A DNA stretch of 63,179 nt, the filler included, from Reclinomonas americana ATCC 50394 (lineage: Eukaryota), in the NCBI GenBank assembly GCA_048213135.1. It is 3 parts of 2 records of this genome, joined end to end, with 100 filler letters (N's around TTAATTAATTAA, not from the genome) between each part and the next. Parts side by side here need not be neighbours in the genome. Positions count along the whole stretch, not along the records: positions 27,323 to 57,815 come from PS015194.1; 2 more parts are not named here. One strand, 5' to 3'. The notes below the pieces were generated by a model. The model worked only from the letters and a program-made list of their open reading frames with translations, did no database searches and was not told the origin of the DNA. Shown here piece by piece: positions 1 through 63,179 of this stretch (position 1 is its first letter; every line of letters starts with the position of its first letter). The position numbers were made by a program, and so were the translations under genes.

Positions 1-200
1 ACCCCATCATCATCATCATCCATTTCAGTATACTTACAATCGATTGCACTCTACGTGGACGCCATGCAGATGTAGGACACCGGCCACGCTATCAAACAAC
101 CACCAAACAAAACAAACAAAGAGGCACAGACAGACAGGGAGAGAGGCAGAGAGACAAACAGAACGGTGGGGCTGACAAAAAACCACGAGAACGTGTGTTG

Positions 201-1772
201 CTACTGTCGTGGCACTACTGGAGCCGGGCGCTCGCAGATCTCGTTGTGCGCAATCGCCTGCAACATCTTGATGAGGTTGCCGAGTCCCCACAGCCACCCG
301 TCCGTGTTCTCGTGCAGGTGCGGATCCTCCATCTCCGACACGTGTGCGACCTGAGCCAGATCCACCAACCGCACGTCGACAACGTCGCGCGACGCCAGCG
401 CCGTCATGTCGTTCTCGTAAATCACCAAAATCGACGCCGACCACAGCCGGTAGTCTCCCATGTGCTCACGGACCACGCTCTCGAGTTGCTGTGTCGCAGG
501 CACGCGTGATGAGTGCACTGAAAGTAACTAAACACCAGTCACTGAAACACCACGCAACGAATAGTCTCTGAATCAGCTTGTCCAGCACGTCGACACGCAT
601 GGTATCTCCGACACCAAAGCACGCCGTCAGCTCCTGCTGCAGGTACTCGGGATCCAGCGACCGGCCCCACTCCTTGCTCCGTGACACGTACTGGCCGTCG
701 TGGGCATTCAGGTACTAAGGGGAAGGAAAGTGAGTCGATAGATCAACCGTCTTTTTCTCGCATCACACGACATCACCTTGGCACCGCAGATCTTGAAGCC
801 GTGGCTTCCGCTCGTGTTTCGCGAGTTGCGATCGATGATGCGGCGCACTTTGGACGGCGAGGCGTCGAGGCCGTGTGATCGGTAGCCGAGCTTGAGGTCC
901 AANNNNNNNNNNNNNNNNNNNNNNNNNNNNNNNNNNNNNNNNNNNNNNNNNCACAGACGGCATAACAAAGGGTCTTGTGAGGTCCTCGATGGTGATGTAG
1001 CCTGCGCGCGCGTGCAAAACAAACGTGAGTGGTGGCCCGGCGCGCACCAAGAGCAGCGCGAATGGAAAAACGCAACGAGGGCCATCAAAGTTGGCAGCCT
1101 CCAGGAAATGCGCGCTCGGCAGCGCGGGATACCGATGCAGCGTGACCTCGGTGGTCTGCTGCACGAGATCGACCACCGTCCGGTCGAGCGCGGCGGCCAC
1201 AAACTCCTTCTCGTCCACCATGACCACATCGTCGCCAGCATCGTGCGGCAGCGGTGTCACCTTGTGCAGCGTGGCGACGCCGAGGAACCGCGGCAAGAAC
1301 TGCAGCAGGCTGTTGGAACTCGACTGCGCATCCCCAAAGAAGCGCAGATAAATGTCGAGCTCGCGTGCCGCCGCCGGCTTGAACAGCACCGGATAGGTGG
1401 CTGCTCGAGCGCGAGAGAGAGACGTGAGTGAGCTCCAAAAAAATAAAGCGGAGAAAAACACCACAAGACGCAACAGCTTTTGACAATGTCAAAGTGGCCG
1501 GCCACCTGATGCGGATGCAGTGCCGTGGTCTCGACCCAGCGCATGATAGCCTCATCGCCCTGCTCACCACCGCCACCATTTGCAATGGAGCTCTTGTCTG
1601 TGTAATACATACACACACATTTGCATTCGCAGTCAGCGCGCACGGACAACAACAACAACAGCAATAAACAAGAGGCATCTGCACGTGTATGCACACCAAA
1701 GAGAGAGAGAAAGAAAGTAATGCAAAGAAAGAGCGTGCACAGAGAGAGAGAGAGACAGACAGGGGCGCAAAT
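201..1772 (-). CDS. Inositol polyphosphate kinase (IPK/IPMK/IP6K superfamily), multi-exon, 5' end uncertain
   Basis: Spliced exons give HQVAGH, IEDLTRPFVMPSV..LDLKLG (PxxxDxKxG, interrupted by an N gap), GFKICG, WSASILVIYE and VRLVDLAQ; stop TAG at 201-203. Candidate 9- and 12-nt microexons at 1670-1678 and 1761-1772. Confidence 0.85.
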
Positions 1773-2428
1773 CTGGATATGCACGACGTGTTATGCTCGC
1801 ACACCTATAACAACGAACACTCTGCGCACGTCTATCTCTCTCTCTCTCTCTGTGTGTTAGTGTGTGCACTCGGCACATGGGCAAAAGATGACATTGAAAA
1901 AAACACAGACACACACGCGGAAATGGATGAGCGCCTCCGATGATACTCGCAGATTCACACTGCAAAATGCCACTCTTGTTCTCCGCACACACGCGCGCGC
2001 ATTCACACACAGTGAGAGAAAGAAAGAAAGAGAGAGTGAGAGAGTGAGTGAGAGACACACAACACGAGAGAATGAGAGAGAGGAGATGCGCGAGTCGGCA
2101 CATACACACAAACACATCAGTGAACATTCTTCTCCTCGCTCACTCACTCACTCATTCACTCACCAGGCGCCTTGACAAACGGCGGATTGGCGGTGTTCTC
2201 GAGCGCAGTGGACATGATAGAGTGTGGCGAGTGGCGGAAGAGGAGAGACGCGGAGAGAGAGTACAAACAAACGCCAAGTTCACGATCCGTCGGTTTGATT
2301 TGTCATATAATACCGGCTTCATTTGTGTGCGACTCGCCTGTGCGGGATTTTGAAGTTGCGGTACATAGGCGGTGCTGCATCAGATCCGCACGGTTGTGTA
2401 ATTGAAGCTGCACTGTGTACGGTATAGA

Positions 2429-3100
2429 ATGAGCAGCGATGAATCGATGATTGTGTATGTGCCGCCGCCGGCATTGCATGTGCTGTGCCAGGCGATTCCC
2501 GCGCGCCTCATGATTGGCTGCTTGGTGTGCGACTCGTCACTGGTGTTTGCGGTGCATGTGAATCCGACAACGGCCAATGGGCGGCTGCTGGTGCGTTTGG
2601 TCAGCACCACTGATCGCCTCGGTGAGCTCGAGGATGGCGGCGATGAGCCGGTGGATGTGAGCACAATCAGTCGTGCGTACACGGCGAGCGAGTTGTTTGG
2701 CTTGCATGCGTGCATGGCGGTGTTGGCGACGGCGTTGCAGCCGTATTGCGTGCAGGAGTGGGTCGCTGGCAACAATGCGCAGAGTGTCGACGAGGAGAGT
2801 GGGCGAGTGGTGGTGGGGGCGCGGGAGCCTGGCATTCTGCATGCACACTTGGCGATTCGTGTGCAGCCGCTGTCGCTGCAGCCGCCGGTGCCGATTGATG
2901 GCGTGCCCGTCGGCACCGAGTTGCACCTGTCGACGGGCAAGGTGCCGTGGGCGGAGTGTGCAGAGGGCACACTGGAGGCGTTTGTGGAGTTTGTGCGTGA
3001 GGCCGTGGCGCGTGCGTGGGAGGCCGAGGATGCGGAGTCGTTGAGAGCGTGTGCGGCGCGCGCTGCGGTGGAGTGGTTTCCCGCGCGCCGTCGCCAGTGA
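2429..3100 (+). CDS. Intronless hypothetical protein (~223 aa)
   Basis: Uninterrupted GC3-rich ORF from ATG 2429 to TGA 3098-3100; no motif recognised. Confidence 0.6.
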   Translation: MSSDESMIVYVPPPALHVLCQAIPARLMIGCLVCDSSLVFAVHVNPTTANGRLLVRLVSTTDRLGELEDGGDEPVDVSTISRAYTASELFGLHACMAVLATALQPYCVQEWVAGNNAQSVDEESGRVVVGAREPGILHAHLAIRVQPLSLQPPVPIDGVPVGTELHLSTGKVPWAECAEGTLEAFVEFVREAVARAWEAEDAESLRACAARAAVEWFPARRRQ

Positions 3101-3348
3101 GGAGGCGATGGCGGTAGTTGGGGGCGTGGGGCAGGCGGCTGTGTGCACGTGGGAGTGAGCGGAGGTGAGAGAGACGCCAGCTTTGTCGTGTCCGCACCAA
3201 GTGTGACACTCTGCTAAATACTGTACCTCTCCGTCGCTGCCGGTTGTGTTCAGTCGAGTTCTCGTCGAGTCTGCGGCAAGACCCACAAGTGCGGCCACGG
3301 CCACCGGCCTCGTGCGCACAAGAACCTCACTGGTGCCCACGATGCGAT

Positions 3349-3429
3349 GGTGAGAGAGGCAATGGCGAGCTCCTTCATCGTCTTTCAGCAGAACTCATTC
3401 CGGGGCTGCCGCACCCCTCTCTCACTTTT
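3349..3429 (+). ncRNA. Putative structured small RNA, unit 1
   Basis: GGTGAGAGAGG pairs with CCTCTCTCACT; GGCGAGCTCC pairs with GGGGCTGCC; conserved CCTTCATC; ends in TTTT. Confidence 0.65.
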
Positions 3430-3560
3430 GTTTCTCTTTTTCCCCGGTTCGGTGTCACAGACTCGACAGGCAAGTGGACGATTGAGGAGGCAGGCCCACA
3501 ACACTGCTGCATGGCAATGGAACTGCGCACACAAGAGGCAAGCCGGCACCCAGACTTGAA

Positions 3561-3640
3561 GGTGAGAAGGGCCAAGGCAAGCTCCTTCATCATTCTTCCA
3601 AAACGCTCGTCTCCGGGGCTGCCGCACTTCCTTCTCTTTT
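3561..3640 (+). ncRNA. Putative structured small RNA, unit 2
   Basis: GAGAAGG/CCTTCTC lower stem (compensatory change vs unit 1); GGCAAGCTCC/GGGGCTGCC upper stem; TTTT end. Confidence 0.65.
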
Positions 3641-3854
3641 GCTTCTTTTTGCTCCCTCATATACCTGCCACAAGGAAGACTCTTGGTCTTCTCGCATGCG
3701 CTTCTTGCCTCCCTTTTTGCTCCCCTTTTGCTTGGTGCGTGCACATGCGCTGACTGAGTATGGTGTGTATTTCACAGTCAAAACTTGGCCCACAACAGCA
3801 TTGCACGACAATCACACTACACAGACAAGAGCCAGGCCGATGTGCAGTTCAACA

Positions 3855-3945
3855 GGTGAGAGAGGCAATGGCAAGCTCCTTCATCTTACCAAGAAAAGCC
3901 CGCAATGATCACTGACTCCGGGGCTGCCGCACTCCTTTCTTTTTT
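3855..3945 (+). ncRNA. Putative structured small RNA, unit 3
   Basis: Same stems (GAGAGAGG/CCTTTCTT with G-U pairs), different loop, T6 end. Confidence 0.65.
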
Positions 3946-4119
3946 GCAGTTTTGTCTTTGGTGATGCATGATGCACTGACAGATTGCATGCATGCGCTGA
4001 CAGAGTACCATTTGTATTCGACAGTCGACTTGGCAAGTGGACGATCGAGGAGGCCCACAACACCGCTGCATGGTAAGGGAACTGGGTACACAAGAGGCGA
4101 GCCGGCACCCAGACTTGAA

Positions 4120-4199
4120 GGTGAGAAGGGCCAAGGCAAGCTCCTTCATCATTCTTCCAAAACACTCGACTCCGGGGCTGCCGCACTTCCTTCTCTTTT
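4120..4199 (+). ncRNA. Putative structured small RNA, unit 4
   Basis: Near-identical to unit 2; same promoter spacing. Confidence 0.65.
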
Positions 4200-4370
4200 G
4201 TCACTCTACTTGCTTCAGCGGTCTCTTCTCGTTTCCTTTTTTTGACATGTCCCGTTTTGTACACTGCTGAGTTCGACGGTCAAATTCACCAATCCCAGTC
4301 TGGGCCCACAACTCTGCTCTTGCGCAGTCGGTCTGTGGAGACAAGAGGCAAGCTAGCACGCTGTCTTCTC

Positions 4371-4491
4371 AGTGAGAGAGGCCATGGCAAGCTCCTTCAT
4401 TGTGACAACGTTTTCCAACATTATCCAGTTCGTGCATTTGTTCCCGCATTTGCATTCCCCTCCGGGGCTGCTGCACTCCCCTCTCTTTTTT
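4371..4491 (+). ncRNA. Putative structured small RNA, unit 5 (long loop)
   Basis: AGTGAGAGAGG..GGCAAGCTCCTTCAT, ~60-nt loop, CTCCGGGGCTGCTGCAC..CCTCTCTTTTTT. Confidence 0.6.
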
Positions 4492-4711
4492 GCTTGGGTT
4501 TGCTCTTCTCAACCACAAAGAAGACTCTTGATCTTCTCGCGTGCGCTTTTTGGCCGACACATTCCTCCTTTTTTGCATTCCCTTTGCTTGGAGCCTGCAC
4601 ATGTGCTGACTGAGTATCGTGTGTATATCACAGTCAAAACCTATGCCCACAACAGTATTGCACGGCAGTCACACTGCACAGACAAGAGCCATGCCGATGC
4701 TCAGTTCAACA

Positions 4712-4802
4712 GGTGAGAGAGGCAATGGCAAGCTCCTTCATCTTAAAGAAAGCCCGCAATGATCACTGACTCCGGGGCTGCCGCACTCCTTTCTTTTTTT
4801 TT
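4712..4802 (+). ncRNA. Putative structured small RNA, unit 6
   Basis: Paralog of unit 3; T9 end. Confidence 0.65.
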
Positions 4803-4943
4803 GCACTTTCTCTTTGGTGATGCATGCAGGTACCGCCTGTATTCGACAGTCGACTTGGCAAGTGGACAGCCGAGGAGGCCCACAACACCACTGCGTGGTA
4901 CGGAACTGCGCACACAAGAGGCAAGCCGGCACCCAGACTTGAA

Positions 4944-5024
4944 GGTGAGAAGGGCCAAGGCAAGCTCCTTCATCATTCTACCAAAACATTTCGACTCCGG
5001 GGCTGCCGCACTTCCTTCTCTTTT
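4944..5024 (+). ncRNA. Putative structured small RNA, unit 7
   Basis: Paralog of units 2/4; TTTT end. Confidence 0.65.
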
Positions 5025-5117
5025 GCTTCTTTTTGCTCCCTCATATGCCTGCCACAAGGAAGACTCTTGATCTTCTCACGTGCGCTTCTTGCCTGCCNNN
5101 NNNNNNNNNNNNNNNNN

Positions 5118-7058
5118 CCGCCGCCTCGGCTGTCGCACTCGCCGATCCAGACTTTGCAGTTGCCTCTGCCTCCTCGTCGGCTGGCACGCGGTCCAGGAAC
5201 CACTCTCGCATCTCCGGGGCAAACATAAACTGGTGCTCCGAAGTGAAGCTATCTGTGCCGGCCAGCTGCACCACAAACGCCAACGCCGGAACGTCCGGAA
5301 CGTTGTCAAAGCGCACCGTCACTGTGACACGGCTCGTGCGTGGTGCCTGTTGCACGAAGAGATCATTAGTTCATCAGTTGCACCAGTGGCATGCAAGCAG
5401 CGACACACAATGGTATCACACCAGTGGAACGGCAAATGAGCCATCGGCACCGCAGTCTCGCGCTCTGAACGCTGTGGCCTCACGCTGACCGTCCAACTTG
5501 AGCTGCACAACCGAGCAGAAGTGCGACCAGCCTGCCGGACGAGCGATGAAGAACTCGGAACCACGAGCACCGGCAGTCTTGCGCTGCGTGTTCATCACCA
5601 CTATTAGCAACCAGGAAAGAAATAGCACCACATCGAGAACACTCAACGCACCACTCCCAACGTGAAGGGCTTGACGTCGCGGTGCCGAGGCAGCTCCAGT
5701 CCAAGTTCGCGCAGCAAACCCAGCAGCACCTCGTCGGTGCGCGCACGAATGATCATCGAGGCACGGTGATCCTTCGGGGTCGGTTGCAGATTGGTGATCA
5801 CCAGCTTGCCTGTGTGGTGACCGACGAGAGGGGGTGAGACAGTCGTTGCAAGCAGTGTGCACGGCAAGCACCGCACCTCGTCCACTCTTGACAGGGATCA
5901 CGGGAATGTCGGCCGCCGGCGTCACCTTCAGACTGGTGCCAAACACCAGCGACAGGTCGGCCTTGCCGGCCTCCTCGTACGCACGCTCCAGCTCATCCTC
6001 TGGCAAGTTCTCGCTCTGTACATACGCACATACTACGCGTGAGCACGGGTGGTGCATGCAGCGCAGCGATTCTTGGCCGACTCCAACGCAACAAAGTTGA
6101 TGATCGAGTCGTGCAGGTGACCACCGCACTGCGGGCAGCGCCGTCCGGTCCGGTGATCGTGCACCTTTTGAGCAGTACGCGTACGCCACTCACGCCACAC
6201 CTTGTGGCCGCAGCTCTCGCACTGCTCCTTGCTGCATGTCCGGTCAAAGAATTCCGTCAGTCTCATGTGACGGAAAGTGCAAGTTGGAAGACAGACAGCG
6301 GTGCATGCGCAACTTGGTGTTGCCGTGCAACTCTGAGATGGCATCGCCCGGAATACCGCTTCGCACATGCAGACCGTCCGTGTTCTGCACACCGCAAACG
6401 ATTCAGGCCTGCTGGATTCGACGGCAACTCGACAATCATGCGAAATCGAAATGAACTCACTTGGCTGATGACGTGCTTGATGTAACCGGCCTTCACCAGT
6501 GCCACAATGGCCATGTGGCCGATGGTGGGGTAGTGCACTTTGGCGTCGGAGATGCTGCGCGAACCCTGCAAGCATACGATATCGAAAGGTGAGTGTGGTC
6601 CGAGGACAACTGGACTGTTTTTCCTATCCACGCTCACCGTCTCTCCGCGTGCACGCAGCGTCCACACACCATTCGGGCCGCTACTCACGCACGCACTGTC
6701 AGTGTCGATACATCACGAGCCTTTTCTTTTAACGCACACACACACACACCGGAAGTCTGAGATGCCGGCCGATGTGGAGATTCCGGCGCCAGTGGACACG
6801 ATCGCGTGGTCCGCGTTGCGAACCAACTCGGCCAATGCCTTGATGCGAGCTTGCACCACCTGCAGGTTACGGAGGGAAGAGAGGGTGAGACTCACGCGGC
6901 CGGACAGCGATTTGCCCGACTGGTACCGACCTCTGGCTCGTCAAAATACTGCATCGCAAACACCCGTCAGTGATCCGCCCGCCCACCTCTCTCACACACA
7001 GCCAAGCACATACACACACCTCCTTCACACGCTCCGGCGTCGCCTCCTCGGGATCCAT
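5118..7058 (-). CDS. Class IV sirtuin (SIRT6/SIRT7-like NAD-dependent deacylase) with C-terminal extension; 3' end in gap
   Basis: [39 protein letters not shown], ELHGN, CxxC..CPQC zinc site, FGTSLKVTPAAD, NLQPTPKD. Confidence 0.9.
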
Positions 7059-7389
7059 GACTCTTTCTCTGCTCGCCACAACAAACGAAAACAAAAAAGC
7101 AATCGATCCGTCGCGCCAAATTAAATATCGTCGGAAAATCGAACCGCGTGTCTGGCGTCGAGTTATTTCTGTCCCCAACTCCGTGCCGAATCCTCGCAAG
7201 GAAAAGGGACTGCATGCAGCCACACAGTAGCACAGCGTGGCGGTAAATGAGAGACGCGACTCGCGCATGGGAGAGAGGGCGTGTGTCTTTTTTTAGGCTT
7301 TTCAATGGGTTTTTAACAAACATGCACCAGCAGCAGCACACCTTGCGGTGCAACTGCAAACGGTGGACGGGTGGGGTGAGAGTTGCACT

Positions 7390-8158
7390 TTAGTACTTCT
7401 CCTCCACCAGGCCATGGCGCCAGTACATGAAGGTCGGGATACCCTCCGCATCCCACTCAACCAGCACGACCATGCTGTTCTCTTGCAGGTTCTCGCCCAT
7501 GTAGAAGCTCAGCTCGTCGGCCTTGCCCAGAATGCCGGCGATCACCGACTTGGACTGAGCCACCAGCTCAGCAGCAGCCTCCGGCTTGCCATCGGCCTCC
7601 AGCTTGGCCTTCAGTGCCTGCAGGTAGCCCTTGATGTGCGCTACGGAAACGCAAACACATGAAATCAGTCTCTGATTTTGCGCACACAGGAGAACAGCGA
7701 TTCGACGACTCACCCTGGTACTGCTTCTTGTCGAACGGGACCTCCTGCAGCTTGAACGCGTCGACAATGTTGATCACCCTCACAACACCGTCCTCGACGC
7801 CCTCCTCGCCGCACTCGAAGCCAGCGACGCCAGTGTCCTTCATGATGTAGGCGCCCTTGGCCTTGAGGAAAGGTCCGTCGACCTCCTCGCTGAGAGAGAC
7901 GAAGAAGAGATCAGCAATTGCGGAGGGAGAGAGAGAGACAGAAGAGGACTTACCCGTAGCTGTCCGACAGCATCTCATCGCCAGACTGTGAGTGATTGTG
8001 AGTCACATTATCTGCTGAGCAGGCGATGACAGGCACACGCTCACCATAATGTCCTTGAAGACCTGCGAGATCGAAAAGCAGGGGAAGGGGGGAGGGCGCA
8101 GGAGGGTCAGCGAACTGACATGGACACCATCTCAACGAAAGGACGTGCGCCCCTTCAT
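7390..8158 (-). CDS. TCTP: Translationally controlled tumour protein (TCTP)
   Basis: VFKDIMSGDEMLSDSY..VINIVDAFKLQE..FDKKQY..HIKGYLQAL..FYMGEN..PTFMYWRHGLVEEKY*. Start is either 8158 (MK) or 8130 (M). Confidence 0.92.
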
Positions 8159-8864
8159 CTCCCATTTATCGAAAAGGACGGCAATCGAGAGAACGAGGAG
8201 AGGCACATGACACTCCACAATCCACAGCACACGAGAGGGGGCGTGAGGGGAGCGCGGGAGAGCGCGTGATGCACATGCACAAAGAGTGAAACCAAATGAA
8301 CACACACACACAAAGACACAATGAGAGGAAGGGCAACAGAGCGCTGCCTACCGAGCGAGTCACTGTTACACACAGAGAGAGAGGGACGACAAGACGACGC
8401 GTGCTCTGTTTGACCATGTCTTGTCTGATGTGCGCTCCTCACTCACTCCACTCGCTCTTTTCCGTTTTTTTGAGCGTCACACACACACACCTTCATGATT
8501 GTGTGGTGGGGTTAACGGGGTTAACGGGGGAAGAGGGGGATAACGAGAGCGCGCGAAAAAAATCGCAATAACGTGAGGGGAATCGGTCGATCGGTCGAAG
8601 AAGTGAACAATCACATCCACGAGACGAACCACTGGTCTGCTGCCTTCGCCACCACATGCATCAGGGCCGCCACCACAAGGCGAACAGAATGCACCTACGC
8701 AAGCGCACTGTTGAGCGGCGCTTCACGGTGCGGACAGTCGGTGAGTCATCCATTGTCCAACAACCGTTTGGCATTTGTGGCAAGTGCTGAGAAAAGTAGG
8801 AGGAACCACACGCTCACACACTCACGAGCACACGAGCACACGGACCGCGTACAAGCACATCAAC

Positions 8865-9508
8865 ATGGCAGCACCCCACGCGCTTGGTCTGGAAGACGAT
8901 CAAGCGGAAACATCGCAGTACGAGTGCGTGTTCTCCATCTTTGATGTGGACGGCGACGGAATGATCTCGGCCGTCGACCTGGCTGTCTCACTTCGCCGAC
9001 TCGGTGCGCCAACAGAAAGAAAGAGAGAGAGAGAGACACTCGCAGATGCGCATACAGAGACTCAATCAGTTTCACCCGACGGTTTGTATTGACTTGATGC
9101 GCGTGCAGGTCAACAGCCGACACGTGCAGAGGTCGACGCCATGATGGAGTTGTGGGGCTGTGTGGCGGGACAAGGGTTCACCATGGAGAAGATGGTGGAG
9201 ATTTTGCAGTCGGTGGAGCCCGGCGACTTTCCCGAGACCGAGTTGCGACGAGCGTTCCGTCACATTGACGCCGACAATAGCGGCATGATCAGCCGCGATG
9301 AGGTGAGGCATTGTCTTGTGTAAGGACACTGTGTGCGCGTTGGTGAGGGGCCTCATAGTTTGTTTTGCAGCTGCGCGACGCCATGCGCAAGATGGGCCTC
9401 AACCTGACCGAGGAGGCATTCGACCAGCTGGTGAACGACATTGATGTCGACGGCAATGGAGAGGTGGACTTTGCAGAGTTCTGCATGGTCATGGAGCGAA
9501 CGGGGTGA
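8865..9508 (+). CDS. Calmodulin-like EF-hand protein
   Basis: EF-hand loops DVDGDGMIS, DADNSGMIS, DVDGNGEVDFAEF; two GT-AG introns. Confidence 0.85.
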
Positions 9509-9584
9509 CGAGGCGGAGTGAGCCACAGGAGGACACACCTCTTCCGCGAAAAAAACACAACAACAAATGCAACATAGTTATCCT

Positions 9585-10543
9585 TCAATCATCGTCGTCA
9601 TCTTCGTCATCATCGTCGCTGTGACCTGGACACTCACGCTTCAGCTCGTCGGCACTGGCAAACTTGGCGCCGCACTGGAAACAATAGTGATGCATTCGCC
9701 GCAGGTGTTCCACGAATCGATCGCGCTTCGCCAGCACCTCCTCCGGCGCCTTGAGCAGCCGACGCGCCAATCGTTTCCTCACGCCATCCGCTCGCACCGC
9801 CGCGCCGCCCTGCTCGTCGCCCTCCTCACCCTCACCCTCACTCTCACTGCTGCTGTCGGCCAGTCGCTCCACCTCCACGCCCGGTCGATCCTCCAAATCC
9901 CGCACCAGTCGCCTAAAAAAAAACAAGTCAGCGATTTTGTGTTTCCTCTCAAGTGCACGCACACGCAACTTGGCCGCCACCGTCTCCCTCTGCGCCTTCT
10001 CCACCGCAAACTGCAGCGCACGTCGCCGCCGGAACTCATCCGCCCCCACCACACTCTCCTCCACCCTCGCGCGCTTCCGCATGGCCACCTCCGCCCTCCG
10101 CTCCTCCGCCGCACTCTTCACGCCCAACCCCACCCGATCGCCCTTGACGACCACCGGCAGTGGCTCGACCAGGCCTGTCCCTCGCGCACCAAGGCCGCGA
10201 CCCTCCTCGTAGCCCATCATCTTGAGCATGCGATGACCGACATTGGTGCCCGCCAGAGGCCGACTGAGACTGTCCTCGCGCACCTCGCGCTCGTGCTCTC
10301 GCAGGGGCTTGATGTAGCCCGGTCGCAGCTCTTTCGGGTTCTGCCTGTGCTTGCACACACGTGTGTGTGTGAGAGAGAGACAGCAGGAGAGGGAGACAGA
10401 GAGAGAGAGGACCTTGCGAGCATCTTGCGTCGCTGTTGCAAGAGCAGATCGGATTGTTCGCGTTTGCGCCACTCGGCCTCTGCTTGCTCCACGAATGCGG
10501 CTGACATGTAGTCGTCATCGTCGCCTTGCTCCTCCTTCTGCAT
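9585..10543 (-). CDS. GPATCH11: G-patch domain protein (GPATCH11-like)
   Basis: DDDYMS N-terminus, NVGHRMLKMMGYEEGRGLG G-patch, C-terminal HHYCFQCGAKF..CPG. Confidence 0.85.
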
Positions 10544-10593
10544 TGTTGTGTTGCGATTCACGATCCAATCATCCCGACCGATTCTAGTCAGAG

Positions 10594-12974
10594 ATGAGTG
10601 CCGCGCGGAGAGAGGAGGGCGACGGTGTGTGTGTGTGTGTGTGTGGAGGGAGAAGAGTGTGTGTGTGAGAGAGAAAGAGCGTGTGTGCTCACTCATGTGT
10701 GCAGATGTTGCCGATGAGGAGTATCAGCGCGGCCTCAACTTGCTCGTGCACATCAAGATGGGCAACATGAGCGAGTTGCGTCTTGCACACACACACATGC
10801 GCAAGGAGAGAGAAAGAGAGCACACGCGCACGTGTGTGTGTCTTTGTGTGTGTGTGTGTGTCATGGTGCAACATCTCACTTTTACGACCGCAGAGTGGTT
10901 CAATTGCTCGACTCTGGTGTTCCTGTGGACTTTTCCGGGGACAAGGGCATTACGGCGTTGCATGTGGCGGCGGCCAATAAGCAGGAGGAATTGGGGTTGT
11001 TGCTGGTGGAGCGGGGGGCGCGCATTGATGCACTCGATGATCAGTATCGCTGCAACGCGGCACACTATGGTGTGTGTGTGTGTGATGAGGGGGAAGGGAG
11101 ANNNNNNNNNNNNNNNNNNNNTTCGTGGCGTTGAACTGCGCAGGCTGTAGCGCACAATATGATATGCAGAGAGGAGAACAGAGCCTCTTGCCACGTGCTT
11201 GATTTCCTCCGATGAGACGCACTCAGACGAGCTTCTTTCTTGCTCCCTCGTCTCTCTCCGATGTGCGTACTTCCGACGCAGTGTTGGACTGCACAGAGAA
11301 GCGCGCAGTATGAAATGTGGAATGTCTCGCCTCGCTCCTGTTTTCCTCCGATGAGACGTGAGCTTTTCAGACTCCTCCTCCCCCTTCTCCTCTCTCGTCC
11401 ACTCCTCCTTGTCCTCACCCTTTTCCCTCCTCGGCGCAGCGGCGACGTCGGGTTGCACAGAACTCATTCGGAGGTTTCACGCGGCTGGGTTGGATTTCAC
11501 GCAAGTGAATCGTTTCGACGCGACGCCGATGCATTTGGTGGGCGACCGCGAGGTGTGCATTGCGATGCGAGATCTGGGATTGGACTTGGACATTCAAAAC
11601 AAGTGCGCACACCTGTGGCGATAGAGAGAGAAGAATTACGATTGTCTCTGTGTTAACGCTCATTCCTTGTGCTTTCTTTTGAAGAGCGGGGCGACGACCG
11701 ATTCATGTCGCGTGTCGTGACCATCGCGAAAGTGCGGCCTTGTTTTTGGTGGAGCACTCGCGACATCGATCCAGTCCCGACGAAGGTGAGAGCGGGTATG
11801 GCATTACTGACTCACGGCGCGTCGCGGTGATTTGCTGACTGCGTGCTGGCAGACGGCAACACTCCGCTGCACTTTGCGGCCACGTGTGGCAGTCGGGAGG
11901 TGGTCATTGCGCTGGCGGAGAAGGGTGTGGACATTGACGCACAAAATCACTTGCGACAAACGCCGTTGCATTTGGTGTGTGCTTGTGTACTCGACTCTTT
12001 GCTCCGTCGAGTGTCTTGTTGACGCTTGCGTGTGTGTGTGCGTGTGTTAGGCGGCGGAGCGTGGACACGATTCCGTGGCCGACTACCTCATTAGCAAGGT
12101 GTGGCTGATGTTCGGGGGGTTCTCTCTCGTGATATTCTACCGCTCACCCTGCCTCCACATTCACAGGGTGCAAGGACAGATCTGGCCGACTCACAAGGCA
12201 AGGTTCCCGACATTTCGTCGGGCCCCACCACGTCGGCGCAAGGTACGAGTACGAGGGGAGAGAGGGGGAGACGCCGCGTTTTGCACAGCTCACACGCTGC
12301 TGCATGCAGACTTTGAGGCGAGACGGAAAGAGGGATGGATGGTCAAGGAGGGCGGTAACTTCAAGTCGTGGAAGAAGCGGTGCGTGCAACTGGACCAATC
12401 GCCTCGTCTTCCCAGCACTCACTTTGTTTTACCATGGCAGCTGGTTTGTGCTGCACGGGCCAACACTGGAGTACTTTTCCGGCAAGCCCAAGGTTCGTAT
12501 GTTGTTGCTCTTCGCTGGCTAATTTGCGTTGCATCTCACGCTTGTACAGGCTGGCGACAAACCACGCGGTTCGGTCGACCTCAACGACATTGAGACTGTA
12601 TCCGAGGTTCACACACACACGCACACATCACGCTCACTCACTATCAACAACTCGTTGGTTTCCTCACTTCTCCCACGACACAGAGCATGAAGGGCACACG
12701 CTTTGTGATTGCACTGGCGGGGAAGCGCGGCAAGCGAACATGGTATCTGCAAGCCGAGACGCATGGTGAGAGAGCCAGGCGAAGAGAGTGGGAAAGAGAT
12801 CTCTCGGTAACTCAACTCGTTCGTGCAGCCGAGGAGAAGGAGTGGTTCCAAACACTGCAGGAGCAAGTCGACTGGCTGCGAAGATCGCGGTGAGTCGGTT
12901 TAAAATATTCATGCATCGCGAGGCTGTGACTGACTGACTCTCTATGTGCCTGCAGTCGTCGATCGGTGGCGTAA
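10594..12974 (+). CDS. Ankyrin-repeat + PH-domain protein
   Basis: Ankyrin motifs GITALHVAA, GNTPLHFAA, QTPLHL; PH motifs KEGWMVKEGGNFKSWKKRWFVL and EEKEWFQTLQ. Confidence 0.85.
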
Positions 12975-13282
12975 GACGGCGAGCCAGAGGAGCGATGAAA
13001 GCGGAGGAGAGTGGAGAGAGTGATCGGAGTAGTGGACAAATGTACGCTTTTGACTGCTGAGTCATTCAACGCATTGATCACACAAGCCGAAGAAGCGAAC
13101 ACTTCACGCAGCTTCACAGACACACACACAACGAGTGAGTGAGTGAGTGCGAAAGCCGCACACTAAACCGCCAAACACCATGCCGCCTCAACCGCCCAGT
13201 TGCGTCATGACTTTGATCATGTATTGTGTGTGTGCGCGCTGAATCGCGTCTCACATGTGAAAAAAAAGGTAACCCGCCTCCC

Positions 13283-16252
13283 ATGATGACATACATGTGG
13301 GACTGCTCAAACCGGGCATTCGCGCTGGTCCCTGAAGGCACAGAAACGTTGCGTGCGAGAAGAGCGAGAGAGAGAAGAGAGAGAGAGGAGTTTTTGACAG
13401 TGAGTGTGAGAAGTGCGCCATTGTTCCGCCCCACGCACTCACGCACGCACACGCTCGTGTGCGCACCTGGTGCGTGCGTGTGTGCGTGTGTGTGACGTGC
13501 TGCTACTGTGTGAGTGTGCGCGCGCGCGAGAAGAAAGAGAGAACCTTCCGATATTCCTTCTTATTCATCACTCCACGTGCGACACTCTGCGCACATACGC
13601 ATGTGTGTGATGTGTATGTGTGCACACGCACACACGCGCACATCGCACTCCCTTTGCGCCTAATCCGTTTTCTGCGCGCCTCGTCTTTTTGTGTCGGAGG
13701 CCATGTCGGTCTCACACACGCACTCTCTCTCACGCAGTACCCTGGATGGACTGGGACTGGTGGCACCCGAGTACCTCTGCGACACCTTCGTAGATTGTAC
13801 AAGCTGGTCAGACGAAAGAGATTGTAATCCAAGTCTGGTGGCCACGTTGCGTTTCTGAGAGCAGGAAGAGTGACTGTGCGTGTATGTTTCGCTCATTCTC
13901 TCTGTGTGTAGGTTTTACTCGTTCCTTGTTATTACGGGATGCATTGCCGGCATCTTCCTTGTCGTCATCTACTTTGTGTGGAGACTACGGCAGCATCGTG
14001 TGATTCGCAAGGCGTCGCCCACGTTTCTCATTCTGCTGCTGTTGGGTGGTGGACTCGGATTCACTGCCATGTTGCCGTGGATTGGTGTGTGCTGCTGTTG
14101 TTGTGCGCGTGTGCAGTTGCGGCATGCGCTCACTATCGTGTCTCTTGTGTGTCTAGGTCGACCAACTGTGTCCGGCTGTCTCTTCCGTGCTTGGTTGCCG
14201 GGTCTCGCCTTTGTGTTTGGCTGGGGGTGCGCACAACAAGTCTCTCTCTCCTCACTCTTTCCGTCTCCGTGTCACTCACACGTGGGGAGCAGGAGCCTGT
14301 TTGCCAAGACCTACCGCATTCATCGTATCTTCAACAACAAGTCGTTGCAGAAGATCACTAAAGTGTCGGACTGGGACATGTTCAAGGTCGTGCTCATCTT
14401 GCTCACCATCGAAGTGGTGCGTACACGTACTCCACAAGCGCGCGCTCTCTCTCANNNNNNNNNNNNNNNNNNNNNNNNNNNNNNNNNNNNNNNNNNNNNN
14501 NNNNNNNNNNNNNNNNNNNNNNNNNNNNNNNNNNNNNNNNNNNNNNNNNNNNNNNNNNNNNNNNNNNNNNNNNNNNNNNNNNNNNNNNNNNNNNNNNNNN
14601 NNNNNNNNNNNNNNNNNNNNNNNNNNNNNNNNNNNNNNNNNNNNNNNNNNNNNNNNNNNNNNNNNNNNNNNNNNNNNNNNNNNNNNNNNNNNNNNNNNNN
14701 NNNNNNNNNNNNNNNNNNNNNNNNNNNNNNNNNNNNNNNNNNNNNNNNNNNNNNNNNNNNNNNNNNNNNNNNNNNNNNNNNNNNNNNNNNNNNNNNNNNN
14801 NNNNNNNNNNNNNNNNNNNNNNNNNNNNNNNNNNNNNNNNNNNNNNNNNNNNNNNNNNNNNNNNNNNNNNNNNNNNNNNNNNNNNNNNNNNNNNNNNNNN
14901 NNNNNNNNNNNNNNNNNNNNNNNNNNNNNNNNNNNNNNNNNNNNNNNNNNNNNNNNNNNNNNNNNNNNNNNNNNNNNNNNNNNNCGCGCAGGCATTGCTC
15001 GGCATCTGGTGCGACTCCTCCTTTACTTGTTGTTTTTGCTCCTCGTGCTCACCTGGGTTCATGGTCGCAGGGCTGCCGTATCCGTATGGAAACCTGTTAT
15101 TCGAGACGACGTGGCCGACAAGCCGCATGTCGAGTGTGATGTGCGTTGACGTTGTTTGTGTGGCTGGCCTCCGCTCTTCACTCACTCGAGCCATTTCGTC
15201 GCCAGGTCCGATTCAAGATATTATTCTACGGCTTATTGCTCGGCTACAAGGTTGCGTGTGGTGCTCTGTCGCACACTGTTGTTGCTGTCGTTGGCATACC
15301 GACCCGATGCGATGAATAGGTACTCCTAATGATCTGGGGTTGTAAGCTGGCCTGGGACACGCGAGGCGTCGACAAGGAATACAATGAGAGCAAGTACATT
15401 GCCATGTCGGTGCGTGCCGAACAGCGCAGCTTGCCAGTGGTGACACGCGGTGCTCACTGCTCACGATAGATCTTTGCATGGCTCATCCTCGGCATTGTCG
15501 TCTTCCCCATTCTGTTCTTGCCAATTTTGGCCACCGACCGTCTCACTGCGTTTGCCGTGCGCTCGTCGGCACTGCTGGTCGCCATCCTGATCGTGGAGAG
15601 TTTCCTCTTTGTGCCCAAGTTCTTTGCCATTCGTCGCGTCAACCGCGACGCAGAGAACACGGTATGTTTGTGTGTGTGTTTCTCCTCCATTTTTTTGTTC
15701 GTCAGCTTTCTTTTGACTCTCTTCCTCCACGCAGGCGCAAGCCATTAGTCCGCGGCAGCTGCCAAACATCACACCCGGTGGCGAGAACCGGTACCGCACC
15801 AAGTACCTGGAGAACGGAGCGCAGTCGCCCACTGCCCCGTCACCGCCTGCATTGCCTGTTACGCAAGCGCGCTCTCTCGACGGGGGAGACAAGTATCGCA
15901 CCAAGTACCTGGAGGGTGGACCGGCGTCGCCCAACTCGCCGCAGAATGGCGATGTGGTGTCACCCACGGGTGTGGTGCCGCTGCTGGCCGGACAACAGGT
16001 GGCCAGTGGTGCTCTGCCGCCATTGCCCCCACCACCGCAACGAACTGTTGAGTTGTCTATTGCCTTGCACGTCACCTTTTCCAATCCCAACTGACACATG
16101 CCTTGCAGCCTGGCGCAAGAATGTTTGGCGGCCAGGGTCGCTCGACACCAGCCATGGACCTCATGAGTGTGCCGTTGCCGCCGGCGCCGCTCCCGCCGCA
16201 ACTGCCAGCACCCGCACCCTCAGCAGCGTCATCTCCCAACGGACGTCGGTGA
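13283..16252 (+). CDS. Class C (GABA-B/Grl-like) 7TM receptor with N-terminal LDLa-like module; start uncertain
   Basis: VIRKASPTFLILLL, SLFAKTYRIHRIFNN, YNESKYIAMS, FVPKF are 7tm_3-like motifs. Upstream exon encodes EYLCDTFVDCTSWSDERDC. Confidence 0.8.
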
Positions 16253-16344
16253 CACTTGTACGACTTAAAAGCAATCAACAGTGTATGACATTTTCATTCG
16301 CGAAACAAGCAGACAGATTAAGTAACACACACACAACAGAAACA

Positions 16345-19300
16345 CTATCTAAGAGAGCCAGCACTGAGGGGCGGCATTCCGCGCCCTGAGCTGACTGGTG
16401 AGAGGTGCTGTTGGCCCTCCATCGTGTTGACCGGCACGTACTTGCTCGAGTGAAGCAAGTGCGGTCGCATATCCCACGAGAGAGCATCGCCGCCGTGCGG
16501 CGAGCGCAGGTTGCTGTGAATGGCCACGAGACCTGTCGATAGATAATCAGCAACACGACACGTGCTCAGCAATTCACGGAGAGCACCCACCAAACGCCTC
16601 GTCTCCAGCAGCCGTGCACACAGCATGTGTAATGTACTGACAGCGGCAGCAGCAATACATGGTCCAGCTGCGAGAGAATGGTCAGGCGATGGTGGTGGAT
16701 GCAAGTATATCTCTCCATGTACACACACACACCTCGGCGACGCAGGTGCACGATGCGGCCACTCCTCCACACAACTGGCCTGTTCGAGGCACCCAAACAT
16801 GTTGTCCGGTGTCGAGTACGTCCAAGTGGTGGTCGGTTCACTCCACAGCAGCACCGAGTTCATGCGCTGAATGTAGTACGGATCAAAGGCGGGCACGGTG
16901 ATGGTGGCCGCCACCGACGTCTCGCGCGGCGGCGAGTCCGCCACCCACTGGTCCTCGCCCAGCACACTGTTCGAGGCACTCCAGCACTGCCCGCACAAAC
17001 ACCGATACAACGAGGTGGCGGTGCTGCCGGCGAGACTGGCTGGGGCCGTGGCTTGCCTGCACGCACACACATATACAAGAGATAGTGGCTTCAGCATTTC
17101 CGTCACACCACTCTCCCACACACACACACACACTCTTCGACGCAACAGTGGTGGAATTGGCGGCAGCGTGCGGCTCACGAGCTCCAGGAGGCGCNNNNNN
17201 NNNNNNNNNNNNNNNNNNNNNNNNNNNNNNNNNNNNNNNNNNNNNNNNNNNNNNNNNNNNNNNNNNNNNNNNNNNNNNNNNNNNNNNNNNNNNNNNNNNN
17301 NNNNNNNNNNNNNNNNNNNNNNNNNNNNNNNNNNNNNNNNNNNNNNNNNNNNNNNNNNNNNNNNNNNNNNNNNNNNNNNNNNNNNNNNNNNNNNNNNNNN
17401 NNNNNNNNNNNNNNNNNNNNNNNNNNNNNNNNNNNNNNNNNNNNNNNNNNNNNNNNNNNNNNNNNNNNNNNNNNNNNNNNNNNNNNNNNNNNNNNNNNNN
17501 NNNNNNNNNNNNNNNNNNNNNNNNNNNNNNNNNGGGTGCACAATCGGTCGCTGATGCTGGAGCCACAGGTAGGCTTCCAACGGCGACAGGCCGTGCGTGT
17601 GCATCAGGTACAGCATGACGAAACGCGCGCCGTGCATCAAGCCGTTCTCGCTAATCACCAACACCTGCGCACGTGCCACATGAGAACTCCCCCCCAACTG
17701 TGACTGTGCACGGTCAGACACCGAAGCAGCGCACCTTTCCGTTGCGTGCAATGGCATCCTGCACAGTCGCCACCGCTTGCAACTCCGCCTCGTGCTGGTT
17801 GAGCGGCGCCGGCACGACTTGCACCAGGTCGGCGTAGCCGTTCAACGGCCGCTTAACAGAGGAAGAGCTGCCGTTCGACGCCGAGGCAGAGGCCGATCGG
17901 CCCGACAACTCGTCCGACACAAACACCAGGTCGGGGGTGTCGAACAACAAATCGCCTGCGCGACAAGTGAGACATACACCGCAACCACCCTGCAATCAAG
18001 CCATCGCACAAACCTTCGCCATCGACACCACCAAAGACATCATCGGCGGCCGCACCTCGGCAGTCGATGCACAGTGTAATACCTGTGCATAACGCATCGT
18101 AAGTGACGCTGCATGACGCGTGCGTTCTCACTCTCTTTCTCTCTCACACACACCGAGCGACAGCAGTTGACGCGGACGCATCAGAGCCGAGGTTGCCGAC
18201 AGGTACAGTGAATCGCGAATCTACAGTTGCGCGTGTGAGCAATCAACGGCTCTGCTTCTCACTGGTCACACGACGGTTGGCGCACCAGCGACGGGCTGTT
18301 GAAAATCACTGGCACTTGCGCATCCTCCATGCCGTCGCCCACACTTGGGGAATCTGGCACATCGTAGTCGGCCTCGAGCACTGCCGCCGAGGTCATGGGA
18401 CGAAGGGCCGGAGGCGGATGTGACTTGACGACACTGCAACGCACACCAATTTTGCGTTGTGAGGCAAACTGAGACACGCACNNNNNNNNNNNNNNNNNNN
18501 NNNNNNNNNNNNNNNNNNNNNNNNNNNNNNNNNNNNNNNNNNNNNNNNNNNNNNNNNNNNNNNNNNNNNNNNNNNNNNNNNNNNNNNNNNNNNNGCAGAT
18601 TAGCATCGGCACGCAACAGTCGGAACGGGCAACCCGCAGCCAGGCGCTCTGCCTCTCGAATCCACGACGGCATGCGTGTGAGAATGTCCTCGATTGGTGG
18701 ACGACTGCAGGGGAAGTGAACATTGGTGAGGCAGGGGGGTGCACAGCTCTCGCGACCACACACAAACACTGACCGATGAACATCCTTGACCAAAATGTAT
18801 GCCATCATGTCGAGCACCACTGGCGCATTCTCCTGCAACCACTCATACTGTGGCGTCTTCTCCTGAAGCACAGGCTCCGCCTCTCCGGTGACGCGAATAA
18901 AGAATCGAATCCAATCGTCGTCGTAGAACAACATGACACCGGCCACAATCTCGTACAGCAGGCAGCCGAGACTCCACACATCGCTCGGGCGCCCAGCACC
19001 AATCTGCACGCAACGCACACACTCGTCAGCATCGCTGCGACCACACACTCACGCAGTACACAAGCACCACTGCACCTTCTTGCGGCGATCGAATGTATCG
19101 CGATCCTTTTGCGCCTGCATCGCAATCGTCAACATCTCCGGGCTCTTGATGCACTCAGTGCCGCGGTTCCGCTGCGTCCACTGCTCCTCCTCGCGCGTGT
19201 AGATCTTGCTCTCACCAAAGTCCGCCAGCACCACGGCAAACGGCAGCTCGTCATCCGACTGGCGCATGTTCAACATGATGTTGTCGCACTTGAGATCGAA

Positions 19301-22300
19301 ATGAATGATGCCCTTGGTGTGGATCGTCTGCACCGCCTCCACCACGCGCTGGAAAATGCGCAGAAGCATCGGCAGTGCGGCCACCACCGACTCATCCGGT
19401 ATCGACGCACGGAAGCCCGACAGGGTCATCTGATACTCGTGCATCACCTGTGCGCGCGGCGACGTCTATTAGCCACAGAGAGAGAGAGAGAAAATACAAG
19501 AAAACGGCAACGAGAACGCACCAGATAGTAGCGATCGTCTTGCACGCCGTAATCAATCAGGCGCGTGACACCGGGATAGCCGCGAGCTCGCTCCAGAATG
19601 AGAACCTCGTGGAAGAACGCAAACGTCACACAGCGTTCGTGGGCGTGCTTTGGCACGTCCATGACCTTGACCACAAGCTGCGCCCACCAAAAGTCAGTCA
19701 CAAAAGGAAACCAACGCGGACAGCTTGTATCGCACAACACCTTTTGAGGATGCGCACTGGAAGCGTTCACGGTGCACCGATACACCGAACCGAAAGCACC
19801 GGCCGCCACACGCGACGTCAGCTGATACAAGTTGGAGTTGATGAGGTGGCCACAGAGCACCTTCCACAGGATCTTGACCGAGGCGTGCATTTCTTGCATG
19901 CGACTGTGACGCAGCGAGAGTGTGAGAACAGCGCGGAGATGCAAGGTGGGTGTTGTGTGTGTGCGTGGTCGTCACCTCGAGAGCGCAGACACAATGTGCT
20001 GATTGCCCGGGTGATTCAGATGACAGTGGAGGATGAAGAGCACATTCGGCTTGTCCTTGTTCGTCGGGTACTCGTCACAATAGTCCTCGTCAAGAGTGCC
20101 ATCGGTGGCATCCACCAACAGATTCAGCAGCAGCGACACGACGGAGGCATGCACCGGAATCGACGAGTAAAGCGGACGCATCAGCCGCTCGCCGCTGTAG
20201 TCGCGCCCCATGCCTGCCGCTGTCGTCGACCGCGCGCTGCTGCCCTCACCATAGGCATCTGTGCACACACACACACCCACGCACAAATCAGCAATCGAAT
20301 AGACGATGATCAACTGAGCACCAATCCGATTCTCGCGCACCTGCGGCAGCCGACGAAGGAGCCAGGTTGAGATTCAGTGGAGTACCGGCATGCGACGGCG
20401 TTGCTATCTTGGCAGACATGTCGAGGGCTGGCACAAAGGCCTGTGCAATATGTGTGTGTTAGAGAGAGAGAGAGGCAAAAAGGAGGGCTACCACAACGAA
20501 TCACTCACCGGTGAGGCAGCTACTGCTGGGAGCGCACGATGTGACGGCAAGAAGCGAACTGTGGAGCGCGCGGTGGACAGCGTGGCGCCCGAGCGCGCCG
20601 TACTCTGGTCCGCTCGAGTCACCGCAGCCAGGTTTTCCATGGCCAAGTGCATGCGCCCGCCGACACCAGTCGCACTCAGCTCCAGTGCTGTAAGCGAGCC
20701 GCGGTGCTCGCCACCATCCACAGTCTCAAGGGCCACCAAGGATGGAGTTTTCGCCAGAGGCGGTGGTCGTGTGGCGGTGGCAGCCGCGGCGGTGCGAGCA
20801 GGCGTTGCGGTGGTGGTGGTGGTGGTGCCTGCGGTAGCGGCAGGCGCGTTGCTGGCGGCCTCTGCCTGCACGCCGCCCTTGATGTATCGCGCGTCGAGTG
20901 ACAGCGGTGGTGGTATGAGGGGAGCCTTTGGTTTGCTCACTTGTCCAGCACCAGGCACAGCTGTGACCGACGAGCCGACAACAGAGCTCGATTGCAACTG
21001 TTCGTGCAGCGCTCGAGCCTCCAGCCGCTTGTCCATACTCAGCGCCAACAGGGGAATCGACCGGGTGGAGGCGTCGGTACGCGCACTTCGCATTCCATCC
21101 TCATCGTCCTGCATGTGCGTGCCACTAGTGAGCCAAACACTCGATTCATGGTCGCAACGACAACAACGGTGGTGCACTCACCTCGCGCTCCGACTCCTCC
21201 GACTCAATCTCAAAGTCACTCTTGTCGCTAAAAGAATAGTAGTGACCGTCCTCGCGTGGCTGCGTAGGCGGTGGAGCCGCCGTAGTTTTCTTCGTGTCTC
21301 GAGCGGACGACTTGCGTGCCGACAGCTGCCGTGAACTCCGCCTCGAGCGACTACCACTCAACGGCACGTCAGCCATCGGCGGTGATACGCCACCTGCGAC
21401 GCAAGGGAGGAAAGGAGCTAGTTTTTGAGTGCGACTGTGCTAATCTTGTCGACAAGAACACACTGCTACTACGCAACCGGCCATGGGCGGCGGCACCGAG
21501 TCGAGAGTGGTCTTTTGCGGCTCCGAAACGTGGCGTGGAACCACGTGACGAATGCGTCGAGCTGCAGCCGCCGCAGTCTCCGAAGTCTCTTCTTCATCGC
21601 GCTCGTCGTCGGCGCTACCACCAGCCGAGTACGAGTCGCCGTCTGACAGCGACCAAGCATCGTGGTGCGAGCTGGCCGGACTGTTCACAACACGAGTCAA
21701 TCGCACAGCGAGGCGACACAGCAGCAACACAGATACATACCTCAGTGGTTCAGCAGCTGGTGCCACAGGTGGAGGCGGTGGTGGCGCGTGCTTGGGCGCC
21801 AACAGCGCGGCAGGTACTGCGCCACCCTTGGGAATGACTTTGAGAGAGGGAATGCCGGCTGGCACTGGTGCGGGCGGAATCGGAGGTGGGGCGACACTGC
21901 TGGCTGCAAACGAGGGCGGTGCGCGAGGTGGTGGTGCGGCGGCGGCGGCGGCGGCTGCTGCTGGAGGAGGACATGTGTACACATTGTAAGACGACTCGCA
22001 TGCACATTGTGAGGTGCTTGTATCACTCACCAGTCTTGACAGCAGCAGCGGCTGCAGTCGAGGTCTTTCCACGCGCATCGTCACCGCCACTTCCACTATC
22101 GCTGCCGCCGCCGTCGTCGTCGTCGCCACCACTGCCAAAGTCATCGAATTCAAACGAATCACCGCCACTTCCGTCGCTCCATGCGTCGTCCTCGAACGTC
22201 GGCTTTGGCGGCGGCGGTGGTTGCCCCTGAACAGCGGCAGCACATGTTAGACTCCGATACGTGTTGCATTCGGCACACCCCACACAATGACACACCTTGA

Positions 22301-25300
22301 CGACTGCAGGTTGCAGAACGCGGTGCGGCGGAAGGCGCTCTGGTTGCACAAAGTGCAAAATGTCGTACGCCATGCGCTCGGTGAAGAACTCCTTGCAAAT
22401 GTCCTGCCATTCGCGCGACCGCATCTCCCACGCCTCCATGCCCGTCTGTGGCGACGTAAATAACAGTCTGTGTGACTTCCCACTTCCCTTCATCGGACCA
22501 TAACAAGGGGGAGGAAAACGCAACTCTTGCTCGAATGTCATTGCAGACTTGCAAAACGTGCCGACGAGAAATCACATGGGCTTTCTGATAGTTCTCCGGG
22601 GGCCACCATTTCGCCTCGGTAGCCGCTGCACGAATGGATTAATTACGAGCGTACGCGCGCGCATGCACTGGCAACGAGTGATGGGGCGACGCAACTCGCA
22701 AACACCAAATGCGACCATTCCGACTCGATGAAATCGGGGATTGGCAGCCACTGTTGACCGGCGCTCGGCGCGGGTTTCTCGGTGACGAACCTAATCTTCA
22801 GGTCACTTCGCAGATTCCGCATGAAGGACACCTCGCCACGTGTTCGCGCCGACACGGCCGGCGGCGACTGTGGCACAATGGGGCATGAATACAACTGCCA
22901 AGAAAATGCAACGGTGTTGGGGGGCGTGCACGCAACAAGCAAGCCAGTGCGCGGCGTGCCGCCCGCTGCGGAGCCCAGGCGATGTGCAATTGTGCCGTCT
23001 TCGCCAACGATGCGCGGAGTACGACGCGACAGTGGTGCACTCGCCGCCAGAGCCGACGGAGCCAGTGGAACTGTGCATTGGTGGGGCGCGTAAGATGCAG
23101 ACAGAGAAAGACAACACTCAGAAGGAGGATGAGGCATGTAACTGGACGACGCCACGCCAGCGGGGGCCACCAGTGGTGCCTTGGGCGTCTTTGGAGTGCG
23201 CAACGAGGCAGACGAGGCCGCAGCGGTCGCTGCTGCCGCCGCTGCTGCTGCCTCCTCGCCCATGATAAGCTGCGGCAATTTGTTCAGCGTGCTGTTGCGA
23301 CGCAGGCCGAGAACGGCCGGCGGCTTGACGGTTTCCGGCTGACCGATACTGCAAGCACACAAACAAAAAAAAAAAAAAAATGTCAGGAACGAGTCTGCAC
23401 TGACGGTTGTGTCCATCGGTCTGGGGTGCGCACGAACCCATCCTCATCGCTCGATGTGTGATACGAGTCCAAACCAAACTCCATGTCGGAGGCAATCGAG
23501 CGCGACGAGGCGGCAGCAGCAAGAGGCGCAGCTGCCGTCACGGCCTTGCCGGAGGGCATTGGCGACTCGGGGAGAGGCGGGGCCGGCATCTGTGTTACGA
23601 TGAGACGCAGATTGCTTGCCACACTCCCACCATGTCGACGCAACGTCCTTGTTGGCGCGGTCAATGACAGCCCCGAACAGATTGATGGAAGTGGAGTCGG
23701 CGGAGAGCAGTGGAATGCTGGGGATGGTTCGCGACAGCGTCTTGGTGCCTTGCGGCGTGGGAGACACAGTGGACACCTGGAAGGAGTCGTCGTCGTGGTC
23801 TTCGTCTCGATGACCACCGTCGCTACTCTCGCTCGTGTTGTCGAGCGAGTACACCAAGTGGTCGTCACGTGCCGACAGATCGTCAGAGTCGCCGCTGGTG
23901 TTGTGGCCTCGCTGACGCGCTGGCTGCGGCGACGCATAGGCACCGGCAGCCGCAGTCGCCCCCGCGGTGAACGGTGGTCGTCCGCCGGCTTGTGGGAGCA
24001 GCTCGAAGAGTGTCACAAACGCTTGCGACGCAGTGACCGGAATTGCGGGGTCGGAGAGCTCACGGGTGAGTGATTCGACTTGTTCAGCCAACGACTGCGA
24101 GACGTTACTGGTCATCGGGCCTTCGCGACCCACCGAGGCCACGCAGTCGGCCTCCAGCTCCACCAAGCGCGCCAGGTACAGCACGATGCGCAGTTCACGG
24201 AACTACGAACACGCTAGTGAGCAATAGACGGTGGTGGCGCGCACACACACACACGGACCTGCGACCGCAGCTGCTCCCGAATCGGCCGCAGCACATCCTC
24301 GTGTCCCGCGTTGATCGTCACCGATCGCATGTGTCCCGAAAACGACAACAGCACTCCCACATGCAAGTGGGCCAGGTGCAAGCAAATCTCGCGTGCGGAC
24401 GGCTCGTCACCACGACCGCGACCTGACAACAAAACGCATGACACCGTGATAAGTTCTCCAGCAACAACCGACGCCTCAAAAGTGAACGCACGTTCTGTGT
24501 CGGTAGCGCGGGAGACGCCAGGCGTGGCCAGCGACAGGCACTGCACCATTTGTAGGTAGTGCAGCGACAGGTAGTGACTGACATACATCTCCATGCTCAA
24601 GAACGGACAGATGGCCACCGGCAGTGCAAAGAGATCGGCCACCAAATTGAGACCCTGTGACAACAAGCGGTGAGTCGGTGTGCGTATGCGTGCGTGTGTG
24701 GAAGCAACCGAGCCGCACCTCGCACTGCATGGAGACCCAGGCCTTTGCCGCCGAGATGCGCGGATCCACGCCCGCAGGCAACGCATCGGCATCGCTGCCG
24801 AGAGTGTCATCGTCCATGCTGTCTGCCGAATGACGATCGAGACTCTCGGCATCCTCATCGACGCCGTTGGCAGATCGGCGACCGGCTGCCGCTCGCGGTC
24901 GATTGACGCCGACAATGGTGGGAACCAGGTCGCGAGAGATCAGCACATTCAGCGCGCCCTCGACCGGATGTACCAGGAAGTCCAACTTTAGCACGTACTC
25001 CGACACAGCAGCAGCCACCCGCGCGCGACGATTCTCATCCAGTGGTCGTCCGTCAAAGCTCCGACACGCCATGCGGTAGTTGGTGGACATGACCGACACA
25101 ATCATCTGCGCCCAGCGTTGGTCAGACGACAGTGTGATGGATAGATGCACGTGAGCAAACAATGGACACCCGCACCCGATAAAAGTCCAGGATGCGAATG
25201 ACGTGGTCACGCAGAGCAAAATCGAGATCGGTCGACCGCTGCCACACACGTTCACCCCACACAGTAAGCAGCGCACGTCGCATAACCTGGGCCAAGGTTG

Positions 25301-27222
25301 TTGCCGCCACTGCTGCATTCGGGTCCAGCTCGGCCTCAAAGCCGCGTCCGTGCGGCGCAGCCGACGCACCCACGGTGGTGGGAGCGACGGCCGGCGGCAC
25401 ATCACCGGCATCGAGTGAGTCATCGTCGTGCATGTCTGCATCACACGGTCAGATGCACTCAGACAAACGCGCACACACGCACACACTGCATAATAGAGGG
25501 CGAACCAGGCTCCGAGTCGTCGTCTTCTTCGAGAATCAGTGCCTTTGCCACATCCAGCGACACCATGACGTACGTGGACAGCCAGTTCACTGGACGTGCT
25601 GTCGCTGCCATCGATCGACCAGTAGCCGGACTGTTGGATCGTGAGTGTGAGAATGAAATGCCCGTCACGCAAGTGCGCAGAAAAAACGAAACTTTGCCGC
25701 ATTCCAACTCGCTCCGCCCGGCGCCGTCGTGAATGTGTTCCCCGAAGCCGTCAACATGTCGCACATCACATCAATGACCACCGGATGGCCGGAGCACACC
25801 GCGTAGCTGCAGAGAGAACTCATGGTCTCGAGAAGGAAGTGCATGGCCTGCACGTGGCACCAGTCTGGCCGAGAGACTCGCACAAGACATTCTTGCACGC
25901 GCACCAGGAGGCGCAAGAAGAGGTGCACGGTCTGCGAGCAGACCGTGCGCGAGTTCGACAGTGCCGTGTGCAGGTACGATGAGAGCACCTCCAAATGTCT
26001 GGTCACTTCGGTCCACGCGCCCACCTACAAGGAGACAAGGCGTGAGGTGAGTGGCATGTCAGGATGTGTGCGTGCGCACCAGGCAAACAAACCGACGGCT
26101 GTGCCTCCAGTGTGGCCAACACGGCTTTCAGCGAGCCGGCAAGCCGCCACAGGAAACGATTGGAGGAGGACGATGATGACACAAAAATCTCGGTCGGCGG
26201 TGCTGTCAGAACATCACGCAACAATGAGTTGACTGACGTCGAGGTGCATCGCCACGCAAAAAAAGGCATCAGCGACGCAACACAAGGCGGCAAGATTGAG
26301 CTGGTACATGTTGCGATAGACAGGTTGCGGCGCCGACATGGAGAGCGGATTGACACCGAGTGAGTTTTGTCGCGCCACAGTGCGCGGTCGCTGACTCAAC
26401 GCGAGACCTATTCGTGCACCGCTGTCAGCCAGAAATGCCTCGACACAGAGCGGCGGCGAGCTGACGCAACTGGTCGGAGTCGGCGCCTGGTCAGAAGGAC
26501 TGGAGGGCGATTCGCGACCGCTGACAGGGCCAACAGAAACACCCGAGAGCGACAGTGCGGCGCTGTTCGGTGGCCGGTAGGTGGAGGCTGACGAGCGCGG
26601 CTTCCGTGAACTTGACTGCGGCCCGTCCGGCATCCGCGCCGAGTACACCCCACGTGCCGAGGAGTCTTCTGGACTCATGAACAACGCGCTGCCACCGCCA
26701 CCACCTCCTGCACCAGCGCCGATGACACCAAAGCCCCCATCTGGTGATGATGACGGCCTCGTGAGCACGCTGACCATGCGCTCTGGTGCCGTTGACGAAA
26801 GGGCCAACATCGATCGCGGTTCAGCAGCCGGCGCCGTGAAATGCAGAAGAATGCGATGAGCGAATTGACGTGCCCTCTGTGCCCAGGCGTTAGCAACGGT
26901 GGAAAACGACAACTGCAGAGCAGCGGGAAATGCACCAGCGAGAGTAGGCCAGCAATGTTTTGCGCCTGCATGTCTCGCTCGCGCACAGTCGGGATCAGCA
27001 TCGGGTGGTTCCAGTTGTACTCAAAGTCCGGGCGCAGCTTCCGCAGGAAATAATCGTGGAACGAGAAGTCGTGAGCGGGGTGGTGACCGAGACTCATGTG
27101 TCGCAGACGACGGACTGCGTGCGAGTGCACCATAAGCAGCGCGAAAGAATCCGCCACTCAACACGAGTGCACACCACGCACCTTGCTTCTGGAACACGAC
27201 GTGTGGCGCGAGAGCGGCGTGC
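16345..27222 (-). CDS. Very large Ser/Thr protein kinase with C-terminal DSP-like pseudophosphatase and Cys-rich region (5'-truncated at linker)
   Basis: AAGAFGSVY, VVK, HFDLKCDN, ADFGES, GTECIKSPE, SDVWSLGCLLYE at ~18800-19900. DSP-like VLVISENGLMHG..LYLMH..EAYLWLQHQRP at ~17535-17665. Many further minus-strand exons upstream. Confidence 0.75.
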
Positions 27223-27266
27223 NNNNNNNNNNNNNNNNNNNNNNNNNNNNNNNNNNNNNNNNNNNN

Positions 27267-27278
27267 TTAATTAATTAA
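27267..27278. other. Artificial six-frame stop linker (scaffold junction)
   Basis: TTAATTAATTAA flanked by N runs. Confidence 0.95.
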
Positions 27279-27322
27279 NNNNNNNNNNNNNNNNNNNNNN
27301 NNNNNNNNNNNNNNNNNNNNNN

Positions 27323-30300
27323 GGTCGTGCCTCGAGTACCCACGTCAATAACAAGTTGGTGGGTTTCCGACTCATCTGCGCGCGTCAGTTTAGTGCACAA
27401 GGCGCCGACGTATCGCTTCTCATTTTTCTATTCTCTACCTGCTCGCGGATTGCAGGCGACACGGTGAGTTCCGACAGCGCGGCAAGCAGCAGGTACTGTG
27501 CGAATAGAGAGAGATCGTCTCCAAAGTCGATCCGTCGCAGGTCGGCTGTTCGTCCGCCTGATCGGAGCGACGAAACGCCATCCTGCCGCGATGCAACACA
27601 CAAGGTCAGTGTCAAGGTCGACTGACAATAGTGTGCCGCCACGTTACGCAACCGTGCGACGTGGCGATGCCTCGCTGTAAACATTGGAGTGAACACTCAT
27701 GGCCAGGTCGGTGGTGGCGTGAATCGTGTTCACATGCTCCGAGTCCATGTTGTGCGGAATGACGGCGACTGGAGGCTTCAGACCCACCAGTCCGGTGAGA
27801 TCGCCGGCAACGACTGTGCGANNNNNNNNNNNNNNNNNNNNAGACGGAGCGACCACGACCTGCTCCACTCTTGGTGGAACCCGACAGGTGAGCGAAACCA
27901 TACCTCCGTCCCACCGCTACGCCTTGCGTGTTCTCAATCAGTCCATCGCCCCTCGCAGGGTACCCGGCTCCGCGAACGGCAGCAATGGCGACGGTGCGAA
28001 CGGCAACCGCCACTCATCGGCGGCGTTTCCGTACCTGTCGCGCTACTTTGCCGATGGCATGATCCCCGAGGTTTGTCGTTTTTTTGCGGCCTCCTCATGA
28101 TTCATCATTTTTCGCTGACCTGTCGCGGCAGTCGGTCGAGGCGAGTCCGGGCGAGGACCAGGAACCGACGACACCACAGCTCGGCACGCCAACATCGCCC
28201 GCTCAAGGTAATCCACATAGTGTCGTTCGGTCTCATATCCGGCGATGAGACTCACTTTTTCTTCGTGCTGTGAATCGACGCAAATAGGCTTGTCTGGTCG
28301 TTCCGTGTCACCGGATCCGCGACGCAGCGGCAGTCAATTGCTGCCGCCGTTGCTTGCCAGTGCACGACGCGGACTCAACGACGAGTGGGGTGACTCGCCG
28401 AGGGAGGACTCACCAAAGAGTGCCGTCACCAACGACAGCAACACGACACATGACGACAGCACCGATCGCCATCCGGTAACCACCTCTTCGCATTGCGAGA
28501 CCAAAAAGTGTGCTGTGTCTCGCCGCTCACTGTGTGCCTCCGCAGACCGTGGCGCAGGTCAACGGCCTGGCCATCCCGTCGCTTCCCATTCACGTGGTGC
28601 GCGAGGACTCGACTTCCAGCTTCTCACGCTCCACTCGTCGCAACGTCATGCCGGGCGCCATGACCCCGACACTATTGCCGTCGCCCGGTGACGTGTACGC
28701 TCAGGAGCGGCGAGGTTTGTGTCGTACAGAGAGATATGCATTCCACCTGTGACTCACGAGGGAGACGGGACGCAGCCTCCGTGGCTCAAACCATGATGCT
28801 GCTGGCCAACGGTCCCGGTGCAGCGGCCTCGGTGGGCGGCGACAGCGTCGTTTCCGCTCGTGCCATCACCGCCATTCAGGAAATGGAAATGTTGGCCACC
28901 AAACTCGGCCAGCTCTGTTGCGTGCTACCGTCTTCTCCCGCCCTACCAAGTGATGGCGTGCTCATTCGNNNNNNNNNNNNNNNNNNNNNNNNNNNNNNNN
29001 NNNNNNNNNNNNNNNNNNNNNNNNNNNNNNNNNNNNNNNNNNNNNNNNNNNNNNNNNNNNNNNNNNNNNNNNNNNNNNNNNNNNNNNNNNNNNNNNNNNN
29101 NNNNNNNNNNNNNNNNNNNNNNNNNNNNNNNNNNNNNNNNNNNNNNNNNNNNNNNNNNNNNNNNNNNNNNNNNNNNNNNNNNNNNNNNNNNNNNNNNNNN
29201 NNNNNNNNNNNNNNNNNNNNNNNNNNNNNNNNNNNNNNNNNNNNNNNNNNNNNNNNNNNNNNNNNNNNNNNNNNNNNNNNNNNNNNNNNNNNNNNNNNNN
29301 NNNNNNNNAACTACCAGTGCGCGCTGCTCCTAATCATGTCGCACGCACTGGTGGACTGCAAACCGCTTCTCATCGCCTTTATTCGCGCCGACGGACCATC
29401 CATGCTCGTGGAGTTGTTTGGTGCACTCTATGTCACTGGAGCCGCCACTGTCTTGTCGCCACTGCTTTCCAACGAGGCGGCGAGCGCCGCCGCTGCCGCC
29501 ACCGCCGCGACGGCTACCGCTGCCGCCAACGGAGGGTCACGAACACCGAGTCATGCTGGGAAACACGGTGGCGGGAGTCTGGACTCGGCAGTTGCTGGTC
29601 ACTTGAGTCCGTCGCGCATCGCAGTCTCGGGGTTCACACCGCNNNNNNNNNNNNNNNNNNNNNNNNNNNNNNNNNNNNNGATAAAGTTCTGTTCGCACAT
29701 GCGCCGCGAATCCGACGGCCCAAACCGCAGTGCAGCCTCCCCCACCGACAACTCACTCATGCGTCGCAGCAACTCGCCAGTCAGTAGTGACACCACATGT
29801 GCGCGATCTGCGACAGACAGATCCGGCGCACCAAGGACGCGCGACACCACCTGGTTCCCCCCCTCATCGTCGTCAATGTGGTGTTGAGGTAGCACGATGC
29901 AGACGAGCACGCACCTGCAGCAGCGCATGAAACGGGCTGCTGCGCACCGGCAGCAGTTCGGCAATGCGAAACACCAACGACAGCACGCCTGCGTCAACCA
30001 ATCGTCTCGTGCCGGCCAACTCATCGGCGTCTTGCAGCACACCGAGCACCGTGAGCAGTGGATGATGCAACCGCTCGGCCACATCGCGCGGCGGCCCCAC
30101 TCGCACCATCGACGCCTCCATCTCATTCACCAACCGCTCGAGTTCCACCAACGCATCCTCGCCCTGCTCGAATCGTCAGTCACCAAATGTCGAGGCTCCC
30201 AAAATCAACAATCTCTCTCTCCCTCACACACCTCACGCTTCTGCGGTCGCGAAGCCCGTCGCGCCGCTGCACTAACGCCCACTGCAGGCACCGACGCTCT

Positions 30301-30651
30301 TCTCTCGCCCGCCACCACAGCCGGTCCCGCAGCCAGCGACGCTCTCTTACGCGCCGCCGCTGCCGTTGCGCCTTCATCGTCATCCTCATCCTCGCCATCC
30401 TCGTGCGAAAAGTAGCGCGCATGTCGCGACGCCACTGGTGGCGTGCCTCCACGCGGCAACACCGTAAACCCGCTTCCATTGAGCGTGTACTCTCCTCCAG
30501 CGGCAGCAGGCGGAGTCGACGCAGCCACGACCATGCCTCCAAACAAGTCAGTGCCTCCATTGCGCGGCGGTGTCACCAGGACATCATGACCACTGCCGTT
30601 GCCGTTGCCTGTGCCTGCACTGCGCACGGCATACGCACTCGCACGACTCAT
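27323..30651 (-). CDS. N-terminal part of a large helical/low-complexity protein, probably the 5' part of the kinase gene; internal contig 27842-29641 appears inverted
   Basis: Minus-strand exons at 27323-27821 and 29680-30651 (ATG 30651). Plus-oriented GT-AG introns and coding frames lie between the gaps. Confidence 0.55.
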
Positions 30652-30865
30652 GGTCGCCGCGTGAGAGATGAAGATGACTGGGGGTGTTTTGAAATTTCGC
30701 GTGATCGTCGCGCGCGCGTGTTTTGGCGCGAAACACATAGACAACTCCCCGCGCTGCGAGAGTGCTGTGTGTGTGTACGTGTGTGTGCAATCGTTGCAGC
30801 TGTGCGTGCGTGTGTGCGCGTGTGAGTTCACGGCGAGCGTGTGTGTGTTTGTGTGAGAGAGAGAG

Positions 30866-33800
30866 ATGAGTGCGCGCCATGGTGACGACGAGGACAAGGC
30901 GAGCGTGGAGTCGCTGTTGCGGCGATTGCAGGTGGTGATGTTGCGGTGTCCGGTGGATGCACGGACGGGGCAGTTTGAGCGCGCTCGCGATGCCTCGCTG
31001 CATGCGTTTCTGTTGCGCGTCTTGTCGGCGCGCTTGGCTGTCGCCTCCTCCTCCTCTTCGTCGTCGAGTGGAGGTGGACGCGTGCAACGCACAGGTGTGT
31101 GCGCGTGTCTGTGTGTGTGCGTGTGCGTGCAGCGATCTCACGTGTGTGTGAGCAGATGAGGCTGGATCCACTGACGCGTATGTGATGGGCGAGATCATCA
31201 AGAAGAGGCGTTGCGTTCGCCCTTGCTCACGTGCTGGGCGGCTGGTTGTGCTGACGGATTCGCTTCCACACGTGCAGTGGCACAGCAGGGACGACCGGCG
31301 GCCGCGGTGGAGTTCTCAGATGCATTTCGGCGACTGGTGGCGCTGCCGATTCTCAAGCGCAAAGGACCGCTGCTGCATGTGCTGTCCACGGTGGCGCGGT
31401 ACAATGCGGCCGTGCAGCATGGCGTTGAGGTGCGCAAGTGGAGAGTGCGTCTGTGCCCTTGCTGTGTTTTTCTTTGCTGACAATGCCGACAGCCGGCACA
31501 CACGGCGTTTGCGGATCTGCTGTTGAAGGACGTGCCGTCTGCTGCAGCTGGCTCCGGCAAGTTGTCGTCAGCGGACAAGACAGTGGCGGTAGCACCGGGC
31601 ACGCGAGGCGATGGCGTCGCATTACCGCCGCCGTCGTCGTCGTCGTCGTCGCCACCCGACGACTTTCTGCAGGGCTTTTCCGATTCTGAGTCGCCCGAGC
31701 ACGGTGCGTCCCGTGGTGCGACGAGGCGAGGGGTCATCGTGGCACTCACCTCGTGTTGCACAACACAGAGTCGGTGCGCGTGTCCGAGTTGGTACTGCTG
31801 CGCGATATGATGTTTGTGCTGCAAGGCATCGACGGACGGCGGATTCGTTTCGACAGCGGGACGAACGCGTATGAAGTCGATAGCGCCGTGTCCGTGCCGC
31901 CCACTTTCCACGCCATGATTCGGCGCATTGGCGAGCTGGGCTGGCTCTACCGAAGGATTTCGACATTTACGCATGCCGTCAGTGCCTCGGCGACCACGAC
32001 CGGACTCGTGGCGCAGAGCTTCTGCTCGACGGTGCAGCAAGAACTGGCCGCCTACTACCGCAGCATTGCCATTTTGGAGACGCAGATGAACTTTGAGGGT
32101 TGCGTCTCCAGTGTGCCGATGCAGCGTGCGAGTTGCGTGTGTGAAAACTGATCCTCTTTTGCTGTCTCTCTCTCTCAGCCGCCAAGGTGCGGTCGGGCGA
32201 GCAACCTGTACACTATCTGTCATTGCGAAAGTTGGTGGTGTGGATGGAGGAGCCGCTGCAGAGGCTGAAACTGATTGCCGTGTTGGTCGATGCGTGTGCG
32301 GAGCTGCATGGCGGCGAGCTGGCATCACGAGTCTACGAGTTCCACAAGCACGGCGATCCATTTGTACAGAGCTTTGTCGACAAGATCCTCCATCAGGTGT
32401 GTGGCGAGTGGGGAAAAAAAAGAGTGGCGAGTGCCCTGCAACTCATTTCCGTGCGTCAAGGTGTGCGTTCCGATTTTGAACATGATCCACCGATGGGTGT
32501 TCGAGGGCACGCTGGAGGATCCGTTTGACGAGTTCTTTGTGGCCTCCAACCCCAACGTAACACCCAATCGACTGTGGCACGACAAGTACTCTCTGCGCGA
32601 AAAGATGCGACCATCGTTCATTTCCGAGGCACTGGCACAAAAGGTGGCGTGACCCGCGGGACTCTGCTTCGTGGTGTCTCTCCCACACTCACTTCCAACA
32701 TGTGTTTGCCTGCCAGATCTTGTCCACGGGCAAGTCCATTAACTTTATTCGCCACTGCATGCGCGACTCGGAGTGGCTGATGGACTCGGGCGCCTCCACC
32801 ACGGCACAGCAGGGTGCGTAGACTGCCACCACTATCGGTGTCTTGTTGCCAACTGATCGCGCTCATTTGTGTTGATCAGCGCTGGCGGCTGGCGACTGGA
32901 CTGTGCTGGAGGGAGTCACTGATCAGGCTGCCGATATCACCAACCGGCACCTCATCACCACGATCTTCTCAAAGTACAAGATCGGCGCCCACATTCTCGC
33001 CCTCAAGCAGTACATGCTGTTGGGCCAGGGCGACTTTATCCAGTACCTGATGGACATTGTCGGGTGAGAACGTGGGAAAGAGGGCGAAAGGGAGATTTCG
33101 CGAGCTCACATCGGCACCGCCTCGCAGACCCGAGCTGAACAAACCGGCGAGCGCCGTGGAGCGACACAACCTGCCGGGCCTGCTCGAGTCAGCAATCCGA
33201 GGCTCCAATGCACAATTCGAGGACGAGAATGTGCTCGACCGGCTGGATGTGCGGCTGCTGCAGGTCAGTGTCCTCGGTTGTTCATCGCAGCTGCGATCGC
33301 GCACTCACCAAGTTGCGCAGGAATCCCCGGGCGACGACGGCTGGGCCGTGTTTTCGTTGGACTACAAGGTGGACGCTCCGATCGACACCATTCTGACCAC
33401 AGAGACGATGAACACGTATCTGCGCATCTTCAAGTACCTGTGGCGCTTCAAGCGCGCCGAACACTCGCTCAGTTCCATCTGGAGCCGGCACATGTCGCTG
33501 GCGCATATGCTGGTGCTGCCGCGTGACGCCGACCTTGCAGCGCTGCTGCATCGGTGCCGTCTGTTGTGCCATGAAATGGCCCACTTCACCTCCAATCTCG
33601 GCTACTTTGTCATGTTTGAGGTGTGGCGTGTGCGCACTCGACACGCTCTCGCCGACGCCACTTATCTCACTGCTGCTGTTTGCTGCGCAGGTGTTGGAAT
33701 GCTCGTGGGAGGAACTGCAGCGCTCCATGCGATCGGCACCGGATCTGGACGCCTTGCTAAAAGCGCACAACCAGTACTTGGATAGCATTGTGGAGCGCTC

Positions 33801-34254
33801 GCTGCTGGGCGACGACAAGGATGTGGAGGCGTTGCGGACGTTGATTACCCGGATTTTGGACCTGATCCTCCAGTTCAGATACGCCCAGGAGCGCGCGTAC
33901 ATGGACCTGGATGCGGAACTGAGTCGCCGGTCGGGCTCCGCCGGTCAGGAGAGCGGCAGTCGGTGGGGCAGCACCAAGACACTGGCAGAGGAACAGGCGG
34001 AGCAGGCGCAGTCGGTGAAACTTGTGCGCTCGATTGCACAGAACGCGCGCCTGACACGCGAAGCCTACTCGGATCTGCTGCACAATCTGATGGATCTCTT
34101 GTCACGCGTCAGCTCCCACGACGACATGCTGAAGTACCTCTCCTTCCGTTGCGTAGTCTGTCCGTCGTTGTCAACAAGCGCGGCGGCGTGTCTCACCCGA
34201 CGTGTTTGAGCAGGTCTCGACTTCAACGAGTACTACGACAATGGAGGCTCGTAG
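30866..34254 (+). CDS. TUBGCP3: Gamma-tubulin complex component 3 (Spc98/GCP3)
   Basis: LLRDMMFVLQGIDG, GELGWLY, GLVAQSFCS, HGDPFV, ALKQYMLLGQGDFIQYLMD, GWAVFSLDYKVDAP, RLDFNEYY. Confidence 0.9.
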
Positions 34255-34347
34255 GCGCGCTCTGTCCTTTCCCCGCTCCGCAGAGGTGGCAAAAAAGAAT
34301 GAAAAAAAGAAACTGTTTGTGATGGGAAAAAATGGCATGCTGCAAGT

Positions 34348-35514
34348 TTACGACATGTAGTTGAGGGGATCGAGTCTGTGTTGATGGGATGGTGAACGAG
34401 GCGCACACGCGTGTCGACACACACACACACACACACACATCGACAGACCTGTACATGTTGCCGTACTGCAATGTTGGAGTCTGGCCGCTCTCGCACTCGA
34501 CCACAGTGACAGCCATGGCTGTGGCAAAGCAGACGTGAGCCAAGCACACACACACGTTGCGCTCGTCGTCTCACGCAACTATCCTCATCCTGAATGTGGT
34601 ACGTCACCGTCACCACACTGGTGCGCAGGAAAAAGTTGAGGACCGCCGTCTGCGACGGCTGGTGGAAACGACCGGAGCACGCCACGCCATTGTAGCTCCA
34701 CAGCAACTGCGTGTCGCCGCCCTTGCCAATCGTCACCTTCATCTCGTAGCCAATCGTTGTGTTGTGCAGACCCTTGCCAAAAGACCAGTACCTACAAGAG
34801 GAAACGTGTCAACACGACGAGACACGAAAAGAAAACACCAAAAGCGGGTCGGCACGCAACAGGTACCGCGTGGTCGGCGATGTGTCCATCTTGCGCACTT
34901 CCTCAATCTGCGCCACCGAGATGGTCAGCAGTGAGAAGCGCAAAGGAGAAGGAGAAGGAGAAGCACAAGGCGCAACTGTCACAATGGAGTTGGTGGATCG
35001 CAAATGCTGCCACGTCCCACCTGATCACAACAACGATTGATGATGATCACGGCAAATGCACAGCAGTGTGATCACTCTCTCTCACCAATCTCGCGGAACT
35101 CCAAGTTGCGCTTCCACGGACCAAGCAGGAACGAGGGAAAGTCGGTGCCACTGCCACACACACGCACACAAGTGAGCATATATATGTGTGTGACTGTGTG
35201 TGTGTGTACCTCGAGGCCGGGAGTGAGGAGGCCGCAGGTGCAGCAGCCGACGAGCCTCCCGCACCTCCTGCTGCAGCAGTCGCCGAGGCACCTGCGCCCG
35301 TAGTGGTTGTTGCTGTTGTTGTGGATGTCGCAGTCGCAGTGGACGACGCATCGGCGGCGGTCTTGCCCTCGGAGAGTGATCGCGAGTGGGGCGCCACTGT
35401 GGAGGAGGCCGAGGGTGGTGCAGAGCCGGAGGCGGCCAGAAGCCGAGCAGAGCTGTTGAAGCGGCTGTTGCTGCCACCGGGAGCGCGGGAGGAGCCAGGG
35501 AACGCGGGGTCCAT
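34348..35514 (-). CDS. Uncharacterised protein (low-complexity N-terminus, beta-rich C-terminal domain)
   Basis: In-frame spliced exons: FLLGPWKRNLEFREIG..YWSFGKG..AVLNFFL..PTLQYGNMYRLDPLNYMS*. Confidence 0.7.
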
Positions 35515-35559
35515 GTGTGTGCTCTCTGCAATCGCTGTCACACAGGACACTGAGGAAGA

Positions 35560-37149
35560 ATGGACGGGTCTGTGAGTCTGCAGGCACTGGCGTTGACCAG
35601 TGTCTCTGGCATGGCCACTGGCATCGGTGTGTGTGCGTGTGAGCGAGTGTTGTCTCCTCTCTCCGTTGCTCATCTGTGATAATGTCGGCGGCCAAGGATC
35701 GTGTGCGGTGTTGGTGTTTGGTGAGGATGCGCATGGAGTGACCAGTGGACGCATGTTGGCCTTGGCGGCGGGTGTGATGCTGCAGGTGAGGCACACACAG
35801 TCGGCGTGTCATTCTCTGCCACTGATGGAGACATTGGGACAGGTGTCGGCCTTTGATCTGCTTCCCGAGGCCGCCGAGGTTTGCTCTTCTCCTCTCGCCT
35901 GCTCACCTCTTGTGCCGTTGTTGCTCACTGCACCTGTCAGGTCATTGGCTGGGCGGAGACGCTGGCTGGCGTTGCGATGATTCTGCGCTGCGCAATGCAT
36001 GCATTTGCATGGACAAGTGCTGACTTTCCCCCCTTGCGCACAGTTCGTTGTCGGCTGTCTGTTGTACTTTGTGCTGGAGCGACTGGTGCCGGAGCCGGAC
36101 TTGAAGGCGTTTGGAGCGCAGCTGTTGCCGACGCCGTCGGCCAGTGGCGCTGCGGTGTCGGCGTCGATGACGGAACGAGTTTTGTCTCTTCTTCTCCTCT
36201 CTCTGAAGCTACTGCGTGCTGATATCGCCTTGTCGACAGCGCCGTCTGCTGCGCACGGGTTTTATTGTGGCGCTCGTGCTGGCGGTTCACAACTTTCGTT
36301 GCGTGGTTGTTCGTGGCACTGTGTTGTGAGATGCCGACGACTGAGAAGGGTTGCGTGCGCAGCCGAGGGAATCGCCGTGTACATTAGTTGTCTCAAAGGT
36401 CTGTGCCGACCGACCCGCCTGATTGTGCGTCGCGCTGCGTGCACTAACCGTGGTGTACGTGTGAACAGGAATGCGCTTCGGCCTGACCATCATGGTTCGT
36501 GTGCTTTTCCTCGCCGGCACCCCTTTTTTCTCAACCAACGCGTCTGTGCTGCAGATTTCCATCATGCTACACAACATTCCAGGCGTGTTGCTCGCTGCGT
36601 TTCTGTTCTCTTCGAGATCGATTCTCATTGCGTGGTGTTGCAGAGGGCGTGGCTGTGGCCTGCAGTATCTACGCCGGCAGTGGCAAGTTTCGCGCGCACT
36701 ACTCCTCTTCAGCGCCACGCTAATTCTCACTGCCGTTGCAGCAAGAAGCAGGCCATGTTCTGGTCGATCCTCACTGGCGTAGCGGAGCCGGTGGGAGCGC
36801 TTCTATTTGCCCTGGTCTTCCAGTTCTTCATCTCGGAGCACATGGTGTCCTTTGTGCTGGCCGTGGGTACGAGCTCTCGCGCCGCCATGTGTCACTTGCG
36901 CGGAGCGCGTCACTCACTCCTCGCACAGTCGCCGGACTCATGTTCACCATCAGCCTCGCCGAGTTGATCCCCACCGCCAGTCGCTTCATCGGCACCACGG
37001 TGAGTTTGGTGATGATTTTTTTCACTCGCTCTAAAACCAAACCTGACAATCCTTGCACTCGCCGCCAGCCGCTGATTGGATTCACCATTATCGGCATGGC
37101 TCTCGTGTTCGCCTGCTCCCTCTTCTTCGATCTCATGGAGATCCATTGA
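35560..37149 (+). CDS. ZIP/ZupT-type metal transporter
   Basis: LALAAGVML, AVHNFPEGIAV, IMLHNIPEGVAVA, TGVAEPVGAL, AGLMFTISLAELIP. Confidence 0.9.
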
Positions 37150-37333
37150 GAAGATAGTTTCACTTTGTAGTAGAAAGCATTGAAAGAGACAGAGACGGTA
37201 CGGTTAATTCGATTGACATCGACGCACAAACACACACTCGCAACCGTGATGGCGAGAGCAGTGTAGATGAGAGGAAGAGCAGAGAGTAGGGGAAATGGAG
37301 AACGCCACGGACACAAACTGGTGCTCCGCCCCA

Positions 37334-38534
37334 CTACACCTTGTCGACGCTGCCGCCGACGGCTGCGCCGCCCCTCGGAGACTTGCGACTCGTCGCCTTT
37401 TGCATCGGTGACCTTGACGAGGAACCGGCGCCGCCTGCCGACGACAGAGTGACGGTGGAGCCAGCAGACGTCTTGTTGGCGGCGTTGCTCGATTTGGGAT
37501 CGTCGAGCAGCATGTCGTCGTCGGCCGGCAACAGAATCAGCGAGTGCAGAGCCAACACTGCGGCGAGCACGTGTAAGCGCCAGATACAACGGAGACGAGC
37601 TCTCCGTGGCCTCCCCACTCACCGCCTGCCATAATGATGACGACCGAGAACACGGTGCCGGCCAGCGAACTAAAGAAGAAGAACAGGGTCGACACTGCAC
37701 ATGTGCCATCGTCAGTCGACGCTCCAGAATGAAGAACACTTCGAAAACGCACCTGTGCCGAGCAGCATAAACAGGCGCTCACGTGGCAACCTGACATGCC
37801 CGATGATCAGCGGGCGGAGTCGGTAGGTGTTGTACACGTAGTACCAGGCGCCGCCGAGAATGCCCAGCGGAATCAACAAGACCGGGTCGAGGAGACTGCC
37901 GTGCAACAGCACTGTGAGAGAATGACACCGTGTCAAGACGAGGGCGGTGACACTACGCAACAGCGCAAACGCCACCGCTCCCGCCGTGATCAGCAGGTAG
38001 TTGAGAGCAAAGTACAACGAATTGCGTTTCAAGCGCGTCCACGCATCCCTGACGCTCACGGGGCGGCTGTCGACCCACACCCTCGTGAATTTCAGGGGCA
38101 GAGACAACACACACACAGCACAGCACAGCACAGCACAGCACAGCACCTCAACCGCGCCACGGCAATCATCGCCGGCCACGGCCGCATGCGCAGCGATCGC
38201 ACGAATCCACTCACGTACTCCAGCGCGTTGCGGAAAGCATTCGCCTCCTGCCAGCCGCGTGGCACATCAATGTCTCCTCCCCCTCCTCGCTCAGAGCATC
38301 ACGCTGCAACACGTACCTCTGGCACCGACAGCTCTGTCTCGCCGTCTTTCCGCGCCTCCTCCTCCTCCTCATCGTCAACAGCAGCTCCACCAGCAGCACC
38401 GGCTGCGGTTGCTGCTGAGGAAGGATCATTGGTCGCCAGTGGCTTGTTGTTGCCGCTGCCTGGCGCACCTCCGCCATACGCACTGCTGCCTCCACTCAAC
38501 AGGAGAGACGACTGCGCATCTTGATCGCCACCCT
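37334..38534 (-). CDS. PRA1 (prenylated Rab acceptor) family protein; 5' end uncertain
   Basis: RPVSVRDAWTRLKRNSLYFALNYLLI, hydrophobic hairpins, LALHSLIL. Confidence 0.75.
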
Positions 38535-38754
38535 GCGCGCGCGCGAAACACGCAGACACACGCACGTGCAGAGAATGAACGAAATTGAGATGCACATCAT
38601 CACACGCACAAAGAGAGAGAGAGAGAGAGGGAGTGTGTGTGTGTGTGTGANNNNNNNNNNNNNNNNNNNNNNNNNNNNNNNNNNNNNNNNNNNNNNNNNN
38701 NNNNNNNNNNNNNNNNNNNNNNNNNNNNNNNNNNNNNNNNNNNNNNNNNNNNNN

Positions 38755-41700
38755 TCGGATGGTTCGAAGAACGAACGACCTCGTCGCTTGTCGAAGAAGG
38801 CTGCCGACGCACTGGCGGCGGCCGCAGCAGCTGTGGAGCTGAGGAGAGCTGCTGCGATGAAGAAGAGTGGGGTGAAGTCGTCGACTGCCGCAGCCGAGTC
38901 AGGAGACAGCGACGGCGCCGAGGTCATGGAGATTGACGAGGACGCGGCAGAGGAGGCCGCTGCCTCTGGCGAGGAGAGCGCCGCCGCCGCCGCCGCCGCT
39001 GCACCTCCGCCGAAGAAGCAGAAGAGCAAGGCCGCTGCCGCACCCGCCACTGCGGCCAACAGCACCACAACTACCACCACCACTTCTACTACCGCAACCA
39101 CCGCCTCCTCATCATCGGCGAAGAAAAAGGACGACAAGACCGCCAAGCCTGTCAAGAAGGCGACAACGACGAGCACCACCGCAACACCGGCGGCTGCCAT
39201 ATCTCACAAGAAGAAGAAGGCACCCGCAGCAGCAACAGCGACAACAGCCGCCTCAGCCGGCGAGACTCCGGGGGAGGGGGAGGACGGTGTTGTCGCAGTG
39301 GCTGAGGAGAGCGGTGGTGGTCCGGCGACAGCGGCGAGTGAGGAGCAGTCGATGCTGGTGGAACCTCCGCCGCCTGCGCCAGTGGTGATTCCGTACGCAG
39401 ACGCCGACATGTTTGAAGACGATGACATGGCGGCAGTGAGTGGCGGCACCTATGGCGCGGATGGTGAGAATGGCGATTATCCGGGAGAGCGCGATGCTGG
39501 TGCGTACGGAGCAGAGGATGACTACGACTATTACGACAGCGACGGCGAGTTTGTGGGTGATGGACGACCGCCGAAGAAGCGAATGCGACCCGGCTCGCCG
39601 TCGACCGGTGGCCCGTTCGCCCACAAGGATCGTTCGTTGCCGAATCCACGTCGGTACCCGCTGGACGAACAGACGTTCTTGGCTCGTCTGTTCCGCTCGC
39701 TGGAGGGCACACCGAGTGCCATTACGCGTCCGCCGCGGATGGGCTACAAGGATCTCGACATCCACACCCTCTACTACGAGATCATGGCCAATGGTGGATA
39801 CAGGGAGTCGTGCAAACGTGACGGAGTGTGGGTGATCACGTGGCGAAAGATGCGCAACTACCGGCCGTCCATCACCAATGCCTCAGTTCGCCTCAAGGGC
39901 TACTACGAAAAGTACTTGATGCAACTGGAGGCCGAGGATCTGGGCAGGATTCACGTGGTACCGTCCACATCGTCGTTTTCGTCGACGGGTGGCGCGAGCA
40001 GCGCTCCTGCACGTTGCGTTTTTTTGTGTGTATCGCCTCGTCTTTTGTATTGTCTCCCCTTTGTCTCACACACTCGCAGAGGTGACGGGCGCAGGCAAGC
40101 GTCGCCGGGAGGACGACGACGAAGCCGGAGGCTTCTCTGGAGGCGACTCTGACAGTGAGCGCGCTCTGCCGCCAGTACCCGCACCAGTACCTTCGTCTGC
40201 TGTGGTGTCGGCCGCAGAGCTGGAGAGGCAGAAAAAGGAGGAGGCGCGTGCCAAGAAGCGACGAGAGCGCATCAAGCGGGAGTTGGTGGAGGGTGCGTGC
40301 TACAAGAGTGACGTTTGTGTGCGTGTGCGTGTTTTCTTTTGTCAGAAAGTCATTCTGTTGCGTGCAGATGAGCCATTGCGGCTTGAATGGGTGCCGTATC
40401 GTGTGGTACGGTGTCGAATCTTCAAGCATCACTTGGACGACTTGTCGCAGGCGTACTTCCCGAGCGAGAAAGTGTGGGACATGAATTCGTTGTCGCGCTT
40501 GGAGGATTTGTTTAGGTGTGTCGCGGGATCAGAATTTGGGATGGTACTATTTGTGTGCAGCGTTCCTCACCCACTTGCCTACCATTCACCTGTGTCAGTT
40601 TTGCGGACGATCGCTTGTCACTACGAGTGCGCGATCCGCAGTTTAATAGTGGTTTGTCTCTCTTGTCGCTGCTGCTTGCTGCGTACCGCTGTGTTCACGC
40701 ATGCTGTGGTGTTGTTCATTAGCGACACTAGAGGGGGAAAAGGACGAGACGATTGTGGACATTCTCGGCGACGAGAGCGAAATCACGCTTGTGAACGACG
40801 GTGCGCCCCACCCGTGAGGAGAAGAATGACAGCAATGTCAACAAAGCATGTATATTGATTGTGAGTTTTTGTGCAGGTCACCGGATACGTGATCAAGCCA
40901 TGGACATGGCGGTGGACGACGACATGGGTGCCCCTGCAGCAGCATCATCGCTGTCGTCGCCCGGCTGGAGGCGAACAGGCGAAACGAAACCACTACGCAG
41001 TGCCGCCGACGTGCAGCGCGAACTCAATCGCAGAATAGAGGTGTGAATGTGGTGCCGGATCTCAGTCGCTTGTTTGTCACCCACTCACACATTTTGGTGT
41101 CGGCAGGTTCGCGAGGCACGGATTGTGGTGCACGACTGCCCTACTGGCCGCCAGTTCTTCCGCTCTATGCTTCCGTTCTCGGGCTCGCGGTTGTATCAGT
41201 TTGGTGCGGCCGTGTGCGTGGAGACCACGCGCGAGGTGCTGCGCGGGTCGAGTCGCGAACCGGCCAGCGATGTTGGTCAGTGAGCTTGTTTTCGCGAGTG
41301 GGTATCTTGGTGAAGTGACTCTCATGTGCGTGGAGCAGTGGAGGTTGGCGACTTGTGTGCCATGGTGCACACGCCGGCGGTGGTGCTGGCGCTTGGCCCC
41401 ACACCTCTGTCACGGTCTGGTGAACCGCGTCTGCCCGAACACTCGATTGTGTTTGGCTGCGTCTTCCCCGACGACTTGCATCTCTTCCGCGACCTCACCG
41501 ATGCCGACCAGCTGATTGTTGCGTGCGACGACTCGCCGTGCATGCCGTCGCTGCCAGTGCTGACAGTTGCCTTTCTTTTCAGTTCGAGGAGGCGCCTGAC
41601 TTGCCACAACCACCTGCCAAGGCAACGCGACCGGGAGTTGGAGCGGCTGCTGCAGGCGCGGGGCAATCCTCTGCACTCGCTTCCTCCTCCTCCTCCTCCT

Positions 41701-42391
41701 CCTCCGCCACCGGTGCAACTGCAGCAACACCCGCCGCTTCGACCGCGGCATCGACAGCGGCGACGACCACGACTACCACCACGACGACAACTGCCACGGC
41801 TGCCAACGCCGCAGGCGGTGTGGCTGAGGGCGCGGCGAGTGCTGCCGGTGTACTCGGCGATCCCAGTCGCAGCACGTGGCCGAATCGGTTCCCTGTGCGC
41901 AAACCTGTGGCACCTCCCACTCCCGCTGGTGCTTCTGGTGCCGCTGCTCCCGGGTCTTCTGCGGCTTCTGCGGCTGCAGCGGCCTCGCAACCGACCACCG
42001 AACGATGGTGTGAGTTGTACATTCGGTACCGCACGGGAGCTGAGAGGGAAGAGGAGTCACGAGTGCTACGGCGTCGCATCGAGTTCGGCTCGGTGGAGAA
42101 GCCGGCACTCGGGGCCGAGGCCATTCGTATCCTGCTGGCCGAAGATGGTGTGCCAATTGACTCGATTGTTTCTGTGCGTTTCTTCCATTACGACGTGACT
42201 GGGTGAGTCTCTCTGTGTGTGTGTTTGTGTTTGTGCAATATGGGGATGGAAGCATTATTGTGTTGACACTCGTGCGTTTCTGTAGCGACTTGGACGCCAG
42301 TGGATGGGCGCTCATGGACGATCGGTTCCGCCTCGATCTGCAGCCTGGTACCAAGACGCAGTTGCGCCTGCGGCTGGAGATGATTTCATGA
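38755..42391 (+). CDS. ARID/BRIGHT DNA-binding domain protein; 5' end in gap
   Basis: FLARLFRSL..PPRMGYKDLDIHTLYYEIMANGGY..W..NASVRLKGYYEKYLMQLE; downstream exons continue in frame to TGA 42389-42391. Confidence 0.8.
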
Positions 42392-42462
42392 CCGCGCTAG
42401 TTTACTTTTTACACCACCACATTTCGTGGCTGCACACAATACAATACCACGAACATCACCAG

Positions 42463-43109
42463 TCAATCCACCACCGTCTTGACGTAGGCGATGCGCAGCC
42501 TGCCGTCGGCCAATCGGCGAAACCTATACGTGTTGACCCCATGCTTGCGTATCTCACAACAGCAGCAGCAAAAGAGAAACCACTTGACACGAGCAGAGTA
42601 CTGCCATTGCACCTCGGCCTCGAGCACCTCCACCCCACCACTGCCGTCGTCGGCAGTGACCGACGACTTGAAGTGATAACTGTCGATATCCACGTTGGCT
42701 CCAACCCGGCTATATCGCAGACACGATCGCATGAACGAGAAGGAACGCTCAACGTGCGCCACGTACGCCTCAATGCCATGCCGCGTGGCCGAAGGATCTG
42801 CACACAGACAGAGAGAACAGAGAATGATTCTCCGCTCGCAACGCTCACATACAAGAGTGCGAGACGCAACAGTCGGCCACCACATCGTCAGTCATGATGG
42901 CGCGCAGGGCATCCGAGTCTAACACACACGCAGTACAGCGTGAGAGACAAAGAGAGAGGCAACGATCGGAACAACTCACCACCGGGTGAACAGTTGGCTT
43001 CTGCAACAACGCAATAAGCATCCTCAACAAACAAGAGAGAGAGAGAGGATCGACGCACGCAACGAAAGTAAGCCTCAATGAGCGCCCTTGCCTCTTCGTG
43101 CTCAGTCAT
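42463..43109 (-). CDS. SnoaL/NTF2-like small protein
   Basis: ARALIEAYF..DALRAIMTDDVVADYP..HGIEAY..GVNTYRF..GRLRI pattern. Confidence 0.65.
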
Positions 43110-43172
43110 CGCACGTCCAATTGGTTTTCTATTCACACTCCACTCAATCAGACGCGTGCAGAGAGCGTTCAG

Positions 43173-45539
43173 ATGTCTCTTGCCTCGCACATGCAGACGC
43201 ACCTGCGCGAGTGGTCGCGTCAGTTGCGTGCCAGTGGGCACGGGGTGACTGCTGCGGCAGTGGGCGCGGGTGCCAGTGCACTGGTCGGTGCCTGGCTCTG
43301 GCATCGTCATCGCACGCAGCAGCTGGCGCGACAGCAGCGTGGAGAGCAGCTCAGTGTGGTGGCGAACAAGCACGACCCGCAGCAGCAGCATGCATCGTCG
43401 AGGTGAGACGCACGTGAAAAATGAGAATGAACAGGGAATGTATGACTGACTCGTGTGTGTGCGTGTGCTCGTGTGTGTGTCCCCTCCAGTGGTCGGCGAC
43501 TGGAGAACGCGCGGTTCTATGCACAGCTGCGGCGACTGTTGAAGATTGTGCTGCCGGGGTGGCGATCGAAAGAGGCGCTTTTGCTCGGATTGCACACGGG
43601 GTTCCTGGTCACACGCACCTTCTTGTCGATCATCAAGGCCAAGCTTGATGGTGTGTGTGTGTGTGTTGGGTGCTCGGGCGGCGACTGCTGCATTTGGGTT
43701 GCCATTCACCATTCAAATACCTGCTTCTTTCGGGCTGGTGGTCGCAGGTGTGCTGGTGAAGACCGTGGTTGGTGCTGAGCCGCGCGAGTTTGTCAAGTTC
43801 CTCCTGCTGTGGTGTGCACTCGGCATTCCGGCCTCCTTCACCAATGCCATGATTGTGTTCCTGGAGAAGAAGGCGCGCACAACGCTGCGACAACGAATGG
43901 TTTCCTTTTGTCAATGCTGATGGTTTCGTTGTTGCAGGTGGCGCTGGCCTTCCGCACGCGTCTCATGAACCACGCCAGCGATCTGTACATGAAGGACGAG
44001 GCGTACTATCGCACCGTCAACCTCGACGCACGCATCTCTAATCCCGACCAGCTCATTTGCGAGGTTCGTTTGTAGCGGAGATGTGGCACAAAAAGATTCT
44101 AATCTCGTGTCTCCTCCATGCAGGATGTGAACCGATGGTGCCTGCAGCTGGCGCATCTGCACTCGCAGCTGTCCAAGCCGATTCTCGACGTGATTCTCAT
44201 GACCGCGCAGCTGGTCTACATGGGCAAGGAGGGTGCGTGGATGAATCACAAGAAAATGGATGAGTGTCGTTCGGTATGTTCGCTCACATGTGCATTGTGT
44301 ATGCATGCAGCCGCCGGCTACCGGCAAGTGGCCGTGACGTCGTCGATTGCGGCATTTGTAGTGGCTCTCACGGCCCGCATTCTGAAGTGGGCGCGCCCGC
44401 CGTTTGGTCGCCTGGTCGCCGAGCAAGCGAGGGTGAGTGAGCGAGCGCATGCATCTTGCTCACGTGTCGCTGCTCATCTCACTCTTCTTCGCGGCAGCTG
44501 GAGGGCGACTTGCGCTATCGACACAGTCGCCTGATCACCAACGCCGAGGAGATCTCGTTCTACGGTGGCGCCACGGTGGAGAAGGGATTCTTGAATCGCG
44601 CCTACATGGCGCTGGTGCGTCAGGTCAACCTGATTTACCGCAAGCGCGCCGCGTACTCTACCGTCGAGGATCTGTGCATGAAGTACTTGTGGAGCGCCAG
44701 TGGCTTCACCATCATGGCACTGCCGGCGTTTATGGCGCGCGCCGACTCGCGTGTCGCGCAGTCGGGCACCGCTGGTTTGCTGATCACGTCTTCTCCCTTT
44801 TTGTACTTTCCATGCCCCCCACTCACGTGTCCACGCAGGCCGCACGGAGATCTTCATCACTGCGCGCTCGCTGCTCATCAGCTCCTCCGATGCCATTGAG
44901 CGCATCCTGTCGGCGCTCAAAGAGGTGTCGGAGCTCGCCGGCTACACCGATCGCGTCTCGGAGATGCTCACTGTGTTTGAGGACGTGGCCAAGGGTCGCT
45001 ACGAGAAGGCGCAATTGCGTGGCACCGACATGTCCGAGTTCCCCAAGCCGGAGGTTGTCGACGGGCAGGACTTCATTCAGTTGGATCGCGTTGCGTCTGC
45101 TCGCCCCTCTCTTTCTGTTTTCTCCCGCCTGCTCACCCGACCCGACGGACCAGGTGCCGATTGTGTCGCCGAACGGAGACGTGCTGGTCAAGTCCATGTC
45201 GTTCACCATGCGCCGCGGCATGCACCTGCTCATCACCGGGCCGAACGGGTGCGGCAAGAGCTCCATGTTCCGCATCATCGGAGGCTTGTGGCCTGTGCTG
45301 GGCGGCCGTCTGGTGAAGCCGGCGCGCCAGGACGTGTTTTACGTACCGCAACGGCCGTACCTGAGGTGTGTGCACCGTCAAGCACCAGAGTATACACGCA
45401 GCTGTCATCCTAATCCTTTGCTGTTTGTAGTCTGGGCAACCTGCGCGATCAAGTCATCTACCCCGACTCGATGGAGGTCATGAAGGCCAAGGGCTTCACG
45501 GACGCCGACTTGATGCGCATTCTGGACACGGTGAGTGCG

Positions 45540-45590
<51 letters not shown>

Positions 45591-46275
45591 ATGTTGTGTG
45601 GCGGAGATCGCGTGGCTAATGTGGAGGTGTTCATGTGCAGGTCAACCTGCAGTACATTGTGGAGCGCGAGGGTGGCTGGGACGCGAACAATAACTGGCAG
45701 GATGTGTTCTCGGGTGGCGAGAAGCAGCGCATGGGCATGGCGCGCCTGTTCTACCACCACCCGTTGCGTTACTCGACAAGCCTGAGGAGTAGATTTTTCT
45801 TCCCGTCACTCATCACCCACTCTCCCAACAGCAAATTCGCCATTCTTGACGAGTGCACGAGTGCCGTGTCGATGGATGTGGAGGGCAAGATCTACGATGT
45901 ACGTGGTGGTGGTGGTGGTGATTGTTGGCAACAATGCTTCACCACGCTCACTCACTTTGTTTGTGTACGATGATGCAGGCCGCCAAGGATCTCGGCATCA
46001 CTCTGATGAGTGTGAGCCACCGCCCGAGTCTGTGGCGCTACCACAACTGGATTCTGCAATTTGACGGTGACGGCGGCTGGACGTTCTCGCCCCTGAATGC
46101 CGAAGAGCGCATGGGTCTGAAGGACGAGAAGGTGAAGCTGGAGGCGCAGTTGCAGGGCATTCCGAAGAGCGTCAAGCGGCTGGAGCACATTTGCCACGAG
46201 CTGGGCGAGGATAGTGTGGTTCTTCGCGATGTGCAGCATCTGGCCGACGGTACAGGCGAGGAGAGCAGCAAGTGA
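43173..46275 (+). CDS. Peroxisomal ABC transporter, subfamily D
   Basis: [75 protein letters not shown]. Confidence 0.95.
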
Positions 46276-46405
46276 TTCGTGCCGTCGAAACTGTTTGTTT
46301 CTATTCATTGATAGTAAAAGTTGCATTAAAGAGATAGAAAAAATGTATCAAAAAAAGAGGAGGGACCGTCAAAACTTGCTGCCGCATCACCACCACAGTC
46401 GCGAC

Positions 46406-47835
46406 TCATCGGACAGTAGACTGTGAAGCCGATCGAAATATAGGTCGACCGCCGCCAGCCTCGAGATCGCGCACTCCCGCATCGTCGGCCTCGGTAGGTC
46501 GCTGACGGTTGACGGAATCCGTTTCGCTTTCGCGCGGCGTACGACTCAGCGGCTCCTCTGAGTTGGTGCTGAGCGGTCCGGGGTAGAAGCTGCAATAGGC
46601 CGCCACCTGCACCGACACCGCTCAGTGATTGCAGTGGAGATGAAGCGACAAAGGAGGAAGATGAAGGGACGCAACTCCACTGCCGATACCGATCAGTGAG
46701 CCGGCAATGACATCGTCCTGCACAACAGGAACGGCAATGAGCGCAACGACGATTACCAACAGGCAGCACGAATGTACGCAACCGGGTGATGAAAGTAATT
46801 GGCGATGCGACTAAACGACACCACCATGGCATACACCAGCGGCGTGCACGTCAGCGCCACCGTCCACAGCCGCCGGCGATGCGGCTGCAGCGACTTGGTC
46901 TTGCCGGCCAAGTACAAAAAGAGGCACACCATGGTGGCCCACGAGACCGACGAGTGACCCGAGGGAAAACTGAGGTGCGCCTCGCGACACGAGTCGCCAC
47001 CGAGCTTGGCGCAGTAGGCGTTGTAGTTGGGTCGCAGACGGCCGACAATGACCTTGGTCACCGAGGTCACTGCGCCAGCCAGCACCAGCGCAGTCACGTG
47101 CGCCAACACCGCATGCACCGAGTCGATGACGCGGCGTCCACGCGACACCACGAATATTTGCATGGCCACCACGAGAANNNNNNNNNNNNNNNNNNNNNNN
47201 NNNNNNNNNNNNNNNNNNNNNNNNNNNNNNNNNNNNNNNNNNNNNNNNNNNNNNNNNNNNNNNNNNNNNNNNNNNNNNNNNNNNNNNNNNNNNNNNNNNN
47301 NNNNNNNNNNNNNNNNNNNNNNNNNNNNNNNNNNNNNNNNNNNNNNNNNNNNNNNNNNNNNNNNNNNNNNNNNNNNNNNNNNNNNNNNNNNNNNNNNNNN
47401 NNNNNNNNNNNNNNNNNNNNNNNNNNNNNNNNNNNNNNNNNNNNNNNNNNNNNNNNNNNNNNNNNNNNNNNNNNNNNNNNNNNNNNNNNNNNNNNNNNNN
47501 NNNNNNNNNNNNNNNNNNNNNNNNNNNNNNNNNNNNNNNNNNNNNNNNNNNNNNNNNNNNNNNNNNNNNNNNNNNNNNNNNNNNNNNNNNNNNNNNNNNN
47601 NNNNNNNNNNNNNNNNNNNNNNNNNNNNNNNNNNNNNNNNNNNNNNNNNNNGCACACAAGTAAGAGAGAGTGCGGCAAATGCAATGCAAGTGCGCGAGTT
47701 CCGTTTCTTGTTGCACACACACACGCACCAAGAACGCGCGCCCACGGCCACCTCTGTGACAAGAAACGCAATGGCAAGCGCGACTAATGTCACTGCATCG
47801 CCGGCATAGGCCCGCAAATGCACTCGCCAACTCAT
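46406..47835 (-). CDS. PAP2-family lipid phosphate phosphatase
   Basis: KVIVGRLRP, SFPSGHSS, SRIANYFHHPDDVIAG. Confidence 0.9.
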
Positions 47836-48036
47836 GAGAGAGAAAGACTGAGAACGAAGAGCGGAATTTTCCTCGCCTTTTGTTGACTCGTTCTTCTCAC
47901 ACCACAAACGCACACGCACACACACACTTGCACTCTCGTTGCCTCTGCGTGTGTGTCTGCGCGCGCGTGTCTCTCTCTTGTGAAAGTCGACTCCGACTGT
48001 CCGACTACAATCAAACACACACACACACTCTCTCTC

Positions 48037-51000
48037 ATGAGTGGTGAGCGCGCACGCACGCACACACAGACGCACTCACAGACTGTGTGCTCACTCATTG
48101 AACACAGACACGGTCACTGATGAGACTGTGATTGCGGTGGTGCAAGTCGAGGAGTCAGTGGTGCCCGCAGTCGTGGCCACTGATGACGCAGGTGCTGTTG
48201 CCATTGCCTCTGTTGAGGAGGAAAGTGTGGTGCTTGGATCGTCGCCTCTGCAAGTAGTGTCAGACGCACTGCCGGTGAGTGATGCGGCTGCTGCTGTGAC
48301 TGTGGCTGCTCCTGTGGTGGCTGCTGCTGCTGCTGGAGGCTCTGCGGAGGCGTCTCCGGTGGCGGAGGGCAAGCAGCGGAGAGGGACGCGGTTCTCGGGA
48401 GCGGCGCGTCGTGAGTTTGCCAATGGAGATGTGTATGATGGAGAGTGGAAGGAGGGCCGTATGCATGGCTTTGGCACGTACTCGTTCAAGTCGGGCAACA
48501 CGTATCGAGGTGGCGTTGCTGTGCTTGCCTGCGTTCTCTGTGTCTCTTTCCCTGTGTCGCTCATGCGTGTTGGCGGTGGTAGGGCAATTCGCTGATGGTG
48601 TGGAGAATGGCACGGGCGTGTGGTCGGCCTGGAATGGGTCGTCGTACGAGGGCGAGTGGCAGAATGGTGAGGCCGTGCATGCGAGTGTAGCAGCGGTGCG
48701 AGAGTTGTGCTCACCCCCGAGATGGCGCAGGCAAGAAGCACGGCAAGGGTCGGTTCCGCTTCCCCGATGGCGAGGTTCGATATTTCTTCTGTTTCCCCTC
48801 CCATCATGTTCAGTGTATTCACGTGTGAGCGCAGGAGTACGATGGCGAGTGGCTCAATGGCACCATGACGGGCAAGGGGCAGTATCGGTACAGGAACGGT
48901 GACGTGTACACGGGCGATTTGGTGGATTCGAGACGGCACGGCCGCGGCCAGTATGTGGAAGTGGTGTCCCTCGATGTGCTGCCGCTGCCGACCGGCGAGA
49001 ACCAACCCATGCCGGCCAACGTGTACGACGGGCAGTGGCAGAACGGGCAAAAGGTATCGTCGTTTTGTGTGACATGCAGTGTGGCTCCGGGTCACTGAAT
49101 CAATCTACGTCGCATCGCGCAGCATGGTCAAGGCTGCATGGTGTACGCCAACGGCGACGTGTATGATGGCCACTGGGAAGAGGTGGGCTTCCGTTCTTCC
49201 AGGTCATTCTCTGTCGCGTGTGTTTGTGTTCATCGAAAGGGTGTGTGCAGGGTCGCATGCATGGCGAGGGCATCTACACGTTTGCTGGTGGCTGCGGCGT
49301 GTACCAGGGTGCATTCTTCCGTGGAGTGCGTCACGGTGCCGGCACGTTCACCAACACGGTGACTGGCGAGTCGTATGTCGGCGACTGGGATTTCGGCAGC
49401 CGGCAGGTGTGTGGTGAACTGCCTTTCTCTCTCTCGCGGCCTTGCTCTTCCTCACTTGCCGCTCTCTGCGCAGGGTTACGGCAACGAGGTGGACAAGCTC
49501 GGCAACCATTTTGTGGGTCAGTTCCACGGCGGACGCCGCACCGAAGGCGAGTGCACGTACGCCAGCGGCGACGTGTACTGTGGTCAGTGGGGTGGCGAGA
49601 ATGTGAGGCAAGGTGAGACTGGCTGTGCTGGCGCGAGTCCTGCTCTCTCTCTCTGTGTGTGTGTGTGTGTGTGTGTGCGTATGCTCACTGTGTGGCGTCG
49701 ATGCTACAGGGAGCGGTGAATGCAAGCGCGCGAACGGGGACGTGTACACTGGCCAGTGGCTCAACGACCAAGAACACGGACAAGGCTCGCTCGTGCAGGC
49801 CGACGGCCTGAAGTACACTGGTATTGCGTGCGATGCGCTGCCATTGTGTTGCGTCATGTTGCTCACGCGCGCTGCTTCACAGGCATGCTGAAGCACGGGC
49901 TGTTTGATGGGCATGGCGAGTGGGAGGGGCCTGACGGCAGTTCGTACATTGGTGAGTGGCGATCGGGGAAGAAGAACGGCCGTGGTATCCTGATCAATCC
50001 CGACGGCGATGAATACGAGGGTGCGTCGGTGGTGGCTGCCGCCGCGAGTCCACTCTCTGGCGTCTCACTCCTCTCTCTATGTGTACAGGAATGTGGGAGC
50101 AAGACGAGATGGTGGAGGGCGAGTTCCGTTCGTTTGACGGCTCGGTGCACTATTCCGGTGCGTCGTGTGTCTCACACAGACAAAAGCAAAACGAGAGATG
50201 TTTGTTGTTTCCTCACTGACACTGTGCGCAGGCCAATGGAAGGATGGCAAGTGGAACGGCGCGGGGAGATGGGAGAACAATACCGGCGACAACTATGAGG
50301 GTGCGTACGACTCCCCGGCTCTGTTGTCAGACTGAGTCTCGCGCCTCACTTTCCGTGCAGGTGAATACCGCAACGGGAAGCGACACGGGCGTGGAGTTGT
50401 GCAAACACACGAAGGGTTGACATACGACGGCGAGTGGCAAGACGACGTGGAGCATGGTCGTGGCGTGATGGAGCTGAAGAATGGCACCAAGTACGAAGGC
50501 GACTTTGAGCGTGGCGAGTTTCACGGGCACGGCATTCTGTACAGTTGCGTTTGCAGTCGTCGGGCGTGTCTGCGCACAAGCTGACACGGTCCCCCCCTCG
50601 ACGCAGTTGCGTACACGGGCGAAAAGTACGAGGGGCGTTTCGCAAGCGGCAAGAAGGAGGGCAGCGGCAAGCTGACCAACAAGCATGGTGCGTTTGTTTT
50701 TGTTTTTCTTCCATGCTGGCGAGCGTGGATGTCGCAACTCACTGTCTGACTGGTGATTAGGCGATGTGTACACGGGCACGTGGGTGGACGGCGTACTGGA
50801 CGGCGAGGCCATTTTGCTGGAGGCCTCCACATGTCGTACGTTTCGCCTGACGTTTGTCCAAGGCAACATTCGCGATCGCGTGCCGACCGAGGGGTTTGAG
50901 CTGGAGGATCGCTTCACTCTGCGACTGGCCGACGGATCTCGAGTCATTCGCACGGATGCCGGGTTGACGGTGGAGAAGGGCTCAAAGGCGATCACCGTGC

Positions 51001-51861
51001 CGGCTGTGCGCTACACGGGTGCGTGCGTGGGTGCCGCCAGGCCGCAGTTTGTGGAAAAGTCGGGCACTCTGATCAAACTCGGACACAAGAAGGGTGCGCG
51101 TTGTCGCTGTCATCGTGCTTTCCTCCCATCACACACGCCACTCATTTTCAATCATCCTCATGCAGGACCGTTTGGAGGCGAGAGCTGGAAGACACGGCAC
51201 TTCATGTTGCAGGGCGACACGGTGTTCTACCACTCGGCGGAACGAGTTGCGTGTGTGTGCGCAGGAAGTGACGCAAAGTTGAAGGGACATGCGCTCACAC
51301 ATATGTGCACCTGCAGGCACCACCCATTGCGAGCATCCCGCTTCTTCCCTCTGGTTGGTGCCGTCTGGTGGAGCCCGACGAACCGCGACGAAGTGATGCG
51401 TTTGAGAGCAAGGTGCGAAGGACGGCGGAAGAGTGCAGTCGACCGTCGGGGGTGGTCGGGCGGGTGAGTGGGATGCCACTCGCTGCGTGCAGGCCTGGTG
51501 GTTGCTGACACTGCCGCGACGCACAGGAACACTGTCTCGCACTCTACTGCGAAAAGTACAGCCGCAAGGGAGCAGAGCCAGTGTCGCGAACGTTTTACGC
51601 CTCTGCGGCCACCGCCGATGAACGCATCGAGTGGGTGGAGGCCATCAACAACAACCTCAACGTTGTGCAGGTGCACTTTTTTTGCGTGTGAATGCATTTT
51701 TCTCCTTATTCGTCAGGTCGTCCCTCACCATTCGGGTTTGCTCTCAGGACCGCGATGCCGAGCAACGGCTAGCCACCAGCTTGCAGGCTGCTGGCATTAA
51801 CATGGCACAGCTGGAGCTGGAACCGTGTGCGCTGCTGGACGCCCTGTATGCTATTCGCTAG
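48037..51861 (+). CDS. MORN-repeat protein with C-terminal PH domain
   Basis: Many repeats of the [17 protein letters not shown] type; then [27 protein letters not shown]. Confidence 0.88.
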
Positions 51862-51980
51862 CGTTCTGCTTCTCCGCCCCCGCATGCACGCCACCTACCA
51901 CGCGGTGGTGGTGGTCGAGTAAAATGTTGACACTGTGTGAAACATGCATTATGTGCACAACCTATTCCGAAGCGCGAGCC

Positions 51981-53069
51981 TCATCGCCGCGAGCGACGAC
52001 TCGGCTGTGTTCGTTGTTGTTGTTGCTGCTGCTGTTGTTGTTGTTGCTGCTGCCGTCCCTCGTACACACCAGCATAGTAGCCCGAGTAATAGTACGAGAG
52101 GAGCAGATTGTGCAGATCGGCATCGGTGCCAGGCAACGGTGGCGGTGGCATGGGCGACGCAGCAGCCGCAGCAGTCGCAGTCGCAGCAGCGGCACGAGTC
52201 GGCGGCGGAGCGATGCGATACCCGTCCTGGTAATAGACTGGCGTTGGCGCCACCTCCTCCTCCTCCTCTCCCTCCTCCTCGTCTTCTTCTTCACCATCCT
52301 CGTCTTCCTCCTCGTCATCGTACTCATCCGCCGCCGCCGCCGATGCTTCTCCCACTCCGCCACCATACGACCACGCAGCGTACGGCTGCATTTGCTGCTG
52401 CTGTTGCTGCTGTTGCTGGTAGTACGCAGCCCACGCAGCAGCCGTCGGATCCGAACTCCTGCGCCACCGCCAGCCACACGTGAGTCCAACGAAGGATAAG
52501 AGGCCAGCACGACAAACGCAACGCATAGTACGCGGCCGTGTACGGATCATACTGCTGTTGCTGCTGCCCGTACCCATACTGCGCATAGTACGCTGCAGTA
52601 GCAGCAGCAGCAGCGGTGCTGTCCACTGCATCCTCGGATGCAGTCTTCGCCTTTGACTTCTTACTCTTCTTCGCCTTGTCCTTCTTTTTCCTCTTCTCTG
52701 CTCCCTCGCCCTCCTCCTCGCCCTCCTTCTTGCTGGACTTGTGCTTGCCATGCTTGTCCTTCTTCTCCTTGCGCTCCTTCTTTGACTTCTTCTTCTTGTG
52801 CTTCTTCTCGTCCTCCTCCTCCTCCTCCTCTTCACTGCGCGGTGGCACACGATGCCGCGCACTGTACTCACTCTGCGCCTGCTCCCACGCACGCAGCAGT
52901 GCCGAGTCGTCCCACAAATCGCTGTTCTGCTGCGTGGACACTCACAATAAGACCCTTGTGTGTGTGTGTGAGAAAGAGAGAGTGTGTGAGCGAGCGTGTA
53001 GGACGCAACGCGCAGCTCGGCAATGGTGTACGTCACACCAGGCTCCACGTGTGTCACCGGCGTCGCCAT
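51981..53069 (-). CDS. SMN: Survival motor neuron (SMN) homolog
   Basis: N-terminal SDLWDDSALLRAW (Gemin2-binding); C-terminal PMPPPP..LHNLLLSYYYSGYYAGVYEG (YG box). Confidence 0.8.
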   Translation of the reverse strand: MATPVTHVEPGVTYTIAELRVASYTLAHTLSLSHTHTQGSYCECPRSRTAICGTTRHCCVRGSRRRVSTVRGIVCHRAVKRRRRRRTRRSTRRRSQRRSARRRRTSMASTSPARRRARRRAREQRRGKRRTRRRRVRSQRRRLHPRMQWTAPLLLLLLQRTMRSMGTGSSNSSMIRTRPRTMRCVCRAGLLSFVGLTCGWRWRRSSDPTAAAWAAYYQQQQQQQQQMQPYAAWSYGGGVGEASAAAADEYDDEEEDEDGEEEDEEEGEEEEEVAPTPVYYQDGYRIAPPPTRAAAATATAAAAASPMPPPPLPGTDADLHNLLLSYYYSGYYAGVYEGRQQQQQQQQQQQQQRTQPSRRSRR

Positions 53070-53126
53070 TGGAGAGACAGAGAGACAAACACGTGCAGGA
53101 CACAGCGCAAAACCGTTCGTTTGTCA

Positions 53127-55184
53127 ATGAAGCAGCGAGCGGTGCCCTCGCCTTCCTCTGCAGCAGCTGCGACTGCTGCGGCGGCGGCGACTGCTGCAGC
53201 GACTGCTTCTGCGAATGGAGACAGTGGCGCATTGCCTGGAACGCCCTCTTCGTCGAGTGTGTCGGCGACGGCAATGAGTCCGGCGGTGGAGGGTTTGATG
53301 AGCGCAGAGGGCGTGGATGCGCGTGGTGGCTCGCCTTTGCATGGGAAAGGCCGCTTGTTGTCGGCGGCCAGCATCAGTGCACGTGGCGAGCACGGGGACG
53401 GCGGTGGGCATCATAATCACGGCCACTTGTCGGTGTGTGGGCTGAGTGGGCGGGCGATGATGCTGGCCACGCTGTGCTTGATTGCGCTGGGAGAGAACTT
53501 GAGGTGCGTGCGCACGGAAGTGAGAGAAAGAGACCAGACTGTGAGAGATGCGCTGAGAGACTGTCGATCGCAGTTACTATCTGCCGGCGCCGTTCATTGG
53601 GCCTGAGATGATCTCGCGAGGTCTCACGCAGCTGCAAGTTGGTTTTGTCGATGCCAGTCCGTCGATTGCGTCGCTGCTGGCGACGCCGTTTGTGGCGCGC
53701 GTTCTGCGGGTGCCGGGGCGAGCGCGGATGCTGTTGTATGTGGGTCTGATGTTGCAGATTGCGGCGTACTCGGCGTTCAGTTTCATGGGCCACGTGGGCG
53801 ACGGCGTGGGATTCTTGATTGGTTCGCTGACGCTGCAGTCGGCGGTCGGTGTGGCAAGCGCGTGTACGCAGACCACGAGTCTGACGCTGGCGGCGCGCGC
53901 GTATCCGAGTCAGACGGGGTGGGCGCGAGGTGTGGTGGAAACCGCCGTCGGCGTCGGCTTTTTCCTCGGCCCCGGTCAGTGCAATGTCTCCACGTGTGTT
54001 CTCGCCTGGCGACTGACTGACTTTCTTCCGCGCGCAGTGGTCGGCGGCTTGCTGTACTCGGCCAGCTCGTTTGCCTTCCCGTTTGTGGTGATGACGGTGT
54101 TCATGTGCATCTGCCTGGCGTCCTTTGAGTGCGTGCAGCGGAGAGTACGACTGCGCGACGAAGGCGATGAGTCCACACTGGATGCTGGCGGCGACGAGAT
54201 GGACGAGGAGAATGGGGGCGGAGATCCGGAGGATGTGCGCGAATATCGCGGCGAGAAACCGCTGTGGAGAATTCTGTTCGGGCGCTGGTGGGTGCTGATT
54301 GGCACCATGGCCGTCTACTGCAGCTCGGTAATGTTTGGCCTGCTGTCGGCCACACTCGCACCGGCCCTCGACGGCACTCTCGGCAGCGTGGGTGTGGCCA
54401 TTGCTCTTGGTCTCACCAATGTGACGTACGTTGGCTCGTCGCTCTTTGCCGGCTGGGTTAGCGACGGCCAGGCGTGGTCCCGCCGATTGACGCTGCTGGT
54501 CGGTTTGTTGGCGTGCGGCCTGGGCACACTGCTGCTCGGCCCGGCCTCCACCATGCTGGCCGATCGGCTCCCGGACGAGGAGGGGCCGCCGCTGTCGGCG
54601 TTGATGACAGTGTTGACCAGTGTGGTGCTGATGGGACTCGGTGGTGGAGTTGCGTTGTTGTGCCGATGTCGTGAGTTGAAGAATGATTACTGAAGGCGTG
54701 GCAGTTTGCATACGTGGCGCCATTCCCCGAGATCACTGCGTCGCCGGACATTGGCGAACGGCGGGCGCACTTGGCCAGCGCCCTGGCCTTTGCAGCCATG
54801 GAGGCCGGGTCGTTGAGTGGCGCCATTGGAGGATCGGAGTTGGTGGAATTGGTGCGTGTGTGCATGCCGGCATTGTCACCCTGCTGGTTTCGTGCTACTC
54901 GATTGTTTTGTTCATTATTTCCTCGTTTTGTGCGCACCTAGCTGGGATTCTCCAAGGCCACGCTATGGGTCGGCGGCTGCATCACTTTTATTTCGGTGCT
55001 GAGCATCGTCTACGCGGTGCAGTCGTCGTCGTCGTCGTCATCAACATCTTCCGGTGACGCCATGGCCACCTCGGGTGCGCTCATCCTGCGCAGCACAACG
55101 CAGGCGTCGGCGCTGTCGACGAACCACCAGCGATTAGGGTCGTCGACAGTAATCCAGATGCAGGAGATTAAATCGGCTATGTAA
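53127..55184 (+). CDS. MFS transporter (SLC18B1-like)
   Basis: Multiple TM helices, GVVETAVGVGFFLGPVVGGLLY, AGWVSD. Confidence 0.8.
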
Positions 55185-55546
55185 GTATTGTTACGGCTGC
55201 GGTCTGTCCCGATTGACGCCGATATCGAAAAACAGCTCGATCGTCACTCGCTTTCCCTTTTTGTGCGTCACTCGCCGTTCCGTCGCTGAATCGACACACC
55301 AGCGTAAAACCGCCCGCGCCCCAGCATCACGTGGGCGACGCGCGCGACGAACCGCCTCTCTCACTCGTCTGGTCGATTATTCCGTCGTTTGTGCACAATT
55401 CTCCCGGAGGGACGATTCTTGTTTCGCCCCAAGTCCACCACTCGCTGAGGAGAGCACGCAACGTCGTCCCTCTCTCTCCGCCCCCACAACACCACCACCG
55501 ACAGTCAAACACCTCCTTGCCTGACCTCAAAAACGACGCGCCCACC

Positions 55547-56082
55547 ATGCCTCACTACCCATCAGCGGTCCACCGGCCATCATCATGGACGACAATGATG
55601 CTTCTCATCGCCTTCCTCGTACTCTCCGCAGCCACCGCCGCCGCCGCCGCCTCAGCAGCCGCCGCACCACATGCCTCACAAGTCGAGGAGGCAGTTACGT
55701 GAGCGGCTGGGGCGGCGCACGTGATCGCAGAGGTACCTCACACGTGTGCACACAGCGACGCGAGTTCCGCAGCATGCGACGCGTCATGGCCTCGCTCAAC
55801 GTGCTGGTCCACACCAACGCCACCGCGCAGAGACTCCACGCGGCACTGGAGGCCGCTCGACGCCTGCAGACTGTCGGCGAGCACGACACCAACGCCGAGG
55901 CGGCGGCGCACGATCACTCGCGCGACGCGCTGATTGCCCGCGTCCAACACATGAGCAAGCTGCAGCAGGAGGTGCTGGCAGTCTACAAGGGCGCTCGCCG
56001 TGATGTTCCACCGGCAGAGTTTGTCAAGATGGTCGAGGCGTTCAAGGAAACGCTTACCACGTACACCTCACCAGCTAACTAA
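55547..56082 (+). CDS. Predicted secreted helical protein
   Basis: Signal-like MMLLIAFLVLSAATAAA, one intron, stop TAA 56080-56082; similar to 57176-57777. Confidence 0.6.
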
Positions 56083-56127
56083 CGGATTGAGTGGAGTAAT
56101 GAACTTGTCGCTGTTTCGCTGTTTTAC

Positions 56128-56411
56128 ATGCGCTTTGCACTGGCCTCTGAGGCCATTACGACAGAGGTGGCTGCCGCCGGCACCAAACCAGCTGCGTAAG
56201 CCGAGCCGGGCAGCAAATCGAAAGAGAGAGAGAGAGAGAGTATGTGATTGCTCACATGCACACACAGGTGTTTGTGCTGTTCTACTCGGAGACGTGTCCA
56301 CCTGCGCGTGCCTTCTTCCCCTCGTTCACTGCGGTGGCAGAGGAGTACGCCAACGACGCGGTGTTTCTGGTCACAGACTGGGAGCAATCACGCGTTTCGT
56401 CTTGTCACATT

Positions 56412-56442
<31 letters not shown>

Positions 56443-56900
56443 ACTCTCTGTGTCGTTAGGATCTGGTGCAAGTGCACAGCATCGTGTCGCTACCTGCGGT
56501 GCTGTGTCTGCGGCGCGGTCGCAGCTCACAGGCCGACATTCTGGTCGGGGCGGCCAAGGCGCCACTGGTGCGCTTTGTGCGCACACACTTGGGTCTGACG
56601 GTGGACGAGCCGCCACCAGTGGTGGCACCCACGCGCGCTCGACCAGCGGCAGCAGTGGCTCCGGCACCACCGCAGAGTGGCGGAGGAACGACGAGCTCGA
56701 CGGCCAGTGCGCCCAAGCGATCTGCAGCAGCAGCGGCGGCACCTGCAGGAGGAGGAGGAGGCAGTAGCAGTCGATCGGCCACTGCAGTTGCCGCTGCGCC
56801 TGCGCCACACCATCACACGAACGCCGACAGTGACGATGATGATGACGATTACGGTGGTGGCGAGTTGGACGACGATGACTTGAGTACAGATGAGCTATAG
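56128..56900 (+). CDS. Thioredoxin-fold protein with CxxA site and C-terminal TDEL
   Basis: GTKP|VFVLFYSETCPPARAFFPSF..IVSLPAVL..STDEL*; 5' structure uncertain. Confidence 0.7.
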
Positions 56901-57175
56901 CGGTGACTGGCGGAAGGAGGGTGAGGAGGGAGAAGGATAAGATGTCGATCTGTCTTGGCCGCCTTGACATAGACGGTGGCGATGATGACTGTCGCTGGAG
57001 CACTCACTCGCACACTCACTGCTACTAGCGGATGGACGATGCAGGTGTACCGCAAAACATCGTTGGCAAAACATTTTATATAGGCAGCTAGTTAGTACAT
57101 GATACAGAATGGTGACAGTGCCCAGCACGTCGTCTTCTCCAACCAGAGGGTCCTCTCTGGCAGCCGCAAGAGGCA

Positions 57176-57777
57176 TTACTCGGGACGAGCAAACTCAGTG
57201 AGCGCCGCCTCAAACCTGCACGTGCACGACGTGTGAGTGTGCAGTTGTCCCAAGCACACACACATTGGCAAATAAAAAAGAACGCAACTCAGACATGAGG
57301 GTGGTGAACTCCTTGATGTGGCGCACGTTCTTGGCGTCGAGGTGCTTGAACGAGGCCTCCACAGTGCCAAACAGCGAGTTCAAGTTGACCAGCGCACGCT
57401 CCAACACAGTGCGGCTGCGTGGGTTCTCGGCACGGCGACCACCGCGTGTCTGGTGCATGCGCATCGAGGTCAGCGCGGCCTCCAGCACACCGGCATCGGA
57501 CGAGCTCTGCTTGGCCTGTTCATGCACATGCACACAGCGTGAGTGGCTCTGTGTGTGACTCGTGTGATCACCAAGCGCGCCTAGTCACCTTGTTCACGTG
57601 GCGGAGCAGCTGGCGCCAGCTGCGATAGTCGGCGCGGGCCTTCTCGTACAGGGCAGAGGCATCACCCAGGGCTCCCTCGTTGCCAGCGTCCTCGGCAGAG
57701 ACGGCAGCGTAGGCGGTGGTGGCGGCCAGAGCGCACAACACCAGCAACAGGAGGAGTGTTCGCACAGAGATGATCAT
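57176..57777 (-). CDS. Predicted secreted helical protein, paralog of 55547-56082
   Basis: Signal peptide MIISVRTLLLLLVLCALAATTAYA; two introns; ends FEAALTEFARPE*. Confidence 0.7.
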
Positions 57778-57859
57778 GATTGGGTGGGGTGGGGTGTGTG
57801 TGTGTGGGTGTGTGTNNNNNNNNNNNNNNNNNNNNNNNNNNNNNNNNNNNNNNNNNNNN

Positions 57860-57871
57860 TTAATTAATTAA
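57860..57871. other. Artificial six-frame stop linker (scaffold junction)
   Basis: TTAATTAATTAA flanked by N runs. Confidence 0.95.
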
Positions 57872-57948
57872 NNNNNNNNNNNNNNNNNNNNNNNNNNNNN
57901 NNNNNNNNNNNNNNNGTCGAGGCCGTCGTCTATTTCTTCTCTCTTTCT

Positions 57949-57996
<48 letters not shown>

Positions 57997-59265
57997 TCCT
58001 TTCATTCTTCTCGGTCTCTATTTCTTTTCTTTTCCCCTCTTGTTCCCTCTCTCTTTCCTCCTTTCATTCATTGTTTGTTTGATTCTCTCTCTCTCTAGAT
58101 TTCTCTTTCGCTATTCAAGGGGCTTTGTGTCGATGTTGATGCTGTTGGCTCTGTCCTTTCCTGTCTCCATTTCCTTCTGCATGAGATTTCTCTCATCGTC
58201 GTTGTTGTGAGAGAGCTTGTTGGTGGCCTGCTCATCTCCCTCTCTCTCTCTTTCTTTTTCTTTCTCTTCTACACGAGTCAGCTTTGCGTCGATGTGGGTG
58301 CCGTTTTCTTTTCTCTCTCCTCCTTCCGTTCTGCATTGAGAGCGTGTCGATGCCTTGAGGTTTCGCTACGTATTTTTGTTTTTGCACGAGAGCTGTGTTG
58401 TGTGAGTCTCGCCTGCTCGTTTTCTCTCTCTCTCTCTCTCTCACTCGCTCACTCTCTCTTCTCAAGTGATGTTGCCACTGTACGTGAGAATTCGTTCTTG
58501 TCCTTGTTGTTGTTGCAAGTGAGCTGTGGGCCAGTGTGAGTGCCATTTGGCCTCCTCCTTCTCTCTCCCTCTCTCCTTCCCCCGTACTTCCTCCCTTTCC
58601 TCCCTTGCCCCCCCTTTTGCTCACCTCCCTTCCCCCTTTCCGCAGAGCCCGCGANNNNNNNNNNNNNNNNNNNNNNNNNNNNNNNNNNNNNNNNNNNNNN
58701 NNNNNNNNNNNNNNNNNNNNNNNNNNNNNNNNNNNNNNNNNNNNNNNNNNNNNNNNNNNNNNNNNNNNNNNNNNNNNNNNNNNNNNNNNNNNNNNNNNNN
58801 NNNNNNNNNNNNNNNNNNNNNNNNNNNNNNNNNNNNNNNNNNNNNNNNNNNNNNNNNNNNNNNNNNNNNNNNNNNNNNNNNNNNNNNNNNNNNNNNNNNN
58901 NNNNNNNNNNNNNNNNNNNNNNNNNNNNNNNNNNNNNNNNNNNNNNNNNNNNNNNNNNNNNNNNNNNNNNNNNNNNNNNNNNNNNNNNNNNNNNNNNNNN
59001 NNNNNNNNNNNNNNNNNNNNNNNNNNNNNNNNNNNNNNNNNNNNNNNNNNNNNNNNNNNNNNNNNNNNNNNNNNNNNNNNNNNNNNNNNNNNNNNNNNNN
59101 NNNGAAGGAGGTTGACGCAGTGAGGTGATTGAGAGAGTAAGTGAGTGTGTGAGAGAGAAAGGGATGGAGCGGGAGAGAGAGAGAGAGAGAAATCCAGGAA
59201 GAGAGCCGAGAGAACTTTCATTACCCTTTAAAGGTTACTCACTTCCATCCCCCCTCCACCCCACA

Positions 59266-59988
59266 GTGCTTCTGGAGAGGTACGGCGGCTCGGAGCACAT
59301 GACCAAGGTGCCGGAGGAGTTGGTGCTGGCGGCGTCGGAGCGCTACGTGGAGTACGGTGCTGACGGCAAGCCGCTGATCAAGGCCAAGGGGCCGGTGATT
59401 GCGCGCAGCAAGTACGAGGAAGACGTGTACGTCAACAATCATTCGTCGGTGTGGGGCTCGTACTGGAAGGATGGCCAGTGGGGCTACTCGTGTTGCAAGT
59501 CGCTGTCGAAGGACTCGTATTGCCGCGGACCCAAGTAAGTTTTGAGAAGGGAAAAGGAACTCGGTGACGTGCTCGCTCACTGTCTCCCCTTTCGCAGTGC
59601 GCGCGACTCGGAGGACGACCTCATCGCGGAGATGATTCGGCGCAAGGAGATGGAGCTGGAGCAGAAGCGGTTGGCGGACGAGGCGGCGGCGGCGTCGGGG
59701 AGCAAGAGTGGGCGGAGAAAACGCGGCCGCAGTGAGGAGAGCGGGAGCGGGAGTGGTAACAGCGACGACGACGACGAGGAGATGGAGCGGAAGCGCAAGG
59801 TCAAGGAGGCGATGCGGCGGGAGCAGGAGCGCATTCGGCGGCTGCGGGAGGAGGGGTTGGCGGATGATCGGAAGCGCGGGTACAATTCGCTGGCGGGCGA
59901 CTCGGAGCATCATGTGCGGGAGGAGGATTTGGAGGCGTTTATGTTGACGAGGGAGCATTATGATGATCCGATGAGGAAGGGGAAGTGA
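59266..59988 (+). CDS. SLU7: Pre-mRNA splicing factor SLU7, 3' exons
   Basis: LLERYGGSEH..RSKYEEDVYVNNHSSVWGSYWKDGQWGYSCC..RKRGYNS..EDLEAF..DDPM. Confidence 0.9.
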
Positions 59989-60290
59989 TGAGGGGGGATT
60001 AGGGAAAGGGAAATGAAGGGAATCGGAGAAGGTGGTTGGAGCGAGATGTGAGTCCTTGTTGACGCGCTCTGAGACGTCTACGATGCCAGGTTGAAAGTTT
60101 CCACGATCCACAGCCTCACGAAGCACAATACAACACGAAGTTGGAGACGAGGGGAGAAACATGCTGCGTGACATGGACATTACGGGCGCGGCGGTAAGAG
60201 GCGCCATACTCATTCGCGAATCTGGACCCCCTCTCCAAGCCAATTCCTGGGTTTCATTCTCTACGCAAGATATGCTCGCCACTCCAACAC

Positions 60291-62242
60291 TTACGCCGAC
60301 TCGGGCTTGCGCAAAAAGTAAATGTGATACTGTGAATCAAATCGTCAGCTCCCAAACACACTCGCACAACACACACTGCAACTCAACGTGGAACATCTCC
60401 CCGATGCGCTTCACCGTCATCTCGAACGGGTGCTCGCTGAGCCATGGTCGCAGGTGCGGGAAGGCAAAGGAGATCTGCGTGGGAATGAGTGGTTGCGAGT
60501 GTGGACTCTCACGGAAGCACAACCACGCACCTGAATGTACGTGCCGCCAGGGCGGAGCACGCGGTACACCTCACGCAGCGTCCTCGCAATGTCGGCCATG
60601 CACTCCTCGCTCTTGTCGACCTGGTAGGGACGGAAAGGAGCGAGAGGGGAGGGAGAAGGAACGGATGAGGGCAAAGAGCACACAAAGTGAAGTGCAGGGC
60701 TGAAAAACGCGGCAGATTCTGCTGCGAGCGCAGACATGCGACGGAGTGTATCATGGCAAGGGGCAGTGACTAGGTGAGCGTAAACACGGGGCAAGGAAAG
60801 AAGGCGGCAGAAATGCGGCGAGTACAGAGGACAGCAAGGCATGCGACGGAGTGACAAGATGTAAGCCTATCATGTCAAGGGGCAGTGACTAGGAGAGCGT
60901 AATCAAGAGGCAAGAATACAAGGCGACAGAGGAAACAATGAGCGAGGCGGACAGCGACTCACACGACGAAGTGCAATGCTCCACTTGCGAGAAGAAATGT
61001 TACGACAAGCGGGACGATATGGAAAGAGAAAGAGCGTAGCTATGGGAGCAACACACCGATGTGTTGGCGACTCCCTCGCGATTGAGTTCACGAAAGTGAA
61101 CGCAACAGGCAAAATAATGCATGATGGTGACAAGAACAGGAAGCAAGCGGTGCATGCTAAGTCATGAAAGAACGTAAAGAGAACAAGCCCAGTGACAAAA
61201 CTTCCAGCGCATCCAGCGTGCCCTTGTCAAGCACCACGTCGTATGAGCCATCGGCATCGTCGCGCAGGTCGCGAATGTCGGCCACACGCCCTGCAAGAAG
61301 GGAGTGAGGAGAGTGCCATGAAGAAGCGGAGTGGTGACGGACAGCGCGATGAAAGAGAGAGAGAGACGATAAGCGTTACTGTTGCACGAAACGGGGCAGA
61401 AAGCAATCATGAAGCAGAATGCACCACACAAGCCAGGAAGCGACAACAACTGCAATGCTCTCCAAAAATGCGCTTGAGGCAACGATGTCTTAACAGATGG
61501 CCATGCGCAGCAAGATCGTGCTCAGGTGCGACGAGAACGAGGAACCAAGCAGGGAAGTGAGAGATGAGAAACAACACGCGTAGCACAGGTCACATGAGAC
61601 ATAGATGAGGCAGAAAGGAGAGAAGCCCTTGCTTAACACTGTGCTTTCACGAAACATGTCATCTCCGGTCGCTTCTCCTGCATATTGCGGATGACCACGT
61701 CGCTGAAATCGACATTGACGAGGTTGGTGTAGCCTGCACAAATAATGAGTATAGAAGCAAAGGTTGCTGTAACAGGAGCACACCGCACCAGCATCGTACA
61801 AGTCGGCCGACAATGCTATCACAAAAGGTGAGCGTGATGCAGCAACACTCTCTCAAAGACGAGAACACGCGCAACTGCTGTTTCCGCAGCCCAGATGCAG
61901 AATGCGGTCCTCCGGCTTCATCGCCGGCCTGCGCAGAAGAGAGTCAGAACAACGTACAATGAGTGACTCAGCTGGAAGTACGACGCACCGCAGGTGCTCC
62001 TCCAGATCAGACCATCGCTTGAACCACTGTGCAGAGGTAAGATGACGACGACCACAGACAGGCAAAACGCATTGCACGCAACATCGTACGACTCCTCCCT
62101 GCGACGCAGAGAACAAAGAAGTGAAGGGTGAGAAACGATGCACTCTCCATCAACACCACCAGTGTCACAGGGTGACGTGAGAACATGCTTAGAGATAGAG
62201 AGGGACACGCACACTGAGAGAGAGAGAGAGTGAGTGAGTTGT

Positions 62243-62287
<45 letters not shown>

Positions 62288-62975
62288 CAAACATGCTCTG
62301 AGATAGAGAGGGACACACACACAGAGAGAGAGAGAGAGGGCGCGCAGCGGTGGCCAACACTCGACAATCTTCATCTTCATCGACTTGGCACTGTCAGGAA
62401 CGCATAAGAAGCGCTCACGTCGACACAGAAAAGTGGAAGTGCATACAACTGCAAAGCCAAGAACAGCACAAAGAGTTCACAAAGAGGAGAAACAGATGTT
62501 TTCCCGACAATCATCCTCATCATCAATCACTCGGCACAGCCTTGGGAGAATGCAGTTGCGAATGTCGCAGCAGGCACACAGAGAGCACGCACAGAGGCAT
62601 GACCCGATGAAGGCCCAAAGAGAGAGAGAGCAGGCGGAGAAGGGAGATTGCATGACCGTGTGAAAGAAAGAGATGCAACAGCAGAAGGAACGACATGCAG
62701 GCAGCCACAGATGAGAGAATGCAGATGTAGAGGTCGCAGCAGGCACACACCGTGCACACAGGCATGATCACATGAAGGGCACACAGAGTCAGTGATCGAG
62801 TCGGAGTGACTCAGTGAATGAGTGAGTGAGCGTGCGTGTGTGTGTGTGTGTCAGTGAGAGAGGGAGAGAGAGAGAGAGTGCGTGAGCGAATGAGCGTGTG
62901 AAAGAAAGATGTGATGAGGGAGTGCATGCACACACGACTCAACGATTCGTAACGCGTATCCCAGTACGATTTCTC
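60291..62975 (-). CDS. Class I SAM methyltransferase (EEF1AKMT4/METTL13-N-like), 5' end outside or uncertain
   Basis: KSYWDTRY, ESYD|WF, ILHLGCGNS, NVDFSDVVI, YDVVLDKGTLDAL, VYRVLRPGG, ISFAFPH. Confidence 0.85.
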
Positions 62976-63084
62976 CTGTGAACACAGCACACACACATGA
63001 GTGAGAGAGAGGAGAGTGAAAGAGGGAAGTGAATGCAAGCACTCATTCTCTCACTGCTTCTCCACAATCACAGACACGCTCTCT

Positions 63085-63095
63085 CTTGCTCTCTT

Positions 63096-63179
<84 letters not shown>
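63085..63179. repeat. (CT)n then (GT)n microsatellite at scaffold end
   Basis: Direct reading. Confidence 0.9.

Follow-up and report, generated by a model that had tools for sequence, protein, structure and literature searches.

At least seven autonomous, snRNA-type small-RNA genes, all members of one uncatalogued family, probably form a tandem cluster in the nuclear genome of the jakobid Reclinomonas americana ATCC 50394. The cluster is at positions 3282-5024 of a 63,179-nucleotide stretch of that genome, referred to here as the window, where seven head-to-tail units on the plus strand share the same grammar without exception. Each unit has CCCACAA (box 1), then ACAAGA (box 2) 35 to 36 bp on, then a block led by RGTGAGA 65 to 67 bp after CCCACAA, and it closes with a run of four to nine T's. 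The array itself is real and new.

Layout and grammar of the array

The original prediction of seven units with this grammar was borne out, with every unit lying on the plus strand where it had been placed. The units fall into four paralogue types. Unit 1 (3282-3429), a type of its own, carries box 1 at 3282-3288, box 2 at 3318-3323, and a predicted RNA of 81 nt at 3349-3429 that ends in T4 and scores 83.6 bits against the covariance model. Type A comprises unit 2 (3495-3640; boxes at 3495-3501 and 3531-3536; predicted RNA 3561-3640, 80 nt, T4; 94.9 bits), unit 4 (4054-4199; boxes at 4054-4060 and 4090-4095; predicted RNA 4120-4199, 80 nt, T4; 96.6 bits), and unit 7 (4879-5024; boxes at 4879-4885 and 4914-4919; predicted RNA 4944-5024, 81 nt, T4; 95.6 bits). 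Units 3 and 6 make up type B, the former at 3789-3945 (boxes at 3789-3795 and 3825-3830; predicted RNA 3855-3945, 91 nt, T6; 103.1 bits) and the latter at 4646-4802 (boxes at 4646-4652 and 4682-4687; predicted RNA 4712-4802, 91 nt, T9; 97.7 bits). The most divergent is unit 5, type C, at 4305-4491 (boxes at 4305-4311 and 4341-4346; predicted RNA 4371-4491, 121 nt, T6; 77.1 bits), which has an A start, a 60-nt loop, an altered 3' block, and an internal TTTT at RNA position 41. The starts of the two boxes are 36 bp apart in units 1 to 6 and 35 bp apart in unit 7, and the distance from CCCACAA to RGTGAGA is 67 bp in unit 1, 66 bp in units 2 to 6, and 65 bp in unit 7. The 5' ends that had been expected coincide with the RGTGAGA positions given above, which are predicted ends, and the anticipated lengths of 80 to 121 nt and T4 to T9 endings are those measured in all seven units.

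This grammar is specific to the array. The pattern CCCACAA-N(24-34)-ACAAGA has seven matches in the 63-kb window, every one of them inside the array, and not one of 100 dinucleotide-preserving shuffles gave even a single match. CCCACAA by itself is not rare (14 matches in the window, with 8.0 expected); the other seven sites lack an ACAAGA box and have nothing RNA-like downstream by eye. Both GCTCCTTCA and CCGGGGCTG occur seven times in the window and only in the array, and 46 columns of the seven-unit alignment are invariant. A covariance model search found no copy of the family elsewhere in the 63 kb, and GGTGAGAGAGA at 3164, 5' of unit 1, went unreported by the model even with its filters off.

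The array is intergenic, lying between a HIT-like open reading frame (ORF) (2402-3097, plus strand) and a weak Sir2-like ORF (5419-6189, minus strand). We rejected a coding reading of the array itself, since ORFs across it have no Pfam match and the minus-strand ATGAAGGAG... frame meets a stop in type B. A segmental duplication inside the array (3641-4230 and 4492-5097) pairs unit 3 with unit 6 and unit 4 with unit 7 as paralogues, and the 150 nt at 3492-3641, spanning unit 2, are 95% identical to 4051-4200, spanning unit 4. An assembly gap of 20 N's (5098-5117) cuts a spacer element 3' of unit 7. Because the same spacer element is found after units 2 and 5, where it precedes a type B unit, the true array probably extends beyond the seven assembled units.

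Conservation of the boxes and RNA ends

Between the four paralogue types, identity is 0.88 in the RNA 5' block and 0.84 in the 3' block, compared with 0.54 in each of the promoter spacers and 0.42 in the central loop; shuffled sequences give 0.43 to 0.53. The two boxes and the 5' and 3' blocks of the RNA have thus been kept, while the spacers and the loop have drifted to background identity, and spacer lengths are held to within 1 bp although the spacer sequence is at background. The segmental duplication divides in the same way: of 144 columns in the boxes and RNA end blocks none differs, whereas 22 of 160 columns do so in the spacers and loops (Fisher p = 3.8e-7), and the flanking intergenic DNA of the duplication is only 55% identical. 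No sequence is conserved across types 3' of the TTTTG end. The units had been described as independently promoted, and conservation of fixed-distance boxes, end blocks, and T-run supports that description, being the pattern expected of small-RNA genes that have promoters of their own and are under purifying selection. Gene conversion limited to the blocks could mimic such selection.

A predicted rod with a variable loop

All seven single-sequence folds, as well as the consensus fold, predict a common rod that contains the lower stem, internal loop, and bulged upper stem of the original prediction. The lower stem consists of 8 to 11 bp of GA/CU pairing (11 bp in unit 1); it is followed by an asymmetric internal loop, also conserved, in which CAAU or CCAA faces GCAC, and by an almost invariant upper stem of 9 bp with a bulged A. 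The loop at the top is 20 to 60 nt long and differs among the four paralogue types, with an invariant UUCAU at its start and UCC at its close; a UGAUCA...CUGA string occurs in type B loops only. Folding z-scores are modest, from -3.5 (unit 1) to +0.2; for two of the units, shuffled sequences fold just as well. In the consensus structure, which draws on seven paralogues in four types, all from one array, standard pairs fill 99.2% of 119 pair cells, and sliding the 3' partners by 1 to 3 columns lowers this to 55.5-68.9%.

Covariation is thin. The lower stem was said to co-vary, and this stands for two of its eight pairs, which have changed on both sides in a compensatory manner; two more merely switch between G-C and G-U, and the covariation score was equalled in 13 of 500 column shuffles and the compensatory-pair count in 97 of 500. 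The argument from the lower stem is also weakened because GA-rich 5' ends and CU-rich 3' ends are generic to the short introns of this genome, and the window has many (GA)n...(CT)n tracts, so that the stem could be a partial by-product of composition. Folding energy does not discriminate between the strands. We chose the plus strand because of the order of the boxes and because of the G-U pairs, which fill 16 of the 119 cells and become mismatches when read on the opposite strand. The box-bearing 78 to 79 nt that end at ACAAGA have neither a shared structure nor a hairpin (z from -0.48 to +1.36), the result one would expect for promoter DNA.

Proposed promoter elements and termination

Box 1 is a GGCCCACAAC-like element at about -66 and box 2 reads SACAAGAG at -30, both in all seven units; box 2 is invariant and not TATA-like. 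An external promoter layout had been proposed for these units, and it stands as far as the two positions are concerned, the departure being that the -30 box is ACAAGA and not TATA. Like type 3 RNA polymerase III (Pol III) genes, the units have an upstream element, a -30 box, and, as predicted here, a purine start and an oligo-U end; unlike them, the family lacks a TATA box. The boxes are spaced 36 bp apart, which in plant snRNA genes is the spacing of the Pol II type rather than the Pol III type. A run of T4 to T9 directly follows the 3' arm in all seven units, and six of them have no internal run of T4 or longer, but unit 5 has its internal TTTT, at which Pol III should halt if a T4 end truly terminates transcription of units 1, 2, 4, and 7.

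The narrower assignment of this layout to type 3 Pol III promoters is weakened by comparison with kinetoplastid spliced leader (SL) RNA genes, which are transcribed by Pol II from the same layout (PMC1888695). The Leishmania SL RNA arrays are described as having elements at -67/-58 and -40/-31, SNAPc, a T-tract terminator, and Pol II (PMC1888695). Because Pol II SL RNA arrays share both the -60/-30 elements and the T-tract terminator, a Pol III type is not deducible from layout alone. A plant precedent combines the upstream sequence element (USE) TCCCACATCG with a -30 box (PMC11961915). Box 1 had also been likened to the Dictyostelium DUSE, [AT]CCCA[AT]AA, which lies about 63 bp 5' of ncRNA and snRNA genes (PMC3188802); [GA]CCCACAA fits 6 of the 8 positions and differs at 2, making it a similar element with a different consensus.

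Searches for known families and relatives

No Rfam 15 model matched anywhere in the window at the gathering score, and none matched positions 3100-5100 at E ≤ 10, including those for Y_RNA, Vault, 7SK, snRNAs, SL RNAs, and snoRNAs. At E ≤ 5 the whole window gave 24 weak matches, none of which overlaps the array. The earlier impression that the motifs match no known family is therefore upheld by the covariance models of Rfam. Scanning metagenomes with both conserved blocks returned 31 loci, all attributable to chance, which score at most 16 bits against the covariance model and are alike in the searched words only. A stricter pattern, run as a control for contamination and false positives, had no match in 185,579 prokaryote genomes. 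A full-text literature search found, among the papers listed and judged by title and abstract, nothing on jakobid nuclear noncoding RNAs or their promoters.

Two kinds of element were considered and rejected. ARAGORN found no tRNA, sequences resembling A or B boxes do not exceed chance and none is conserved across units, and no copy lies beyond the array in the 63 kb, all of which speaks against a tRNA-derived SINE or another type 2 Pol III element. A C/D snoRNA or a single-hairpin, H/ACA-like (AGA-box) snoRNA was set aside in the absence of any Rfam snoRNA match and of a shared hairpin ending at ACAAGA, the UGAUCA...CUGA string being confined to type B loops.

Discussion

Our preferred explanation is that each unit is a gene with an external, snRNA-type bipartite promoter composed of the -66 and -30 boxes. 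Box 1 would be a USE/PSE-like element, comparable to those to which SNAPc binds in other eukaryotes, transcription would start at the purine of RGTGAGA, and it would stop in the T-run adjoining the 3' arm. Of the polymerases, Pol III has the best claim, the alternative being Pol II that depends on SNAPc and terminates at a T tract, as in kinetoplastid SL RNA. The resulting RNA of 80 to 121 nt would pair its 5' and 3' ends into the rod, and the invariant part of the rod may be where a protein partner docks; were Pol III the polymerase, a La-type protein would sit on the U-tail. The variable loop could then be the paralogue-specific working part, and the RNA as a whole might serve as a scaffold for an RNP of the Y-RNA or Class I kind.

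One alternative concerns RGTGAGA, which is also the consensus of local 5' splice sites. On this reading the units would be introns, or stable RNAs derived from introns, of one long noncoding or 3'-UTR transcript, with the donor at RGTGAGA, a polypyrimidine tract formed by the CU-rich arm and T-run, and the acceptor at the next AG. The host is an intron-bearing eukaryote in which local introns usually have GTGAGA-type donors and are 50 to 110 nt long, a length that the units match; an AG lies within 4 to 33 nt after every T-run, and the array is downstream of the HIT-like ORF on the same strand. Outside the array, GGTGAGA occurs 13 times on the plus strand, once at a confirmed donor, and the covariance model's best match outside the family, at 19.1 bits, falls on a genuine intron of 58 nt (44432-44488). 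We nevertheless give this reading a slender chance. Conservation is lowest in what would be the exons, and an intron interior 84 to 100% conserved beside drifting exons inverts the normal pattern. Those exons would have to be noncoding, because indels between recent duplicates are mostly not multiples of 3 (e.g., 1, 2, 11, and 31 nt) and the distance from CCCACAA to RGTGAGA varies from 65 to 67 bp, and splicing offers no role for two invariant boxes at fixed distances before each "donor." A similarly slender chance attaches to a nonfunctional tandem repeat, a satellite or decayed array whose blocks are kept alike by patchy gene conversion. Recent segmental duplication did enlarge the array, and unit 5, with its A start, changed 3' block, and internal T4, looks impaired. 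Conversion tracts would have to stop at identical block borders in every unit, however, and to skip spacers of 24 to 29 bp between blocks of 6 to 30 bp, and neither the constancy of spacer length to within 1 bp at background identity nor the register-specific pairing fits such a repeat.

It is also unlikely, if somewhat less so, that the family is a known universal small RNA (a Y RNA, vault RNA, 7SK-like RNA, or divergent snRNA) that has diverged past recognition in a deep lineage. Its overall plan is that of Y RNAs and sbRNAs, and Rfam models come mostly from animals, fungi, and plants; even so, the array drew no Rfam match at either of the relaxed thresholds, and the units do not conserve A or B boxes. 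Least probable of all is an SL-RNA-like array, transcribed by Pol II via SNAPc up to a T-tract end, that supplies a 5' splice donor for trans-splicing or is a relative of euglenozoan SL RNA. The layout is close to that of the Leishmania SL RNA arrays (PMC1888695), the host belongs to Discoba, the supergroup that also holds Euglenozoa (PMC7900873), and the predicted RNA opens with a consensus donor, G|GUGAGA, whose GU is at +2/+3. If transcription starts where the boxes predict, the "exon" is one nucleotide long. If it starts at ACAAGA, the leader is 30 to 31 nt and differs between types at background level (0.54 identity in the 24 to 25 nt before GU, against 0.47 shuffled), and therefore has no consistent pairing with the invariant downstream sequence. 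The alignment has no conserved Sm-like site by eye, and no Rfam SL family matches. We know of no trans-splicing in jakobids. In its boldest form, which strikes us as very improbable, this reading makes the array the jakobid counterpart or evolutionary relative of euglenozoan SL RNA genes. The RNA would be a free-standing "mini-intron" in which a polypyrimidine-like 3' arm keeps the consensus 5' splice donor within a stem, and it would engage the splicing machinery as a trans-splicing donor or a U1/U2AF decoy.

A cluster of autonomous small-RNA genes overturns nothing; protists are poorly sampled, and small-RNA families peculiar to one lineage are to be expected among them. If expressed, the family would be the first lineage-specific small RNP candidate for jakobids, and its promoter grammar (GGCCCACAAC at -66, SACAAGAG at -30, and a TTTTG stop) could be used to find other snRNA-type genes of the organism. 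Expression would also extend to a free-living discobid both the CCCA-core upstream element of plants and Dictyostelium and the -60/-30 arrangement seen at kinetoplastid SL RNA genes, which bears on the age of SNAPc-type promoters. Were the kinship with SL RNA true, the ancestor shared by all Discoba would already have had the raw material for SL trans-splicing.

Y RNAs and sbRNAs combine paired ends, an internal loop, a conserved bulged upper helix, a variable loop, and a U-tail, and they come as multiple paralogues. The array resembles Y RNAs and nematode sbRNAs in its paired-end rod with an internal loop or bulge, its variable loop, and its clustered paralogues, and differs from Y RNAs and Vault in giving no Rfam match at E ≤ 10. 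The likeness to Y RNAs, sbRNAs, and Class I RNAs drawn in the original prediction is fair as an analogy and does not amount to membership.

Dictyostelid Class I/II RNAs resemble the array family in being multicopy small RNAs with a CCCA-core element about 60 to 66 bp upstream, ends paired in a terminal stem, a motif beside the 5' arm followed by a variable region, and T-runs downstream (PMC3188802; PMC7919456). Class I RNAs are about 50 to 65 nt long, begin with AAG, and end in CUGU, whereas the array RNAs are 80 to 121 nt, begin with RGUGAGA, and end in U4 to U9 (PMC7919456). The 11- to 12-nt motif described beside the 5' stem arm of Class I, CCTTACAGCCAA (8-mers CCTTACAG and CTTACAGC), is absent from the array units; with at most one mismatch, CTTACAGC has one match in the array, in the unit 1 loop (3382, CTTTCAGC), and 23 in the whole window, against 37 expected by chance. 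Unlike Class I, the array family has a second, invariant upper helix and a second invariant box at -30. Its box 1 differs from the DUSE at the two positions noted above and lies 65 to 67 bp upstream, compared with about 60 to 63 (PMC3188802). Class I RNAs are reported as limited to Dictyostelia (PMC3188802; PMC7919456), in Amoebozoa, whereas the array is in Discoba.

Kinetoplastid SL RNA arrays hold 40 to 60 identical copies as described, compared with the seven assembled units in four types with different central loops found here (PMC1888695), and the array, unlike them, has no conserved leader exon before GU. It is like the Leishmania tarentolae MINA/MINB SL RNA arrays in its head-to-tail repeats, with periods of 296 to 363 bp there and 212 to 341 bp here (PMC1888695). 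The two kinds of array further share a bipartite -60/-30 promoter, served by SNAPc-type factors in kinetoplastids, an RNA of about 100 nt, a T-tract end (PMC1888695), and a host in Discoba.

Results

Seven units stand head to tail on the + strand, as found by reading the sequence and by a script parse. Box 1 (CCCACAA) starts at 3282, 3495, 3789, 4054, 4305, 4646 and 4879 in units 1 to 7, box 2 (ACAAGA) follows at an offset of 36 bp (35 in unit 7), and a conserved block opening with RGTGAGA begins 65-67 bp past CCCACAA in all seven. Every unit ends in 4-9 T, with G invariably the next base, and the predicted RNAs measure 81, 80, 91, 80, 121, 91 and 81 nt. CCCACAA by itself is unremarkable in the window (14 matches, 8 expected), and box 2 is absent at the 7 CCCACAA sites outside the array; the compound two-box promoter pattern matches seven times, always within the array, and never in 100 shuffles, which confirms the common grammar of boxes, spacing and T-run described in the original prediction. 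The seven-unit alignment holds 46 invariant columns, box 1 extends to the consensus GGCCCACAAC and box 2 to SACAAGAG, and GCTCCTTCA and CCGGGGCTG occur in the window only within the array. The tandem cluster is real and non-random, and it comprises at least seven small genes, each with a putative bipartite upstream promoter.

Two further motifs lie upstream of units. The 23-nt GGCAAGTGGACGATYGAGGAGGC (3469-3491, 4032-4054 and 4857-4879) directly precedes box 1 in type A units only and could either act as an upstream element specific to this type or simply reflect common ancestry. GGTGAGAGAGAC, at 3164-3175 and 118 bp 5' of box 1 of unit 1, repeats the initial 10 nt of the 5' block (GGTGAGAGAG); this site, which has neither the boxes nor a match to the covariance model built from the seven units, could represent a splice donor or a remnant, or have arisen by chance.

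The units form four types: unit 1, A (units 2, 4 and 7), B (3 and 6) and C (5). Identity among types is 0.88 in the RNA 5' block and 0.84 in the 3' block, 0.54 in each of the two promoter spacers, 0.51 in the flanks and 0.42 in the central loop, against 0.43-0.53 for shuffled sequence in the same aligner. Spacer lengths are constant to +/-1 bp despite this low identity. A segmental duplication (3641-4230 versus 4492-5097) provides an internal control: its copies differ at 0 of 144 columns in the boxes and RNA end blocks and at 22 of 160 in the spacers and loops (Fisher p=3.8e-7; RNA blocks only versus loops, p=6e-5), and their intergenic DNA is just 55% identical. This contrast inside the duplication is the strongest evidence of the analysis, and it is the footprint left when purifying selection acts on two boxes in the DNA and on both ends of the predicted transcript.

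Single-sequence folding gives all seven units one plan. The predicted lower stem measures 8 bp, or 11 bp in unit 1, and an internal loop separates it from an upper stem of 9 bp in which GGCRAGCUCC pairs with GGGGCUGCY and an A is bulged; beyond lies an open loop, 20-60 nt long, with UUCAU at its start and UCC at its end. The consensus fold has 17 pairs; 99.2% of its 119 cells are standard pairs, against 55.5-68.9% after partners are slid by 1-3 columns. The + strand is favoured because 16 of the 119 cells are G-U. Folding z-scores range from -3.5 to +0.2. Compensatory changes occur in two pairs, in essence a single event that sets type A apart from the other types, and 13 of 500 shuffles match the covariation score. 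The proposed stems are predicted in every unit, and covariation is thin.

The window comes from the nuclear genome of a eukaryote with introns and has about 57% G+C and numerous assembly gaps. Its Pfam fragments comprise TCTP, a G-patch protein, GCP3, PRA1, ARID, a peroxisomal-type ABC transporter, MORN repeats, SMN, an MFS transporter and Slu7. The genes for TCTP (7393-8002, -), gamma-tubulin complex component 3 (31690-34206, +), the ABC transporter (43446-45480, +), an SMN-like protein (52327-52941, -) and Slu7 (59116-59535, +) are ordinary eukaryotic housekeeping genes interrupted by short introns. The TCTP exon matches a Reclinomonas americana EST protein at 76 of 83 residues (92% identity), and the best named relative of GCP3 is from Andalucia godoyi (51%), which places the host among the jakobids, near Reclinomonas. 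The genome seems unannotated at these genes, since none has a match above 92% identity in the protein collection. Long low-complexity hairpins at 1729-1861, 62995-63120, 10780-10865 and 13425-13495, some of (GA)n facing (CT)n and others of (GT)n facing (CA)n (MFE -41 to -50 kcal/mol, z -2.7 to -3.9), give weak sub-threshold miRNA-model matches and are probably microsatellite-type intron or intergenic sequence, not RNA genes.

On one side of the array lies a HIT-like ORF (2402-3097, +), on the other a weak Sir2-like ORF (5419-6189, -). A spacer element at 3668-3731, 4513-4576 and 5052-5097, with the hairpin GAAGAC-TCTTG-GTCTTC, follows units 2, 5 and 7 and not units 1, 3, 4 and 6; it belongs to a higher-order repeat of ~850 bp (spacer, type B unit, spacer, type A unit). 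Past units 2 and 5 it runs into a type B unit, and past unit 7 it is interrupted by an assembly gap (5098-5117); the true array therefore probably extends beyond the assembled units.

Discussion

The cluster very probably encodes an uncatalogued family of rod-shaped RNAs of 80-121 nt with a variable loop, in a jakobid. That the family is unrecognised, as first proposed, is borne out by Rfam covariance models: they matched nothing at gathering score, even a threshold of E<=10 yielded nothing on the array, and a window-wide search at E<=5 gave no match that overlaps it. A scan of prokaryote genomes for a pattern of the family returned no match, and metagenome matches to its conserved blocks were all chance. 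No tRNA was detected in the window. A SINE or type 2 element was rejected, as A and B boxes are not conserved and no further copy occurs in 63 kb with filters off. Class I RNAs have a motif that is missing here, and length and ends do not fit; the stretches upstream of the RNAs have no common fold that would point to a snoRNA or AGA-box RNA there. Against coding exons or protein repeats, conservation is lowest in the DNA between units, Pfam gave no matches there, and indels there between the duplicates are mostly not multiples of three.

One caveat is that the ends of the units resemble those of local introns. GTGAGA is the 5' splice-site consensus in the window; local introns are ~50-110 nt with CU-rich ends, those defined by protein alignment are short and open with GTG or GTA, and (GA)n...(CT)n tracts are common. 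Outside the array GGTGAGA has 13 copies on the + strand and 4 on the - strand (e.g. 33063, 44432, 49612 and 12765), at least two of them being true 5' splice sites of short introns (about 58-62 nt), and the top non-family match of the covariance model, at 19.1 bits, falls on a genuine intron in the ABC transporter gene. The composition of the lower stem is therefore generic to the genome, and the features specific to the family are limited to the register in which this stem pairs and to the upper helix, which is invariant. Unit ends and lengths are also compatible with a reading as introns of a host transcript, but that reading explains neither the two boxes at fixed distances upstream nor why the pattern of conservation is reversed. 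Spliced-leader-type (SL) RNA genes fit in layout, although the conserved leader is absent.

An invariant box with a CCCA core at about -66 and a second one, also invariant, at -30, together with a start at a purine and a final T-run, constitute the external snRNA-type layout. Unit 5 starts with A, shows a C-to-T change within its 3' block and carries an internal TTTT (4411-4414, RNA position 41); T4 may be a leaky stop, or the unit an impaired or decaying copy. We infer that the units are transcribed into RNAs with the predicted ends, and in a working model built on analogy their function, with a protein partner, would be to serve as an RNP scaffold comparable to Y RNAs or Class I RNAs. The units represent a new family within a known kind of gene. 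Excerpts of PMC3188802 and PMC7919456 describe the Dictyostelium DUSE, [AT]CCCA[AT]AA, ~63 bp 5' of snRNA and Class I genes, as serving Pol II and Pol III genes alike; it and box 1 are similar upstream elements with a CCCA core, but their consensuses differ. The plant USE (TCCCACATCG), in the part of PMC11961915 that treats it, accompanies a TATA box at -30, with spacing setting the polymerase; the array shares a second box at -30, but box 2 is not TATA. In Leishmania, a discobid like the host, extracts of PMC1888695 report SL RNA arrays of tandem 296-363-bp repeats with elements at -67/-58 and -40/-31, where Pol II acts with SNAPc and TBP homologues and a T tract serves as terminator. Because of this kinship and the non-TATA box 2, the T-run is no proof of Pol III, which nevertheless seems a likelier polymerase for the units than the Pol II of the Leishmania genes.

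Follow-up and report, generated by a model that had tools for sequence, protein, structure and literature searches.

A GTTGCGT class of predicted 5′ splice sites tied to exon ends without a final G in Reclinomonas americana

Predicted introns beginning with GTTGCGT recur throughout the 63,179-nt stretch of the Reclinomonas americana ATCC 50394 genome analysed here (hereafter the window). Does this word mark a second class of 5′ splice site, how does it differ from the ordinary donor, and what is likely to read it?

Abundance and use of GTTGCGT as a donor

GTTGCGT occurs 54 times in the window (24 plus, 30 minus), against 15.2, 12.2, 13.9 and 20.2 copies expected under Markov orders 1 to 4, and it is the most over-represented 7-mer once microsatellites and the gap-filler word are set aside (z = 10.7 at order 3). 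Within gene regions the word lies on the sense strand 52 times and on the antisense strand once; in the 13 genes for which a Pfam match fixes the strand, the counts are 28 and 0. The first-pass gene model was self-trained and scored donors by the GT/GC dinucleotide only, blind to the rest of the donor. This model picked GTTGCGT at 36 of 184 introns, including all 12 plus-strand positions listed in the initial annotation, at each of which the word is read in the DNA. After a second model pass, 41 of the 54 copies were model donors, and near-words were almost never used (GTTGCGG 0/15, CTTGCGT 0/11, GTTGCGA 1/15, GTTGTGT 0/15). GTTGCGT starts 39 of the 167 introns of the curated set and 41 of all 188 modelled introns, where independent positional frequencies predict about one, so the excess proposed by the initial annotation withstood the frequency test. 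Together with its close variants, GTTGCGT forms class B, which accounts for 50 of 167 curated introns (about three in ten) and is present in 21 of 25 modelled genes; class A comprises the ordinary donors with +5G (n = 103).

The class-B introns are given below as GTTGCGT introns of the gene model unless stated otherwise; all those on the plus strand beginning with this exact word, except 15251..15319 and 41518..41582, had been listed in the initial annotation. On the minus strand they lie in an inositol polyphosphate kinase (IPK) gene (489..558, 1002..1076 and 1401..1474; Pfam IPK), a sirtuin gene (6016..6092 and the GTTGCGC variant 6232..6313, both second pass only; Pfam SIR2) and a G-patch/DUF4187 gene (9913..9969; Pfam). 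Plus-strand introns follow in an ankyrin-PH gene (10775..10893) and a family-3 GPCR gene (Pfam; 13846..13911, 15251..15319 after an exon-final G, and the GTTGAGT variant 16047..16108). A large kinase gene on the minus strand holds nine: 17057..17146 and 22446..22524 (both second pass only), 21394..21477 (after G), 22626..22695, 22868..22936, 23590..23644, the GTTTCGT variant 25631..25692, 26203..26281 and 26408..26470. A minus-strand gene fragment between gaps has one after G (27583..27652). The plus-strand gene for gamma-tubulin complex component 3 (GCP3) has three (31210..31277, 32099..32178 after G, and 34148..34213 in the conserved C-terminal motif), and an unnamed minus-strand gene also has three (34519..34579, 34792..34860 and the GTTGCGC variant 34908..34976). 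A plus-strand gene, which we take from a motif to encode a ZIP-like transporter although a Pfam search of its single exons gave no match, contains 36298..36362 and the variants GTTGCGA (35971..36043), GTTTTGT (36179..36239) and GTTTCGC (36687..36741). In a minus-strand PRA1 gene (Pfam), 37896..37961 is accompanied by a doubtful GTTGAGG variant (38067..38152), for which the donor-blind model picked 38146 instead.

Further introns lie in an ARID gene (40013..40079 and 41518..41582, plus), an NTF2-like gene, so labelled in the initial annotation (42798..42870 and, second pass only, 43001..43063, minus), an ABCD transporter gene (45090..45153 and, in the conserved ATPase domain, 45763..45831, plus), a PAP2 phosphatase gene (46607..46675 and, after G, 46718..46782, minus), a MORN-repeat/PH gene (50544..50606 and 51246..51316, plus), an SMN-like gene (52459..52522 and 52930..53009, minus; Pfam) and an MFS transporter gene (54649..54704, plus). 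Two unnamed genes hold the GTTTCGT variant 56394..56459 (plus) and 57216..57288 (minus), and a minus-strand methyltransferase gene holds 62027..62082 with the variants GTTGAGT (60330..60387) and GTTGCGC (61816..61875). The minus-strand sites reported earlier in IPK, GPATCH11, NTF2-like, PAP2, SMN-like and methyltransferase genes are thus all in the gene model. Three probable extra donors, seen by eye, were left uncounted: 28917..28923 (plus) and 18611..18617 (minus), whose introns enter N gaps, and a GTTGAGT at 62937..62943 (minus) that would open the first methyltransferase intron, a long one, for which the model picked another site.

Donor signature and the exon-final base

Among curated donors without +5G, 58 of 64 carry +6G, compared with 9 of 103 donors with +5G. 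Within the modelled introns, this bears out the claim of a second donor class in routine use, with its G-T anchor at +6/+7 instead of +5/+6. The two classes also differ on the exon side. The exon-final base is G in 6/50 class-B introns and in 96/103 class-A introns, the latter as the initial annotation had described for ordinary donors, and of 51 donors that follow a non-G exon end, 44 are class B and 7 are in the ordinary register. The same annotation held that most GTTGCGT donors follow C or A; this is true of its 12 listed sites (11/12) but not across all 39 curated GTTGCGT introns (C 33%, A 28%, T 26%, G 13%). Since C, A and T are all common, the rule at −1 is "not G". At −1G exon ends the share of class B (6/116) is near the 3.5% predicted from sequence space alone, and −1G is therefore neither needed nor harmful. 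An A at −1, which the U1 variant considered below predicts opposite its U10, is found at 17 of the 44 non-G class-B sites, a marginal result (p = 0.06) that counts against this variant. The class-B motif is nearly invariant, with 7.8 bits of information at +3 to +8 where ordinary donors have 3.5; for the exon side the values are 0.26 and 1.57 bits.

The idea that GTTGCGT is simply the ordinary signal slipped by one base was not supported in that form: the ordinary class is rich in GTGAGT- and GTGTGT-type donors that have almost no shifted counterparts, the GAG:GCG:GTG cores being 24:33:18 in the ordinary class and 3:43:0 in the shifted class. GTTGAGT variants do occur, as had been noted, but their 12 copies in the window (8–10 expected) amount to no overall enrichment, and only 2 of them are model donors, 2/50 of class B. 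Position +5 of class B is C in 46/50 and A in 3/50 sites, while the matching +4 position of class A reads C43/A30/T27/G3; position +4 of class B is G in 46/50 and A in 0/50. The dominance of +5C and +4G speaks for a partner carrying G5 and C6. The variants among the 50 sites include GTTTCG- (3), GTTGAG- (3) and GTTGCGC (3), and they mirror class-A variants; such mirroring is also expected from a single partner in two registers and to that extent speaks against a variant U1.

Candidate readers of GTTGCGT

Duplex energies with the standard U1 arm, which leave out pseudouridines, U1C, Luc7, U5 and U6, average −1.3 kcal/mol for class B (2/50 sites reach −4) and −7.0 for class A (90% reach −4). Since GTTGCGT should hardly pair with standard U1, a changed partner probably reads it. 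A counterfactual in which the extra U is taken out of the 44 non-G class-B sites improves pairing by 1.4–2.2 kcal/mol for each of the four modelled arms with C8 retained, and yet at non-G exon ends class B exceeds ordinary-register donors by 44 to 7. The real sites are favoured only by three arms with A8, by 1.9–3.6 kcal/mol. The A8 arms suit class B but serve class A worse than the standard arm does (−3.1 to −5.7), which points to two U1s. Of the routes that the initial annotation had proposed, a variant snRNA thus fits best and standard U1 in a human-type shifted register fits worst. No snRNA genes are present in the 63,179-nt window.

We consider a dedicated U1 variant the most likely reader of GTTGCGT, at a probability of about one half; it would carry A8 in an arm close to ACGCAAC and read the word one base downstream. 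This predicted arm would differ from the standard one by having G at position 5, C at position 6 and A at position 8. Its register, one base farther downstream than usual, would let it pair with the whole seven-base word, placing the intron +1G opposite U1 C9, the slot of the usual −1G, and the remaining introns would be served by an ordinary-register U1. Amoebozoa offer a reported precedent: in Entamoeba and Mastigamoeba the U1 arm is described as having been adjusted to fit the donor, and Physarum as having a standard and a modified U1 side by side (bioRxiv 10.1101/2022.06.08.495308). On the other side, an exon-independent donor class has been argued to be shaped by U6, not U1 (PMC11732430), and Thecamonas, Micromonas and yeasts with +4C or +4U donors are described as keeping a standard U1 (bioRxiv 10.1101/2022.06.08.495308).

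The class-B introns, modelled from DNA, might be artefacts or be cut elsewhere, chiefly as GC-AG introns starting at the GC that lies three bases farther on (GTT/GCGT). That site keeps the frame and is the best other donor at 7/7 tested junctions. Homologues, however, rank the GTTGCGT donor first at 6/7 testable junctions. A cut at the GC would lengthen conserved motifs by one residue, which is missing from the homologues at 45090 (38/38) and 45763 (36/38) in the ABCD gene, whose nearest named homologue is from Vermamoeba (61%), at 46782 (82/87) and 46675 (79/87) in PAP2, and at 34148 and 31210 in GCP3 (2/2 each). At 32099, in a variable GCP3 loop with 2 homologues only, GTTGCGT ranks third and the GC donor wins by 3.4 bits; this one junction in seven, scoring better with another donor, also stands against the A8 explanation. 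The +5 position of the GC site is G in only 12/43 cases, and we regard this alternative as very unlikely. A cut after the first G of GTTGCGT is ruled out by frame where the next exon lacks an initial G (33/50). The class-B introns are probably spliced as modelled. A rigid intron-side motif without exon preference is typical of U12-type introns and introners, and class B could accordingly represent minor introns whose 5′ signal has been rewritten, or transposon-made introns (introners) of a recent wave that brought the motif along from the donor element. Yet class B does not differ from class A in intron length, in phase, at the acceptor, or in the sequence (CTCAC/CTGAC), score and distance of the branch point (p 0.38–0.99), intron bodies are no more similar within class B (mean local score 13.5 versus 13.1–13.4), target-site duplications are absent and a terminal inverted match occurs in 1/50. 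Since these features are those of ordinary introns, the class is neither U12-type nor made of introners; this reading is largely refuted and scarcely credible.

If the introns are ordinary and cut as modelled, their reader could still be standard U1 in a register shifted by +1 or bulged at +2/+3, an arrangement rare in human that would simply be more common here. Class-B sites form 5.9 pairs with the standard arm when shifted and 6.0 when bulged, versus 3.8 in register, and both registers are documented in human (PMC4856993). The helix would be interrupted at +2 and +5 at the weak mean energy given above, the A expected at +4 and +5 is seen in 0/50 and 3/50 sites, and GTTAAGT has 0 occurrences in the window, all of which make this route highly improbable. 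A somewhat better, though still improbable, account sets the class at the U6 step: either U6 would loop out one base and pair with +6G/+7U in a +1 register, or the word would be read through an ACGCA box in a U6 paralogue or some other small RNA, like the reading of minor introns by U6atac. The NN//GURAG class ascribed to U6 pairing in animals and plants (PMC11732430) is here nearly replaced by NN//GUUGCGU (44 versus 7), and STAT3 suppressor evidence describes a one-base change of U6 register, in the other direction (PMC11162779). A standard ACAGA box, however, leaves +5C in 46/50 class-B sites unexplained, Entamoeba is reported to have changed U1 while keeping the ACAGA box (bioRxiv 10.1101/2022.06.08.495308), and the sites still need first recognition, for which standard U1 barely pairs. 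The foremost alternative to the A8 variant, possible but unlikely, is one retuned U1 (arm close to ACGCAC or ACGUAC, C8 kept) for both classes, pairing in register with ordinary donors but after a one-base shift, or with a bulged U, with GTTGCGT, and with a U1C/Luc7-type protein making G opposite C9 near-obligatory and so forcing the shift at non-G ends. Such arms pair well with both classes (G5C6 −10.1 and −7.0; G5 −8.6 and −5.2), the two classes share their most frequent base at U1 positions 9, 7, 6, 5, 4 and 3, G lies opposite C9 in 160/167 curated donors (116 with −1G plus 44 non-G class B), −1G precedes each of the 8 shifted-looking donors with a base other than T at +3, and a G5 U1 is reported for Mastigamoeba (bioRxiv 10.1101/2022.06.08.495308). 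But +4A in 30/103 ordinary donors is a mismatch to G5, and in RNA pairing a site lacking the extra U has an advantage of 2.2 kcal/mol, contrary to the 44:7 ratio. Because pairing alone prefers no extra U, the single retuned U1 needs an extra, unobserved protein rule.

Relation to known splice-site systems

Human 5′ splice sites read by U1 in a +1 shifted or +2/+3 bulged register were reportedly described by Roca and Krainer in 2009 and Roca in 2012. Like these, GTTGCGT looks like the consensus after a one-base insertion between +2 and +5 and has its G-U anchor at +6/+7; unlike them, it and its variants start 50/167 modelled introns as one near-fixed word that pairs poorly with standard U1. In human, non-canonical registers together make up 1.5% of sites (PMC11162779), with the +2/+3 bulge at 54 sites and the +3 bulge at 36 (PMC4856993, Table 3). 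Entamoeba, with donor GUUUGU and U1 arm ACAAAC, and Mastigamoeba, with U1 arm ACGUAC (bioRxiv 10.1101/2022.06.08.495308), likewise have an atypical, rigid donor badly read by standard U1, and +4C donors are shared with Mastigamoeba. Their reported change, however, affects +3/+4 in the usual register and replaces the consensus, whereas here two classes lie inside the same genes, separated by the exon-final base and by a one-nucleotide offset. Two major donor classes, exon-dependent AG//GUNNN and exon-independent NN//GURAG, have been described as mutually compensating (PMC11732430). The modelled introns here likewise fall into an exon-dependent and an exon-independent class that make up for one another, but the exon-independent class, NN//GUUGCGU, lacks the defining +5G. 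As at the STAT3 tandem donor, where a non-canonical U6 register is described (PMC11162779), the distance from the cut to the G pairing with U6 C42 is unusual; it is shortened to 4 at that one human site and would be lengthened to 6 here at about three in ten introns. U12-type introns share the rigid 5′ motif, but class B has neither the RTATCC motif nor a U12-type branch point, and its 3′ signals and phases are those of ordinary introns.

GTTGCGT probably marks a second 5′ splice-site class of the major (U2-type) spliceosome, one with no requirement on the exon side. With the A8 variant as reader, U6 would at the hand-off have to accept a G-U anchor at +6/+7, one base farther from the cut, or do without the anchor. 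The class would serve exons not ending in G, the base that nearly always precedes ordinary donors here.

Two sets of donors in one window

The window, a gene-dense eukaryotic scaffold of approximately 58% GC, is interrupted by N gaps, and its introns are short (median 66-69 nt). It contains 54 copies of GTTGCGT, where 12-20 would be expected. Within gene regions, 52 copies lie on the sense strand and 1 on the antisense strand (28 and 0 where Pfam fixes the strand), whereas near-miss words show no such bias (sense:antisense, GTTGCGA 4:10, GTTGCGG 5:9, and CTTGCGT 5:5). Introns were called with a self-training gene model that scored coding bias, acceptor, branch point, and length; to guard against circularity, the donor was scored only as GT or GC. 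This donor-blind model started 36 of 184 introns with GTTGCGT, including all twelve plus-strand sites listed by the initial annotation, each of which is present in the sequence (10775, 13846, 31210, 32099, 34148, 36298, 40013, 45090, 45763, 50544, 51246, and 54649). An unsupervised two-class mixture fitted to intron positions +1 to +8 of the donor-blind calls separated GT-G-(C/A/T)-G-T (~70%) from GT-T-G-C-G-T (~30%) and raised the log-likelihood by 187.

A second pass yielded 188 introns, from which 21 doubtful ones were removed by eye to leave a curated set of 167. GTTGCGT is the modeled donor of 39/167 introns, where independent positional frequencies predict about one, and putting the 21 introns back did not change the outcome (exact GTTGCGT 41/188; shifted donors 66). 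The observation that GTTGCGT forms a second donor class is thereby confirmed, with two corrections described below, and these sequences are very probably a real set of donors.

The ordinary donors with G at +5 (class A, 103 introns) show G at -1 in 96 cases, A at -2 in 45%, G at +3 in 75%, C, A, or T at +4, and T at +6 in 65%. The second class (class B, 50 introns), which has T at +3 and G at +6 and lacks G at +5, consists of GTTGCGT (39), GTTGCGC (3), GTTGAGT (2), GTTTCGT (2), and four single variants. GTTGAGT variants are thus present, as the initial annotation noted, but rare (2/50). The preceding exon base, earlier described as C or A, is better described as non-G: class B accounts for 44/51 donors after non-G and 6/116 after G. 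The donor-blind calls agree (-1G at 90/96 class A and 5/48 class B sites), and exon bases at the donor were scored by neither gene model. The pair +6G+7T is found at 49/64 donors without +5G and at 2/103 donors with it. The two classes are intermixed inside genes, with class B in 21 of the 25 gene models. In class B, -1G is found at 6/50 sites against 17.2 expected from composition, which differs from a register with a bulge at +2/+3, where -1G is kept and paired with C9 of the U1 5' arm.

The other 14 curated donors, which belong to neither class, all have G at -1. Eight donors without +5G carry G at +6 and a base other than T at +3 (32644, 48510, 49054, and 49821 on the plus strand; 776, 19075, 19975, and 27438 on the minus strand). 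All eight come after an exon-final G, and they possibly use the bulge register or are merely weak AG/GT sites. GTTGCGT also lies 9-11 bases ahead of the acceptor AG, not as a donor, in three introns (19014, minus strand; 36350 and 40357, plus strand). Within 50544-50612 (plus strand), the class-B intron of the MORN gene is flanked by a direct repeat, and its acceptor AG and next exon rebuild GTTGCGT at 50606.

Apart from the donor, the classes are alike in intron length, phase, acceptor, and GC content. In both, a U2-type branch point with a CTCAC/CTGAC core sits a median of 19-20 nt before the 3' end, with no difference in score (p = 0.99) or distance (p = 0.69), and the acceptor is YAG. The hallmarks of U12-type introns are an RTATCC 5' motif and a CCTTAAC-like branch point, and neither was found in class B. 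Comparison of the class-B introns with one another revealed no similarity along the intron, no terminal repeats, and no target-site duplications. An origin of class B as U12-like introns or introners is therefore rejected and seems scarcely credible; given the shared 3' signals and unrelated intron bodies, class-B introns are best read as regular U2-type introns whose start signal differs.

Placement of the junctions and the surrounding genes

Junction placement was assessed by scoring all in-frame GT/GC-AG alternatives within 45 nt against homologues of the ABCD transporter (38 sequences), PAP2 (87), and gamma-tubulin complex component 3 (GCP3; 2). The GTTGCGT junctions ranked first against the homologue profiles in 6/7 cases (45090 and 45763 in ABCD, 46782 and 46675 in PAP2, and 31210 and 34148 in GCP3), and the ordinary junctions of the same genes did so in 15/19. 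The sole lower-ranked junction, 32099 in GCP3, lies within a variable loop. Retention of the intron would cause a frame shift or a stop at 6/7 of these GTTGCGT junctions. The strongest competitor, at every tested junction, was the GC located 3 nt downstream, whose use would lengthen the protein by one residue. The possibility that the junctions are wrong and the true donors are these GCs stands at very long odds and is rejected, since homologues do not show the added residue at six tested junctions (absent from 38/38, 36/38, 82/87, 79/87, 2/2, and 2/2); one extra residue is found at 32099. A cut after the first G of the site is excluded by frame at 33/50 class-B sites, because the next exon there starts with a non-G base. 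The remaining 43 class-B junctions, among them the four of the ZIP-like gene, take their predicted placement from the gene model alone. The curated set also includes two GC-AG introns, at 36583 and 43873 (plus strand), both preceded by an exon-final AG, and the latter ranked first against the ABCD homologues.

For comparison of intron positions, 135 introns were roughly mapped in 74 of 80 metagenome loci with ABCD homologues, after exclusion of six weak matches. None of them shares a position with the 12 ABCD introns of the window, and none begins with GTTGCG. In eleven loci (e.g., L030, L031, L032, and L038), an intron lies 3 nt upstream of the class-B intron 45763-45831, and in two (L015 and L018) one lies 2 nt upstream; these near pairs reflect either independent gains or sliding. 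Two of the automatic calls, which are rough, read t/GTTGAGT and would place a donor of shifted appearance behind a non-G base in a different organism.

The 25 gene regions were delimited by eye across the whole window. Pfam searches on single exons identified IPK, SIR2, G-patch, ankyrin, 7tm_3, GCP C-terminal, PRA1, ARID, ABC, PAP2, SMN, MFS, and methyltransferase domains, some of them below the curated cut-off. The top match of the window in a search of a protein collection was 80% over one ABCD exon; GCP3 reached 48% at best (2 hits), PAP2 matched at 32-53%, and the protein search with a ZIP-like exon returned nothing. Among named ABCD homologues, that of Vermamoeba is closest (61% over 640 residues), and in a quick ABCD tree the window sequence forms a long branch beside 17 rows including Vermamoeba and Vannella, a placement that carries a long-branch warning; together they point only weakly to Amoebozoa. 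No look-alike of the stretch was found in other genomes.

Several other features were observed. At the end of a very large intron-rich gene model (16380-27820, minus strand), a protein kinase domain and a stretch resembling a dual-specificity phosphatase were labeled by eye. The methyltransferase gene on the minus strand has two unusually long introns (60600-61200 and 62100-62940), where the gene model is unreliable, and one of them contains a near-duplicate of ~100 bases, recognized by eye. A 12-base word of TTAA type that carries stops in every frame lies between 44-N runs at 27267-27278 and 57860-57871; it is an assembly linker, and thus the flanking pieces may not be neighbors. Between 3350 and 5024 (plus strand), seven dispersed copies of an element, each starting from a GTGAGA donor-like word, share one fold, a 17-pair hairpin whose loop varies. 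Two of its pairs carry changes on both sides, and Rfam gave no match; the copies may form an array of structured RNAs carried in the introns of a repeated host gene.

Pairing with U1 and the choice between readings

When shifted one base downstream, class B corresponds to class A at U1 positions 9, 7, 6, 5, 4, and 3; in this alignment, the intron +1G occupies the usual place of -1G, and a U faces C8. The register predicts A at -1 opposite U10, which is seen at 17/44 non-G sites (p = 0.06), and C at -2 opposite G11, where class B is at background (p = 0.89). With the standard U1 arm, the mean duplex energy is -1.3 kcal/mol for class B and -7.0 kcal/mol for class A, only 2/50 class-B sites reach -4 kcal/mol, and A at +4 and +5, which this arm favors, occurs at 0/50 and 3/50 sites. 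Although the geometry resembles the human shifted register, a standard U1 shifted in this manner is very improbable and is rejected on these energies and the near absence of A at +4/+5. In the interpretation offered by the initial annotation, the shifted anchor holds, as the +6G+7T pair indicates, while a slip of the standard U1 does not; a variant snRNA is likely, as predicted from energies.

Modeled arms with G5 or G5C6 restore pairing for both classes, and a single retuned U1 could serve both registers if a protein enforced the G opposite C9. We consider this doubtful, because all modeled C8 arms pair 1.4-2.2 kcal/mol more strongly once the extra U is taken out, so that pairing alone cannot explain why, where the exon does not end in G, class B prevails by 44 to 7. 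The extra U is favored by A8 arms alone, and these pair poorly with class A. The simplest reading of the modeled energies is a dedicated second U1, with an arm near ACGCAAC, that would recognize class B, its gene being predicted from the energies. The class-B share after G matches the 3.5% predicted from sequence space, and the exon base thus seems irrelevant to class B rather than forbidden. The class might instead be defined at the U6 step, an improbable reading that agrees with the two-class view in PMC11732430, where a donor split by exon dependence is described as general; the exon-independent class there carries +5G, which class B lacks. According to PMC11162779, the G that pairs with C42 of U6 normally lies five bases from the cleavage site, with one reported exception at four. 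In class B, the cut would be six bases from the U6-paired G.

A more far-reaching interpretation, at a probability of roughly 0.4, is that the major spliceosome here uses two parallel intron-start codes. A second U1 snRNP, altered at positions 5, 6, and 8, would read GUUGCGU one base out of register after non-G exons, and the cut would fall six bases from the U6-paired G instead of five, in about three-tenths of introns. Rfam detected no snRNA gene in the window at the gathering score, and the 24 matches up to an E-value of 5 were all below that score and none was spliceosomal; a pattern scan of the window for U1-like arms preceded by AT found none. In a U1 search of viral contigs that lacked power, the control pattern gave 18 loci, 0 with an Rfam match, and the variant pattern gave 118 stretches.

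Known donor systems and implications

In humans, shifted and bulged registers are rare, all non-canonical U1 registers together making up 1.5% according to PMC11162779. The human shifted register, as described in PMC4856993, has the geometry of class B, with +1G in the place of -1G. Shifted sites of the type of Roca and Krainer share the displaced +6G/+7U and the lack of +5G with class B, but pair stably with the standard U1, which class B does not. The preprint bioRxiv 10.1101/2022.06.08.495308 describes U1 arms that co-evolved with atypical donors in Entamoeba and Mastigamoeba and, for Physarum, a mixture of U1 forms. Those changes concern the usual register and a dominant consensus, whereas class B is shifted and a second class. 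The main text of PMC11347168 (263 species) contains neither "shifted" nor "register"; its supplements and those of the bioRxiv preprint may include splice-site tables relevant to novelty. In the literature searched, GTTGCG/GUUGCG is not described as a donor class, although subscription papers and supplements could contain one. Class B acts like a shifted-register site, yet without the pairing to standard U1 that defines such sites.

The +5G and the cut distance are held to be near-fixed rules of splice-site choice, since the prevailing view has U6 measuring off five bases starting at +5G. A genome with approximately 30% of its introns anchored at +6 would offer a natural setting in which to ask whether the register and the cut are set by U1, by U6, or by a protein. 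For gene prediction, a large share of introns here would be mis-modeled by standard gene finders. The two codes would show that one genome can divide its donors between two recognition modes, rewriting many sites singly, and such a split bears on the co-evolution of snRNAs and their targets.
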